Below, piece by piece: positions 1 through 64,000 of a stretch of DNA of 64,000 bases. Each line of letters opens with the position of its first letter. Positions within the stretch are counted from its first letter, which is position 1. Below the pieces are notes generated by a model. The model was not told the DNA's origin. It did no database searches and saw only the letters and a list, made by a program, of their open reading frames with translations. A program made the position numbers and the translations under genes. Where the stretch lies: assembly GCA_965202585.1 (NCBI GenBank), contig OZ241833.1, forward strand, positions 43,772,001 to 43,836,000. The letters are read 5' to 3'. The DNA comes from Thalia democratica (lineage: Eukaryota).

Positions 1-2
1 AA

Positions 3-122
3 CTTATGAACTCTAAAGCATTTAGTGTGGCTGAGGATATCGGAAACGACGTCATAGATATAATTAATTTGACTCGTTCTTTTTTTACATGGTATGAAGT
101 AACTTTTGTTGGATATGTTTGA
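3..122 (+). CDS. 3' end of a membrane-anchored family gene (copy A0, C-terminal subtype B), cut by the window edge
   Basis: The frame from nt 3 reads LMNSKAFSVAEDIGNDVIDIINLTRSFFTWYEVTFVGYV* (TGA 120-122). This matches the ends of the ORFs at 31509-32588 and 55616-55834, and the same 3' flank follows. Whether the gene is intact cannot be seen. Confidence 0.75.
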   Translation, partial: LMNSKAFSVAEDIGNDVIDIINLTRSFFTWYEVTFVGYV

Positions 123-3100
123 AAGTACTTTGTGAAATACTTTTGTGAGCTTTATACTATTAATTTATTGAAAACTATTACATTATTTGTAATTTATTTT
201 TTATATGTTTGTGTATAAATTGAATTTGTTGTAACTGTGTTTTTTTTTGAATTTACTATAATAAAGTCTCCGATAACTAAAAAAAAATTCTGCTTGTTTT
301 GTAAAGTAAATAAACTAATTTAAAACAGCCTTATTGTGCTTATATCTCAGTGTTATCGAAAAATATCTGTTACCACAAAGTTTTCTAACTGATAATCGTT
401 AAGTCATTAGAAGAACTCTAGAATATTTAGCATACTCACATTAACATCCATAGTAGTTAAATCAAATAAATATATTTGAACAAGGATATAGCATTTGGTA
501 GTTTTCAAAAATTGACAACGCATTTAAAAACGTTAATTCATAAAATGTATACAATAAAGGTTATCATCTAATAATAAAATAATTTTAAGACCAGGTAGTC
601 ATCTTGTTATAAAACATCAAGTTAAGTTTTGAAGTTCCAACTTGTTATAAAATATTTAAAAACGTTTTAGAAGTTAAAAAAACTTTTTTTACGTCATTCT
701 TAAATATTTTTTTTATATTTTTTTTAAGTAGTTCTGTTTATAAAACAGAAGTCGGCAGCCTTTTACAAGAAAATTTTCAAAAAAATTGCTCGCGAGCAGC
801 ATTGTATAAAAAAAAGTCTTACGCTAGTAGAACTCAAACTTGTTAGATTTACACAAATTCTTTTTTTTTATTTTAAATATTAATGCGGGAGAAACACTTC
901 TTCACTCGAATACTTTGTTGTTTTTTTTATCTGTAATGTATATTGAAGCTATATATATTGATATATTTAAAACCTTATTCCCCACAAACCTAATCCAAAC
1001 AGATTGAAACAATAAAACATAAGGTTTTAATATAAAAATTAAAGAATAAAGTAAAAACTTTTTTTAGATAACTCAGCAAATATGCAAATCAGACTGACTT
1101 TTAAGCTTATCAGCCGCAACGACTACTTTTTTGTTCACAACAAGCCGTAAAAATTTAAAACTAACATTTAGCAAGAAAATTTACCACGTAGCAAAATGAG
1201 TTTACTCTAGTTGCAGTGTAATCTAAAGTTTAAAGTTTCAGTCGGCGGTTTAGATGTGGAAAAAATTAGTCTTTTGCGTGCCTGAGCACTTCAAATACAT
1301 TTAAAGTACAAAAATAACTTGATTTTGCGATTTATTTCGACTAAACTCATGAAATCTTTTCTATGCTACTTAAATTATAAATTTACCCTGAATTGTCTGA
1401 GCCTTTTTTTTAATCTGCATTTTAAATCCACACTACAAGGAGTGAGTTTTAAAATCAGGTTCACCAGGTAAGACTTAGATGCTCTCGGTCTGCACTTTTC
1501 CTTTTGCCGGCTGAGCTCCACAAAAGTTCCGGTCATTTTCAACTCAGGAGCCGGATGGCTCGCAGGCCGTTAGCTGACCGACTTTATTTTAAATAGATAA
1601 TTAATTGATAACACATTAGTAGGGTTTTTCAAAATTACATTGAGTTTAACGCTATTATAGAAGTTTAACTACCAAAGGTATCTTATTAAAGAATTTAAAT
1701 AGTCTTAAATTCGTCAAAACTTATACTTTTAAACTTAGTTATACAGATAATAACCTTTGCATTTACTTAAATGGGTAATTTAGAACATTAAACACATTTT
1801 TTTTGATTCGTCCCATAATAAGAATACAAAAACTATTTTGTGTATGAATTATTACTTTTTAGGAAAACATAAATAATATTCTTTCAATTTATTAGTGTTT
1901 TTCTATCTTCTAAATAATCTGATAGAATTTTTTCAAATATTAACATTTAAATGCTTAAAGTATAGATAGGTTATAACGTCTTTTTTTTTTTTTTGTTTTA
2001 CGATTATACCGACAATTACTACACCTAGGAATATTCGTTTTAGCTTGAGTTTGTTAATTGGATTCTGATGACTTTGATCTAGCCTAGATTGTAGCAAGCT
2101 CTATAATATTTTAACTGTAGTTACATTATAACAAAAACAAATTAAACTATTATATCTTTTATTTATGTATGTTTACAAAGTTTTTGGTATAATTTTTATA
2201 AAAGCAATAAATTTTTAAGTTATTTACTAAATTACTGTTAAAATATGAAATATAGATATCTTGCTAGTTTTTTAATTATTTTCTTTTTATCAAGAAATAG
2301 TACTAGTAAACAGTCTTGATGTATAACTTTTGCTCATTTGTGTTCTATAGGTATGTATGCATTTTAATAAAATGGTACGTTTTTTTTTCCTGAAACAACC
2401 GTTTTACTTTTCTGATGAATGATTAAATTCTCATTCAGTTTTATGATAACAAAATATAATAAAATATATGTTAAAATTATGGTAAATTTAAGCAATAACC
2501 TTAAGCATCGTTACGTCATATAATTAATCAGTTTTAAAAACTACAAGACACGTTGAATTTTCATTAACGGTTAAATAAATTAAAATAAACTTCTGCTTTG
2601 GAGTTGTACAATCACATAAGATTCAGTTTAAATATCTAAAAAAGTTATAAAAATTTAATTTTGAAAAACAAGTGTCTTTCTATGAACTTTACTTTTTGTA
2701 GTTTTAGAATCAAAAAACATTGTTTTTTTTTAATAAATTGTGTTGTAGTATAGAATTTAATTGTGCTTACATTTCAAAATATATTGACCACTTTTTTATA
2801 ATATTTTATTCACATGAACAAGTAAGTTATTTTTTATAACAAGATTAGAGGTTAATAAATAGCAAATTAAAGTATAGGAAAAATCAAAACAAATATTCAG
2901 TCTAAAAAAAAAAAATCACAAACCAAAAATTATTTTGGTCATTATTTTATATGCATTGTAAAAGTTACGTTTATGCTTTCTTTAATATTTAAGCTTGATA
3001 AAAACTAATAATAAACAAATCAAACTTAGGAAAAATTTAACTAGATAAAATAAAGCATTAAATAATAATCTTTCTCTAGGAAAACTTGTTAGGAATGTTA

Positions 3101-3560
3101 AAAAGCTAAGTTATTAGAAAAATTAAGATTGTAAAAACAAAGAAGTGTTGACTACAAGATATCATATTGTATAAATGATTAGTTTAAATAAATCTAGTTT
3201 AATATATGTATATAAAATTATAGAAGTTTTATTAGAAAAAGTTTTATTAGCACAACTGAAAATATTTAAAAATAGTAATTTTTGTATAAGGAAAATTGTT
3301 AGACCAAACGACTTAATAAGAACTAAATAATAAGAAAAAAAACTATATAACTTTCTATAATTTCTACAAAAAAAATAGATTTTACTTTTACCAGGTTACA
3401 AATTTAGAAAAATAATAGTTTATCAACTTATAAAAAAATAGTATCTCTGTAGTGTACTAAGAACGAGCTTTACTAGTTTTAAATATATAATAATTTTATA
3501 AAATTTAATACCTGATTTTGGTCTGGTATGAAAAAGAAACTTTTTAACTACTTATATATA

Positions 3561-5525
3561 CTATATATTAAATACAATTAAATATGCAGGTACCATTCCT
3601 ACTGAAGGTGTTTCAATCTTATTTTCAGGATTACTAAAAGAACCAGAATAAATAGAACAACCTCTACTGTCTGATTTCAATGTATTTTTCTCATAGTCGA
3701 CAGGTTTTTCATGATATCCTCCTCCCGATAAACGTATTCTTTTAACACTTCGATCACGGAACACATTCACTTTTCCCTTGCCCACAACAAAAACAAATGA
3801 CAATTTCTTACCTTCACCGTCAACACTACAGTAGCTGTTACCTTTTGAAAGCTCTGTTGTTAAAACATTAGACGCCTTACAAGAGCAATTGTTAGTGCGT
3901 AAGATGTCTTTTTGACCGAAGCACTCTTTTTTGTACTGTTCTTTATAAGAATTCCAACCATTTGGATAACCAGACTCAAGTGTGTTTATAATTTTGTCAG
4001 ACTTAATTCCGTGAAGGTAGAGGGAAGTATTTTGAACTTTTTTAACCTTGTTTTGACCAACGGGATTAACTCTAAAGATATAGAGAACATTTGGGGTATT
4101 TTCAGACTTTTTATCATTTAATGAACGAAATATAAACTGGTAATCCTTATCTGTAGACTTTAATATTTCAGTCCTGTACATCAGTGAATTATTGTTACTA
4201 ATTTCCAAAAGGCTATCTAAACTAAATGACAACTGTTTAGAAATTGTATTAATTTTATGATCGAATTGAGATTCAATTAGTTCAACTTGTGGTCTTTGGT
4301 TTCTAGCTATTTCCGCTTCAAATTCTAAATAAAACTGTTTAGAAGTGTAACCGTTTTTAGTTGTTAAACTACTTTGATATTTAGAATTCGTAGACAGACT
4401 TAGAGGCTTTATTTTGTTTTTAGTTTGTTCGTAAATAAATGGCCTATGCATTTGTAATTTGTCGTACAGTACAAATTTAACAACTTCTTGCACTTCTTCT
4501 TTAACTTTAACTTCTATCAAATATGCAGGAGTAACTAAATCATGATGCGCTACAGCTATTTTCTGTCTATCAAAACCATACTGAAATGTGCCATTGAGAA
4601 TTTTGTTAGTCTGACTGTCAAAAGTATCTTGAGGAGAATCTTTGAAACTTGTTTGCTTATAATGTGAATGAGCATCGAAAACCTTTAGGGCAGGCTCTTT
4701 ATTTGCATATTCGTTTAAAAGTTTTTCCGATTGTGCAGGTCTGAAACCAAGGAAACTAGGCAATAGCACTTTCCTTCCATTTGTATAAAAAGAAGAAGAT
4801 TTTGGAAGTGCAAATGCAATTTTACTTTTTTTCTTTGCACCTAACTGCTCTACTTTACTAAATTTCGTAGATTTCGTTTTACTCTTGGTACGTTTTATTT
4901 TATTTACAAACAAGTAACTCAGGTTCTTCGGTATACCTTCGTCATTCACAAAACAATTACCATAATTAAAAGCATAATTAAAACAGTCAGTTGTATAGAC
5001 TCCAGGGCCATAGCTACCAGATTTCGACGGTCTGAATCCTTCTTTCAGTATACCTTCAACATTTGGCCCCTTAGTTCCATGAAGTAAGAGCAAACTAGAA
5101 GATTCTGAGCTTTTCGATTCCTCAACGTCTTCATCAGTTGCCTTCACTCTGTAAATATTGTACGTAAGTTTCTTTTTTATTAGTGTGCGCAATCCTTTAT
5201 TAGATATAGTTTCTAAAGAGCTGGTTAACTTAGGATCTGTATCCAGCGAATTTTTTAAAGTCACATAGTCTGGATCATCTTTTTTCATTAGTTCAAGTTT
5301 GTACTTAAAACTTGGAGAGGGAGTTTTGAAGCTTGAAGTATTGTACCGAAACATTTCTTTCACTTCTTTTAACAAACATTCTTTTGTTTCCTTTAATTCA
5401 TTTTCTAAATTTCCGATTTCTTTACAAACCTTGTCTCTTTCTTTATTACAAAGATTGCGAAAAAAGTTCTGAGGACCAGAACAGCTTTTTATTAACTGAT
5501 TTAAGTTTGAACCATTCAAAAACAT
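3561..5525 (-). CDS. PARP-family (ARTD-like) protein with two tandem ADP-ribosyltransferase-like domains, intronless, 654 aa
   Basis: Domain 1 has LLLHGT (H149), GILKEGF, GSYGPGVY (Y177) and the terminal VTPAYLI strand typical of PARP catalytic domains. Domain 2 repeats the layout (IFRV...LYLHGI at H505...LSFVFV...MVPAYLIVF) but lacks the GxGxY motif. Confidence 0.85.
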   Translation of the reverse strand: MFLNGSNLNQLIKSCSGPQNFFRNLCNKERDKVCKEIGNLENELKETKECLLKEVKEMFRYNTSSFKTPSPSFKYKLELMKKDDPDYVTLKNSLDTDPKLTSSLETISNKGLRTLIKKKLTYNIYRVKATDEDVEESKSSESSSLLLLHGTKGPNVEGILKEGFRPSKSGSYGPGVYTTDCFNYAFNYGNCFVNDEGIPKNLSYLFVNKIKRTKSKTKSTKFSKVEQLGAKKKSKIAFALPKSSSFYTNGRKVLLPSFLGFRPAQSEKLLNEYANKEPALKVFDAHSHYKQTSFKDSPQDTFDSQTNKILNGTFQYGFDRQKIAVAHHDLVTPAYLIEVKVKEEVQEVVKFVLYDKLQMHRPFIYEQTKNKIKPLSLSTNSKYQSSLTTKNGYTSKQFYLEFEAEIARNQRPQVELIESQFDHKINTISKQLSFSLDSLLEISNNNSLMYRTEILKSTDKDYQFIFRSLNDKKSENTPNVLYIFRVNPVGQNKVKKVQNTSLYLHGIKSDKIINTLESGYPNGWNSYKEQYKKECFGQKDILRTNNCSCKASNVLTTELSKGNSYCSVDGEGKKLSFVFVVGKGKVNVFRDRSVKRIRLSGGGYHEKPVDYEKNTLKSDSRGCSIYSGSFSNPENKIETPSVGMVPAYLIVFNI

Positions 5526-5547
5526 TTTTTCATTGATAATTAACTTA

Positions 5548-5556
5548 CCTGTAAAA
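5548..5556 (-). promoter_or_regulatory. Candidate 3' splice acceptor 23 nt upstream of the PARP ATG
   Basis: The minus strand reads ...taacttttacAG|gtaagttaattatcaatgaaaaaATG, a pyrimidine tract plus CAG. The same site also matches a donor consensus. Confidence 0.4.
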
Positions 5557-7951
5557 GTTATTGATTGAAATAATATTTAACTGTTTTAAACTTTATTTCT
5601 ATCAAGTCAATAATGTTCAAAATAGTAATATTTTTGTTTAGTTTGTAAAGCATATTTAGAAAACTGTTGTAGCTTGAATTGCAAATTTAGACACCACTCT
5701 ACTTAGTGTTTCGAAAATTCAAGGAAAAAATTAATTACTTTAAGATGATTGTAAAGAAGTTTTGCATTTAAATAAGTCTTGACTTTAATTTTATACATTT
5801 AAAAAATATTATATGTTTTTGAGTTTTTGATTAATTGTAGACAAAATTAAACCAAAACAAAAGATAGAAATAAAGGTTGTTGAAAGTTAAAGTGTATTGT
5901 AAACTAGAAAAATAACAAAACACAAAACTGAAAATTATTTGAATTTAAATTCACAATGTACTAAATATAATTTATCAAATAAGGAAATATTGTACTTGAA
6001 AATATAGTCACTAATTTCCAGTGACTTTTTGACTATAGAATTCTATTTAATTGTCTACTTTTTCTTTGTTTAACTTTTAAACTGTTAAGTTTAGTAAACC
6101 AAAACTTGTTTCTATGGTTTAGCAAAACCTAACATAATTGCCAAATTGATTTTTTTTTTAATATTGTTATACAATATTTTACTTAATATAAGAGCCGAAG
6201 TGTGATAAGATGTTTTCTCTATTTTAAAACGTTTAATATTTTTAATATTAATCCCTAAACTAAAAGAGTAGTATCAAAAGCACATTATAAACGAGTATTT
6301 GGAATAACTAATTTTAAGAAATTTTCATTTCTTGTAGGACTGACATAAACAATAAATTATAAAACATTCGATTTAATTTAAGATTTGTTGTACCAAAATA
6401 CTAGTATAACTTATCTAGGCTATAATTTAAAGGGAAAATTAATAAAGGTGTTTTAAAAAACCTATCGTTAGATTTGTTTTTAAACTTTATAAACGCCTTT
6501 TTTCTTGAGGATATCTCTAATTTTTTATTAAACATTTTAATACAAAATCAAAATTCAAATTTTATAAAATTTCTAAGAAAAATTTGACTGTATAAACGAA
6601 ACATTTTTAACTTAACAGAAATGGACTACACATTTAACTGTAACCGTGGTGTATGACTGGATAACCGAAGGATTTTTTTACACACCAAGTTCATTGAAAT
6701 AAATTTTTTGAGCTCTTTTTTTTTGTGTCCGAAAATCATCTTTTTAACATTGATAGAAAATAACTTTGATCAACGAAGTTTGACTAGTTTATTGTATTTA
6801 TCCTTTACAAAAGCTAAGTTACCAAGTTTTTACTTCACTTTGGTCAGTTGTTTTATAACGTAGAAAACCTTTTTCATATAGTAAAATGATACTTGTATTT
6901 TAAAAATTCACACTAACATACAACAAAAAACAATTCTAGTAATAACTACTTACATTATCAAAATTGCCTGTAAATGGGGTCAAGCAGGCTATTAGTAATT
7001 TAGTGACTAAAAATTAAACCTAAGTTTTATTTGATTTTAAAAAACTGGTATTCTTCTTTTAAAATCGTGTTTAATTTAATTCAACTTAGTTGTATTGAAG
7101 GTTAAGTAAGCTTAAATGTAGAAAACTTTGCAGTTTTTAAGTTTAAAATTAACTCGAAAATTTTAAAACTTATATCAAAATTAAGGCCTGAAGCAACTTT
7201 TAAAAAAATCTTAAAAGTTTTTTTTTCAAAAAATACTCATAAGTATTCTTTCCAATTGGTTTTGTTTTAACTTAACAAAGTAAAAATTCTTTGAATATTT
7301 TTAAACAAAAGTGAATAATATTTTTCTGCTATTCTTACCAAAAGTTCATTGTTTTTTGGAAATATACAGTGTCATTAAGAGTAAAATTTCAAAATACACA
7401 ACTTTAATTTCAACAATATAATTTATAAAGAAAATGATTTTAAAACTTACAATATCTGCAAACTTTCAATAATCTAATAAAGGTGTTTTTTTAAATAGGA
7501 TTGTGATGAGTGCAGTTTTTTCTTTTGAGTTTCAAGAAAATTTGTTCATAAACCAAAAAATATAATATTTAGCTTATGTTATAAGCTTTTATTTTTTATT
7601 GTTATTTTAAAACAAATAAAAAGGGTGGTTATAGAATATTGGCGAGGAATGAGTAATAATGATTTAATATTTACAAAATTTAACACATACTTAATTACTT
7701 TTTATTTTTTATTATAAAATACAAACAAGTAATTTTTGGTAATAGTGTTTAAAAAATGGTAAACAAAGTTATAAGTAAAAAAATTGAAAATTGCTATTAA
7801 ATCAAAGTTTTCTCTCATATTTAGCTACAATAGAAAGTTGATAAAACAATCTGTTACATTATCAAAACTTATGAAAATAATAGACACAAATGATAATTAT
7901 ACTAATATAAATAAACATATACAGTAAAAACAACTGTTAATTATAAAAATT

Positions 7952-8322
7952 CAGGATTGCTAAATGTTTTTGGCTAATTTTTTCCAGGTTTTAAAAACTT
8001 CTATCAGGTTTTTCAAATTACACGTTTTCAGGTATATTTTTAGTTTAAAATTAAGTTTTATGGTAAAAGTTAAACAGTATAACAAAGTTGAAAAGATAAA
8101 GTAATAATTCTTTATATGTGTTTGTTAATATAAAAATTTTTGATGACGAACAACTTTTTTTTATATACACAATATAATTTTGTGTAAAAGCAAGACTTTA
8201 CTACTTAACATGCAAAAGTCGGTTAAAATTTATAGGTTTTTCTAGGTTTTCAGTGATTTTTGTTTAAAGTCCAACTTTTTCAAATTTCAAATTACAGGAT
8301 TTCAGGTTTTTTGGAAACCCTG
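7952..8322. mobile_element. Non-autonomous TIR element of the CAGGGTTGCCA family
   Basis: The ends are caggattgctaa and ttggaaaccctg, with subterminal (tt)ccaggttttt repeats. The flanks aaaatt/caaatt match at 5 of 6 positions. Confidence 0.6.
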
Positions 8323-9268
8323 CAAATTGTACATCTAGTTGACAATTCACAACTGTGGCAATTTCGAAAAATCATAAAGCAGCCATTGTGATTGCCAAAA
8401 TACCTTACACCTTCAGGTGTAATCACTAAGTCATACACTTTATTAAATTATTTTAAATAAAAAATTTTATGTTGAAAAATGTTTTAGATATATCTTATAT
8501 ATCTTTTGTTATATATTATTTTAGATGACGATACTCAATTAATATTGTGTAAGATGGACTAAGAATGATAAATTAGGAAAATGAATAATGCTTAGTGTCA
8601 CTATAAATAGTTTTATTTCTTTTCAGTGACTATATATCAATTCTTAAAAATGTTTCTTGTCCCCTAACAGTAAATTGTTCTTATTTTGTTAATTTTAAAA
8701 CTGTAAAAAATTTTGTAAATTTTGTGGTTGTAATTGCCAACATATCTTAATACTAGGAATGTCAAGTATTTGGTGTTAACCATTTAAGGTGAAAATTATT
8801 AGTTTGACAACCTTAAAATTTCATTTATAGTGTAGTTATAAGCAATTTATAACATGATATTTTTAAAACATTTTTGAATTAGAAATAAGGATATAATGAC
8901 ATGTTAAGTGTAAAATTCACATAGATTTATTTACTTAAAACCTCTTTTTTGAAAAACAATAAGAGTTAAAATTGTTTTGATTTATTGTATTTGAAACAAA
9001 TTAAACTCATTTATAAGGAACTTAAAAATAAAAATATGCCTTAAAATAGTTTTTTTAAAGGTAGTCAACTAAACTAAGCTTTAAGCAAAAGATGATGAAA
9101 AAGTCTGTTGTATAATTTAGACTTGAAAAGTCTATAAACAATAATAAATTTACTTATAAGTTATTTAAATACAAAAAAAAAATTAACAACTGTTCAATCT
9201 GTAAAAGATATTTTATTGGTTTTCTTACACTGGTACTTTAACTATTTTGTCCAACTATTTCTTATAAT

Positions 9269-9668
9269 GGTTACATGACAATTAAAGTTTGACAACTCAA
9301 GTTTCGACAATTCAAATTCTTAAAAATATCTCAATAAGTAAGACTAACTTAAAAAAAATAAAAAAACACAAATGTAGATCTTATTAGTATCTACAAGCAA
9401 CTTTTTTCTTTTTTGCAAAAGCTTGAATATTTTGCAAGATATTTTAAAATTAGTAGTTATGTTTTTAACTTAAATAAAGTCTTATCTCAACAAGTATTAA
9501 ATGTTTTGCAAAAAGAAAAACATGGCTTTTAGATACTAATGTGACCTACATATGTATTTCTATATTTGACAAATATACATTACTTTTTTAAATGTGGCAC
9601 TTTCAACTTTTTTTCAAGAACTTGAGTTGTAGACATTTAAATTGTCGGAGTTTGAATAGTCATGCACC
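9269..9668. mobile_element. Fold-back MITE, probably Mutator-like
   Basis: It has long imperfect terminal inverted repeats (ggttacatgacaattaaagtttgacaac vs reverse complement gggtgcatgactattcaaactccgacaa) and internal inverted arms. The direct repeat cttataat flanks both sides. A related terminus occurs at about 13826. Confidence 0.6.
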
Positions 9669-9790
9669 CTTATAATCAGTTTTTATAAATAAAATGAATG
9701 TAACTTTAATTATTGCTTTTTATATTTAGAGTTAACAGCAGCATAAAAAACACTTAATAATTGTGTTTTATAAATCTACCAACAGTTTTA

Positions 9791-10101
9791 CAGGGTTGCC
9801 AAATGGTTTTAGCAATTTTCTCCAGGTTTATAAAATTTCTTCCAGCTTTTTATAACATTTTTGGGTCTATTGAAAAGATAACGTAAAGCTCCAAAAGTTT
9901 ATTTTCAAAAAAAAAGTGTTTGATAATGACAAATTTTTCTTATCTATATATGACTTTTTGTGTCAACTCAAGATTTTTCTACTTAACCTATGAAATTTGT
10001 TCAAAATTCCAGGTTTTTTATTATTTCTCAAATTCAAGGTTTTTTGGCCTACATTTTAAAGTTCCAGTTTTTGCAGGTTTCCAAATTTTTTGGCAAGCCT
10101 G
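9791..10101. mobile_element. Non-autonomous TIR element of the CAGGGTTGCCA family
   Basis: The ends are cagggttgccaaa and tttggcaagcctg. An exact 6-bp target-site duplication, gtttta, flanks both sides. Confidence 0.8.
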
Positions 10102-10304
10102 GTTTTAAAAATCACAAAATTAAAGGTTGTGGTGATTTTTAACACATTTAAAAAAAGAATTTTAAAACATTTAACCATTGAGTGCAAAAACAATTTTCTG
10201 GAAGCTTCTAGATTTAAGATACTTAAGATTTGGCTTGCTAAAAAACAATTTGGTAAGATTGATTAGATATAATTAAAAAGGAAAATTAGAATATTTACTT
10301 TATA

Positions 10305-10703
10305 CAGGGTTGCCACTCGTTTTTCAAAAATTTTTCCAGGTTTTCCAAATTTCTACTAGGTTTTTAAAAGTACACATTTTTGAGTCCATTTTTAGTTTTT
10401 AGTTAAGTTTAAGTTAAGGTAAGAAACTGTGTTTTAGAGTATAAAATAACTGAAACGATACTGTAAAGCTACTTTATATATGCTGTATATATGTTAATAA
10501 AATTTTTTTTGATGAAGCCAATTTTTTTTTATTTATATGATAGAGTTTTTAGTTCAAACCAAAATGTTACTACTAAACATGTGAAAATAGTTAAAATTCC
10601 AAGTTTTTCTTCAAAATTCCTCAAACTCAATTTTTTCAAGTTTTTTCGCATAAATTGTTAAACTCCAGGTTTTTCCAGGTTTCCAGGTAAACTGGCAACC
10701 CTG
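10305..10703. mobile_element. Non-autonomous TIR element of the CAGGGTTGCCA family
   Basis: The ends are cagggttgccac and ctggcaaccctg, with multiple ttccaggttttt subterminal repeats. The TSD is degenerate. Confidence 0.75.
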
Positions 10704-13700
10704 GTTTAAACCAAATTTTTATTTGTTAATTTGCACTGTTACACTTTAACTGTAATATAACCAAAATCTAATGAAAAAATCTCTTTATTATATAATCAAT
10801 AAATAATTAACAAAATTACTGTGAATAATGTATTTAAGTACAAATACATGAGTACTACTCAATTACTAGTTGTTTCTACAACCTGCACAAATTTTCTTAC
10901 TTTTTCCATATAATGTCACTTTCAACTAGTTTGTCCAATCTTTCTGTAGATTGAGCTTTCATAAACAAATAAGATGGATGTAGTGTTGCTTCATTGCTTC
11001 CATATTCAGAATTCAAAGTTTTTTTTTTTTATATAAAGGAGGGGAAAATTTAAATGTATCTAAAAATTTTTCTCTCATAGCATTATTATTTTAGTATCTG
11101 AATCTAGCTAAAATAAAATATTTTTAATAATATTTCTCATTAACTTTCTACTGATTCCAATTTATTTGTTAAGTTTTTTATGTCAATTTTTCAAAGTTCT
11201 TAGATTTTTTTTTCATAATCTAGATAGTAGTTTAAATTACCAAAAATACATACATAACTTAAAATACTGATTTTTATTATATTGTGATCTTTTAAATTTT
11301 AAACAAAACATGGTTGATCAATATGTTTGTACGGATCTTAAACTGCAGTAGCTGTAATAATTTACGGAAATTTGTTGAAAGATTTATAAAGCAAAAATTT
11401 ACATAATTTGAATTCATTTTTAGAAAAATTTTTTTTTACAATAATTTAATTTATTTTAACAATGTTGAGCAAATGATGTGTATACTTTACATAAGACCTT
11501 TTCCTTCGAAACAGTTTGTCTAAAGATTTTTTATTAGCAAACACTGCATACCAAACAAACTTTTTTTATTTTTTATAAAAAAAATTTATATGTATGTGAT
11601 TTTTTACTATAATGTTAGGTTTTTGCAAGTTTATAACAAGTACTTTTATGTTTTCATATAATTTTTTTGTAAGTATTGTTTATAAAAATAAGAAAATCAT
11701 AAACCATTCTGCATTATATACAGCTCTTTAACTTAATAGTAATTATTATGGTTTTTATTTGATGAATATGTATATCTATTATGAAATAACTGTTGCAAAC
11801 TGCATTGTAAAACTGTTAAAGCTTTAACAAGTGTTAACACTTACAAAACTCCATGTATTTTCACATGTAGTTAGTAAAATATATGTTATTTTGCTTATTT
11901 TGAATCTTTTTTAAACATATTTTGGTTTTTTTGACAAATAAATGCTTAATTTTTTAATTATTATAAAATATCATAAAATATCAATGTAGTCTTACAAAAA
12001 TCAGATATAACAGCTTGTATAAATTTTTTTTTAAAGTAGATTTATATTACTCAATAAAAAGCAATACATTTTTGTATTAATTTTTCAAACATTTATTTCT
12101 ATATAAATTAATTTCAATGGTTTTTCAAAATTATTTGACAGAACTAATAATAAAAATGTTATTGTTATAAAAGCGTCTAGTTTGATTAAAAAAAAAAAAA
12201 GATTAGTTTTTTTCTATGTTGTTCGCTAAAAAAAAATTGAAATACAGTGTATGAAATTATCTTAACAAAATCAGATAAAATCAATACACAAAATTATTCA
12301 ACTACTTTAATCTAAAATGGCGGAAGATAGATTATTTTACAAAAAAACAAATGCAGAGAATTTTTTTAAAGGCTCACAAAGATTCAAAACTCATTTTAAT
12401 GATAACCCCCTTAAAAAGTAATCGCAACAAACATTAGATATCTCGAGTTTACTGTTTGTAAATCATTTACTTTTTTCGGCGGTTTACTAGTTTATTTCTC
12501 TGGTAGTAAAAATTCTTAAAGGGGAAATATTGCTCACTTATTGAAAGCCCTGAGTAACGCAGATATTTGTTCAAAAATTTTTAATTTTTTTCTCAAGGGA
12601 ATAACATCATAAAAGTTAGACCACACAGTTTGTTTGAAACTTATACCTGTCCTTACAGGAATTTCGTAAAACATCCAGAAGCTTTAGCAGTTAAAAAAAG
12701 TTGTTAACTTCAAATCTACCGTTATAATGTTACCAAAAATTTGCTTGTAATATTTTAAGAAACATATTACCTGTAATATTATCTAAAATAATAAACATTT
12801 CACTTAAGTTTTAAAAGTTTAGATTAGTATCTATTCAGAAAAAAAAAATTTAAAAGTTTTTCGAAATAATTTTAACAAAGTTCAGAAGTTAATAAACATT
12901 TTAGTATTTAATGTTGTCTTTAAAAACCATTTCAAAGATAAATATAAATTGTAAATTTTTAAGTTTTGTACAAATTAATTTATACAGTTGAAAATATACA
13001 TACAAAGTTGATAAGAAAGAGTAGGTACACTTTCATTAGAAATGTTTACCTTTCTTATAACTAATAAAATACTTTTTTTATTTTATAAATAGTTAGTTTG
13101 TTAAAAAAAAAGGAAAACAAGGTTTTTAAAAGAATTAATATTTTAAAATAACTAGGTACGGTGAAGTAGACTGAATATGTCAGACTGTTAAAAGTAATAA
13201 AATATTATAATAAATGTTTTTATTTATTTGTTACATGGCGGTTACAATCAAGCTTTGGGCAAATAAAAAATTCACAAACGAAAATAATAAAACTTAACAA
13301 AAATAGTTAATTTGTCGATATTTCGTGTAAACAAAAAAAATATATATAAAAGTAAATGTTTAAGAAATCAAAAAATCTACTCAAGATACGCTTAGTGGAT
13401 TTTGTAATAAGTAAATACTAAGTAAATGAAAACTCTAAATAAAAAAATAATGCACAAATTTTTTACATCAAAATCTAATACGAAAATAATCTAAAGCCTT
13501 TTAAATTTATGTGATAAGCTAATTTGTTTTAAGTTAAGAAAATTTGTTATTGAAACTTAAAAACTTATTATCAAAAGTTCAATTATAGTTATTATTTTCT
13601 AGCTTTCTTTTTACTTTTCACCAAACTATTTTTATGTTCTTTAGACTTTCTAATTTCTTTCAACAAACTCTTCCTTGCATTTGATAATTTCCATTCAGGT

Positions 13701-14206
13701 ATCTATGAAGGCAAGTAATAACGGTTATAAAAAAAATTCTAAGTTGAGTAAGTTTACGTTAGGTTTATAAAAGGCTAGCTTTTATGCATTTATTAAGGTT
13801 TAACTTCATCGTAATGTTTATTTCTGGGTGTACGACTATTCAAACTCGCAGAGTTCATTTTTCGACAAATTACTTTCTTAAAAAAATGTTTGACGGGCTA
13901 TAACTCAAAAATAATAAATATGAAAAATACTGCTGTAGGTTTAATTTATACTTACAAAAACGGGGCGTGTCTGGATTGTTTTTTGTGGGGTTATTTTTTT
14001 TTTCTTTATTAGGTTTTAATAGATAACTTTAAAAAACAACAAAATTGTCTAAATTTTTTAGGTACATAAAAGTGTTTAAACTTTAAAAAATTTAAAAGCA
14101 CTAGTAAAACACCATGTAACATCTTAATAAGTAATCTAGTTCTCAAATTTGTATTAAAATATTTAGATACCCACTAAAAATCGGGAGTAAAAGATATCTC
14201 ACCCTA

Positions 14207-14284
14207 TCACTTCTAACCCGATCGTTTCTAACCCGATCATTTCCAACCCGATCACTTCTAACACGATCATTTCTAACCCGATCA
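14207..14284. repeat. 15-bp tandem repeat (about 5 units, tttctaacccgatca)
   Basis: The units are directly visible. A related degenerate ...ccgatca repeat lies at about 43700-43790, with its inverse at about 62170-62260. Confidence 0.8.
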
Positions 14285-14299
14285 GATCTACAGCACAAC

Positions 14300-16144
14300 T
14301 CTACCAACGCAAAATTTTGTCAAAAAACATAAATCCCAAAAATAAACGCACGTTTGAAACTTTGTTTGTATTTTTTTTTGTTATGTTATTGCAAAGTAAA
14401 TTGGCTATTGATTTAACCATTCAACAAATGAAGCGACTTTGATAAATACTTCTTGAACCAGTTTAGCATGAGAAGTTTTAGTGTTTTTCAATATGAATTT
14501 TTACGAAGTATTTTTTCAATTTGACACTGTCATACTTTAATTTTAAAACTTTATCTGACCTTGATTTGTTATAGCTTTTCATATTACAAATTATATCTTT
14601 AAAATATTGAAAGTAAAAATTCGAATAAATGGGTTTTAAATATGATGCGGTTACTGTTTTGACTATAAATATTTTGTTAACTACATTTGAAACGTTCACA
14701 AATATCTTTAATTCAGTTTAATTATCATAAACTATCAAATATTTATTCGTAACATTAAAATACAATTTTATATATTAGTTCGTTTTCCTGTGTATTTAAA
14801 GCAAAAAGTTTAATATTTTAAAAATACAAGGTACACTTCTAATTTATTTTAAGTTTTAAATCTATTCAATATAAATTATTTAAGTCAATCTAATCGTACT
14901 TTCTGTTTTGAAATTTTCTCAAGAGTAATTAAACTAAACATTAACACATCAAGCTGTATAACTTTACTATGCATTAATATTTAATTTATTATGATATATT
15001 ACTGTAAACTTTTCTTATTTCACATAATTATATACTTGTAGAAAAAATTCAAACGTTTTAAAAATTAAATTAACAGCCTAGATTTGTTAAATTTACGTCA
15101 TAAGTTGTATTAAGCAGTTAAATCAAGCTTTTACACATTATATGCGTGATGATAAATAGTTTTTAAAAATCTACCTTAAATATGCTTTTTTGAACAAATT
15201 AATCGCTATAGAATAAATATTTTAACAAATTCACTTTTATAGCTAAAATTTTTAACAAATGCTTTATAAATGTGCTTAAGGTTATAAACATCAAAAAGAA
15301 ATTTACAGGAACTAATGTATCGTACTTTTGAATATATTTGTTTAAACTAAGAGGTATCAAGCAACAAGAAACATCTTTTCGTTTAAAAAAGTTTTGAAAA
15401 TTTATATGATGTTCTTTTTTATTTTTGAATTTTTAGCTATAGTTAAACTAAGCTGACTACCTGATCTTTAAATTATTTTGTAGTTAGATAATAACTTTTA
15501 TCATATGACTTTTATGAATTGACGCTTTTAAGTGCCATATCAGTTTTTGCAAATTACCAATTGCTGTATCCTTTTTCAAAAATATTTGATTAATTTAATT
15601 ACTATGTTAATTTTAGTATGCTAAATCTTCTATTGATTATCAGTAAGATTACTAGAAAACTTTGTGGTAACAGATAGTTTATTATAACAACTAAAAAATA
15701 ATCACGATAAAGCTGTTTTGAATATTCTAAATCAAAAAAAGTATTTTTTTTTAATTATCGAAAAGTTTGTTAAGGTAGATTCAATATAAAAAAAAAACAA
15801 TTACAACAAATTCAATTTATACACAAACATATTACAAAATTAACAGCAAATTATATAATCGTTTTCATTAGATAAATAATATATAGCTCATAAAAGTATT
15901 TCACAAAGTATTTTCAAACATATCAAATAAAAGTTACTTAATGCCATGTAAAAAAGAACGAGTTAAAACACTTATATCTAACATGTCGTTTCGGATATTG
16001 TCAACCTCACTAAATGCTTTACAGTTCTCAAGTTTTTCAACGATGACTTCAAGTTGTCTTTGTATTCACCAAAAACCGAACAAAGATCTTGTTGTTCATT
16101 AACTTTATCAGTCTGGTCTCCATGTATAATCTAATATAATGATG
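14300..16144 (-). repeat. Inverted paralogous block of about 32370-34205
   Basis: The reverse complement of 14300-14360 matches 34145-34205 (tttatttttggga.ttatgttttttgacaaa). The reverse complement of 15420-15480 matches 33030-33090 (agtcagcttagtttaactatagctaaaaattcaaaaa). Homology continues into the gene 3' end. Confidence 0.8.
15914..16144 (-). pseudogene. 3' fragment of a membrane-anchored family gene (A1, subtype B), inverted and frameshifted
   Basis: The reverse complement aligns with the last roughly 75 codons of 31509-32588 (gaacaacaagat..., aaagcatttagtgaggtt..., tatgtttga) and contains indels. Confidence 0.75.
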
Positions 16145-18479
16145 TTAAACTGTACACATGTACAACAAATAAATCAAAAAATTGAGCTCACTTAATTAAA
16201 ACTTGACCTATATCTATTTCGGCCATCATCAACAAAGTCGAGATGTTCGTGCCATCATCATCGGTATTAGGTTGTCTCGGACATGGTTGTTTTGAATTTA
16301 TCGTTTACCAATTAAAACTTGAAATAAACAGAAGACAGTTTCAACCAATCAGAGGCTGATTATGCTGATGGTAGAAAGTGTTTTGTTGCACACCTGCCAA
16401 CAACTCGTTAGAATCATTAAACATTCTACACTTTTTGATGAGGCGAACAAATATTAACCTTTTTTTTGCTAAAACGACTACTTAGCTTGGACGTCTCAAA
16501 GATTCCGTACTATGGGACAAAATAACGTAAAATTAAAACGAATAACTTCACTTTTAAATACTAATGAATAAAAGTCGTCTTGTCCAAACAGCTGTAAATA
16601 AACTGTGCAGTGTTAGGTGTAATATTTATATCATGCTCGTGTGATATTGGATCTGATGTTTAATCGGGAAATTCTTTTATACTCAATATGAATTCAAGAA
16701 AGTGTGTAAAGAGTAATAAGATAATTAGTAGCTTCAAATAATTCCGATGTAAAATTAGAATCTTATTGCAAAATGACTTTCAATGAAGAAAGTAGTTCAA
16801 AAATTGTATTTATTCAGCTGGAAACTTGTCACTTAGTAAGACGGCCACATTCAAACTTGTAGTTTAAATGAATACATACAAAGGTTTCCTACTTAGTTAT
16901 TTTATAGACTATGTGAGTTAAGTTCTATGTAAACATTTGAAAAATATATAACTTGAGTGGTAATAAAGAAACAATATTTAAAATATGTAAATAAAAAAGT
17001 ACTTTTATTATTCAGATTTTAGCACTTTTAAAAGAGCACTTTTACTTTTTTTGAAGGCTCTTATGTAGGATAGGTATTTGAATTTAACAAAGTCTAACAT
17101 AATCTAGTAAGGTAAGTATAATAAAAATTAAAAAGAACTTGGTGCTAAGAATTTTTAAAAAATTACAGTTGGTTAAATCTATATTAGATTTATAGACTAC
17201 ACAGCTTGCGAACTACGAAACTACATTAATTTGAAAACTTCTAGCTGACTTTTAATCGCAAAGCATAGTTTATAATCTCAAAGTATTTTAAAATATATAT
17301 TTTTTATGTTATGTGGTGTATAAATAACTGTGTTAAAAACATTTTTGATTGAAATTAGTTTTAACTGCTCTCCAATCATCTTAATTACATCTTAATAACA
17401 TATGAGTTGTTCTATATATTAAAAATGTAAATAACTTAATAACTTATTTTATTCTAAAAGTTAACTTGTCTCAAAACTTTCAATTTAAACAAATTAAAAA
17501 CGTTTTAAGTTCAAATGTAATGTTAACATTATTATAACATTTTATATAAATAACTTTTTTATGTTGTTACTAATTAAATCCTATCCAAATTTTTTTATTA
17601 TCAATAAGTCCTGTAAGCTACTTCTACTCATTTAAAATACTTTTGTAAATTTAAAAGACACACAAAATTTTCAACACAGAACTATTAACGTATAAAGTGT
17701 GTTTTTAGCATAAATAAAGCTAATTTGATTTGTTTTTTTTTTCTTTAACAAACTATATTAGAACTGTTAACTTAGTTTTAGCTTTTTTTTTATATAAAAT
17801 ATTAAACTTTTGGTTTAAAACTAGTTGTTTAATTCTTTTCTTCAATTCAAAACACATTCAGGTATTTAAAAGTCTATTTGCAATAATAAAACTTTCATTT
17901 AAACTTGATGTTAGTTCGAACAAACTGCTTATTGGGTTTGTTGGAGTGTCAGCTACGTTTGGTGCTCTTTACTACTTGTCTCATCAAAATAAAATAAACA
18001 AAATCTTTAAAGAGTGACGATGAAATATCAACAGGAGAAAGAGAAAAACCTAGTAGGTTGAATGGAAGTAAAGTAGTTAGTAAGTCAAAATATGAAAATT
18101 TTTTCGGATATTCGTAAATTGCATGCTAAAAATGATCATCACAATACAAACTTTGCGTGTGAAGGAATTCAGACATTGGATAGTAAATGGCAATCACCTA
18201 ACACTGAATCAACATTCACACAAAACAAGGATGAAATGGTTAGTTTGGGTGGATCTGATGTAGACTAACAGGTTGAAAATAATAGCAACATTAAAACCAA
18301 CGACGACAAACCAGAAAAAACTGAATCACTTTTAAATGAAAACCAAGACGAAACTAGTCAAATAGAGCTCTGTAAAACTACTGATGCTCCTAAAAATTGT
18401 GACGATAAAAGTGTGATGGAATAAAAGAAGAACCATTGGCAGGAGTATTAATCAATAAAGAAATAATAACCCTCTAAAG

Positions 18480-18676
18480 CAGTGCTTCTAAATCTTTTTC
18501 TAAAGGCGGAACCCTTTTCCAAAGTTTAACTTTTCCGCGAAACCCCTAATTTTAATTTTACATGAAATGTTTAATTAAATAAATAATCTTTTTTAAATTT
18601 CGAAAGGCTTTGCGGAACCCCTGAGAGGCGTAGCGGGACCCTAGGGTTCCACGGAACCCCATTTTAGGAAGCACTG
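18480..18676. mobile_element. hAT-superfamily MITE (197 bp)
   Basis: The TIRs are cagtgcttctaaa and ttttaggaagcactg. The 8-bp TSD is ctctaaag/ctctatag (1 mismatch). Confidence 0.85.
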
Positions 18677-18964
18677 CTCTATAGAATACCAAAGAATAAA
18701 GAAATGTTAATAAGGAAAACCGTGTTGTCAAGAAAAAACATCAAAAGATAAATCTTTTGTAAATGAAAATCCAGATAAATTAAGAGCAGAGGAGGAAAGT
18801 AAAGCTAATGATGCTTATCAAAGTCGTGAAGACGAAAATATTTTTGAAAAAAAATGACCTACATTCGTAGAAGAGTCAATTACAGAAGATACAGGTGAAG
18901 CTAATGAACTTCAAAAATATCCCCTATACAATAAAAGTTCTGTTAAAGAAAAGAAAAACGTTTA

Positions 18965-21338
18965 CATGGTTGCCACTGATCAAGCTGAGAAAAATTTCCT
19001 GACCTTTCCTGACTTTTTCCTGACTTTTTACCAAAATTTTCCTGACTTTTCTAAATTAAACATATTCTAAAAAACATAATCTAACACTTGAAACTATATA
19101 TAGCATTCAATCTTATTTTAATACAGGTCAAAAACAACAGTTTTTTGCTGAATTCTATTATCAAACTTCCAGCACATCACTTAAACCATCTGTGTATGAT
19201 TGATACTTCTAATAAACAGCTCTATCAGCAAAATACTTGTATTATTACCTATAAACACAGTTTGTCTGAAATAAGACACAATTTTTAAGCATTTCCTAGC
19301 ATAAATGTATCTAGATAAACAAACGACACATAAGGACCTTTTACAATTAAAACCTTAAATTAAGGCCATGGGGGGGGGGGGGTAGAAGCCATTTTTTGAC
19401 CAAAAATAACATATAGACTTATATTATAGTAAATTTCATAATCTTTCAGATGCTTTTTTTAGATTTTAAAAATATTAAGTAACTTTTTTTTTATGACCGG
19501 TTATATAAAGGGTTGTCTTTATAAAGGGTATATAAAGGGTAACTTAAAAGCCGTTTTTCTCGAGTTTTTAAAAACGGGCTTTAAAATCTATCTTCTCCTT
19601 CATTTTTCAAGCAATCTTCTTCAAATTTTCAGGAAGTGTTTCTTACATTATGAGAAAAAAACATTATTTGTGAATTTAAATAATTATAAAAAATAAAAGT
19701 TTTATGAAAAAAAAAAAAAGTGAGTTTTTATCAAAAATTTTTTTTTTTCAAAAAAAAGGTATTTTTACTTGAAATTTTTCAAAGTCACAAATAACGTTTT
19801 TTTGTTATTGTATAAAGAATAGACTGTAAAAGTTTGAAGAAGATTGCTTAAAAAATGAAGGAGGAGATAGATTTTGAATACATTAGTCTTTTTTCGCCGT
19901 TTTAGTTTTTCCTTCCCCGTAAGGAACCTGTTATGCCGCCCGACTTTGGCCGGTCATATCTCAAAAACTAATTCGAATTTTAAAAAATGGTAAAAAGCAA
20001 CTTGAAGCTTAGTAAAAACTCTATAAAATAAGATCAACTTGTAAAAAACATGGCCTACCCCCCTATGGCCTTAATAACGAACTTTCACAAATAAAATTTT
20101 AAAACATTAATAAATGTTTACAGTTGAAACTTTAAAATAATAAAGAACACAATTTTTTAGCATTTCCTAGCATAAATGTATCTAGATAAACAAACGACAT
20201 ATAAGGAACTTTTACTATTAAAACCTTAAATTAATAAGGAACTGTCACAACTCAAATCTTAAAACAATAACGAACTTTTACAGTTAAAACATTAAAACTA
20301 TAAACAACTTAATCAAATGCTGTTTTTTTAAATGTATTTACTAAAATTTATTTTCTCTGTTTTTTTTTATTAGCACTTCAGACTCTTCATCTAATGAAGA
20401 TATGGTTTCCTTCATCTGAACTGCTCTCCGCTTCATTTTCTTGGCAGTTAAAATCATTTGCCTCATTTTATTTATATCGCTCTCATCTGCTGCCCCTACA
20501 CTTGTTGAAGAGAATCTTTTCTCTAAATCAAGCCACAACTTGTGGGCTTCATTTCTTTTCTTTTGGCACTTTTACTTTCATTTATAAAATACTTCCTCTT
20601 ATCATTTAGTATAAAACTTGTAACAAATAAATATACTCTTATATACTTTAAAAACTTAAGTTACTCTACAAAAAATACAAATAATATGTAAACTTGATCT
20701 TGGCATACACCTCTCTTATAACTTATTTTATAAATTTAAACAATTTTGAAAAAATTATAAAGAGGTAAAGTATACACATTAACTTGTTACATAAAATACT
20801 AAACTAACTGCTTAGTTATAAAGAACTCAATTATTTACTTAAACAAAAAACACTTTGATTCTAAAATTATGCTAGATAAACTTTTGTATATATTACAGTT
20901 TCACTATGGAAGTGTCCTTGCTACAGATCATCAATACTAAAGAGCTTACAAAATCTGCTTGTTCAAGTAGGATACTTGTTCAATATGTTAATAGAAAATT
21001 TTTGCAGTTTTGTAAAGGATATTTTAACAATTTATACCAAATGAAGGCATTGGAAATAAAATTAAATATGTTTGTAAATTTTTAGGAAAATTTTGGAATT
21101 TTTTTCTGACTTCAAAGGACTTTTAATTAATTTTTACTATTTGAAGGCTTTGGAAAACAAGGAATTTTCTAAGTTTAAACTGAAAAAATCTTAATTTTTT
21201 TTAATTAAATTTCCTGACTTTTCCTGACTTTTTTTAAAACCCCCCTTTTTTCCTGACTTTTCCTGACTTTTGTAATTTTTGTAAATTTTCCTGACTTTTC
21301 CTAATTTCCTGACTTTTCCTGACCGAGTGGCAACCCTG
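18965..21338. mobile_element. 2.4-kb DNA transposon derivative of the CAGGGTTGCCA family
   Basis: The ends are catggttgccact and agtggcaaccctg, with tttcctgactt subterminal repeats at both ends. The exact 6-bp TSD is cgttta, and removing the element restores the family gene sequence. A possible coding remnant lies at 20341-20538 (minus). Confidence 0.85.
19364..20070. mobile_element. Kolobok-like non-autonomous element nested in the 2.4-kb transposon
   Basis: TTAA flanks both sides. The termini are ggccatggggg and cccctatggcc (GG/CC ends, unlike the CC/GG ends of piggyBac). An internal inverted pair lies at about 19586-19630 and 19828-19875. The paralogous unit at about 20147-20240 shows the empty TTAA site. 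Confidence 0.75.
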
Positions 21339-22544
21339 CGTTTATGATGAAAATTCAAACGATCCAACTATCAATGATAAAGTCATTATGAAAACATTAA
21401 ATGAAATTATGATAACTTTGAAACTCTTTGTCGGTATTTAAGTGTTGATGTACAACAGTTCAAAAGTTTGCGTAGCTTGCTCGACAGTTTTGTTGTCAGC
21501 AAAAGAAACAGGTTGATAGTGTTTCACAAAATAAGAAAACAATGTCAGAATTTTGATAAAATTTACGACAAAATTCAAGGAAGACTTACGAGCGCTACTC
21601 TACCAAGCATAGTGATTCAAATATTCGTTTTGAGAACTAAGATGTGGAAAGAAATTCAATATGTAGAAGCACGCATAAAATCTCTAAAGGTCGATGATGA
21701 AATTTAAAGTACTAAAAAGTTGCTTGATCGAATAGTCGAATTTTTATAACAGTTTTATAATAGCAGCGGATTTAGCAGGTCAAAGTTTGCTTTTAATGCA
21801 CAAAGTTCTATTTTGTAATCCAACTGAGTTAACTGAAAATCGTAATTCTGTTTACAGTGAATACAAGACAACTTGAAGTCATCACTTGAAGAACTCAATG
21901 TTGTAATTTCATTAGCATTGATGGAGATGTTAAGTAAAGTATTGTTTTCACTTATTATATAGCTGATATTTTTTTAAGGAACATGATTAAAAATATTCTA
22001 GAATCTATTGAGATTACTTTAAATGTTACCTAAGTTAATGTTTGTAATTTTGAGCCTGAAGCAAAAGACCTAATAAAAAGATAACTGTTTGTTATGTGTT
22101 TTTTATACATACATATAACTTTACTTTGTTGTTTTTTTGTTGGACTTAGTTGAAAATTGTTTATAAGTTTAAGGCTAAATAAACCTTTTGTTGGTCAAAC
22201 TTTAAAAGTACCTTACTATTGTAAATATCTATCAATAAAAAAATTCTGAGTTAGTATTTAAAGAAATCAACTTTATGACCGCTTCTTAGTATTATCAACT
22301 GTGTAGGTTATAGAAAAGTATAGCGTCGCTTTAGCACGGAGTGAAATTATAGCACGGAATGTAAATTTTGCACGTAACACGATTCTTACTTTTTAGTTAG
22401 TAAGTTTCTTAAGAATTAATATCATACTAAATAAGTTGTTCAAAATCGGACTTAAAACAGTGTTTTGGAACAAAAAAGGACCTACATTGATAGACAAGTA
22501 AACTAAACAAGATATGAGAGAAATTAATAACAGTACTCAAAATA

Positions 22545-23270
22545 TATAACAGACAATAAAAGCGCTGATAAGTTTAAGCAAAATATTCAAAACGAAAACT
22601 CAAACAATCCAATAAACAATGGTCTAGACGTTTATACATTAGATTGTCAAACTAAAACTTCAAAACTCTCAGTCAGTAATTAAATGTTGATTTGCAACAG
22701 TTTAAATGTTTGCGTAGCTTTTTAAAAATTATGATGGCATCAAAAGAAACATGTTGAAAGTGTTCAACGAAATAAAATAAACAATGTCAAACTTATGGCG
22801 GAGTTTACGAAAATATTCAAGGAAGGTTTAGGAATATACTTCCACAAAGCATAGTGAACCAAACATTCGTTTTGAAAATCGAGCTTATGGAAAGAAAAGC
22901 AATTTGTGGAATCATGCATAAATACTTTTAAGGTCGGTGATGAAACTGAAAGTACTAATAACTTGATTGATCGAGTAGTCGATTTTTTAAAACAGTTCAA
23001 AATAGCAGCAGACTTAGAGTAGGTTAAAGTTTGTTTTTAATGCATAAACTGCTATTTTCTAATCAAACTGAATTGACTGAAAATTTCATTTCTGTTTATA
23101 ATGAATATATGAAAAATTTGAAGTTGTCACATGAAAAACTTGGCAGCTGTAGTCCCACCAGTATTTGTGATAACGTCATAAGAAGTATTATTCACACAAA
23201 CTTCGTAATTGATATCTTTTTAGGGGGTATTATTAAAAATTTTGCTGGATTTTTTTTAAAATACTTTTAA
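22545..23270 (+). pseudogene. 3'-half fragment of a membrane-anchored family gene (A3, subtype A)
   Basis: It aligns with the C-terminal domain (gttgatttgcaacagtt..., caaagcatagtgaaccaaacattcgttttga...) and has stops and indels. Its 3' flank repeats 22023-22140. Confidence 0.75.
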
Positions 23271-23896
23271 TGTTACCTAACTTAATATTTGTATTTTTGA
23301 GCCTGAAGCAGCAAAAAAATTGTATAAAAGATTTGTTATGTTTGTTTTATAATTACATATATGTTTGTTATGTTGGCTTTTTGAATGACGCACACAATGT
23401 ACAGTTTTAGCCTTTGTGTACTCTGTTGCAGGGTTGCCAATATTACATTTATTTTTATTTAGGCACAAACGTCTGTTAAGATACAACTAGTTTATTTATT
23501 TTACCATATTATAAATTAAAGCATTTGACTGTAGTTTGAAACATTGCTTTATTTTTAGTAAACTTGATTAGTAATTTATAATTTTGAAGCTTTCTCAGTT
23601 TTAATCAAAATAAAAAAATTAATAGTACAACTTTAGGTAATTAATCCTTTTTATTTTTTCAGCGCGATTTTGACTTTTGTAAATATGTAAGGGTAGATAC
23701 TTTTTGGCAGGGTAACACTTGAATTTAATAAGTTTTGTATTATAAACTCATAACTAGTTAGTATAATAACAATTTGTTGTAAATTGTATCAATGAACAAC
23801 TTAAGTTTTACTTTTATTAACCATAGAACTTTAGTCTAATAATTCATTTTAAAAAACTTGAACAACATATAACACTAAGCAAATTAACTATACTAG

Positions 23897-23902
23897 TTTA
23901 TT
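23897..23902 (-). terminator. Candidate polyadenylation signal AATAAA for the Ariadne-like ORF
   Basis: tttatt on the plus strand, about 70 nt downstream of the TAA at 23971-23973. Confidence 0.35.
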
Positions 23903-23970
23903 CAGCGCTAAAATCAACCTATTTGGAAAGCACTAAACGATTCCTAAAAAATATTCAAACACTTGCAAAA

Positions 23971-26900
23971 TTAATTTTCCTTGATATACTCGAGAATAGC
24001 TTTGCGATGCTTTTCACAAAAGTCAACAACTCCTTCCATCTCCCTCATTTTCTCCTGATCACCACGCAACTTGCTGACGTCATTTTCCAAAAACTCGCCG
24101 AGCTTTTCAACGAAAGACTGCAAGAAATCCGTGCTTTCTTTAAACATCATCCTTTGTTCTTTATCAGCGATGTTGTAGGTGTACACGCAGGAGATCATCA
24201 TGCAGCGGCGGGACTCTCTCAAATTTTTACACGCCTTTTGCAAGAACATTCGCTCGCGGAAGGTGCCGAGTCTTTTGACGTCATCAACTTCCATCTCTTC
24301 GCCATCACCTTCAGCGGTATTTCCGAGCCTCTCGTACACCTCTTCCATGGAGACTTTGCCTTCTTTCTCAATGCTCTTTTTGTGCTCGGCGTACACCCTT
24401 AAGTACTCCGCGAACTGGTCTTCACGTTCACCGTCTTCAGGCCCTTCATCGCTATCCGCGTCGGAGTCGCTCTCTTCCGGTTCTTCAACTTTTTGGCGTT
24501 TGTCCATCCAGTCTTTCATCATCGCGCACGCCAGGGGGTAGTGCGACGGCTGCTTGCACTCGAAGCAAACTTTGTCTCCTGCCGAGCATTGATCTTCGAA
24601 GCGGTCCGCCACTTCAGTTGCTGATTCGTCGCAGCTGGAGTCTGATGAGTACATGTCTTCACGTTCACCGCCTTCAGGCCCTTCATCGCTGTCCGCATCG
24701 GAGTCGCTTTCTTCCGGTTCTTCTTTGCTCGCTACCTTGCGTTCCAACAAGCCTTTCAGATCGGCGCACGCATGGGGGTAGTGCGACGGCTGCGTATCGA
24801 AGTCGCTCTCTTCCAGTTCTTCTTTGCTCGCTACCTTGCGTTCCAACAAGCCTTTCAGATCGGCGCACGCATGGGGGTAGTGCGACGGCTGCGTATCGGA
24901 GTCGCTCTCTTCCGGTTCTTCTTTGCTCGCTACCTTGCGTTCCAACCAGCCTTTCAGATCGGCGCACGCATGGGGGTTGTGCGACGGCTGCGTATCGGAG
25001 TCGCTCTCTTCCGGTTCTTCTTTGCTCGCTACCTTGCGTTCCAACAAGCCTTTCAGATCGGCGCACGCATGGGGGTAGTGCGACGGCTGCGTATCGAAGT
25101 CGCTCTCTTCCGGTTCTTCTCTGCTCGCTACCTTGCGTTCCAACCAGCCTTTCAGATCGGCGCACGCATGGGGGTTGTGCGACGGCTGCGTATCGAAGTC
25201 GCTCTCTTCCGGTTCTTCTTTGCTCGCTACCTTGCGTTCCAACAAGCCTTTCAGATCGGCGCACGCATGGGGGTTGTGCGACGGCTGCGTATCGGAGTCG
25301 CTCTCTTCCGGTTCTTCTCTGCTCGCTACCTTGCGTTCCAACCGGCCTTTCAGATCGGCGCACGCATGGGGGTTGTGCGACGGCTGCGTATCGGAGTCGC
25401 TCTCTTCCGGTTCTTCTCTGCTCGCTACCTTGCGTTCCAACCAGCCTTTCAGATCGGCGCACGCATGGGGGTAGTGCGACGGCTGCGTATCGAAGTCGCT
25501 CTCTTCCGGTTCTTCTCTGCTCGCTACCTTGCGTTCCAACCAGCCTTTCAGATCGGCGCACGCATGGGGGTTGTGCGACGGCTGCGTATCGGAGTCGCTC
25601 TCTTCCGGTTCTTCTCTGCTCGCTACCTTGCGTTCCAACCAGCCTTTCAGATCGGCGCACGCATGGGGGTTGTGCGACGGCTGCGTATCGGAGTCGCTCT
25701 CTTCCGGTTCTTCTTTGCTCGCTACCTTGCGTTCCAACCAGCCTTTCAGATCGGCGCACGCATGGGGGTTGTGCGACGGCTGCGTATCGGAGTCGCTCTC
25801 TTCCGGTTCTTCTCTGCTCGCTACCTTGCGTTCCAACCAGCCTTTCAGATCGGCGCACGCATGGGGGTTGTGCGACGGCTGCGTATCGGAGTCGCTCTCT
25901 TCCGGTTCTTCTCTGCTCGCTACCTTGCGTTCCAACCAGCCTTTCAGATCGGCGCACGCATGGGGGTTGTGCGACGGCTGCGTATCGGAGCCGCTCTCTT
26001 CCGGTTCTTCTTTGCTCGCTACCTTGCGTTCCAACCAGCCTTTCAGATCGGCGCACGCATGGGGGTAGTGCGACAGCTGCGTATCGGAGTCGCTCTCTTC
26101 CGGTTCTTCTCTGCTCGCTACCTTGCGTTCCAACCAGCCTTTCAGATCGGCGCACGCATGGGGGTTGTGCGACAGCTGCGTATCGGAGCCGCTTTCTTCC
26201 GGTTCTTCTCTGCTCGCTACCTTGCGTTCCAACCAGCCTTTCAGATCGGCGCACGCATGGGGGTTGTGCGACAGCTGCGTATCGGAGTCGCTCTCTTCCA
26301 GTTCTTCTTTGCTCGCTACCTTGCGTTCCAACCAGCCTTTCAGATCGGCGCACGCATGGGGGTAGTACGACAGCTGCGTATCGGAGTCGCTCTCTTCCGG
26401 TTCTTCTCTGCTCGCTACCTTGCGTTCCAACAAGCCTTTCAGATCGGCGCACGCATGGGGGTAGTGCGACGGCTGCGTATCGGAGTCGCTCTCTTCCGGT
26501 TCTTCTCTGCTCGCTACCTTGCGTTCCAACCAGCCTTTCAGATCGGCGCACGCATGGGGGTAGTACGACAGCTGCGTATCGGAGCCGCTTTCTTTCGGTT
26601 CTTCTTTGCTCGCTACCTTGCGTTCCAACCAGCCTTTCAGATCGGCGCACGCATGGGGGTAGTGCGACGGCTGCGTATCGGAGTCGCTCTCTTCCGGTTC
26701 TTCTTTGCTCGCTACCTTGCGTTCCAACCAGCCTTTCAGATCGGCGCACGCATGGGGGTAGTGCGACAGCTGCGTATCGGAGTCGCTCTCTTCCGGTTCT
26801 TCTCTGCTCGCTACCTTGCGTTCCAACCAGCCTTTCAGATCGGCGCACGCATGGGGGTAGTGCGACAGCTGCGTATCGGAGTCGCTCTCTTCCGGTTCTT

Positions 26901-27894
26901 CTCTGCTCGCTACCTTGCGTTCCAACCAGCCTTTCAGATCGGCGCACGCATGGGGGTAGTGCGACAGCTGCGTATCGGAGCCGCTCTCTTCCGGTTCTTC
27001 TTTGCTCGCTACCTTGCGTTCCAACCAGCCTTTCAGATCGGCGCACGCATGGGGGTAGTGCGACAGCTGCGTATCGGAGTCGCTCTCTTCCGGTTCTTCT
27101 CTGCTCGCTACCTTGCGTTCCAACCAGCCTTTCAGATCGGCGCACGCATGGGGGTAGTGCGACGGCTGCGTATCGGAGTCGCTCTCTTCCGGTTCTTCTT
27201 TGCTCGCTACCTTGCGTTCCAACAAGCCTTTCAGATCGGCGCACGCATGGGGGTAGTGCGACGGCTGCGTATCGAAGTCGCTTTCTTCCGGTTCTTCTTT
27301 GCTCGCTACCTTGCGTTCCAACCAGCCTTTCAGATCGGCGCACGCATGGGGGTAGTGCGACGGCTGCGTATCGGAGTCGCTCTCTTCCGGTTCTTCTCTG
27401 CTCGCTACCTTGCGTTCCAACCAGCCTTTCAGATCGGCGCACGCATGGGGGTTGTGCGACGGCTGCGTATCGGAGTCGCTCTCTTCCGGTTCTTCTTTGC
27501 TCGCTACCTTGCGTTCCAACCAGCCTTTCAGATCGGCGCACGCATGGGGGTAGTGCGACAGCTGCGTATCGGAGCCGCTTTCTTCCGGTTCTTCTCTGCT
27601 CGCTACCTTGCGTTCCAACCAGCCTTTCAGATCGGCGCACGCATGGGGGTAGTGCGACGGCTGCGTATCGGAGTCGCTCTCTTCCGGTTCTTCTTTGCTC
27701 GCTACCTTGCGTTCCAACCAGCCTTTCAGATCGGCGCACGCATGGGGGTAGTGCGACAGCTGCGTATCGGAGCCGCTTTCTTCCGGTTCTTCTCTGCTCG
27801 CTACCTTGCGTTCCAACCAGCCTTTCAGATCGGCGCACGCATGGGGGTAGTGCGATGGCTGCGTATCAAAGTCGCTTTCTTTGCAACCTCTGCG
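23971..27894 (-). CDS. Ariadne (RBR E3 ligase)-derived reading frame: 32 x 33-aa repeats, half IBR zinc site and Ariadne domain, with no RING1 or RING2. It has no in-frame ATG until 24654 and may be a pseudogene or an internal exon.
   Basis: The C-terminus (EYLRVYAEHKKS...FLQKACKNLRESRRCMMISCVYTY...FLQSFVEKLGEFLEND...DFCEKHRKAILEYI) matches the Ariadne domain pattern of ARIH1/ARI-1. CFECKQPSHYPLAC...W matches the second Zn site of the IBR (C-x2-C-x4-H-x4-C). The frame is open from just after a TAA near 27895-27897. The ORF-track start at 27816 is TTG, and the Met-initiated portion 24654-23971 is 227 aa. Confidence 0.75.
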   Translation of the reverse strand, partial: RRGCKESDFDTQPSHYPHACADLKGWLERKVASREEPEESGSDTQLSHYPHACADLKGWLERKVASKEEPEESDSDTQPSHYPHACADLKGWLERKVASREEPEESGSDTQLSHYPHACADLKGWLERKVASKEEPEESDSDTQPSHNPHACADLKGWLERKVASREEPEESDSDTQPSHYPHACADLKGWLERKVASKEEPEESDFDTQPSHYPHACADLKGLLERKVASKEEPEESDSDTQPSHYPHACADLKGWLERKVASREEPEESDSDTQLSHYPHACADLKGWLERKVASKEEPEESGSDTQLSHYPHACADLKGWLERKVASREEPEESDSDTQLSHYPHACADLKGWLERKVASREEPEESDSDTQLSHYPHACADLKGWLERKVASKEEPEESDSDTQPSHYPHACADLKGWLERKVASKEEPKESGSDTQLSYYPHACADLKGWLERKVASREEPEESDSDTQPSHYPHACADLKGLLERKVASREEPEESDSDTQLSYYPHACADLKGWLERKVASKEELEESDSDTQLSHNPHACADLKGWLERKVASREEPEESGSDTQLSHNPHACADLKGWLERKVASREEPEESDSDTQLSHYPHACADLKGWLERKVASKEEPEESGSDTQPSHNPHACADLKGWLERKVASREEPEESDSDTQPSHNPHACADLKGWLERKVASREEPEESDSDTQPSHNPHACADLKGWLERKVASKEEPEESDSDTQPSHNPHACADLKGWLERKVASREEPEESDSDTQPSHNPHACADLKGWLERKVASREEPEESDFDTQPSHYPHACADLKGWLERKVASREEPEESDSDTQPSHNPHACADLKGRLERKVASREEPEESDSDTQPSHNPHACADLKGLLERKVASKEEPEESDFDTQPSHNPHACADLKGWLERKVASREEPEESDFDTQPSHYPHACADLKGLLERKVASKEEPEESDSDTQPSHNPHACADLKGWLERKVASKEEPEESDSDTQPSHYPHACADLKGLLERKVASKEELEESDFDTQPSHYPHACADLKGLLERKVASKEEPEESDSDADSDEGPEGGEREDMYSSDSSCDESATEVADRFEDQCSAGDKVCFECKQPSHYPLACAMMKDWMDKRQKVEEPEESDSDADSDEGPEDGEREDQFAEYLRVYAEHKKSIEKEGKVSMEEVYERLGNTAEGDGEEMEVDDVKRLGTFRERMFLQKACKNLRESRRCMMISCVYTYNIADKEQRMMFKESTDFLQSFVEKLGEFLENDVSKLRGDQEKMREMEGVVDFCEKHRKAILEYIKEN
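24700..27880. repeat. 99-bp tandem repeat (minisatellite), 32 units, about 60% GC
   Basis: The marker cagatcggcgcacgcatgggg recurs from 24757 to 27826, and 3069 = 31 x 99, so there are no indels. One unit counted by hand has 59 of 99 G+C and 11 CpGs. Confidence 0.98.
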
Positions 27895-28757
27895 TTAAGT
27901 ACTATGATAAACCACCTCTGGTGTCTTGTTAGAAAAATTGTTCCTTTAAGCTTGTTTTATGGTTATACCAGTAAATCAGTCAAAGCTAAGGTTGCTGATC
28001 TTTAAATCATAAAACAAATCAGTAAAACGCCTAAACATTTAGAAAAAAAACAATGAGTTACCTAATCGTCATGTTTAATCTAATGAGAAGTAAGATTTAG
28101 AAGAACTTATTGGAAGTAATTACATGTTTTTTTTTTATCCTAGACTGCAGTCATTCATTTCATATTTAAAACCGCAAGAACAATGGACTAGCGACAAAGA
28201 TTACTTAGAGGCAAGAGAAATACTTAATTACATGAGTGTTGTCAATGACGCTGCCAAAAGAGAGCTAAATTGTTCCGCGATTTTATAATTTCGTCGAGAA
28301 ATGAAGACACGTATCAAAATAATTTATAATTTATCAAGGAGGATAGGAAGCAACTACCAAACCTCAGAATTATGAATAGTTCAAGAAAGAAGATATTGTA
28401 ATTCGTTTTACTTTCGAGTTTAATAAAATACTTCAATTCTCAAACGAATAATTGTGGTTATTGAATTTTTTTTAAGCGATGACGATCTGAATAAATGTTT
28501 AAAAATCTTTTTGAGAAATAAGTAGTACAAGTTACTTAATAACAAAACTTAAAAAAAGTTTTCAGAAAATAAAAATAAAATCGACCTTTTCAAGTATACC
28601 GAAATAAAGCAAAATTTTTGAAATTAATTAGCTCCAACATGCTTAAAGCGAATAAATTTTTTTGTTCTCTCTATTTATGTGAATCCCCTAAACCTACAAA
28701 AATGGATAAAGCAAAGTTCTTAAGCTTTCATTTTTGAGGGGCAACAGATGCACCCTA
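27882..28757 (+). mobile_element. 3' part of a decayed hAT-superfamily (hATm-like) transposon
   Basis: It encodes NHLWCLVRKIVPLSLF and SVVNDAA.R, which are degenerate hAT transposase C-terminal motifs. The right terminus ...gatgcacccta resembles a TAGGGTG TIR. It is paralogous to 48712-49572. Confidence 0.7.
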
Positions 28758-30011
28758 ATGTATACAAAGCCACAGCCACATATAAGGAATACATTTATTA
28801 AAGGGAAGTTTCTTTCAAAACAAGATGGCAACAAAACAAGTACAGCTTCCTCAAGAAATTACAAACAACAGTCCCGGCTAAAGCCACCTTATCAAATAAT
28901 ACTCAAAATTAAGTCGCAAATGATATTTAAAATCAAACTGCTCAGTACCCAGAATGGCAGACAATTTCTATATACGATATCTAGAAAGAATTGCTACTGT
29001 AGAAACGGACAGAGATAAAGCGATTTATGTAAGTAAAGAACTAACTTCCGCGTGCCCTTGTTTTATATCTAGTTATTTGTATTTCTTATTTATTTTTTGT
29101 CATTTTGTAAAGCTATTATTATTTTTGTTATCCTAACTTTTTTTTAATCATTATTGTGAGTTTTTTTTTGAAGTGTTTTTTGATTTTGACGAGTGTTTTT
29201 GCTTACTTTTCATTTTAGAATTAATCAATGTTTTTTATAATTACTTAGATACATAATTACAATGAGGAATAAACTACAAATTAATTAATTTCACGTTACT
29301 TGATCTTACGACAATATTTGTGTTATTTTATTTTTACCTATAAAACTCTGAGGATACTTTTAGGAGTAACAGTGTCAGATAAAGTAACAATTGTCGAATA
29401 AAGTTATAACAAAGTTAATATACTTTTTTTTTTTTTGCACATAAAAGCTCTGATTGTAAATTTTACTACCGATCAAAGCTATTTAAGTTTAAATCTATAG
29501 ATTAACTTTTTGTGTACTTTTCTTATACTAAAATGCAAAAAGTTTTAACTTAAATGTTGCTTTTTAGGTACCTAAAACGTTTTAAGTTAAAACACTTTTA
29601 CCTTACTTAGTTTATTTGTAACTTGACATTTAGAGATCTTTATACAGAATAATTAAAAAATCTTAACTTATAAAAGCTTGTTTGAGTATAAAGCTTTGCA
29701 ACGAAAATGACCACTACATTGGTTTTATTTCAAGCATTAATATAAAAAGTAAGCTGACAACAACAAGTACATAAAACCTACTATAAAAATATATACAAAA
29801 TAATAATAGACTTTTTCAAAAGAATTAAAAATATTCAATTTTAATTAGTTTGGAAGATATTTTGTCACTATGTTTTAAGAAGGAATACATATTTTCTAGA
29901 ATATTACAAACATAACATTTAAAAAAAAACAAATGATGTAGCTTTTTTCAAGTGTTTGAAAACTAAACATATATATATATATATATATACATATTAAACA
30001 TGTGTTTAGTG

Positions 30012-30250
30012 CTGAGTTTCCCAAAGTGGGCCGTGACAGATACTCAGGGGGCAACGAGCAGCAAAGGGGTAAGATCGGGGCCATGAGGTCATAATTTGAA
30101 ACTTACACTAGATATTCTTGAGTTGCAGATGAAGAGAAAAAAGGTTTTTGGTGTTTTTTATCGTAGTTTATAAGCAATCTTGTTGAAGGGGCCCATGGCT
30201 TTTTCAACTTCTTTAAGGGGGCTATTTGCAAGAAACTTTGGGAAACCCTG
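30012..30250. mobile_element. hAT-superfamily MITE (239 bp)
   Basis: The ends are ctgagtttcccaaag and ctttgggaaaccctg, with an exact 8-bp TSD gtttagtg. The site is empty in the paralog at about 41560-41580. Confidence 0.85.
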
Positions 30251-30692
30251 GTTTAGTGGTACTATTACAGAATCGCTTATTTATAACCAATAGTTTATAA
30301 TTATGTTAATAAAAACTTGTCAACTAACTTAAACAATACTAGTTTTAAATTTTCCTCCCTAAAGAGTTAGTCTTTAAAGAATTTCTGTGCAAGTGCCAGT
30401 AATAAGTTTATTTAACTCTAAATATATAAGTAATTAAAATGAAATAAATTGAACTGACTTATATAAGTTCATACTTGAAATATTTTTCAACCACACAATA
30501 ATATTCTTTATAAACAATAAGACTAAAAACTTTAAACCACTAAAACTTAAACTAGTTATAAATACAACTCAGATACAATAACTTGACATATAAAATTTTA
30601 GATTATCAAAATTAATGTATATCACTAAATTATGTAATTTTGTGATTTTTATTCAATTCAAATTTTTTTAGCTATTTACAAGTCTATTTGCA

Positions 30693-32588
30693 ATGATAAA
30701 ACTTTCATTTAAACTTGATGTTAGTTCGACCAAATTGCTTATTGGATTTGTTGGAGTGTCAGCCACGTTGGGTGCTCTTTACTACTTGTCTCATCAAAAC
30801 AGAACAACCAAATCTTTAAAGAGTGACGACGAAATATCCACAGGAGAAAGAAAAAAATTTTGTAGGTTGAATGGAAATAAATTAGGGTTAGTAAGTCAAA
30901 ATAAAATCAAAAATAAAGAAAATCATAACGTGAAAGTTGTTTCAAATATTTGCGAATTGCATCCTGAAAATAATCATCACAAAACAAACTTTGCATGTGA
31001 AGGCATTCAGGCATTGGATAATGATCCACAATCACTTAACACTGAAGCAACACAAAACAAGTTAAAGATGGTCATTTTGGATAAATCTGATGTAGGATCA
31101 CATGTTGAAAATAATAACAATAGTCAAACTAACGATGATAAACTAGAAGTAAATAATTCTCCTATGAGTGAAAATCCAGACGAAACAAGACAAAAAGAGC
31201 ACAATGAAACCAATGACGCTCCTAATAGTCGTGAAAACAAAAATATTGTTGGAAGAAAAGAAGAAACTACATTGGCAGAAGAATCAGCAGAAAAAAATAT
31301 CGGAGAAGCTAATAATCCTCAAAAAGATACCAAAGGTAATAAAAATGTTGGTAAAGTAAACCGTGTTGTTCAAAATGGAAACTCAAACAATAAATCTCCT
31401 GCGAATAAAAAAGGAGAGAAATCAAAAACAAAGGAGAAAATTAAAGCCATTGATGCTCATAAAACTCGTTAACACGAACATGTTTTTGAAACAAAAAAAA
31501 GATCTATATTGGTAGAAAATTCAATAAATTTTGGAGAGGTTCAAAATTTGGATAACAACAGACAACTTAATACCGAAGCAACAATTATACAAAACAAGGA
31601 TGAAATGGTCAATTCGGATTATTTTGATGAAGGATCACAGGTTAAGAATATTGACAATAATAAAACTAACGATTATAAACCAGAAGTGAATAAATCTCCT
31701 GTGAATGAAAACCCAGACGAAACAGAATCAAAAGAGCTCAATGGAACTAATGATGCTCATAATAGTTGTGAAGACAAAAAGATTGCTGGAACAAAAAAAG
31801 AACTCCTATTGGCAAAAAAATCAACTGAAAAAGATATAGGAGAAGCTACTGATCCCCAAAGAGATACCAGAAACAACAAAAGTGTTGATAAACATAATCA
31901 AAATGTTAAAAATGAAAATTCTAACAAAAAAGAAAGCGAACAAGTCCCGTCTAATATTGACTATTGTTCATACAATTTGAAAAAAACAATTCAGTATCTA
32001 TTTGTCAATTTGCAGCAGTTCAAAAAATTACGTAGTTTGCTCAACGATCACAAGGGCAGCAGAGCAACGAGATTTAAAAGTTTTAAAAACATCAAAGTTT
32101 TCTGTCAGACTTATGGTGAAGTTTACGACGAAATTCAAGAATGTGTAGAGCACTCTGATCTGCGATTTTTAGTAAACCAGATATTCTGTTTAAAAACAAA
32201 TCTGTGGAAAGAAGTAAGATCTGTAGAAGCATCCAGCAATAACTCAATAGGTAAAAACAATTTTAAAGTGACTGAAAATACTAAAAACTTGGTTGATGGA
32301 ATAATTGAATATTTAGAACAGTTTAAAATAGCAGTATGCTTCGCCGGTCAATGCTTATTATTTTATAAATTGAAACATATTGACCAGGTAGTTCAAGTTA
32401 ATGAACAACAAGATATCAGGTCGACTTTTAGTAAATATAAGTACAACTTGAAATTTTCGCTTGAAAAGCTTGAGAATTCTAAAGCATTTAGTGAGGTTAA
32501 TGATGTGCGAAACGACATATTAGATATAATTAAGTTAACTAAATATTCTTTTAAATGGTTTGAAGAAAATTTTGTTGGATATGCTTGA
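30693..32588 (+). pseudogene. Membrane-anchored family gene (A4, subtype B, long form) split by one in-frame stop
   Basis: The ORFs 30693-31472 and 31509-32588 are in the same frame. The TAA at 31470-31472 aligns with GAA in copy A5 (aaaactcgtTAA vs aaaagtcgtGAA). It would otherwise be 631 codons without other lesions. Confidence 0.85.
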
Positions 32589-35500
32589 AAGTACTTTTTT
32601 GAAATATTATGAGCTTTATATCATGAATCTATTAAAAACGATTATATTATTTATATGTTATTTTTTTATATGTTTGTGTATGAATTGAATTTGTTGTAAT
32701 TGTGTTTTTTATATTGAATTTACTATAACAAACTCTTCAATAATAAAAAGAATCTACTTGTTTTGACTTATAATATATAAAACAAGCTGGTTTAAAAAAG
32801 CATTATCATAATTATTTTTTAGTTATTATCATAAACTATCTGTCACCACAAAGTTTTCTAATAATCTGACTGATCATCAACAGTAGATTTAGCATACTAA
32901 AATAAACATAAAAGTTAAATTAATCAAATGTTTTTGTACAAGAATGTAGCAATTAGTAACTTGCAAAAATTTATAAGGCACTTTAGGCGTTAATTCGTAA
33001 AATTTATATAATAAACGTTAGTATCTAACAACAAAATAATTAAAAGATCAGATAGTCAGCTTAGTTTAACTATAGCTAAAAATTCAAAAATAATAAAGAG
33101 CATCATATAATTTTTTAAGTTTCTTTTTTAAACGAAAAGATGTCTCTTGAAGCTTGATACCTCTTAGTTCAAACAAATATATTGAAAAGTACGATACAAT
33201 AGTTACTGTAATTTTTGTTTGGTGTTTATAACCTTGAGCACAACTATAAAGCGTTTGTTAAAAATGTTAGCTATAAAAATGAATTTATTAAAACATTTAT
33301 TCAATAGCAATTAATTTGTTTAAAAAAGAATATTTAAGCTAGATTTATAAAACTATGTTTATTATCACCCATTTAATGTGTATAAGCTTATTTTAACTAC
33401 TTGATAAAACTCTACGCTGTTAATTTAATTTTTAAAACGTTTGAATTTTTTGTACAGGTATATAGTTATGTAAAATAAGAAATGTTTACAGTAATAAATT
33501 AATAAATTAAATATTAATGCATAGTAAAGCTATTAAACTTGATGTGTTAATGTTTATTTTAAATACTCATGACAACATTTCAAAACAGAAAGTACGATTA
33601 GATTGACTTAAAAAGGTTTATATTGAATAGATTTAAAAGTTAATAAGAATTAGAAGTGTACCTTGTATTTTTTAAATATAAAACTTGGTGCTTTAAGTAC
33701 ACAGGAAAAAAAAAACTAATATAAAAGTAAAAAAATTTATTCTAATGTTACGAATAACTATTTGATAATTAATTATAATTAAACTGAATTAAAGATATTT
33801 TGTGAATATTTCAAACGCAGTTAACAAAATATTTATAATCTAAACAGTAACCATATCATATTTAGAACCCGTTTATTCGAATTTTTACTTTTAATATTAT
33901 TAAAGATATATTTTGTAAAATGAAAAGCTATAACAAATCAGGTTCAGATAAAGTTTTAAATTTAAGTATGATATTGTCAAATTGAAAAAACTCTTCGTAA
34001 AAATTCAAGTACTGAAAAACACTAAAACTTCTCATGCTGTACTGGTTTAAGAAGTATTTATCAAAGTCGCTTCATTTGTTGAATGGTCAAATCAATAGCC
34101 ATTTTACTTTGCAATAACATAACAAAAAATAATGCAAAGAAAGACTTAAACGTCCGTTTATTTTTGGGACTTATGTTTTTTGACAAACTTTTGCGTTGGT
34201 AAAGTATTACTGTGCAACATTCACAGCTATGAGTCATTTCATTTAATGAATATTAAAACTAGATAATTCACGTCATAATATTTCTAAAACTTTAATAATT
34301 TTGATTTTATTCTAGTTCAAACTAAACTTAAGTCTACACTTAATAATATAATCAATAAAACAAAAACTTTTTTCTTTAAACTTAGTAACGACCTAGTAAT
34401 CATTGAATATTAGAAAAAGAGTTCGTAAGACTGTTGAATTTGTAATGTTTTAAGAAGAAAAGCAAATAGTAAAAAGAAGTGTAAACAGGTGTTATTATCT
34501 AAAGAGAGTTTATCTATATTAAAAAAAAGTGCAATTTTTTGTGACATACCATATGAAAAAAAAATAATATAAAACATGTAAGGAAACATACTTTATAACC
34601 TTATTTTTGTTACGTAATAATCAAGCAGAGAAAATTTGTACCAAATTTGATGATATGCAAAACATATATGTAAAAATAAGTTTTTAGATTCGCCGTAATT
34701 TAAAGTATTTTAAAACGGGTCTTTAAGATTACGCAATTTCTTATTTTGATATTTTATTTGAAGTTTATATAAAAACCATGAAATAAAATAATATACATCT
34801 ATATTCAATAATAAAACAGAAAAAAATATTATCTTCTTATAAACACTTAGTGTTACTATTCATAGAAACGATCTTGTCATTATAACTATCACTCTTTTAA
34901 AGACACGTCGACTTCACAACATAATGCTTTTTAAATAATAATTATATAAATTAAATTACAGATTGTTATAATTTTTGATGTTTATTTCTGATTTTCAGAA
35001 GACTAAGATTTTTTTTTCGTCTTTTAGTCAAAAAGATTGTGATTTATAAAAGTACCAGAGATCTATAACAGTTTATATTCTTTAACATATTGGCAACTAG
35101 TGTTAGGTTGAGCAATAATTAGAGCTACTAAAATTTTCATCTATTGTTTAGCATATAGTCACTTTAATATCATGTTACTGTACTAAATAAAAACACACTA
35201 TACATAGTCAGAGATACTTTACTCCATTTCTTATACTTAAAGTATATTTATGGTAAGTAATTTAGAATTTTTGCAAGTTCTGATTTGGTTTAGTTTTACT
35301 TATGAGTTTAACTTTTGTCTATACTACTTTTACTCCTTAGTGTAACATTTTTATAAAAAAATATTAAATTTTTAGAACCAACGTTAGGGGTTTTGGGAAA
35401 ATTTAAATTCTTGAAAAAATAAGTAACACTAGCTGTGTATTTCCTTTCTTAAAGAATGATTGTATATAAAAAGAAACTATGACTTCATTAAACATCAAAA

Positions 35501-36142
35501 TAAAAGTTCTTAAATTGAAAATAAACATAACTTATTTTAACTATCTACTGTGTTAAAAGTTTATAATATGTTATTATGCTAAATAAACACATATTATACT
35601 TAGCTTTACTTTACTCTTATTATTATACTTAAATAAGATTATTATAAATAAATTTAAAAAATGTTTATTTCTGATATGGTTTTGTTTTATTTATGGATTT
35701 AACTAAGATTGTTTTTAAATTTTATTGTAACATTATAAAAAAGTTGTAAAAATTTTTTAATTAATTAAGAAAATAATGTAAAGTTGGTAATTGTGAAACA
35801 AAAAAACAATTATGTTTACCTTTTTTAAATAAATTTATAACCAATTAGATTTTATAAGCTCATTAAAAGTCAAAATAAAAACTATAAAGTTGAAAAAAAA
35901 ACCACTTGATTTTGTGTTTAAAATTTATTAGAAACTTATTAAGTTGATATTTATCTAATCAAAACGTAGAAACTTTTAATGATTGCTTATATTCAAAACA
36001 AATCATGTTTTATTAATATATAAATTGTTTTAAAATAACATATATTCAGTATAAATTTTTCTAAACTCATTTTTAAAAATCTAAAACAAATATTATTTTA
36101 TTCAATTTAAAACACTTTTAGCTATTTACAAGTCTATTTGCA

Positions 36143-38023
36143 ATGATAAAACTTTCATTGAAACTTGATGTTAGTTCGACCAAGTTGCTTATTGGATTTG
36201 TTGGAGTGTCAGCTACATTGGGTGCTCTTTACTACTTGTCTCATCAAAATAAAACAACCAAATTTTTAAAGAGTGACGACGAAATATCCACAAGAGTGAA
36301 AGAGAAATCTGATATGTTGAATGGAAATAAAGTACGGTCAGAAAAGCATAACGCGAAAGTTGTTTCACATATTTGTGAATTGCATGCTGAATATGATCAT
36401 CACATAACAAACTGTGTACGAGAAGGCAATAAGGCTTTGGAAAGTAATTGGCAATCACCTAACACTGAAGCAACATTGACACAAAACAAGGAAAAAATTA
36501 TCATTTTGGATGAATCTGATGTAGGATCACATGTTGAAGATAATAACAATAGTAAAACTAAAGATGATAAACCAGAAGGGAATAAATATTCTGTGAATAA
36601 AAAACCAGACGATATAAGTCAAAAAGAGCCCAATGTATCCAATGATGCTCCTAATAGTCGTGAAGACGAAAATAGTGTTGGGAGAAAAGAAGAAGCTACA
36701 TTAGCAGTAGAATCAGCAGAAAAAGATATCGGAGAAGCTAATAATCCGAAAGAAGATACCAAAGACAATAAAAATGTTGATAAAGTAAACCATTTTGTTC
36801 AACATGAAATCACAAACAATAACTCTTCTGTAAGTAAGAAACCAGATAAATCAAGAGCAAAGGAACAAAGTGAAGCTGATGATGCTCATAAAAGTCGTGA
36901 AGACAAAAATGGTTTTGGAACAAAAAAAAGATCTAAATTGGCAGAAGATTCAATAAACTTTGAAGAGGTTCAGACTTTTAATAGCAATCCACAACTGCTT
37001 GATACCGAAGCAACAATCACAGGAAGCAAGGACAAAAGGGTCAGTTTGGATCATTTTGATGAAGGATCACAGGTTAAAAATAAAAGCAGTAATAAAATTA
37101 ACAATGACAACCAACAAGAAAATGAATCTTCAGTTAATGGAAAACCAGTTGAACTCAGAACAAATGAGCGTAATGAAACTAATGATCTACACAATAAATG
37201 TGGAGACGAAAATACTGTTGGAGCAGAAAAAGAACCTATAATGGCAAAAGAATCAACTGCAAAAGATACAGAAGAAGCTAATGATCTTAAAAAAGATAAC
37301 AAAGACAATAAAAGTATTGATAAAGAAAATCAAGCTGTTCAAAATGAAAACTCAAACGGTCCAAATACCATTGATCAAGCCGTTGGTACAATAAATTGTC
37401 ATTTTGAAAACTTTAAAATTCTTATTCAGTATTTAAATCTTGATGTACAACAGTTCAAAAGTTTGCGTAGCTTACTCGACAGTTATGTTGGCAACAAAAA
37501 AAACAGGTCGAGAGTGCTCAACAAAATAAAAAAACTGTGCCAGAATTATGGCGAAATTTACGAAAATATTCAAGGAAACTTTATGTACGCTAGTCTACAA
37601 AGCGTAGTGAACCAAATATTCGTTTTGAGAACAAATCTGTGGAAGGAAGTTCAATGCGTGGAAAAGCAAATCAATAATTCAAAAGTCGCTGATGAAATTG
37701 AAAGTACTAAAGTGTTAGTTGATCGAATAATTGAACTTATAGAACAGTTTAAATCAGCAGTAGACTTAGCGGTTAAAAGTTTGTTTTTAATGCGTAAATG
37801 GATATGTTTTAGTGAAACTAATGATCGTAAGGATTTTGTTTCGGCTTATAGCAAATACAAAGACAGTTGGAAGGTTTTACTGGAAAAATTTGACACGTGT
37901 AAATACTTGAGTCTGACTGATGATATAAAAATTAGTATTACTTTCATTGTAACTCTAATTGATTATTTTTCTAGCAATTATCAAAATAGTATTTCTATTT
38001 TACTACAAATTTACTTAAGTTGA
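36143..38023 (+). CDS. Uncharacterised N-terminally membrane-anchored protein, 626 aa (A5, subtype A, long form)
   Basis: Intact ATG-to-stop ORF. The hydrophobic segment LLIGFVGVSATLGALYYL is followed by basic residues, two N/K/E/D/S-rich repeat modules and a helical C-terminal domain. There are multiple paralogs in the window. No known family was recognised. Confidence 0.85.
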   Translation: MIKLSLKLDVSSTKLLIGFVGVSATLGALYYLSHQNKTTKFLKSDDEISTRVKEKSDMLNGNKVRSEKHNAKVVSHICELHAEYDHHITNCVREGNKALESNWQSPNTEATLTQNKEKIIILDESDVGSHVEDNNNSKTKDDKPEGNKYSVNKKPDDISQKEPNVSNDAPNSREDENSVGRKEEATLAVESAEKDIGEANNPKEDTKDNKNVDKVNHFVQHEITNNNSSVSKKPDKSRAKEQSEADDAHKSREDKNGFGTKKRSKLAEDSINFEEVQTFNSNPQLLDTEATITGSKDKRVSLDHFDEGSQVKNKSSNKINNDNQQENESSVNGKPVELRTNERNETNDLHNKCGDENTVGAEKEPIMAKESTAKDTEEANDLKKDNKDNKSIDKENQAVQNENSNGPNTIDQAVGTINCHFENFKILIQYLNLDVQQFKSLRSLLDSYVGNKKNRSRVLNKIKKLCQNYGEIYENIQGNFMYASLQSVVNQIFVLRTNLWKEVQCVEKQINNSKVADEIESTKVLVDRIIELIEQFKSAVDLAVKSLFLMRKWICFSETNDRKDFVSAYSKYKDSWKVLLEKFDTCKYLSLTDDIKISITFIVTLIDYFSSNYQNSISILLQIYLS

Positions 38024-41000
38024 TATTTGTATTATTTGATCCTAAAACTACCTGATCCTTTTGAAAAATATAACTTGTGATTTTTCTTTAATATTTACAT
38101 ATAACTTTTTTGTTGACTTTTTGATAGACTAAGTTGAAGTTTGTTATTATACTTTTTATTTTCTACAATACACATTTTTTGTCCGAACTCTAAAATTTGC
38201 TTTATTGTTGTTAATTTTTATTTAGAAAATTACAAACATTTTAATCAAAAAAACAAGTTTATTACGGCTAAATGTTATCAACTAAGAATTTTTATTTTGC
38301 GTTTTATTTAGCACGAGTCGTAACTTTTGCATATGAAACGTTTGATACTTCTTATTTTGTAGGTTTAATAAAAACTAATGTTATATTGAATTAATTATTT
38401 AAATTAACATAAACTTAATACGGTCAGCATCCCTTTGAATACGCATTTTAGGCACTTTATAGTGTGGATTCAAGAAGAATACATACCAAATTTAATTTTA
38501 TTTAAATTTATAATTGAGTAGTTAGGTCGGCGAGATATGTAAAATAATTTCTATCTAAGTCAGTCATTTATTCTAGAAGAAATTATTCGCAGGTAATAAA
38601 AACATCCTTCCTAGGCTCTACTTTTAGAGAAGATATAGTTCATTATATTTTCAAAGTAAACTTAATCAATAATTTAACCATACGAGTTTTTTTGAAAACA
38701 CTTTGATCAAAAACTTGGTAAATTACTTTCTCAAAAAAGAATTATTTTTAATTTTTTACCAATAGCCTATACAAAATAAAAGAATGAAAATAACTGCTCT
38801 AATCTATAGACAGGTTACTTGAGCCTAGAGTTATTTATAAATGACTTCAATTAAATCGAATAGTAAGCATACTTAAATAAAAACTTCAAATTAAAGTTAT
38901 ACTTCATCTATAACTAGGAACGTGAAATACATGTAAACAATTTATTTTACTAAATAAGTATACACTGATAAAATATTATAGTTACTAAGCAAAAATTAAA
39001 AAGGAAAAAAGATACAAATTTTAAAACCTGCATTTCAAAAACTGTTATCATGTGAGTGAGATTTTGATGGATAGATAAGTGTTATGAAGTTTCTATGTAC
39101 TTTTTTAACTTTATCGATGTTTTTTTTAATAAGCGATCAAAGTAGAGTACTGTAGTCTAGCCTAGGACAAACATATAGTATAAATAGTTTGTTTAGAACA
39201 GTATTAGTTGGTCAATGTTTAAAACTTTTTAATATTTGGTAGGATTTTATAGAAGAAAATTTTGTATATGGTCTAGGAACTTTATCTGAAGAAGGTTTAG
39301 AAACAAACAACCAATAAATACTATATACGTTGTATTGATACATTGTTTCGAAAGTGTATAGGTGATGGTGAACTACAGCTACAGACCACAGGGCGCTTGA
39401 GCGGTCAAACCCAATGATACAAGAACGAGTTTGTTCTTTTAAGGAATCTTCATACTGTACATCTGTGATCATACCTGTCATAACCGTCGAACATTCGAAC
39501 GAATAAACACGAAATTGTAATTTTGTAATAAAAAGTATATAAGTTTTCTTTGAAGTGGTGGTGGCTATTTTATCTAAATTCTAGTGTTTATGCTAAAAAA
39601 TATTATTTTAAGACATGTAAAATTGTTGTTTTTTTACATTTATGCATAGTTTTCGGGTTAAACAAATTTTTGTTTGGTTTAAACTCAATCTCAGATTTTT
39701 TATCTTACAATATGTAATTTTTAATAGTTTGTGGAAAAGTTGATTACTCAATTTTACTTATCCTTTTACTTTTCATCATAGTATCTTATACTTGTGGAAT
39801 AAGTTATATAGTCTGTTCATGTAGATAAATTTGAATGACAGAATCATTTGTTATAACAAGCAAAAGATATAATGTATGTTTGTTACTACAGATTCTCGCA
39901 AAATAGATAAATATAACAGTTTTTACTCCAACAGTTAAAATGCCGTTTATATAGGCAAGCATAGTCGCAAGAAACAACTGTTATGATCTTAACCAAGCGG
40001 GCATATGCACTGAAGCGACCGTTTGTGGGAAGTCCGTAAAATTGACGCAGCAAAATATAGATATGATTGTTTTATAATTATAGTTAACTAAAATTCTAAA
40101 ATAATATTAGAAAAAAAAAACCTATCTTTGTATTGTAACTGACATCAATATCGACATTGATTTATAAGTAGATTAAATATTAAAGCTAAGATTGGTAGCT
40201 AAATAAGATTAATGATAACGGTTATTTAAAGTATTAAAGACGTTTAGATGGAACGCCGGCTCAATTTAATATACTAGTATTTACTTTAAAGATAATATTA
40301 TCAAACTAGTTATTAGTGCACGCGATTTTTATTCATACAACATTAATAAAAACATTGTGAAATAAGTGAAATAAAAGAAATTACAACCAATAACTTCTAA
40401 CAAGAGCCCAGTAGGCACATCGACTAAATACAAACGTTTTTGACAGAAAACAAACTCGACGATTAAGTTTTCTATCCACATTCAATAAAACCTTTCTCGA
40501 TTGTTCTTTATACTCTTTGCTACATCCTATCGTCAACACGTCGTTGTGTCGTTCTATCCGCGTGTCGCGTCTCCCCCGTCGATAATCATCCCAACTCGCG
40601 TCTGCAAGCCAATTTCTAAACTCTTTCTCTCAAATTTACTTCACGCTTCTTTTTCTCATTTTCTATTCTCAATACGAATTGCGACATCTCATGAAACATT
40701 TAAATTTCTTAACTCATTGAAATGATTTAGTAAAACGAAACAGTAAATATAATGAGTGGTTCGGTAAAGTATACTTACTATCTTTTTGAGTATATTTTTA
40801 AGTATAGTATAGTACATATAAAAAAATAGTTTTAAGTATATAAAGCAAATATATCGTTTTTATATTTGGTAGGCAAAGAGTCTTGTAAACTATTATTTGT
40901 ATTTGTTCCTATTTAATTTTTGCATTAAGTTTTGTTTTAATAATCGAGACTATCTAACTATTGTATAAATATTTAAATACATAAAGTAAAAATATATATT

Positions 41001-41967
41001 TATTTTGAGCATAAGAACTTTAATTGTAAATTTAGATACTTATTAAAGCTATTTAAGTTTGAATCTAAAGATTAATTTTTTGTATACATTTCTTATACTA
41101 GTTAAATGCATAAAGCTTTAACTTAGGTGTTGCTTTTTAGCTAAATAAAACTTTTTTCAGTTAAAATAGTTTCAACTTGAGTTAGTTTATTTAATACTTG
41201 ACATTTATAGATCTTTATACAGGATAATTTGAAAATTTAATACAAGTTTGTCTGAGTATAAAGCTTTACGAGGGAAATTACCACTGCAATGGATTTTTTT
41301 TACCTTTAATATAAAAAGTTAACTGATAACTACTACAAGTATGTCTAAGTCTACTACATAAAAATATATTCAAAATAAATATTCACTTTTTCATAAGAAT
41401 TAAAAACATTCCTTTTCAATTAGTTTGGAAGATAGTTTGTCACTGTGATTTAAAGAGGAATACATATTTTCTATAATATTATCAAAATTATGATTTTAAA
41501 TAAAAACACATGATATAGCTTTTTTCAAGTGTTTAATAGCTATATATCTATATTAAAAATTTGTGTTTTTTGGCACCATTACAAAAACGCTAACTTATCA
41601 CTAATAATTTACAATCATATTGATAACAACTTGTCAACTAACTTGAACAACACTAGTTTAAAAATTCCCTCCCTAGAGAGTAAGTTTATAAAGAATTTCT
41701 GTGCATTGCCATTAATAAGTTCATTTATCTCTAAATATATAAGTTATTAAAATAAAAATAAACTAAACTGACTTATAGAAGTTCATATTTTTCAAATATT
41801 CCATACATTCAAAAAAATGCTTAATAAACAATAAAACTTAAAACTGAAAAAGTTTACTTAATTCTACAAAATTTTGATTATAAAAATCAATGTTAATCAC
41901 TAAATTATGTATATTTTTGATTTTTATTCAATTTAATTTTTTCTAGGTATTTACAAATTTATTTGCA

Positions 41968-43193
41968 ATGATAAAAGTTTCATTGAAACTTGATTTTAGC
42001 TCAACCAAGTTGCTTCTTGGGTTTGTTGGAGTGTCAGCTACATTGGGTGCTCTTTACTACTTGTCTCATCAAAATAAAACAAGCAAGTATTTCAAAAGTG
42101 ACGACGAAATATCCACAGGAGAAAGAGAAAAACCTTGTAAGTTGAATGATAAAAAAGTAGGGTTAGTAAGTCAAAGTATGAAAGTTGTTTCAAATATTAG
42201 TGAATTGCATGCTGAAAATGTTCATCACAATACAAACTTTACATGTGAAGGAATTCAGACATTGGATAACAATTCGCAATCACTTAACACCGAAGCAACA
42301 ATCACTCAAAACAAGGGAAAAACAGTACATTCGGATGGATCTAATGCAGGATCACAGGTTGAAAACAATAACAATTCTAAAACTAACGATAACAAACCAG
42401 AATGAAATAAACCTCTGTGAATGAAAAAAAATTAAGCCCAGAACAAACAAAACACAATAAAACTACTGGTCCTCAATAAGATACCAAAGACAATAAAAGT
42501 GTTGATATACATAATCAAAATGTTCAAAATGAAAACTCTATTAAGATAGAAAGCGAACAAGACCCAGATAATCTTAATTATTTTTAAATAGTTTAGAAAT
42601 TCTTTGTCTGTGTATAAATGTCAATCTGCAACAGTTCAAAAGCTAATGTAGTTTGCTCAATGATCATAAAGGGAACAAAACAAATAGAAGGAAAATTTTT
42701 AATAAAATTAAAGTAAAAGTCAGACTTTCGGCACAATTTACGACAAAATTCAACAATGTCTATCGTACCCTAATCTGCGAATTTTAGTAAACCAGATATT
42801 CAATTTTAGAACATTTTTGTGGAAAGAAGTAAAATCTGCAGAAGCATCAAGCAATAACAATTTTCAAGCGACTGAAAATACTAAAAAGTTGGTTGATGGG
42901 ATAGTTGAATATTTAAAACAGTTTAATATAGCAGTAGGCTTCACTATTCAAAGCTTATTATCATCATATCAAATGGTTCATAATGACCAGGCTGATTAAG
43001 CTAATGTAGAACAAGATTTGAGCTCGGCTTTTAGTAAATACAAAATCAGTTTGAAGTCAACGCTTGAAAAGCTTAATAACTCTAAAGCGTTTAGTGAGGT
43101 TAATAAAGTCCGAAATGACGTTATAGACATAATTATTTTAAAAAAAATGTAAAAAATACAATGTAAAAAAAAAATTTTTTTGGATATGTATGA
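41968..43193 (+). pseudogene. Membrane-anchored family pseudogene (A6, subtype B, short)
   Basis: The N-terminus is intact, followed by a premature TGA at 42403-42405, further stops and frameshifts. The fragment WKEVKSAEASSNN is at 42817-42999. Confidence 0.85.
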
Positions 43194-45200
43194 AAGTACT
43201 TTTTTGAAATATTATTATGAGCTATATATTGTGAATCTATTGAAAACGATTATATTATTTATTTATTATTTATTTAATATGTTTATGAATAATTGATTTT
43301 GTTGTATTTGTGTTAAATTTTTGGAGTTTTTTTTCGTTGAATTTACTATAATAAACTTTTTTGCTAATTAGAAAAAAAAAAGTTGTTTTAAATAAGAATA
43401 TATAACATAAACTAGTTGAAAACAGTTATTTTTGTGTTTATTCTTTAATGTTGTCATTAGTTAACTGTTACCACAAAGTTATCTAGTAATCTTACTGATA
43501 ACCAATAACATCATCATATAAAGAACTAAAGAGTTGTGAACATATTTTTTATCGAAACTAAAATCAATAGTATTTAAATTATTCAATATTTTTGTACAAG
43601 TATGTAGAAATTGGTAATTTGGAAAAACTAACAAGGCACTTAAAAGCGATTTATAAAATTCATATAATAAAATTTATGGTTTAACATGTAACCGCTAAGT
43701 TTTAACCCGCGCACATTTCCAACCGATCAATTCCAAAACGATAAATTCCTACCCGGATCAATCACTCGATCAGTTTCCACCCAATCAATTAAGTACGTCA
43801 CTTTTAAACAGCATCAATTGTACGGTGTTTTATTTTCCCGTGTCACTTTGCCACTAATTATCACTTTTTTATGACAGCACTTTGCACAAAGCGTTCTCTT
43901 TGCATGGCATTAAATTTTTACTGGTGGCATATTTTGCACCAGTTTTTACTTTTGCACAGCTGACATTTTTTAAATCTAATAAAAGTAAATTGACAAAATT
44001 TGTCTAGATACATTTAAGTTTTGTTTTTGATACGAATTTTTATATTTGCATTTTGATACTTATTGTTTCTATTTTACAAATTCTGAATACTCATTTCAAA
44101 GTTCTGTTAACGCAACAGTTTTTTCAAAAGAAAGTCAGCATTACAGCTTTCCAAAACTAATTAACTGCTAACAATAAAAGCAATGCAATTTTTTATTTCA
44201 CTTGAATTGTTCTACATAATTTGTACAATTTCTTAAACTTAATTTGTATTTAAGTTTTTAAGATACTTACTAAAATAGTTCAAAATATGTTTTAAATAGT
44301 TTTAGCTTATAATATTACATGAATTTGTAAAATGTTTTAGTATGAAAAATAAAAAAGCTACATCGACTTTCATGTAAAACAAAAAAAAAACTTAAAGGCG
44401 CACTAGAACAAGAATCAATACATACATTCTACAACAAATAACTTCTAAGTTAAACGATAGATTGAGCTTGTAAGACATAAAGATATTACAAAAAATATAT
44501 GAACAGTTTTCACACACAAATCCTGTCAAAAACTATGTAACAGATAGTAATTTATCTAATCCATTTCTTAAAACTGCACTTACAAAAAATACGGGGCAAA
44601 CAATTGAATCCAACTGAAGTGTGTGCTTATTATAACAAGGACCTGGTAAACAACTGACAATAACGCTTTATATTTTATGTACACACTTCTACGTTTGTTC
44701 TTAAACTACTTACGTTTTTAACCTAATAGGTTTATTAAGTGTTTAGTTAACTTATACTATAGCACAACCAAAAACAGATTATGTGATTAGAAAAGTGTAT
44801 TTTACAATTAATAAATGTGAACAGAAAGTAACAATAAAAACCAACACAGCAAGATAACAAATACAACTTTAGTAACAAATCACCACAAAATAAAATTTCT
44901 CGAGTTAACAGTCTAACTTAAAACATACAACATCGTTCTGCAAGTAACGAGTTTAATGACTATAAAATTATAGCTGCAAATAGCCAGAACAACAAACTTA
45001 AACCAGTCGAAATAAATCAAAGTATGCGTTTCTAAACAAAAAAAAAACGCTTGACTAATAGCGTTCTCAAAAACGAGAAAACTCAATTAGCATCTCATTG
45101 TTCTCCCTAAAAAGCTTTTATTGGAACAACTGCTACGTTTTTAAAACAATTTAATTGCTTTAAAAGTTTTGTAAAATCAGTTCAAGCAAAAAACCTTTTA
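42500..45200. repeat. Inverted paralogous block of about 60550-63400
   Basis: For example, 44920-45050 (catacaacatcgtt...gtaacgagtttaatgactataaaat...aaaccagtcgaaataaatcaaag) is the reverse complement of about 60690-60825. 43680-43830 matches about 62130-62275. Confidence 0.85.
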
Positions 45201-47822
45201 CTAATTTTCAAAAATTAGTTAACACCATACGAAACTAATGTAACATTTACAAAGCTTGTTACCAATAAAGAAAAATGACATAAAAAAAAATAAGTAGCTG
45301 TGGTGCACTTTCTACATAGAAACACGCTCACTCTCGAGTTAAAGTAGTTTATAAGTAACTCTAAGCTCAAACAACTTCTACCTCTAGATTAGAGCAGCTA
45401 TTTTTCATAGTTTTATTTTGTTTAGGCTTTTAGTTTTTTTTTGTGTTTCTTTAGTGTAAGTTATTTACAAAATTCTTGATGCAAGTGTTCTCAAAAAACT
45501 TGTAGTGTTAATTATAAAACTAATTAACGATCAAAATGTATTAACATAGTTCTTTTCTCAGAGTAAAGCCTAGAAAAGATGTTTTCTAACTTTTTGCTAC
45601 TTGCGAATGTTTTCTTTAAGAGTAAATGGTAATTTACTTAAACATTCTGACGAGCTTTGTAGTATAATTTCTGCAAATTAAAATAAAACACAAACAAAAG
45701 CTTAGCATATTAAAATTTCAAAACAAAATTAAGTTGATATTGATTTTTACACATACTATCTTCTAAATTATTTTCACAAATTTATCGTAAATATAAGTAA
45801 AAATATTTTATTACTTTTTATTTTCAAGTTATTGTATTTTATTGATTTAGTTTTCTTCTCTGTATAATTATAAGTTATAAAATATCTGTCTCTTTGGTAT
45901 TTATTTTTCGTTTTTACTCTTCATTTAACACCTGGTTAAGCGCATTTTAACAATAAACAATAAACAAAAATAGAAAAAAGATACTAAAAAACATAGAGCA
46001 AACAATTAAAGCCTTTAACAAATGCTATCTGTCAATTTTTTTTAAGTTAAATTTTTTTAAATATTCATAACAATGCACAATTATTTATGTGTTTGTATAC
46101 TGTTTTTAGGTAGCACTTAACAATTTACACTTATATTTTTTTTTAGTTATTTGCAAATGCAACTTTTTTTTTTCTAACCAAACAACATGCGTTTGTTTCA
46201 ATTAATACCAATTTTAAATTAATTTATACGCACTAGTTTGAGCAGTAGTTCACCTGTAAGGCATTATGACGTAACAACGTGAAAATAGCAATTAGAAATT
46301 TTTGAGTGCGAATAAGAAACAAGTGCTGTTATAATCAATATCTTTATCAGAAATATCTTGTTGTCCCTGGAATTTTTAAAGTCGCCATTGGTGGCCATGC
46401 GTCAACCAATTTTATTACAGTTATTCAAAAATGAAGTTTGAATAAGTTTAGCTAAACTGCAAATTTAAAAACAGTTGTTTTTTGTGTTTTATCCCTTAGC
46501 ATTGTAAGAATACTAATTTAGGCTGTTTAGTTAATCAAAAATTAGAAGTCAGTACAAATTTTTTACAAAAAAGTTTTCAATTTACTTAAAGGTTATTAAA
46601 ATAAATGTTTAAAAATAAATAGTGATGATTTATGAGAATTTTGGTTCGCAAATAACCACAGTTTGTACGTTAACTTCTGAATTTAAACTGTTAGTTATTT
46701 AAAAACTGTTGCAATGTGTTTTGTTACTTCTCCTATTTTGAGCTGTTTTTGATAAACTAAAACTTTCATCTTTTTAAACTTGTCGTAATAAAAAATAGTT
46801 ACCTAGAAAAGTAACTTAATTTCTACTGAAATTAATGTGTTTACAACAAATCTTCCTCTTGTTCCGTCTCCTTCTTTACAAAGTTTTCTGCAGAAGTTTG
46901 AAAGGTCATAAATATTAAAAGGCAATAAATAAGTTTTGTGCAATATATACGCTTACGTCTATCCACCTTACTCAAAAACTAAAATTCGAATGACATAGTT
47001 TACTCAATTAGAGCTTAGAATACACAGAAGTAAAACGTCAGCCAACTAAAGGCTTATTTTGCTGATGATGATGCACAGCACACCAACAATCAACTCCTTA
47101 GAATCATTAAAAAAACCTAAACTTTTTGATAAGCTGAGTTACGCAAAACAAGTTTTAAGTTTTTTTTTTTTTCGCTAAAACAACTGCATAGCCTCTGCGT
47201 CTTATGTTTTTTTTATTATAGAACAAAAAACGTAAAAGAAAAACGAAGATCTTCAATTAAATTGCAAAACAAAACATAATAGAAATTGTTCATATTTTCT
47301 CAAACAGCTTCTTAATGAACCAACTAGTGCAGCTTTAAGTTTTTATAAAGATACAGTGTTTAGTTTAATATTTGCATCATACTCGTGTGTTAATTAAAAT
47401 ATACTAATATATCGTAAAAAAACCAGTACCAATCTTTCTTTATGTACCTTCTTTTCTAGTAAGTGTAAACCTTTTTCATAAAAAAAACAAAAAGTTTAAA
47501 CTATATGATACATTTACATCGTTTTTACATTTTTAAGCAAAGATGGTAGTATACTATTGTTTGTATGTGTAATTTTGCTTTTTTTATTTTTGCACCTAAA
47601 TTTTATTTTTATAATCGAGCAAGTCTTATTATTGTATAAAAACTTTTTTAAACATAGAGTATAAATATACAATAGCTTAATTATTAATAACTAATTAAAT
47701 TAAAAAATTCTTTAGTAACAAGAAGATATCTAATAGCATTAAAAAAAATTATAATGAAGCATTAACTTCAACGGATATTATAGAATAAAGGGATATAAAT
47801 TCTAATAAAAATAAAATCCAAA

Positions 47823-48030
47823 AGATTAAGAAAAATTATACGTTTTAACCCTCCGATTTGCAATTCTGTAAAAACCAGTATAGGAAAGAGGTTTTTGGAC
47901 CTTGTCGGTCTACATTTTCTCAAAAACAATAAATTTCACAAGAATTTTAACAGCCATACAATTAAAATCTCGTACATTTGCTTGCCTAACATGAAAAATA
48001 TCATCAACTAACATAATAAGAAAAATTTTA
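47823..48030 (+). mobile_element. Penelope-like retroelement remnant (region between RT and GIY-YIG endonuclease)
   Basis: It translates as RKIIRFNPPICNSVKTSIGKRFLDLVGLHFLKNNKFHKNFNSHTIKISYICLPNMKNIIN*HNKK. This matches the recalled Penelope-like motif R.IIWFNPP...TNIG..FL.L...HFP...KIFN.NT.K.SYSC..N...II..HN. Confidence 0.8.
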
Positions 48031-48049
48031 GAGGTTGCAAACAGAACGA

Positions 48050-49572
48050 ACAGAAAATGCAATCACAGAAACAAGATGAAATTTCAATTTAATAGTGAAA
48101 GCCTTTTAAAAGATGTATAGTATAATTCAAAATTCTACAAAAAACTCTTGGTAAGCTAATATTTTGGCTAGCTTGCAGGCATCGTGTACAAGAGATGCTA
48201 CTAGAAAAATTTTTCAATTCTTTAACCGTAGAAAAAACAACAACACCCGAGATAGAGGTCTACAAAATAAAACTAAAAAGTTTGCAAAATATTATGCAGC
48301 ACTTTGATGTAAGCTATGTTTTTAATTTAGAATTTACTTCTAAAATTCGTCAAAAATAAAAAAGTTGTTGATTGCCTTGTCTGCGGGTGGTTATAAAAAG
48401 ATTCTCAAACTAGCCAAATTTTACATCGAACTTTAGCCCTCGCAAGGTTTTACTCTTCAGCGTCCTGGATCTGTTTCTAAAGCTAGATGGATGTACAAAG
48501 TCATTTACGTTCTTAAAGTAGTTTTGATTTTACAACAGAACTCATTAAAAACAATTTTAGACACCGCATGTTTAAAACAACTGAAACGCTTTTTTTTTTA
48601 CATAAACTGCTACCTTCCCTATTGGATCAATTGTACTGTAGCTTCTTCAGCTCCTGGCAATAAGTTGGACCTATTAATCAAACAAAAATACAAAAGTACT
48701 GATAAGTTATGTGCAACCTCTTAATTAAGTGCAATGAAAAACCATCTCTGGTGTCTTGTTAGAGAAATTGTTCCTATAAGTTTGTTTGATGATTATACCA
48801 GTAAATCAGTCAAAGCTAAGGTTGCTGATCTTTAAATCATAAAACAAATCAGTAAAACGCATAATCATTTAGAAAAAACAATAAGTTACCTAGTCGTTCT
48901 GCTTAACTTAATGAGAAGTAAGATTTAATAGAATTTGTTGAAAGTAATTACATGCTCTTTTTTATCTAAGACTGCAGTCATTCATTTCGTATTAAACCGC
49001 CAGAACAATGGACTAGTGACAAAGACTACTTAGAGGCAAGAGAAATAGTGAACTACATGAGTGTAGTTAATGACGCTTTCGAAAGAGGTGTGAAATTGTC
49101 AAGCAATTTTGTAATTTCGTCGAGAAATGAAGACACGAATCAAAATAGTTTATAATTTATCAAGGAGGATAGGAAGCAAGTACCAAACCTCAGAATTATG
49201 AATAGTTCAAGAAAGAATATATTGTAACTCGTATTACTTTCGAGTTTAATGAAATACTTCAATTCTCAAACGAATAATAGTGGTTGTTGGATTTTTTAAG
49301 CGATAATGGTAATATTAAGGATAAATATTTAAAAATCTCTTTTTAAAATAAGTAGTACAAGCTATTTGTTAAACTTTAAAAAAAGTTAAAAAAAATAAAA
49401 TCGACCTTTTCCAAATATACCGAAATAAAGAAAAACTTTCAAAATTAATTAGCTCCAACATGCTTAAAGCGAGTTAATTAATGTCTATTTATGTGAATCC
49501 CCAACACCTACAAAAAATGGATTGAGCAAAATTCTAATTTTTTTATTATTGATGGGCAACAGATGCACACTA
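48050..49572 (+). mobile_element. Decayed hAT-superfamily (hATm-like) transposase remnant with right terminus
   Basis: The motifs occur in order: WLACRHRVQE (CxxH), PGSVSKARWMYKVIY, APGNKLDLL, NHLWCLVREIV, SVVNDAFERGVKL. The terminus is ...gatgcacacta. It has stops and frameshifts, and the left end was not found. Confidence 0.8.
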
Positions 49573-50797
49573 ATGTATACAAAGCCACAGCCACATATAA
49601 GGGATACATTTGTTAAAGGGAAGTTTCTTTCAAATCAAGATGGCAACAAAACAAGTACAGCTTCCTGAAGAAATTACAAACAACAGTCCCGGCTAAAGTC
49701 ACTATATCAAATTCTCAAAAGTTTGAATTCTATTGAATTCTCAAAAGTTAAGTTGCAGATGCTATTTAAAATCAAACTACTCAGTACCCAGAATGGCAGA
49801 CAATTTCTCTATACGATATCTAAAAAGAATTGCTACTGTAGAAACGGACAGAGATAAAGCGATTTATGTAAGAAAAGTACTAACTTCCGTGTGCCCTTGT
49901 TTTATATCTAGTTATTTGTATTTCTTATTTATTTTTTGTAATTTTGTAAAGCTATTATAACCTATGTTATCCTAACTTTTTTTTTATCATTTTGTGAGTT
50001 TTTTTTTAAGTGTTTTTTTATTTTGACGAGTGTTTTTGCTTACTTTTCATTTTAGAATTAATCAATGTTTTTTATAATTACTTAGATTCATAATTACAAT
50101 GAGGAATGAATTACAAATTAATTAATTTCACGTTACTTGATCTTACGACAATATTTGTATTATTTTATTGTTACCTATATAACTCTGAGAATACTTTTAA
50201 GAGAATAAGTGTCAGCTAAAGTAACAATTGTCGAATAAAGTTATAATAAAGTTAAAGTACATTTATTTTGCACATAAAAACTCTGATTGTAAATTTTACT
50301 GCTGATCAAAGCTATTTAAGTTTAAATCTATAGATTAACTTTTTTTGTACTTTTCTTATACTAAAATGGAAAAAGTTTTAACTTAAATGTTCCTTTTTAG
50401 TACCTAAAACGTTTTAAGTTAAAACACTTTTACCTTACCTAGTTTATTTGTAACTTGACATTTAGAGATCTTTATACAGAATAATTAAATAATCTTAACT
50501 TATAAAAGCTTGTTTAAGTATAAAGCTTTGCAACGAAAATGACCACTACATTGGTTTTATTTCAAGCATTAATATAAAAAGTAAGCTGACAACTACAAGT
50601 ACATAAAAACCTACTATAAAAATATATACAAAATAATAATAGACTTTTTCAAAAGAATTAAAAATATTCAATTTTAATTAGTTTGGAAGATATTTTGTCA
50701 CAATGTTTTAAGAAGGAATACATATTTTCTAGAATATTACCAAACATAACATTTAAACAAAAACACGTGATGTAGCTTTTTTCAAGTGTTTGAAAAC

Positions 50798-50840
<43 letters not shown>

Positions 50841-50857
50841 TAAACATGTGTTTAGTG

Positions 50858-51099
50858 CCGAGTTTTCCAATGTGGGCCTTGACAGATACTCAGGGGGCAA
50901 CGAGCAGCAAAGGGGTAAGAGGGAGGCCATGAGGTCATAATTTGAAACTTACACTAGATATTCTTGAGTTGCAGATGAAGAGAAAAAAAAATGTTTTTGT
51001 GTTTTTTATCGTAGTTTACAAGTAATCTTGTTGAAGGGGGCCATGGCCTTTTCAATTTCTTTAAAGGGGGCTATTTGCAAAAAAATTAGGGAAACCCTG
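50858..51099. mobile_element. hAT-superfamily MITE, paralog of 30012-30250 at the same insertion site
   Basis: It has the same sequence and the same 8-bp TSD gtttagtg (50850-50857 and 51100-51107). Confidence 0.85.
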
Positions 51100-52626
51100 G
51101 TTTAGTGGTACTATTACAAAATCGCTTATTTATAACCAATATTTTACAATTATGTTATTAAAAACTTGTCAACTAACTTAAACAATACTAGTTTTAAATT
51201 TTCTTCCCTAAAGAGTTAGTCTTTAAAGAATTTCTGTGCAAGTGCTAGTCATAAGTTTATTTAACTCTAAATATATAAGTAATTAAAATGAAAATAAATT
51301 AAACTAACTTATATAAGTTCATACTTGAAATATTTTTCATCTACACAATAATATGCTTTATAAACAATAAGACTAAAAATTTTAAACCACTAAAACTTAA
51401 ACTAGTTATAAATACAACTTAGATACAATAATTTGACATATAAAATTTTAGATTATCAAAATTAATGTATATCACTAAATTATGTAATTTTGTGATTTTT
51501 ATTCAATTCAAATTTTTTTAGCTATTTACAAGTCTACTTGCAATGATAAAACTTTCATTTAAACTTGATGTTAGTTCGGGCAAATTGCTTATTAGGTTTG
51601 TTGGAGTGTCAGCTACATTTGGTCTTCTTTACTACTTGTCTCATCAAAATAAAACAAGCAAATTTTTAAAGAGTGGCGACGAAATATCCACAATAGTGAA
51701 AGAAAAATATAGTAGGTTGAATGGAAATAAAGCAGGGTCTGTAAATCATAACGTGAAAGTTGTTTCAAATTTTTGTGAATTGCATGCTGAAAATGATCAT
51801 CACAAAACAAACTTTGAATGTGAAGGCATTCAGACATTGGAAAATGATCAACAATCACCTAACACTGAAGCAACATTGACACGAAACAAGGAAAAAATGG
51901 TCATTTTGGATGAATCTGGTGTAGAATCAGAGGTTGAAAATAATGATACCAATAAAACTAACGATGACAAATCAGAAGAAAATAAAACTCATGTAAATGA
52001 AACCCACACAAAGCAAGACAAAAAGAGCTCAATGGAATCAATGATGCTCTTAATAATAGTGAAGACAAAAATATTGATGGAAGAAAAGAAGAACCCCCGT
52101 TGGCAAAAAAATCAACTGAAAAAGATACAGGAGAAGCTAGTGATCCTCAAAAATCAACCAGAGACAACAAAAGTGTTGATAAAGGAAATCAAGTTGTTCA
52201 AAATGAAAACTCTCACTAAATAGGAAGCGAAAAAGACCCAGCTGATTTTGATTGTTGTTTATTTAACTTTAAAATTTTTAGTCAGTATATAAAAGTTGAT
52301 TTGCAGCAGTTCAAAAAATTACGTAGATTGCTCAACGATCACAAGGGCAACAAAAAATAAGATTGAAAAGCTTTAAGAATATTAAAGTAAAATGTCAGAC
52401 TTTCGGTGAAGTTTACGAAGGAATTCAACAATGTTTATCGTACTGTGATCTGCGAAATTTAGTAAACCATTTATTTACTTTGAGAAAAAATCTATGGAAA
52501 AAAGTACAATCTGTAGAAGCATCCAGCAATAACTCAATAAGTAAAAACAATTATATAGTTACTGAAAGTACTAAAAAGTTGGTTGATGGAATAATCGAAT
52601 ATTTAGAACAGCTTAAAGTAGCAGTG

Positions 52627-55580
52627 AAACCAATGGCGGTTGGTGACTTAACATCCAAAGGTTAATTTACCCTAGCACATTCTTGCCCGGGGCTTAATTT
52701 AAGTGTGACTTTACTATTGGAATTTGACATATTTACTAATTTAGTCTAGACTTAGTATTACTAGATATAAATAACCAGGCACAACAATTGAGTGGGTTTC
52801 TCTTCTAAACGAACTTCAATGAACACAAAACCAATTGTAAAAGTCACAAGAACTATTAAATATGGGTAGCTGTCTAAATTGCGCGAGCGTACAAAATTGC
52901 ACGAGGGGACAAAATTGCACGAAAACACAAAATTGCACGAAGATACTTTTGCACGAAGACTAATTTGCACGACAGTACAAAATTGCACAAAGATAAAATT
53001 ACACGTAGACTAAATTGCACAAAGGTTCACTTTTGCACGAAGACACTTTTGCACGAGGGTATATTTTTGCACGAGCAGACAGTTTCGCACGCAGACACTT
53101 TTGCACGAAGGGTTATTTTTGCACGAGTGACAATTTAGCACGGAGGGTCAATTTTGCACGGGTTTTGTTTTCTTCCCAGGGACGGGTCAATATTGCACGT
53201 AGACATTTTTGCACGAGGAGACAAAATTGCAGGAGTAGACTCTTTTGCACGAAAAATTTATTTAATATTTTTAATAAGTAAAATTTATATAATATTTTAA
53301 AAATAAAAAGTAAAAACTAAAAAATTTAATAACTAAATAATAGAAAAATATGAAAAAAATTATATAATATTTAAAAAAAAATCTGAATTATAAAATTTAA
53401 TACCTAATTAATATAAATTAGAAAAAAAAAGTAAAAATAATAAATCAATTTAAAATAAAAAAAGTAAATAACTATTAAGTAGAAAATAACAAATCAAATA
53501 ATGAAAAAAAAATAATAACTAAATACAAAAAAAAGTATCTAACATTTTTAAGTAAAAAAAAATATTTTCCAGTAAATAAAAATTAAATGTTGAATAGATT
53601 AAAGTACAAAATAAAAAAATTCCGAATTTAAAAGTTCAGATAACTAAATAATAAATAAATTTTAAAAAAATAGAAAAAAAAAGATTTATAAAAATTAATA
53701 AATTGAAAAATAATTACATTAAATAAAAGTCCAAATTAAAAGTTAATAAAACAAATAAAAAAAGTCAAAATATATGATCTAAATAATAAAATAAATTTAA
53801 AAGGAATTTGAATAATTAAAAAAGTCATAATGAAAAAATTAAACAGTAAACAAAATCAATTAAAAAAATTTATATAAATAAAAATAAAACAAGATTATTA
53901 AATTAGATTCTAACCGTTATTAAAATATAATTACCAAAAAGAGTTTTGTTTATATTAATATTTTTTTTGTTAAAAATATAAACTAACTAATTGTAGCTGT
54001 TGTATTATTTTGTTTGTTTTATTTTAGTCAAAATCTTGTATCTCTTTTTTCTTCTAAAAAAGTAAGAAGGAAATTGCTTAAAACAGTGCTGTTTTGCAAG
54101 TCTAGTTTAGATAAAGAGAAAAAACAGAGCAGGAGAAATTTAAGGGCTAATCAGAGTAAAACGCGTGCAAAAGTGATGCAACTAAGATAAAGTTTAAACA
54201 AATAGAAATTAACGGTATGTAAATTATGTTTATAACTTTTATATAAAACTAAAAAAAAACAAGTATAATTTATGGAAGTACACAGCCATAACAGATCTTT
54301 CTTTACAATGCACAATAAAAATTTCATCAGACGGATTTTATCCTTTCTAAATTTATTTAGTTGTCTCACTATTTCGCATGCTCGTTTTTTTTTCTGTTTA
54401 AAAGTATCTTCGTGCAATTTTGTCCCCTCGTGCAATTTTAACACCTACCCATGTAAATATTATTTATTTATTTTATTTTTAATTCTGTTTTATTTCATAA
54501 TGAAGTTTAGTATAATTTTAGTTTAATTTAAGTTTACATCAATACATGTTTATTCTTTAATAAGGGATATTTTAATTAAAATAAAATTTCAGTTTAATTT
54601 TTATTAAAATTTTTTCCATTTATATTAGTTTTTAAAAACAATAATTTAGTTTCATTTCAAAAAAGCTATACAAATTAAAAAAATATATATAAATAAAATT
54701 AATATAAACCTAATTAAATTTAATTTAATTACACTAATACATTCTTATTATTTTTTTTTTAATATAAAGGTTTAATATATTTTTTTTTTAGTTATTTTAA
54801 GTTAGTATTTTTTTGTGCAAAATTGTAACTCGTGCAAAATTGAGCTTCCGTGCAAAATAGTCTTCGTGCAAAAGTATCTTCGTGCAATTTTGTTCTCGTG
54901 CAATTTTGTGTTCGCGCAATTTAGACCCGTTCCCATTAAATATGTAATTTTTGCACTAAATTACTGTATAATAACCACTATAAAAAACTCAATAATATTT
55001 TAAGAAACACTTAATATTAAATGCAAAACCAAGTTTTGAAAAATACAAGAACTATAAAAGTATGTCACTTATGTGAAAATGCTTTGTATTTAACCACTGT
55101 AAAAAATGCTTTTAATAAATTACTTGTTAAAGTAAAAAGAGCTATAAAAATGTACAGTAAGAGAATTACAAAACTTTCTTTAAATAACAATCTTTAAATC
55201 TAACAAATACTATTATAAATATATACACTAAAGCTTTATTAAACAAATCTATACCAATATTTAAGTGTCTTTCTTGTAAACAGTCTCTGCAGCTCCTGGC
55301 GGTTTAGCACACGACCCAGTCGGGACTATTAGCTTATGACTAAAAACAATAATAAAAAATTTCGTCAGTCAGTTTCATAAATGAGAAATGCGCTTTCATA
55401 CTTTTATTCTCTTTACGTCATAAAAGAAAATACGCTCTCATTCTCTTTCTTACTTTTTGTTACATCAGACTTTGCCCGTGTAAGAATTTCAAGTGCTTTT
55501 AATTAATAACTGCAATAACTCTTAATTTTCTCTTAAAAAAAAACGGTTTTCAAGTGAAACTTGGAATATCGTTAAAGCGA
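52627..55580. mobile_element. Unclassified insertion into A7 that hosts a Mutator-like element
   Basis: It interrupts the gene precisely. No TIR or TSD was recognised at the outer ends. Confidence 0.5.
52864..54934. mobile_element. Non-autonomous Mutator-like (MULE) element, 2071 bp
   Basis: An exact 9-bp TSD attaaatat flanks both sides. The TIRs are gggtagctgtctaaattgcgcga and reverse complement gggaacgggtctaaattgcgcga. Arrays of (a/t)ttgcacga subterminal repeats face inward from both ends. Confidence 0.9.
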
Positions 55581-57785
55581 TATGCTTCGCTGGTCAAAGC
55601 TTATTATTTTATAAAGTGAAACGTATTGACCATGCAGTTAAATTTAATAAACAACAAAATCTTTGTTCGGTTTTTAGTGAATACAAAGACAACTTGAAAT
55701 CTTCGCTTGAAAAACTTAAGAACTCTAAAGCGCTGAGTGTGGTTTACGATGTCGGAAACGACGTGATAGATATAATTAATTTGACTTGTTCTTTTTTTAC
55801 ATGGTATGAAGTAACTTTTGTTAAATATGTTTGAAAGTACTTTGTGAAATACTTTTGTGAGCTTTATATCATTAATTTATTGAAAACTATTGTATTATTT
55901 GTAAGTTAGTTTTTTGTTTTTTATATGTTTGTGTTTAAATTGTGTTTGTTGTAACTGTGTTTTTATTTTTATTTAATATAAAAAATCTCCGATATTTAAA
56001 AAAAATTTACTTGTTTTGAATAAGAAGTTTTAGAATAAACTAATTTAAAACAGCTTCATTGTGCTTATTTCTCAGTGTTATTGAAAGTTATCTGTTACCA
56101 CAAAGTATCTAACTGATAATCATTAAGTCATTAGAAGAACTCTAGAATATTTATCATACTAACATTAACATCAATAGTAGTTAAAAATAATAAAGTACAT
56201 CATATAAATTTTGAAAACTTTTTTTTTAAACGAAAAGATGTTTCTTGAAGCTTGATACCCCTTAGTTTAAACAAATAGATTTAAAAATTCGATACAATAG
56301 TTTCTGTAGAATTTTATTTTTATGTTCATAACTTGGAGCACATTTACAAAGCGTTTGTTAAAAATATTATCTATAAAAATGAATCTATTAAAACATTTAT
56401 TCAATAGCAATATAGCAATTAATTAGTTTAAAAAAGCATATTTAACGTAAATTTTAAAAACTCTGTATATCATCAACATTGAATGTGTAAAAGCTAATTT
56501 TAACTACTTAATACAATGTATGACGTAAACACGTCCATTTTTTTAGACACGTCGACTTCACAACAATATGCTTTTTAAATAATAATTATATAAATTAAAT
56601 TACTGATTGTTATTACTTTTGATGTTTATTTCTGATTTTCGGAAGACTAAAGTTTTTTTTGTCGTTTAGTCAAAAAGATTGTGATTAATAAAAATACCAG
56701 AGATCTATAACAGTTTATATTTTTTAACATACTGGCAACTAGTGTTAGATTGAGCAATAATTAAAGGTACTAAAGTTTTCATCTATTATTTAGCATATAG
56801 TCACTTTAATATCATGTTACTGTGATAAATAAAAACACACTATACATAGTTAGTGGTACTTTACTCCATTTCTTATACTTAAAGTATATTTATGGTTAGT
56901 AATTTAAAATTTTTGCAAATTCTGATGTGGTTTAGTTTTACTTATAAATTAATTTTTAGTTACACTACTTGCACTCCTTAGTGTAACATTTTTATAAAAA
57001 AATATTAAATTTTTAAAACAAACGTTAGGTGTTAAGGGAAAATTTAAATTTTTGAAAAATAATCAAAACACTAGCTGTGTATTTCCTTAAAAAAAAAAAA
57101 AACTATATATAAACTATGACTTCATTAACCATCAAAATAAAAGTTATTAAATTGAAAATAAAAAAAACTCACTTTATTCATATATTCTGTTAAAAGTTTA
57201 TAATATGTTATTATGCTAAACAAACACATGTTTTACTTAGTTATACTTTACTCTAATTCTTATACTTAAAATATGATTAACAAATTTATAAAAAAATATA
57301 TATTTTATGGTTAAGTTTTATTAATGGAATTAACTTATATTGTTTATATTATATATTGTATAATTTAAAAAAAATTATAAATCATTTTATTCAATGTTAA
57401 AATAAAAAAGATAAAATTTGTTATTGTAGAAAAAAACTAAGTACATTAATATTTACCTTTATAATAATATATAAACAAATAGATTTTATAAGTTCATTAG
57501 AAGTCAGAATAAAAGTTATAACGTTGAAAAAAATAAAAACTCACTTTGTTTTGTGTTTAAAGTGCATTAGAAACTTAATAAGTTGCTAATTATCTACATT
57601 ATTTACCATACATTAAAACTTTAAGTATTTGTTTATATTCACGAAATCCTGTTTTATTAATATATAAATTGTTTTAAAATAGCCTATATTCAGTATAAAT
57701 GTTACTAAAATCTTTCCTTAAATCTGAAAAAATTTTTTTTTTTTTCAATTTAAAACACTTTTATCTATTTACAAGTCTACTTGCA

Positions 57786-58110
57786 ATAATAAAGCTTTCA
57801 TTTAAACTTAATGTTAGTTCGACAAAGTTGCTTATTTGGTTTGTTAGAGTGTCAGCTACATTGAGAGCTCTTTTTTACTTGTCCCGTCAAAATAAATCAA
57901 AAAAATCTTTAAAAAGTTTTGACAAAATACCCACAAAAAATCAAAATTCTGGTAGGTTGAATGGAAATAAAGTAGGGTTAGTAATTCAAAATATGGAAAT
58001 TGTTTCGGATATTAGTAAGTTGCATGCTGAAAATGATCATCAAAAAACAAACTTTGCATGTGAAGGAATTCAGGCATTGGATAATGATCCACAATCACAA
58101 ATTTTTGTAT
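57786..58110 (+). pseudogene. 5' fragment of a membrane-anchored family gene (A8), tandem duplicate just upstream of A9
   Basis: ATG is mutated to ATA and the upstream acceptor AG to AT. The anchor is disrupted by charged residues (WFVRVSATLRAL). Homology stops at DNDPQSQ. Confidence 0.8.
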
Positions 58111-58237
58111 ATAAATTGTTCCAAACTAATTTAATAAAATATAAACACTTTAAAAACTTTTAAATATTAGGGTTTTTGTTTAAAATATTTTTTTAATCAA
58201 TTTAAAGCACTTTTAGTTGTATATAAGTTTATTTGCA

Positions 58238-59566
58238 ATGATAAAACTTTCATTGAAACTTGATGTTAGTTCGACCAAGTTGCTTATTGGATTTGTTGGA
58301 GTGTCAGCAACGTTGGGTGCTCTTTATTGCTTGTCTCATCAAAACAAATCAATATTATCAAAAAAATATTTAAAGAGTGACGATGAAGTATCCACAGGAG
58401 AAAGAGAAAAACCTGGTAGATTGGATGAAAATAAAGCAGGGTTAGTAAGTCAAAAAATTGAAAATGTTCACGAAATTAGTGAATTGCATGCTGAATATGA
58501 TCATCACAATACAAACTTTGCATGTGAAGGAATTCAGATGTTCGATAACAATTCGCAATCACCAAACACTGAAGCAACATTGACACAAAACAAGGATAAA
58601 ACAGTTAATTCGGGTGGCTCTGATGTTGAAAATAACAATAATGAAACTAACGATGATCATCCAGTAGAAAATAAATCTCCTGTAAATGATAAACCATTTA
58701 TACCTAGAACACAAGAGCGCAATGAAACCAATGAAGCTCCTAATAGTCGTAAAGACAAAAATATTCTTGGAAGAAATGAAGAAGAAACTACATTGGCAGA
58801 AGAATCAGCAGAAAAAGATATCGGAGAAGCTAATGATCCACAAAAAGATACCAAAGACAAGAAAAGTGTTGATAAACATAGTCAAAAAGTTCAAATTGAA
58901 AACTCAAACGAACCAATTACTAAAAATCAAGCCTTTGATATATTAAATTCTTATTATAGAAATTTTAAAACTCTCAGTCAGTATTTAAGTGTTGATAAAC
59001 AACAATTCAAAAATTTGCGTAGCTTGCTCGACTGTTATGTTGGCAAAAAAAGAAACAGGTTGATTGTGATTCAAAAAATAAAAAAACAATGTCAGAATTT
59101 TGATGAAGTTTACGAAAATATTCAAGGTAGGCTTAGGAATGCAGCTATACAAAGCATAGTGAACCAAATATTCGTTTTGAGAACTAATCTGTGGAAAGAG
59201 GTTAAATTTGTGGAAGCGCGCATCAGTAATTCAAAGGTCGCTGATGAAATTGAAAGTACTAAAAAGTTGGTTGATCGAATAATCGAATTTCTAGAAAAGT
59301 TTAAAAAGGCAGTAGACTCAGCGGTTAAAGCGGTAGATTTTGCGCACAAAGTCCTATTATGTAATGAATCTGATAAAACTGAAGATTTTAAATGGGCTCA
59401 TAGTACGTACAATAACAGTTTAAAGTGTTCGCTTGATACACTTGACACATGTAAATGCATTAGTCTGCATGAAGATATGAAAATTGGTATTACTTTCACA
59501 GCAAATGTAATTCCTTTCTTTTTTGATAAATTTAATAAAAGTATTGCTGAAATACTTAGAAAATAA
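58238..59566 (+). CDS. Uncharacterised N-terminally membrane-anchored protein, 442 aa (A9, subtype A, short form)
   Basis: Intact ORF from the family-conserved ATG at 58238 (the ORF-track start at 58217 is a TTG). It has one polar module, and its C-terminal domain is close to that of A5. Confidence 0.85.
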   Translation: MIKLSLKLDVSSTKLLIGFVGVSATLGALYCLSHQNKSILSKKYLKSDDEVSTGEREKPGRLDENKAGLVSQKIENVHEISELHAEYDHHNTNFACEGIQMFDNNSQSPNTEATLTQNKDKTVNSGGSDVENNNNETNDDHPVENKSPVNDKPFIPRTQERNETNEAPNSRKDKNILGRNEEETTLAEESAEKDIGEANDPQKDTKDKKSVDKHSQKVQIENSNEPITKNQAFDILNSYYRNFKTLSQYLSVDKQQFKNLRSLLDCYVGKKRNRLIVIQKIKKQCQNFDEVYENIQGRLRNAAIQSIVNQIFVLRTNLWKEVKFVEARISNSKVADEIESTKKLVDRIIEFLEKFKKAVDSAVKAVDFAHKVLLCNESDKTEDFKWAHSTYNNSLKCSLDTLDTCKCISLHEDMKIGITFTANVIPFFFDKFNKSIAEILRK

Positions 59567-62500
59567 TCTAAGTTAATACTTGTAGACTCTGAGCCTTAGA
59601 TAATCTGGTCCTTTGGAAAAACTTACTAGTTTTTGTTACGTTTCTTTAATATTTACATGTAACTTTATTTTTATTGACTCAGTTGAAGTTTGTTACTATG
59701 CTTTTTATTTTTTACAATAAAATTTTTGTTGATCGAACTTATAAATGCTAATTTGTTTTTAAATAAAAAAAGTTTTTAACGGACTTTTGTTATCAATTAG
59801 TAAGGGCTCAGAAAAATACAACTTCGCTTTAGCACGGATTAAAACTATAGCATGAAGTGTAACTTTTGCAAGCACGTTTGATTTTTTTTTTTTTATTAGT
59901 AGTTAAACAATAATTAACGTTAAACCAAACATTTTTAAATAGAACTTAATACAGTCAGCATCTTGTTGAATACGCATTTTAGGCACTTTATAGTGTTATT
60001 TCAAGGAGAAGAATACTTACCAAAGATAATTTTATTTAAATTTTTATCTAACTAAAGCAGAAATTATACTAGAAAGCTGGTCATCCGGTTTGATAGATTA
60101 CCATTTATACTAAAAGAAACCATTCGCAAGTAGCATAAAGTTAAAAAACATCTTTTCTAGGCTTGTCTCTTTGAAAAGAACTATGTTATAACATTTTGAT
60201 AGTTTTTTCTTTAAACTAACTCTACAAATTTTTTTGAGAATTTGACATTAAGAGTTTTGTAGACTATTTACACAAATTAAACACAGTTAAGATTTTATAC
60301 TAAAGGCCCAAACAAATTAAAAGTATGAAAATAGCTCTTTAGTCTAGCTAGAGATTTAAGTCATTTGAGCCTAGAGTTGTTTATAAATCACAAAACTCGA
60401 GAGCGAGCAAGTGGGTAAAAAGAAAAAGTACCTCAACTACTTATTATTTAATTACTTTTTTTTTTATGTCATATCTTAATTGGTAGCATACTTTGTAAAT
60501 GTTAAATTAATTTCATATGTTGTTAACTTATATTTAGAAAAAAAGTATAAAGTTTTTTGCTTGAACTGATTTTACAAAACTTATAAAGCGGTTTAAATGT
60601 TTAAAAACTTAGCAGTGATTTCAATGAAATATTTTTAGGGAGAACGATGTAATGCTACTTAGTTTTCTCGTTTTTTAGAACGTAATTAGTCAAAGCGTTT
60701 TTTTTTGTTTAGAAACGCATGCTTTGATTTATTTCGACTGGTTTCAAGTTTGTTGTTCTGGCTACTTGCAGCTATGATTTTATAGTCATTAAACTCGTTA
60801 CTTGCGAAACGATGTTGTATGTTTTAAGTTATACTGTTAAGCCGAGGAATTTCTCCTGTGGTGAATTGTTAGTAAAGTTTTGTTGTATTTGTTACTTTAT
60901 GTCTTAGTTTTTAATATTACTTTCTGTTTACATTTATTAATTATAAAACACACTTTTCTAATAACAAACTCGGTTTTAGTTTAAACAACAGTATAATTTC
61001 AGTAAAAACTTAATAAACCTATTAGGTTAAAAAACGTAAGTAGTTTAAAAGCTAACTAAAGTGTGTACATAAAATATAAAGCTTGAATGTCAGTTATTTT
61101 CCAGGCCCATGTTATATATATCAATAAGCACATACCTTAGTTGGTTTTAAATAATTGCATCGTATCGTGCGTTACTGAAGTTTTTAGCAATAGATTAGAT
61201 AAATTACAATCTTATTGCATAATTTTTAACAAGATTCGTGTCCGAATAATGAATTTTTAGTATAATTTACTTTATGTCTTACGAGCTTAATCTATTGTTT
61301 AACTTAGAAGTTATTTGTTGTATAATGTATGTAATGATTCTTGTTCTAGTGTGTATTTAAGTTTTTTTTTTGTTTTACACAAAAGTCGATGTAACATTTC
61401 AATTATTCATAATTAAATATATTAAAAATTTTATGTAAAAATATAAGCTAAAAATATTTAAAAAAATGTTTGAACTTTTTTATAGAGTAGTAATCTTAAA
61501 ACTTTAAATAAAAACTAAGTTTAAATAATGATACAAAATTTGTAGATTAATTCAAGTGAAATAAGAAATTGTATTGTTTTTATTGTTAGCAGTTAAATTT
61601 CTTTTGAAAAACCTATTGCTTTAACAGAGTATAACTAAAAATGGATTTTTAGACCTGGTAAAAAAAAAAACAATAAGTATCAAAGTGAAAATAAAAACAT
61701 GCGTCCGAAAAATAAAACTTAATTTAAAAAAAAATTTCCCTGAGTCGTCCGTATTTTCGTAATAACAAATTTTATTGTATATTTTTTACTCGACTTATAA
61801 CAGTTTAAAATTAGCTTTTATCTATATTTAATTGAATTTAAGTTTTATATCAAACATGTTTTACTTTTTACACAAGTTTAGTTTTAAATACTTTTAGAAC
61901 GTTATTTATTTTTAAACAGGTATAATTTATTTTTTTACAGATGTATTTAGACTAATTTTATCAATTTAGTTTAAATAGATTTTGAAAACAGTAAGCCGTG
62001 CAAAAGAGATGACTGGCGCAAAGTATGGTATCAGTAAAAATTGATGTCATGCAAACAGAATGCTTTAAGAGAAGTTCTGTCATAAGAAGTTATAATTTGT
62101 AGAAAAGTGGCACTGGAAAAATAACTCCCCGTGCAATTGATGCTGTGTAATAATGCCGTACTTAATTGCTTGGGTGGAAACTGATGGAGTGATTGATCCG
62201 GGTAGGAATTGATCGTTTGGGAGTTGATCGGTTGAAAATTTGCGCGAGTTAAAACTTGGCGGTTCCATGTTAAATGTTAACTTTTATTATATGAATTTTA
62301 TAAATTGACGCTTTTAAGGGTCTTATAAGGAAATCCAGATTAAAAATTGCTACATCCTTTGATAAAAATATTGAATAATTTTACTACTATTGAAAATAAT
62401 TTTAATAAAAAAGGTATGCTTATATGATGATGTTATTGATTAAAAGTTAGATTACGAAAAATCTTTGTGGTAACGTTTAACAAATTATAACACTAAAGAA

Positions 62501-62750
62501 TAAACCCGAAAAAAAAAGTTTTAAATTAGTTTATGTTATATGTTCTTATTTAAAACAACTAAAGTGTTTTATGATTAACAAAAAGTTTATTGTAGTAAAT
62601 TCAAGGTAAAAAGACTCCAAAAGTTCAAGCAAAAATAAAACAAAATCAATTTATACATAAGCATATTACAAAAAAAAACAAATAAATAATATAATCCATT
62701 TCAATAGATTTAGAATATAAAGCTCATAATAATATTTCAAAAAAGAAATT

Positions 62751-64000
62751 TCATGCATATACAAAAAAAAACTTTCTTCATACCATGTAAAAAAAAAATT
62801 AGACAACATAATTATATCTATAACGTCATTTCGGACTTCATTAACCTCACAAAACGCTTTAGAGTACTTAAGCTTTTCAAGCGATGACTTCAAACTTATT
62901 TTGTATTAACCAAAAGTCGAGCACAGGTTTTGCTGTTCATATTTTATCAGACTGGTCATTATGTACCAATTGATCAGATAATAATAAGCTTTGAATAGCG
63001 AAGCCTACTGCTATGTTAATATGTTCTAAATAACCAATTATTCCACCAACCAACTTTTCAGTATTTTCAGTCACTTTAAAATCGTTTTAACTTTTTGAGT
63101 TATTGCTTGATGCTTCTACAGATTTTACTTCTTTCCACAGATTTGTTCTCAAACTGAATATCTGATTTACTAAAAATCGCAGATCAGAGTACGATAAACA
63201 TTCTTGAATTTCGTCGTAAATTATGCCGAAAGTCTGACATTTTACTTTAGTTTTATTAAAATTTTTCTTTCTATTTGTTTTTTTCCCCCTATGATCATTG
63301 AGCAAACTACGTAAGTTTTTGAACTGTTGCAGATTGAAATTTATATACTGACTAAGAATTTCTAAACTATGTAGACAAAATTAAAATTTAATCGGTCTTG
63401 TTCGCTTTAAATTTTGTTGAAGTTTTCATTTTGAACATTTTGATTATGTTCATCAACACTTTTGTTGTTTCTGATATCTCTTTGACGATCAGTAGCTTCT
63501 CTTGTATCTTTTTCAGTTGATTTTTTTGCCAATAGGGGTTCTTCTTTTGTTCCAGCAATCTTTTTATCTTCATGACTATTATGATTTTAGTAGTTTTATT
63601 TCGTTCTTTTGTTCTGGGCTTAACTAATTTTTCATTCACAAGAGATTTTTTCTCTTCTGGGCTGTCACCGTTACTTTTGTTATTGTTATTATTTTAAACC
63701 CCTGTGATCCTACAGTTGATCCATCAAAATTGACCATTTCATCCCCAGTTTTGTGTGAATGTTGCTTCGGCATCAAGCAGTTGTTGACAATATCTAAAGT
63801 CTGAACCTCTTCGCAGCCAAAATTTATTGATTCTTCTGCCAGTTTAGGTCTTTTTTTTTTGTTCAAAAACCATTTTTGTCTTCACGAATTTCATGAGATT
63901 TATTAGCTTTACTTTGCTCTTTTATTCTTGATTAATCTGGGTTCTTTATAACAGAATGTTTATTGTTCGACATTTCATTTTGAACAACATGGTTTACTTT
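62751..64000 (-). pseudogene. Membrane-anchored family pseudogene (A10, subtype B, long form), 5' end beyond the window
   Basis: The minus-strand fragments KKRPKLAEESINF, CQTFGIIYDEIQECLSYSDLRFLVNQIFSLRTNLWKEVKSVEASSNN and KSSLEKLKYSKAF are separated by stops and frameshifts. Confidence 0.85.

Follow-up and report, generated by a model that had tools for sequence, protein, structure and literature searches.

A 64-kb stretch of the genome of Thalia democratica (hereafter the window) carries recurrent copies of a gene for a predicted membrane-anchored protein, which raises the question of what kind of family these copies represent, and where and how its products may act. A sequence-only reading had counted about 11 copies, two of them intact, and family sequence was indeed found at all 11 positions by tblastn, blastn and a head-domain HMM. 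Both intact copies have uninterrupted reading frames: a 626-aa gene at 36143..38023 (+) and a 442-aa member at 58238..59566 (+), the latter composed of an anchor, one stalk unit and a head (58922-59563). A further full-length copy of 631 codons (30693..32588, +) is interrupted by a single internal TAA (31470-31472); three sequencing runs, which have reads in all 30 bins as genomic DNA would, give none at the TAA at 31470. The remaining copies are more severely damaged. The pseudogene at 17883..22022 (+) has ATA in place of ATG, frameshifts and insertions, with a head remnant at 21390-22006; ATA also replaces ATG in a 5' fragment at 57786..58110 (+). Frameshifted pseudogenes lie at 41968..43193 (+), where tblastn, blastn and the HMM detect the copy and the anchor is present, and at 51543..55834 (+), where some 2.9 kb of inserted sequence (52630-55567) splits the head. 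The anchor that was thought common to the copies occurs within the window in only 7 of the 11, since three are anchorless 3' fragments, namely the last 39 codons of a head at 3..122 (+; HMM E 3e-11, blastn 90 % against other copies), a frameshifted piece at 15914..16163 (-; matched by the HMM in two frames, E 8e-12 and 5e-8) and a decayed head with 11 stops at 22545..23270 (+; HMM E 3e-32), while the anchor of the frameshifted copy at 62751..64000 (-) lies 625 bases past the window end (G000:C9:43836625).

The window's 11 copies form a small part of a superfamily without a name, which occupies at least 251 distinct anchor-bearing places in this tunicate genome, as counted by anchor searches. 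Of these places, 228 are on chromosome-scale contigs, 83 of the 228 being in open frames of at least 420 codons, and all 39 anchor matches that were fetched proved to be true anchors. A 520-kb cluster around the window (C9) holds 44 anchors, 10 of which belong to intact genes. The copies are carried together with their neighbours in segmental duplications of 2-10 kb, and the duplicated blocks vary in length and ends. Elsewhere, 12 of 18 scattered anchor loci are followed by a head of a known subfamily, four by a further unclassified ORF and two by nothing readable; the capture of the anchor from, or its fusion to, a known gene was rejected, as none of the 18 has a different recognisable partner when judged by the family's own profiles. 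No single-copy parent gene was found. The relatives of the subfamilies are exclusively unnamed ENA proteins and are subfamily-specific; identity in the anchor (53-91 %) exceeds that in the head (27-87 %) in 11 of 11 comparisons. The family is thus real, undescribed and very large, and the view of it as a lineage-restricted, tandem birth-and-death family is upheld on a scale far beyond what the window shows. The mitochondrial code of the host is of the tunicate type, in which AGA and AGG specify glycine.

Full-length members that were read share a common plan, in which a single coding exon specifies a 10-residue alternating strand followed by a hydrophobic helix, then a polar stalk and finally a helical head of about 215 aa. 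In the 626-aa gene the anchor module spans 36143..36244 (+), the stalk 36245..37369 (+) and the head 37370..38023 (+). Residues 2-11 of the anchor alternate strictly between hydrophobic and polar and are predicted to form a beta-strand, and residues 15-32, in which Gly21 is invariant, form a predicted membrane helix. The best 19-residue Kyte-Doolittle mean (1.37-2.17) is N-terminal in 43 of 43 proteins and exceeds 1.6 elsewhere in only three of them. The proposed architecture of one hydrophobic segment at the N-terminus with a polar stalk and a helical head is supported. The stalk of the 626-aa gene is rich in K, N, S and E, is probably disordered to judge from its composition, and contains an internal duplication of about 540 bp; the heads are rich in K and E, with invariant columns R33, Y64, F84, W91, E93 and E122. 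Upstream of the ATG, at -30 to -9, a YAG is found in 77 of 83 members as compared to 23 of 83 in a control window, and a candidate splice acceptor (T-rich tract and TAG; 36113..36121, +), which may serve an intron or trans-splicing, lies 21 nt 5' of the start codon of the 626-aa gene.

Two heads are modelled confidently as six-helix bundles with helices of 16-49 residues, at pLDDT 88 (87.9, pTM 0.85, by AlphaFold2 for the 626-aa gene) and 83. The top or near-top whole-domain structural matches of both models are PhoU-like/DUF47 six-helix bundles (3l39, 2iiu, 1t72, 1sum) and the cytosolic domain of ALMT (7voj). The PhoU-like 3l39 matches at Z 12.0 (rmsd 3.1, 166 aligned) and Z 10.0 (rmsd 4.7, 164 aligned), although identity across the matched structures is 6-14 %, their Z scores fall below the trust level of the tool for bundles, and unrelated bundles score within 2 Z units. 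PhoU and DUF47 proteins consist of two three-helix repeats within a six-helix bundle and carry a repeated acidic metal-binding motif; no paired E-x3-D occurs among the invariant head columns, and the Pfam scans of the proteins and heads list no PhoU family. The resemblance is one of helix arrangement only. Folds of the MLKL, Bcl-2, BAR and mitoguardin types do not appear in the top structural matches listed, which does not rule them out. Foldseek against the PDB and viral models gave no match at E 0.001 or better, and the ESM Atlas no usable match to head or anchor. Sequence matches in the PDB were rejected as heptad or repeat artefacts; they fell on the HR1 of coronavirus spike (E 0.007 or weaker), on designed repeats and on MerF. 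No Pfam family passes, and armadillo families are absent from the matches listed for the full proteins and 20 heads (E up to 1) and for 21 other heads (E 0.01). The Pfam scans also contain no transposase, reverse transcriptase, integrase or Gag domain, and a transposon-encoded protein was rejected on this ground and on the variable lengths and ends of the duplicated blocks. No confident match to a housekeeping or transposon protein was found. The head supergroups could not be linked to one another (hhalign 6 % or less), and a genome search for GH6 (cellulose synthase) and the mitoNEET N-terminus returned no match and was uninformative.

The anchor had been noted as far better conserved than the rest of the protein, and in 12 intact genes its mean identity is 86 %, versus 49 % for the head. 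However, part of this gap reflects exchange of 5' sequence, because synonymous divergence is lower as well (dS 0.25 in the anchor versus 0.63 in the head of the same genes), and within the C9 cluster the pairing of 5' with 3' halves has been reshuffled among copies. Omega is below 1 in the anchor (0.22, p 3e-8), the stalk (0.65, p 2e-4) and the head (0.53, p 2e-11), and significantly so in 7 of 7 alignments tested. The dN/dS comparison among paralogues thus shows purifying selection in all regions, and no significant positive selection was detected in the heads of four subfamilies (M2a versus M1a, p 0.22, 0.34, 1.0 and 0.09). These data bear on the quite unlikely explanation that copy number mirrors a genome prone to multiplying short single-exon genes of any kind, in which case a few members would perform an ordinary structural or adaptor role at a membrane while most copies drift. 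Such a process would fit the 34 of 44 C9 anchors that are not intact genes, the passage of copies with their neighbours in segmental duplications, the similar amplification of a PARP-like family (938 candidates) and the weak constraint implied by a head omega near 0.5. It is opposed by the omega values significantly below 1, by the several deep subfamilies, each of which has preserved intact members, both in clusters of its own and in relatives, and by anchors that remain 51 % identical between subfamilies even though fourfold sites have come close to saturation (0.46 of 0.59).

A mitochondrial-type anchor, as proposed in the sequence-only reading, is plausible but unproven. According to a review of the subject, mitochondrial signal anchors combine moderate hydrophobicity with subsequent basic residues, and signal-anchored outer-membrane helices share no conserved motif (PMC4010795). 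On the Wimley-White scale every one of 43 anchors stays below 0.4, as does the host Tom20 (0.28), in a test that used a fixed 19-residue window, unlike the published method. Hydrophobicity does not discriminate the organelle, because five host P450 anchors, presumably ER-type, score 0.27-0.43 on the same 19-residue measure, four of them below 0.4. The ten residues after the helix include at least two basic ones in 38 of 43 anchors and at least three in 27, but P450 anchors are basic-flanked too, and within the first five residues the basic ones number one or two in C9 members as opposed to four in the host Tom20. Moreover, the N-terminal flank carries more positive charge than the C-terminal one in 26 of 43 proteins (means +2.9 and +1.7; difference 1.2), and in the ER pathway a short, weakly hydrophobic helix favours translocation of the C-terminus (PMC2139883). 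If that pathway is used, the flanking charge together with such a helix would favour a head-outside topology. The products could then be type II surface proteins with a short fixed cytosolic tail, helix, stalk and external head, or be secreted after cleavage near Ala28, and function in recognition, either on the cell surface or within the tunic or house, a possibility that we regard as somewhat unlikely. In many members residues 26-28 are small and fit a signal-peptidase site, and families of secreted defence proteins typically join hyperconserved leaders to variable bodies. Against such a route, sequons are not in excess in either the stalk (255 versus 251 expected) or the head (88 versus 95), the stalk is low in Pro and Thr rather than mucin-like, Tyr31 and an aromatic or aliphatic residue 32 are conserved past the putative cut, and the helices of some intact members hold polar or charged residues. 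No Cys pair is common to the subfamilies whose heads were compared, there being one conserved Cys column in C9 and in C5:77; the three and four partly conserved columns in C5:72 and C1:39, respectively, count against the mitochondrial proposal.

The explanation favoured here, tentatively and at less than even confidence, is that of a single-coding-exon family that tethers variable heads to an organelle, the outer membrane of mitochondria being the likeliest site, as a binding or sensing set that probably acts in cell-autonomous defence; we infer the topology, location and function, and the effector or sensor role rests on analogy. The predicted N-terminal strand and helix would likely hold the protein on the cytosolic face of the organelle, the fixed anchor being the part that all members must keep, whether for targeting or for co-assembly. 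The stalk may act as a flexible spacer of variable length and the predicted six-helix head as the specificity part, the heads together presumably forming diversified binding or sensing modules. Of 36 other clusters, 5 have PARP-like genes no more than 100 kb away, versus 1.0 expected (p 0.003), in a test that entered 103 places of the 938 candidates of this huge family and whose null ignores gene-family-rich regions; no PARP-like ORF was found in 190 kb of two other clusters. The same sequence evidence could be claimed for germline or gamete proteins, or for products of genetic conflict such as drive or mito-nuclear conflict, that are tethered to mitochondria without being immune sensors. Birth-and-death evolution with 5'/3' exchange resembles conflict-driven families, of which wtf of fission yeast is one. 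This alternative is nonetheless improbable, given that neither toxin-antidote pairing nor an alternative start was seen and that subfamilies persist in relatives with head identities of 50-87 %. A bolder form of the tethered-sensor explanation, which we consider very doubtful, would make the strand and the Gly/Ala-faced helix a shared docking and self-assembly module and the hundreds of seemingly unrelated heads displayed together on mitochondria a germline-encoded, recombining sensor library in tunicates, which are chordates without adaptive immunity. A tetramer prediction for the anchor, in which the alignment was not used, scored 0.01.

Several known systems share parts of this plan. Armcx1-6/Armc10 of eutherian mammals likewise are single-exon proteins from a tandem cluster formed by duplication, with an N-terminal membrane helix, a basic flank and a C-terminal helical domain, but they are described as armadillo-repeat (DUF634) proteins of only six genes, whose parent is known and contains introns (PMC5424104). 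In the tunicate family the head is predicted to be six long helices in a bundle, copies number in the hundreds, no parent was found and the location is predicted. The pals genes of Caenorhabditis elegans are also lineage-specific, clustered and highly divergent, encode helical proteins and are interleaved with another expanded family, of the ubiquitin system, and PALS-22/25 have an immune role at the outer membrane of mitochondria (10.1101/145094, PMC12937023). The same sources define the 39 pals members by an ALS2CR12 domain, report a vertebrate orthologue, and assign targeting to PALS-25's C-terminal half, the protein being predicted as two four-helix bundles (10.1101/145094, PMC12937023). 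The pals proteins have no shared N-terminal anchor or stalk, and no sequence link with the tunicate family was seen. Tom20/Tom70-type outer-membrane proteins appear to resemble the family in having one N-terminal helix that is moderately hydrophobic and has basic residues after it (PMC4010795), whereas the 32 residues of the tunicate anchor are a conserved motif that includes the alternating strand, and its basic flank is weaker.

A family of 250 or more genes outside the Pfam models and named proteins searched would be invisible in standard annotation. It belongs to a tunicate, a member of the sister group of vertebrates. Head-based homology searches split the family into unconnected pieces, and the 32-residue anchor is the single handle on all of them. 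Targeting signals do not usually have a conserved alternating strand in front of the helix, and its presence hints at a partner or an assembly. If the anchor does target mitochondria, the family would be the third independent lineage-specific expansion at that membrane, after Armcx and pals, and by far the largest.

Anchor-stalk-head proteins, in which an N-terminal strand and predicted membrane helix are followed by a polar stalk and a predicted helical head of ~215 residues, form a real family that is under selection. Family sequence was detected by tblastn, blastn and a head HMM at all 11 window positions proposed by the sequence-only reading, and the two copies taken there as intact, at 36143–38023 (626 aa) and 58238–59566 (442 aa), were borne out. 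The anchor lies inside the window in seven of the 11. One full-length copy is interrupted by a single TAA (31470–31472), two have an ATA start, three carry frameshifts or interruptions, and three are anchorless 3′ fragments, recognized by blastn and the head HMM. The estimate of about 11 copies was right for the window, but the family is much larger than had been noted, with at least 251 distinct anchor places in the 802-Mb genome.

In the 576 kb read around the window, the anchor HMM identified 44 anchors between 43.69 and 44.22 Mb of the contig (C9), ten of which head intact genes of 438–627 aa. These copies occur on both strands in duplicated blocks of 2–10 kb with 80–97 % identity, and stalk duplications account for their differences in length. 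Five further anchors lie on an unplaced scaffold (C350:22001–61343), whose 1-kb pieces match many different positions of the C9 cluster (76–98 %) and are collinear only for ~3.5 kb around the 626-aa gene; it is either cluster sequence left unplaced in the assembly or a haplotype that has undergone strong rearrangement. The insertion splitting the copy that starts at 51543 has arrays of 16–18-bp units in opposite orientation at both ends (52876–53160 and 54815–54922), an arrangement resembling that of foldback or MITE-like elements. A very high-copy short repeat is located at ~30077–30142, where contig depth in the bin reaches ~190,000–237,000 versus a few hundred nearby.

Two genome searches with the head gave 60 and 38 matches, which lie almost entirely on C9 and C350. 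A 45-residue anchor query, by contrast, found at least 150 places (the best 150 of 235 candidates scored; E up to 0.07) on seven chromosome-scale contigs and on scaffolds, and all 39 hits first fetched were true anchors. The total of 251 merges four queries (the best 150 candidates scored for each of the three further ones) and is a lower bound, since the HMM found 17 anchors in one 100-kb stretch and 14 in a 90-kb one. The 228 places on C1–C10 fall into 37 clusters or single loci, the largest at C5:72.3–73.7 Mb (63 anchors), followed by C9 (44), C5:77.2–79.1 Mb (18), C1:39.1 Mb (13), C1:38.1 Mb (12) and C1:93.7–94.7 Mb (11), and open frames of at least 420 codons occur at 83 of them. Most of the 39 fetched anchors begin single-exon ORFs of 430–820 aa, with a polar stalk and then a C-terminal region of ~215 aa; in members at C4:4.97 Mb and C4:56.08 Mb, short tandem repeats lengthen the stalks, giving proteins of 773 and 823 aa. 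Of 83 members, 77 have a YAG acceptor 9–27 nt 5′ of the ATG, whereas a control window yields 23 (outside C9 and C350, 35 versus 17 of 38). The frame of this distance varies between members, which marks the ATG as the start and suggests that the genes may carry a 5′ intron or trans-splice site. In mitochondrial COX1 (contig C1833), AGA/AGG stand at conserved Gly positions (e.g. GGG before DPVL, G before HPEVY) and therefore encode Gly, as in the tunicate code (NCBI table 13), which places the host among the tunicates; several decayed nuclear COX1 copies lie at C4:56.84–56.94 Mb and on C757.

Gly21 is invariant among 27 diverse anchors, and Met1, Lys3 and Asp9 are nearly so. Residues 2–11 alternate between hydrophobic and polar, with a beta-periodic moment of at least 3 in 85 % of 41 anchors versus 0.2 % of other 10-mers in the same proteins, while residues 15–32 form a hydrophobic stretch rich in Gly/Ala/Ser that ends in Tyr-Phe/Leu. 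Identity among anchors from 18 subfamily representatives stays at 51 % even though fourfold sites are near saturation (difference 0.46, with 0.59 expected at saturation), and conservation therefore acts on the protein. Codon models of our own, on IQ-TREE topologies with fixed branch proportions, gave omega values of 0.22 (anchor), 0.65 (stalk) and 0.53 (head) in 12 intact C9-type genes and of 0.32–0.49 for the heads of three other subfamilies; omega = 1 was rejected in all seven alignments. In the heads of four subfamilies, no class of positively selected sites reaches significance (p 0.22, 0.34, 1.0 and 0.09); in the stalk one does (p 9e-5), but there repeats and recombination make the signal unreliable. 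The tree of the 5′ part is rejected by the head data and vice versa (AU p < 1e-6 in both directions), and dS is lower at the anchor (0.25) than in the head (0.63), indicating that 5′ halves swap between head clades. The anchor had been described as far better conserved than the rest; selection accounts for part of this contrast and homogenization for the remainder.

AlphaFold2 modelled the window head confidently as all-helical (pLDDT 87.9, pTM 0.85), and the C5:72 head model has a matching six-helix layout (83.4, 0.76). Profile comparison, judged against reversed-sequence controls (≤2 %), joins the heads within three groups only: C9–C5:72 (95 %), C5:72–C5:77 (84 %), C9–L125 (52 %) and C9–C5:77 (49 %); C1:39–L130 (88 %) and C1:39–C2:15 (30 %); and C1:38–L143 (60 %), where L-numbers are stretches fetched elsewhere in the genome. 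Scores between groups do not exceed 6 %, and shared ancestry of all heads is no more than likely. The structural search matched the heads to PhoU-like proteins and to the cytosolic domain of ALMT; 3l39 matched the window head (Z 12.0, rmsd 3.1, 166 aligned) and the C5:72 model (Z 10.0, rmsd 4.7, 164 aligned), both below the tool's trust level for bundles. A Pfam scan of the proteins and heads returned no family at its cut-off. The head profile had 12 matches among 1.84 billion representatives and the anchor profile 34 among 7991 scored candidates, the latter all unnamed and in ENA assemblies; none of eight family proteins looked up is named. Eleven full-length ENA proteins can each be assigned to a subfamily of this genome, the anchor (53–91 % identity) being closer than the head (27–87 %) in every case, and the subfamilies are therefore older than the split from related animals.

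On the Wimley–White scale, all 43 intact anchors score below 0.4 (host Tom20, 0.28), and 27 have at least three basic residues in the ten after the helix. Moderate hydrophobicity with basic residues after the helix is outlined as the pattern of mitochondrial signal anchors (PMC4010795). However, five host P450 anchors overlap on the same measure (0.27–0.43), and in 26 of 43 members the flank N-terminal to the helix is more positive than the one after it; combined with a short weak helix, this would place the head outside if the protein enters by the ER route (PMC2139883), as in the rival reading of ER-type surface or secreted proteins. A sequon excess and a shared disulfide pattern are absent, the head is K/E-rich and conserved residues lie past the possible cleavage site, which tips the balance towards a head that would face the cytosol, with mitochondria about as likely as not.

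The C9 cluster also contains other amplified genes. An intronless PARP-like gene (3561–5525, minus strand; ~654 aa; PF00644 E 1e-8) lies in the window; near residue 503 it has a second HG-motif repeat, which is degenerate. At least five further copies in the cluster sit in duplicated blocks that also carry the 3′ ends of anchor-stalk-head copies. The PARP-like family is very large (best 150 of 938 candidates scored), with tandem clusters on most chromosomes and 28 relatives found, none named. Five of the 36 other anchor clusters have a PARP-like gene within 100 kb, versus 1.0 expected; 103 PARP-like places entered this test, its null ignores gene-family-rich regions, and 190 kb of two other clusters showed no PARP-like ORF, which makes it a weak hint as a functional pointer. 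An IBR/Ariadne-type ubiquitin-ligase remnant occurs four times in the cluster; in the window it is a 1307-codon ORF (23974–27894, minus strand) in which 32 copies of a 99-bp unit, each encoding 33 aa with one Cys and two His, are arrayed at 96 % identity; the three shorter copies lack this array. A protein phosphatase inhibitor-2 ORF occurs twice in fetched stretches of the cluster (L039:5394–5816, minus strand, PF04979 E 5e-25; L072:9295–9726, plus strand).

Titles and abstract openings on tunicate family expansions mention no such family, which as far as searched is undescribed; an unnamed orthogroup could sit in tunicate genome papers or supplements (e.g. PMC10686999). The closest analogues are the Armcx cluster (PMC5424104), which has a similar architecture but also an armadillo domain that the Pfam scans did not detect here, and the pals family (PMC12937023, 10.1101/145094), described as immune regulators that act at mitochondria and are likewise helical, clustered and divergent. 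In location and role, the anchor-stalk-head family may best be read as an organelle-tethered library for binding or sensing.

Follow-up and report, generated by a model that had tools for sequence, protein, structure and literature searches.

An Ariadne-domain reading frame without RING domains adjoins a 99-bp tandem array in Thalia democratica

The window, a 64,000-nucleotide stretch of Thalia democratica DNA, contains on its minus strand a frame of 1,307 stop-free codons (27894-23971). This frame consists of 32 tandem units, an acidic linker, the segment CFECKQPSHYPLAC followed by AMMKDWMDK, a second acidic linker, and a helical tail ending in IKEN and a stop codon. At the upstream edge (27882-27897), four non-repeat codons (27894-27883) are preceded by an in-frame TAA (27897-27895). 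The 32 units of 99 bp, as delimited by Tandem Repeats Finder, occupy positions 24697-27881 and are bridged to the following ORF by a second copy of the acidic linker, ADSDEGPEGGERED (24655-24696), which was recognized from a direct repeat (D7) and a nucleotide alignment. The first in-frame ATG of the whole frame (24652-24654, codon 1081) opens an ORF of 227 aa beginning with MYSSDSS; no methionine is encoded in the 1,080 codons upstream of it. This ORF, hereafter the tail, encodes a remnant of an IBR domain (24490-24567), made up of a C-x2-C-x4-H-x4-C knuckle (24567-24526) and the post-IBR helix AMMKDWMDKRQK, an acidic linker, VEEPEESDSDADSDEGPEDGERED (24418-24489), and an Ariadne domain of 148 aa running from QFAEYL to IKEN (23974-24417). 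It closes with a TAA stop codon (23971-23973), and its C-terminus, ILEYIKEN-stop, is identical in the related protein P0040.

The locus stands out from its surroundings by its base composition, with a GC content of 56-58% versus ~25% in the flanks (~25-35% in the DNA upstream of the array). Likewise, GC at third codon positions was 0.69 in the array and 0.59 in the tail, versus 0.19-0.33 in eight neighbouring ORFs. A horizontal or viral origin is not needed to account for the high GC content, as the whole family, including its full-length members, is GC-rich within AT-rich flanks. Rfam and tRNA scans of the 64-kb window gave no matches.

Tandem Repeats Finder reported a single array with a period of 99, 32.2 copies, 96% matches, and 0% indels (score 5873). 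Read in the gene's frame, each unit encodes the knuckle's final His and Cys together with the helix that follows the IBR and the acidic linker. The original prediction, which described 32 in-frame copies of the IBR tail plus linker, was accurate on this point: 32 units of 33 aa lie in register at a spacing of 33 aa throughout, and the last unit with the linker after it can be aligned to the remnant and linker nucleotide by nucleotide. The two parts of direct repeat D7 (24418-24463 and 24655-24700) are 93% identical at a spacing of 237 nt. Units share a mean pairwise identity of 97% without indels, and a translated repeat, too, would be expected to keep its frame perfectly over 3.2 kb. Eleven sites vary among the units, giving many distinct forms along the array and a 198-bp alternation in units 1-4. 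At 10 of these sites the change is nonsynonymous and at 1 synonymous; values of omega ≤0.2 and of 0.4 were rejected (P=0.0017 and P=0.034, respectively), in what is, with 11 sites, a weak test. Diversifying selection on a translated repeat would give the same pattern as neutrality. An ATG-started ORF on the plus strand (24772-28005) also crosses the array; it is a by-product of open antisense frames, and with 4-6 of the 11 substitutions synonymous it, too, shows no clear constraint.

The C-terminal part of the tail was identified as a true Ariadne domain by both sequence and predicted fold, as the original prediction had proposed. A phmmer search of the PDB matched the tail to ARIH1 (5udh, E=2.4e-6; query 163-258 to ARIH1 451-545). 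A HMMER search of 1.8 billion representatives returned 38 matches, including full RBR proteins with Pfam IBR, IBR_1/2, RING, and Ariadne domains; relatives carrying the Pfam Ariadne domain matched the tail with E-values down to 2.5e-19. The Pfam Ariadne model itself did not match the tail, and a word-index protein search gave no matches. Whole-frame Pfam hits to At5g52880_ARM, Tae4, ANAPC2, Spc7, and others were rejected, as they sum weak matches over the 32 repeats and no single stretch passes alone. A single-sequence AF2 model (pLDDT 48) was discarded in favor of an alignment-based model, which reached a pLDDT of 81.7 and mostly >90 over the Ariadne domain. The 14 best PDB fold matches found with Foldseek were all ARIH1, ARIH2, or CUL9, among them 7b5s_H (TM 0.63/0.66, rmsd 2.6).

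Of the two-zinc IBR domain, only the second site (C-x2-C-x4-H-x4-C) and the helix that follows it are left. The remnant matched Pfam IBR over profile positions 34-65 of 65 (E=0.0076, under the gathering score), and it could be aligned to ARIH1 293-328 and to IBR tails such as those of P0005 and P0008. In the structural model, its pLDDT was 78-92, and 86-92 for the post-IBR helix, modelled as a single copy. The CCHC piece also gave weak matches to nucleocapsid/Gag and to a knuckle protein (P0027); we rejected a retroviral-type zinc knuckle because the match takes in the IBR-specific helix as well and, in full-length relatives, is colinear with that to the Ariadne domain. The RING2 block present in P0005, P0008, P0013, P0014, and P0016 is cleanly absent here, as it is in P0040 and P0001 (alignment A1), and the acidic linker takes its place, bearing out the proposed order of IBR remnant, acidic linker, and Ariadne domain. 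Pfam found no RING match in the tail or the whole frame. When five full-length relatives were searched against the 64 kb with tblastn, only the tail was matched, and nothing was found for residues before ~230. Since the 64 kb has no sequence for a UBA-like domain, RING1, or RING2, no product of the locus can be an RBR ligase, in agreement with the earlier claim that the product is unable to ligate ubiquitin.

Marine metagenome DNA yielded relatives of 243-246 aa that lack the array and have RING2 deleted in the same way. P0040 (246 aa, 59-62% identical) and P0001 (243 aa) share the layout of the tail without an array. Together with P0039, P0004, others, and this locus, they form a RING-less clade with a support of 100/100, which is nested with the P0005 group at 100/99. 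This locus has the features that mark the family: its IBR tail leads to the Ariadne domain with no RING2 between them, and the residue at the position equivalent to ARIH1 Phe430 is charged. The architecture is therefore not unique, contrary to what the original prediction supposed; P0040 and P0001, both RING-less and array-less, are in one clade with this protein. JGI metagenome contigs, scanned with the protein and with the RING-less alignment, contained no relative, and no described Ariadne-only family was found in the literature searched.

The nearest relative, L003, has the same 3′ flank, including AATAAA. Compared with L003, the tail showed a dN/dS of 0.235 and, for the Ariadne domain, 0.39, at a dS of ~0.73, which shows purifying selection on the tail. 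Its closest contigs in other runs differ from it by 11 nonsynonymous and 2 synonymous changes among the 13 differences listed, an excess that could reflect recent decay. The 5′ part of the gene is missing: the conserved N-terminal Met region of the family (M-x-x-D-x-x-M-x-N/D-A-S-D-S) is absent, and positions 1-101 of L003 have no counterpart in the window. Local alignment of four paralog 5′ regions to positions 27882-29400 gave scores no higher, or only just higher, than those of shuffled sequence; the best, 34, compares with 33 for the highest shuffle and covers 22 nt located ~130 nt above the array.

Units of 99 bp with such high identity are difficult to assemble, and the array or its junctions could in principle reflect collapse or over-expansion of the repeat during assembly, or chimeric joining. 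We consider this highly improbable. In Logan contigs of runs X1 and X2, the contig of the 99-nt cycle had depths of 1161 and 837, compared to 28 and 24.6 for an exact single-copy contig near the gene. The depth in both runs is thus ~34-41 times single copy, against 32 copies in the window, although X1 and X2 are possibly the sample behind the assembly, in which case this support is not independent. The run contigs span intergenic DNA as well as the gene, behaving as DNA. In addition, a collapse would not yield the variable sites and the 198-bp alternation, and the junction (24655-24700) is a diverged rather than an identical copy. The array was found solely in this organism's runs; its depth was 0 in a run of the related organism B, and the marine-metagenome relative appears to be single-copy. 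A real array could be translated if an upstream exon provided an ATG, as is conceivable given a candidate acceptor (cag) with a branch-point-like tacttaac right at the upstream edge and introns in native genes of the animal, or if an unconventional start were used. Such a product, ~1,300 aa long and strongly acidic, would carry 32 post-IBR helices, each with His-x2-His-x-Cys, ahead of an Ariadne domain; it would have arisen within one species and might serve as a non-catalytic, multivalent decoy or scaffold binding cullin-RING/ARIH assemblies, or metal ions. The 1,307 uninterrupted codons in phase with the Ariadne ORF, the real copy number, and the structured nature of the unit in the single-copy model all fit this reading, which we nevertheless regard as quite unlikely. 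No in-frame ATG precedes codon 1081, and the frame is closed by the TAA at 27895-27897, 13 codons above the first whole unit; 27894-23971 is an open frame, not an initiable coding sequence. Its openness is uninformative, as 4 of the 6 frames of the consensus unit are open anyway. Moreover, family members are single-exon ORFs with the N-terminal Met region that is missing here, no GC-rich exon-like island lies within 8 kb upstream of the array, nearly all variable sites are nonsynonymous, and the comparisons with organism B and the marine-metagenome relative given above speak against it as well. The array shows no sign of selection as a protein and its variation looks neutral; taking all this together, we infer that it is not translated. 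The 32-repeat pseudo-E3 protein envisaged by the original prediction is not supported, given the absence of a start codon, the loss of the family's 5′ end, the neutral-looking variation, and the restriction of the array to this organism's runs.

Rather, a young, coding-derived minisatellite has probably displaced the 5′ end of one copy of a RING-less Ariadne family, and is not part of a working 1,300-aa protein. The family itself is lineage-specific, intronless, and GC-rich, and descends from an Ariadne-type RBR ubiquitin ligase. Of that ancestor's domains, it no longer has the UBA-like domain, either RING, or the first half of the IBR, while keeping the Ser/Asp-rich N-terminus, the second IBR zinc site (the CCHC knuckle) and its helix, the acidic linker, and the four-helix Ariadne domain. 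In this copy, two nested in-frame duplications probably took place, the first of a 237-nt block; in the upstream 237-nt copy, a 99-nt segment (K/TQP-SHYP to ESDSD) was then probably amplified to 32 copies by unequal exchange. The array now adjoins unrelated AT-rich DNA, with the family's start codon, N-terminus, and 5′ flank gone. The sole ATG-initiated product is predicted to be the 227-aa Ariadne-only protein (24654-23974), whose ATG has a purine at -3 and lies directly after the array. Upstream of it lie 34 out-of-frame ATGs, each opening a five-codon ORF (MRAPI-stop). With a transcription start above the array, these would be a strong impediment to translation of the protein, so that this copy may be crippled, the chances of which we judge to be about even. 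It is also possible, though not likely, that the whole locus including the tail is dead. In that case it would have arisen from a functional RING-less master gene as a 5′-truncated duplicate or retrocopy, the array would be junk, and its own intact 227-codon ORF would simply not have decayed yet. The family's promoter, 5′ UTR, and start region are missing, and other members are decaying: in L004 and L005 the remnant is interrupted by stops and frameshifts, and L007, which is full-length, contains a stop, a frameshift, and GGYNRM. The nonsynonymous excess relative to the closest contigs points the same way, and the dN/dS <1 versus L003 could predate this copy, having accrued in the lineage of the master gene. 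However, the 227 codons contain no stop or frameshift, the tail retains every residue invariant in the RING-less clade (alignment A3), and the array is followed immediately by an ATG in a purine(-3) context. The lack of a poly(A) tract after AATAAA, and paralog similarity in X1 that continues for at least 170 nt beyond it, further speak against simple retroposition.

The Ariadne domain of Ariadne RBR ligases is both an autoinhibitor and a docking module, and Phe430 of ARIH1 holds RING2 in autoinhibition. To our knowledge, these ligases function only with neddylated cullin-RING ligases. ARIH1 binds neddylated cullin-RBX via its Ariadne domain (PMC7904520). As reported in Kelsall 2013 (PMC3817463), the isolated HHARI Ariadne domain, in excess in vitro, partly blocks the reactivity of HHARI lacking its own Ariadne domain (citing Duda 2013), and this inhibition requires Phe430, Glu431, and Glu503. 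The equivalents of Glu431 and Glu503 are retained at the locus, while that of Phe430 is Lys here and E/D in other RING-less members; full-length members have L, I, or F at this position. A charged residue in every RING-less member argues against trans-inhibition of RING2, which is accordingly less likely as a role suggested by these sequences, and is silent on cullin-RBX binding. We infer a possible decoy function, in which family proteins may act through the cullin-RBX-binding surface of the Ariadne domain as non-catalytic competitors or adaptors.

A natural family keeping just the Ariadne module, with past purifying selection and loss of the residue that clamps RING2, would offer a ready test of whether free Ariadne domains tune cullin-RING activity in cells. 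The locus also illustrates how a fragment of a zinc-binding domain can become a minisatellite, probably disabling or re-starting a gene. Compared with ARIH1/HHARI and ARIH2/TRIAD1, it encodes a homologous C-terminal Ariadne domain, by sequence and predicted fold, and the second IBR zinc site with its helix. It lacks the acidic/UBA-like region, RING1, the first IBR zinc site, and RING2 with its catalytic Cys, as well as the Trp-containing C-terminal tail of ARIH1, and its product would be unable to bind an E2 through RING1 or to form a ubiquitin thioester. As in the experiments with the isolated HHARI domain, the Ariadne domain here would be a separate polypeptide; the RING-less family differs in having no Phe430-type hydrophobic residue and in carrying an IBR knuckle remnant and acidic linkers. 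With P0040 and P0001, the locus shares the Ser/Asp-rich N-terminus, CCHC remnant, acidic linker, Ariadne domain, and C-terminus, and with L003 the 3′ flank, whereas those 243-246-aa proteins have the conserved N-terminal Met region and no 99-bp array. Finally, the array resembles coding minisatellites (VNTRs) in its unit length, a multiple of three, its very high identity, its higher-order alternation, and its presence or absence between close relatives; in contrast to these, what has expanded here can still be recognised as part of a zinc-binding domain, and the start of the gene has apparently been displaced by the array.

The GC content of the window is 21-31% in 2-kb steps, with the exception of 24,001-28,000, where it is 56-58%. 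On the minus strand, this region carries an open frame that runs from 27894 to a TAA at 23971-23973. Within this frame lies the single array reported by Tandem Repeats Finder (24697-27881; period 99, 32.2 copies, 96% matches, no indels). Translation yields 32 units of 33 amino acids (aa), spaced by exactly 33 aa, which are followed on the 3' side by an acidic linker, the stretch MYSSDSS...CFECKQPSHYPLACAMMKDWMDK, another acidic linker, and a 148-aa helical tail. As judged from the translation and a listing of the units, the layout given in the original prediction (32 units, acidic linker, IBR remnant, acidic linker, Ariadne domain) is correct.

The part downstream of the array is an ATG-started ORF of 227 aa (24654-23974, minus strand), referred to here as the tail. 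Pfam alone provided a weak basis for an Ariadne domain following an IBR remnant: the IBR match (E=0.0076) fell under the gathering score, and the Ariadne model had no match in the tail. The assignment is instead upheld by sequence and fold matches in the PDB. Human ARIH1, an Ariadne-type RBR E3, was matched with E=2.4e-6 in two colinear pieces, one covering the IBR C-terminus (query 50-86) and one the Ariadne domain (query 163-258). An AlphaFold2 model built from a 34-sequence alignment (pLDDT 81.7, pTM 0.75) found ARIH2, ARIH1, or CUL9 as all of its best 14 fold matches. The best of these was the Ariadne domain of CUL1-RBX1-bound ARIH1 (7b5s_H; TM 0.63/0.66, rmsd 2.6 Å). Among 38 HMMER matches from 1.8 billion representatives were proteins of approximately 500 aa with RING, IBR, IBR_1/2, and Ariadne domains. 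When the tail was aligned with full-length relatives, their RING2 block was absent exactly at the junction of IBR tail and Ariadne domain, and tblastn of five full-length relatives against the 64-kb window returned nothing besides the tail, in agreement with the predicted loss of RING2. What is left of the IBR is the second zinc site (C-x2-C-x4-H-x4-C, with 4 of 4 ligands) and the helix after it.

The same RING-less layout, without an array, is found in two relatives, P0040 (246 aa, 59-62% identical) and P0001 (243 aa), and the contig of P0040 has a 3' flank with an AATAAA in common with the locus. A maximum-likelihood phylogeny based on the Ariadne domain placed the RING-less sequences in a single clade (100/100), nested (100/99) with full-length proteins that make up a lineage-specific group (P0005, P0009, and P0053). 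All these contigs of relatives contain GC-rich ORFs with sharp edges and AT-rich flanks; those with a named source are Tara Oceans marine metagenome DNA (PRJEB4352), which, being DNA, is uninformative on expression. It is almost certain that the locus belongs to a family of RING-less Ariadne derivatives. Some copies in this family are decaying: in 2 loci (L004 and L005) the IBR remnant is broken by stops and frameshifts, with the Ariadne part still open. A Tara metagenome contig (L007:1-903) carries a full-length but decayed copy from the same subfamily, in which IBR and RING2 are readable though interrupted by a frameshift and stops, and in which the catalytic motif reads GGYNRM in place of GGCNHM. 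A second type of Ariadne-only ORF, of 169 aa and without the remnant, is present at L006:85-594. It begins directly at the first Ariadne helix; immediately 5' of it, the DNA is AT-rich and every frame contains stops. This ORF has Leu at the position equivalent to ARIH1 Phe430, retains the C-terminal W-E-F motif, and falls outside the RING-less clade. It may have arisen by a separate truncation, for instance as a copy lacking its 5' part.

The proposed origin of the 99-bp unit as a copy of the IBR tail and linker is borne out at the nucleotide level, where the last unit with its linker aligns to the remnant with its linker. The initial 13 nt are identical, the approximately 70 nt coding for EEPEESDSDADSDEGPE-G/D-GERED are about 94% identical, and TQP-SHYP at the unit end mirrors the single-copy KQP-SHYP. 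Of the zinc site, the repeat units retain just the His and the last Cys. This anatomy fits two nested in-frame duplications, one of a 237-nt block, which equals the spacing of a direct repeat (24418-24463 and 24655-24700), and one of a 99-nt segment that was later amplified. In a contig from a marine metagenome run, CFECKQPSHYPLACA is directly followed by ADLKGLLERKVASKE, so that a relative carries the unit's version of the helix as an ordinary variant in single copy.

To the extent that short reads can show it, the array is real. In 2 runs of one organism, which may stem from the assembly's own sample, a contig cycles back by 99 nt with word depths of 1161 and 837, and the depths of an exact single-copy contig adjacent to the gene are 28 and 24.6. 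The ratio corresponds to about 34-41 copies versus 32 in the window. This agreement makes an assembly artefact extremely improbable, as do the many combinations of the 11 variable sites and a 198-bp alternation at one end of the array, which collapse would not produce. The same depth speaks against another large array at a different place in the genome, and thereby against derivation of the locus, by truncation, from an intact parent with an array.

The 32-repeat protein itself was not accepted as demonstrated. In the scanned open frame, no in-frame ATG occurs before codon 1081 (24654-24652), and an in-frame TAA (27895-27897) closes the frame 13 codons ahead of the first complete unit. The 5' end of the gene is missing: the conserved N-terminal Met region and 5' flank of the family (positions 1-101 of L003, the DNA of an array-less relative) had no match in the window, and 4 paralog 5' regions aligned to 27882-29400 at or barely above the shuffled level (best 34, shuffle maximum 33). 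Within 8 kb 5' of the array, no GC-rich, exon-like island was seen. The openness of the frame is uninformative, since 4 of the 6 frames of the consensus unit are open and a 99-nt unit keeps phase automatically. Among 31 units, 10 of the 11 variable sites are nonsynonymous in the gene's frame; neutrality is compatible with this variation (P=0.31), while omega values of 0.2 or less (P=0.0017) and of 0.4 (P=0.034) are rejected. The array thus lacks the constraint seen on the tail. It also appears young and local, with zero depth in the run of a related organism and a metagenome relative that looks single-copy. A long protein could still be made from the array frame via an unseen upstream exon, a reading that we consider quite unlikely; a candidate splice acceptor, cag with a preceding tacttaac, sits directly at the 5' edge of the array. 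We lean towards the array being a minisatellite that expanded recently, is not translated, and displaced the start of the gene. If the array formed a 5' leader, its 34 ATGs, all in one other frame and each opening a five-codon ORF, would impede translation of the downstream ORF. Under the minisatellite reading, the chances are about even that the 227-aa ORF is expressed from a new start site or silenced.

Death of the whole locus, tail included, is a less probable but sizeable alternative. Comparison of the tail with L003 gave a dS of about 0.73 and dN/dS ratios of 0.235 for the 74 codons of the N-terminal part plus remnant and of 0.39 for the 147 codons of the Ariadne domain, so that much of this divergence arose under constraint. 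Thirteen listed differences from the closest contigs in other runs, a small and selected sample, comprise 11 nonsynonymous and 2 synonymous changes, a pattern faintly suggestive of relaxed or diversifying evolution in the recent copies.

The surrounding sequence contains a tandem family of at least 5 plus-strand ORFs (30693-32588, 36143-38023, 41968-42405, 51543-52223, and 57699-59566) with a common N-terminus, MIKLSFKLDVSSTKLLIGFVGVSATLGALYYLSHQN, that resembles a membrane anchor. This is followed by Asn/Lys/Glu-rich repeats and a conserved C-terminal part, fragments of which recur at 21414-21478 and 22656-22720. A Pfam search of the family gave no match, and given lengths of 145-626 aa, several members look truncated. 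A 654-aa ORF on the minus strand (3561-5525) matches the PARP catalytic domain (E=1e-8) and has a host-like GC3 of 0.26. The bin 22282-22375, which includes an 18-nt tandem repeat (22330-22374), has a word depth of approximately 7000-8800 in 3 runs of 2 organisms and of 120 in a metagenome run, with surroundings of a few hundred; it looks like a very high-copy repeat common to related species. At 30020-30200, a short stretch with about 41% GC (surroundings 20-27%) and a strong GC skew had no tRNA or Rfam match and could be a small repeat element. Finally, a patch of slightly higher GC content 5' of the array holds, on the plus strand and thus opposite to the array frame, a 60-aa ATG-started ORF beginning MADNFYIRYLERIATVETDRDKAIYV (28954-29136), a possible exon of some unrelated gene.

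In ARIH1, Phe430 is the switch-helix residue that holds RING2 in the autoinhibited state (PMC7904520), and trans-inhibition of RING2 by the isolated HHARI Ariadne domain requires F430, E431, and E503 (PMC3817463). At the position equivalent to Phe430, nearly all full-length relatives have Leu, Ile, or Phe, and the RING-less members have, without exception, Lys, Glu, or Asp; the latter keep the equivalent of Glu431 and, in most cases, that of Glu503. Such a change at the Phe430 position would be the expected outcome of long evolution without a RING2 partner. Since a Phe430-type residue is required for trans-inhibition, its loss argues against the RING-less proteins inhibiting the RING2 of other ligases. 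Our best guess is that the family would have a non-catalytic role, exerted via the cullin-RBX-binding face of the Ariadne domain.
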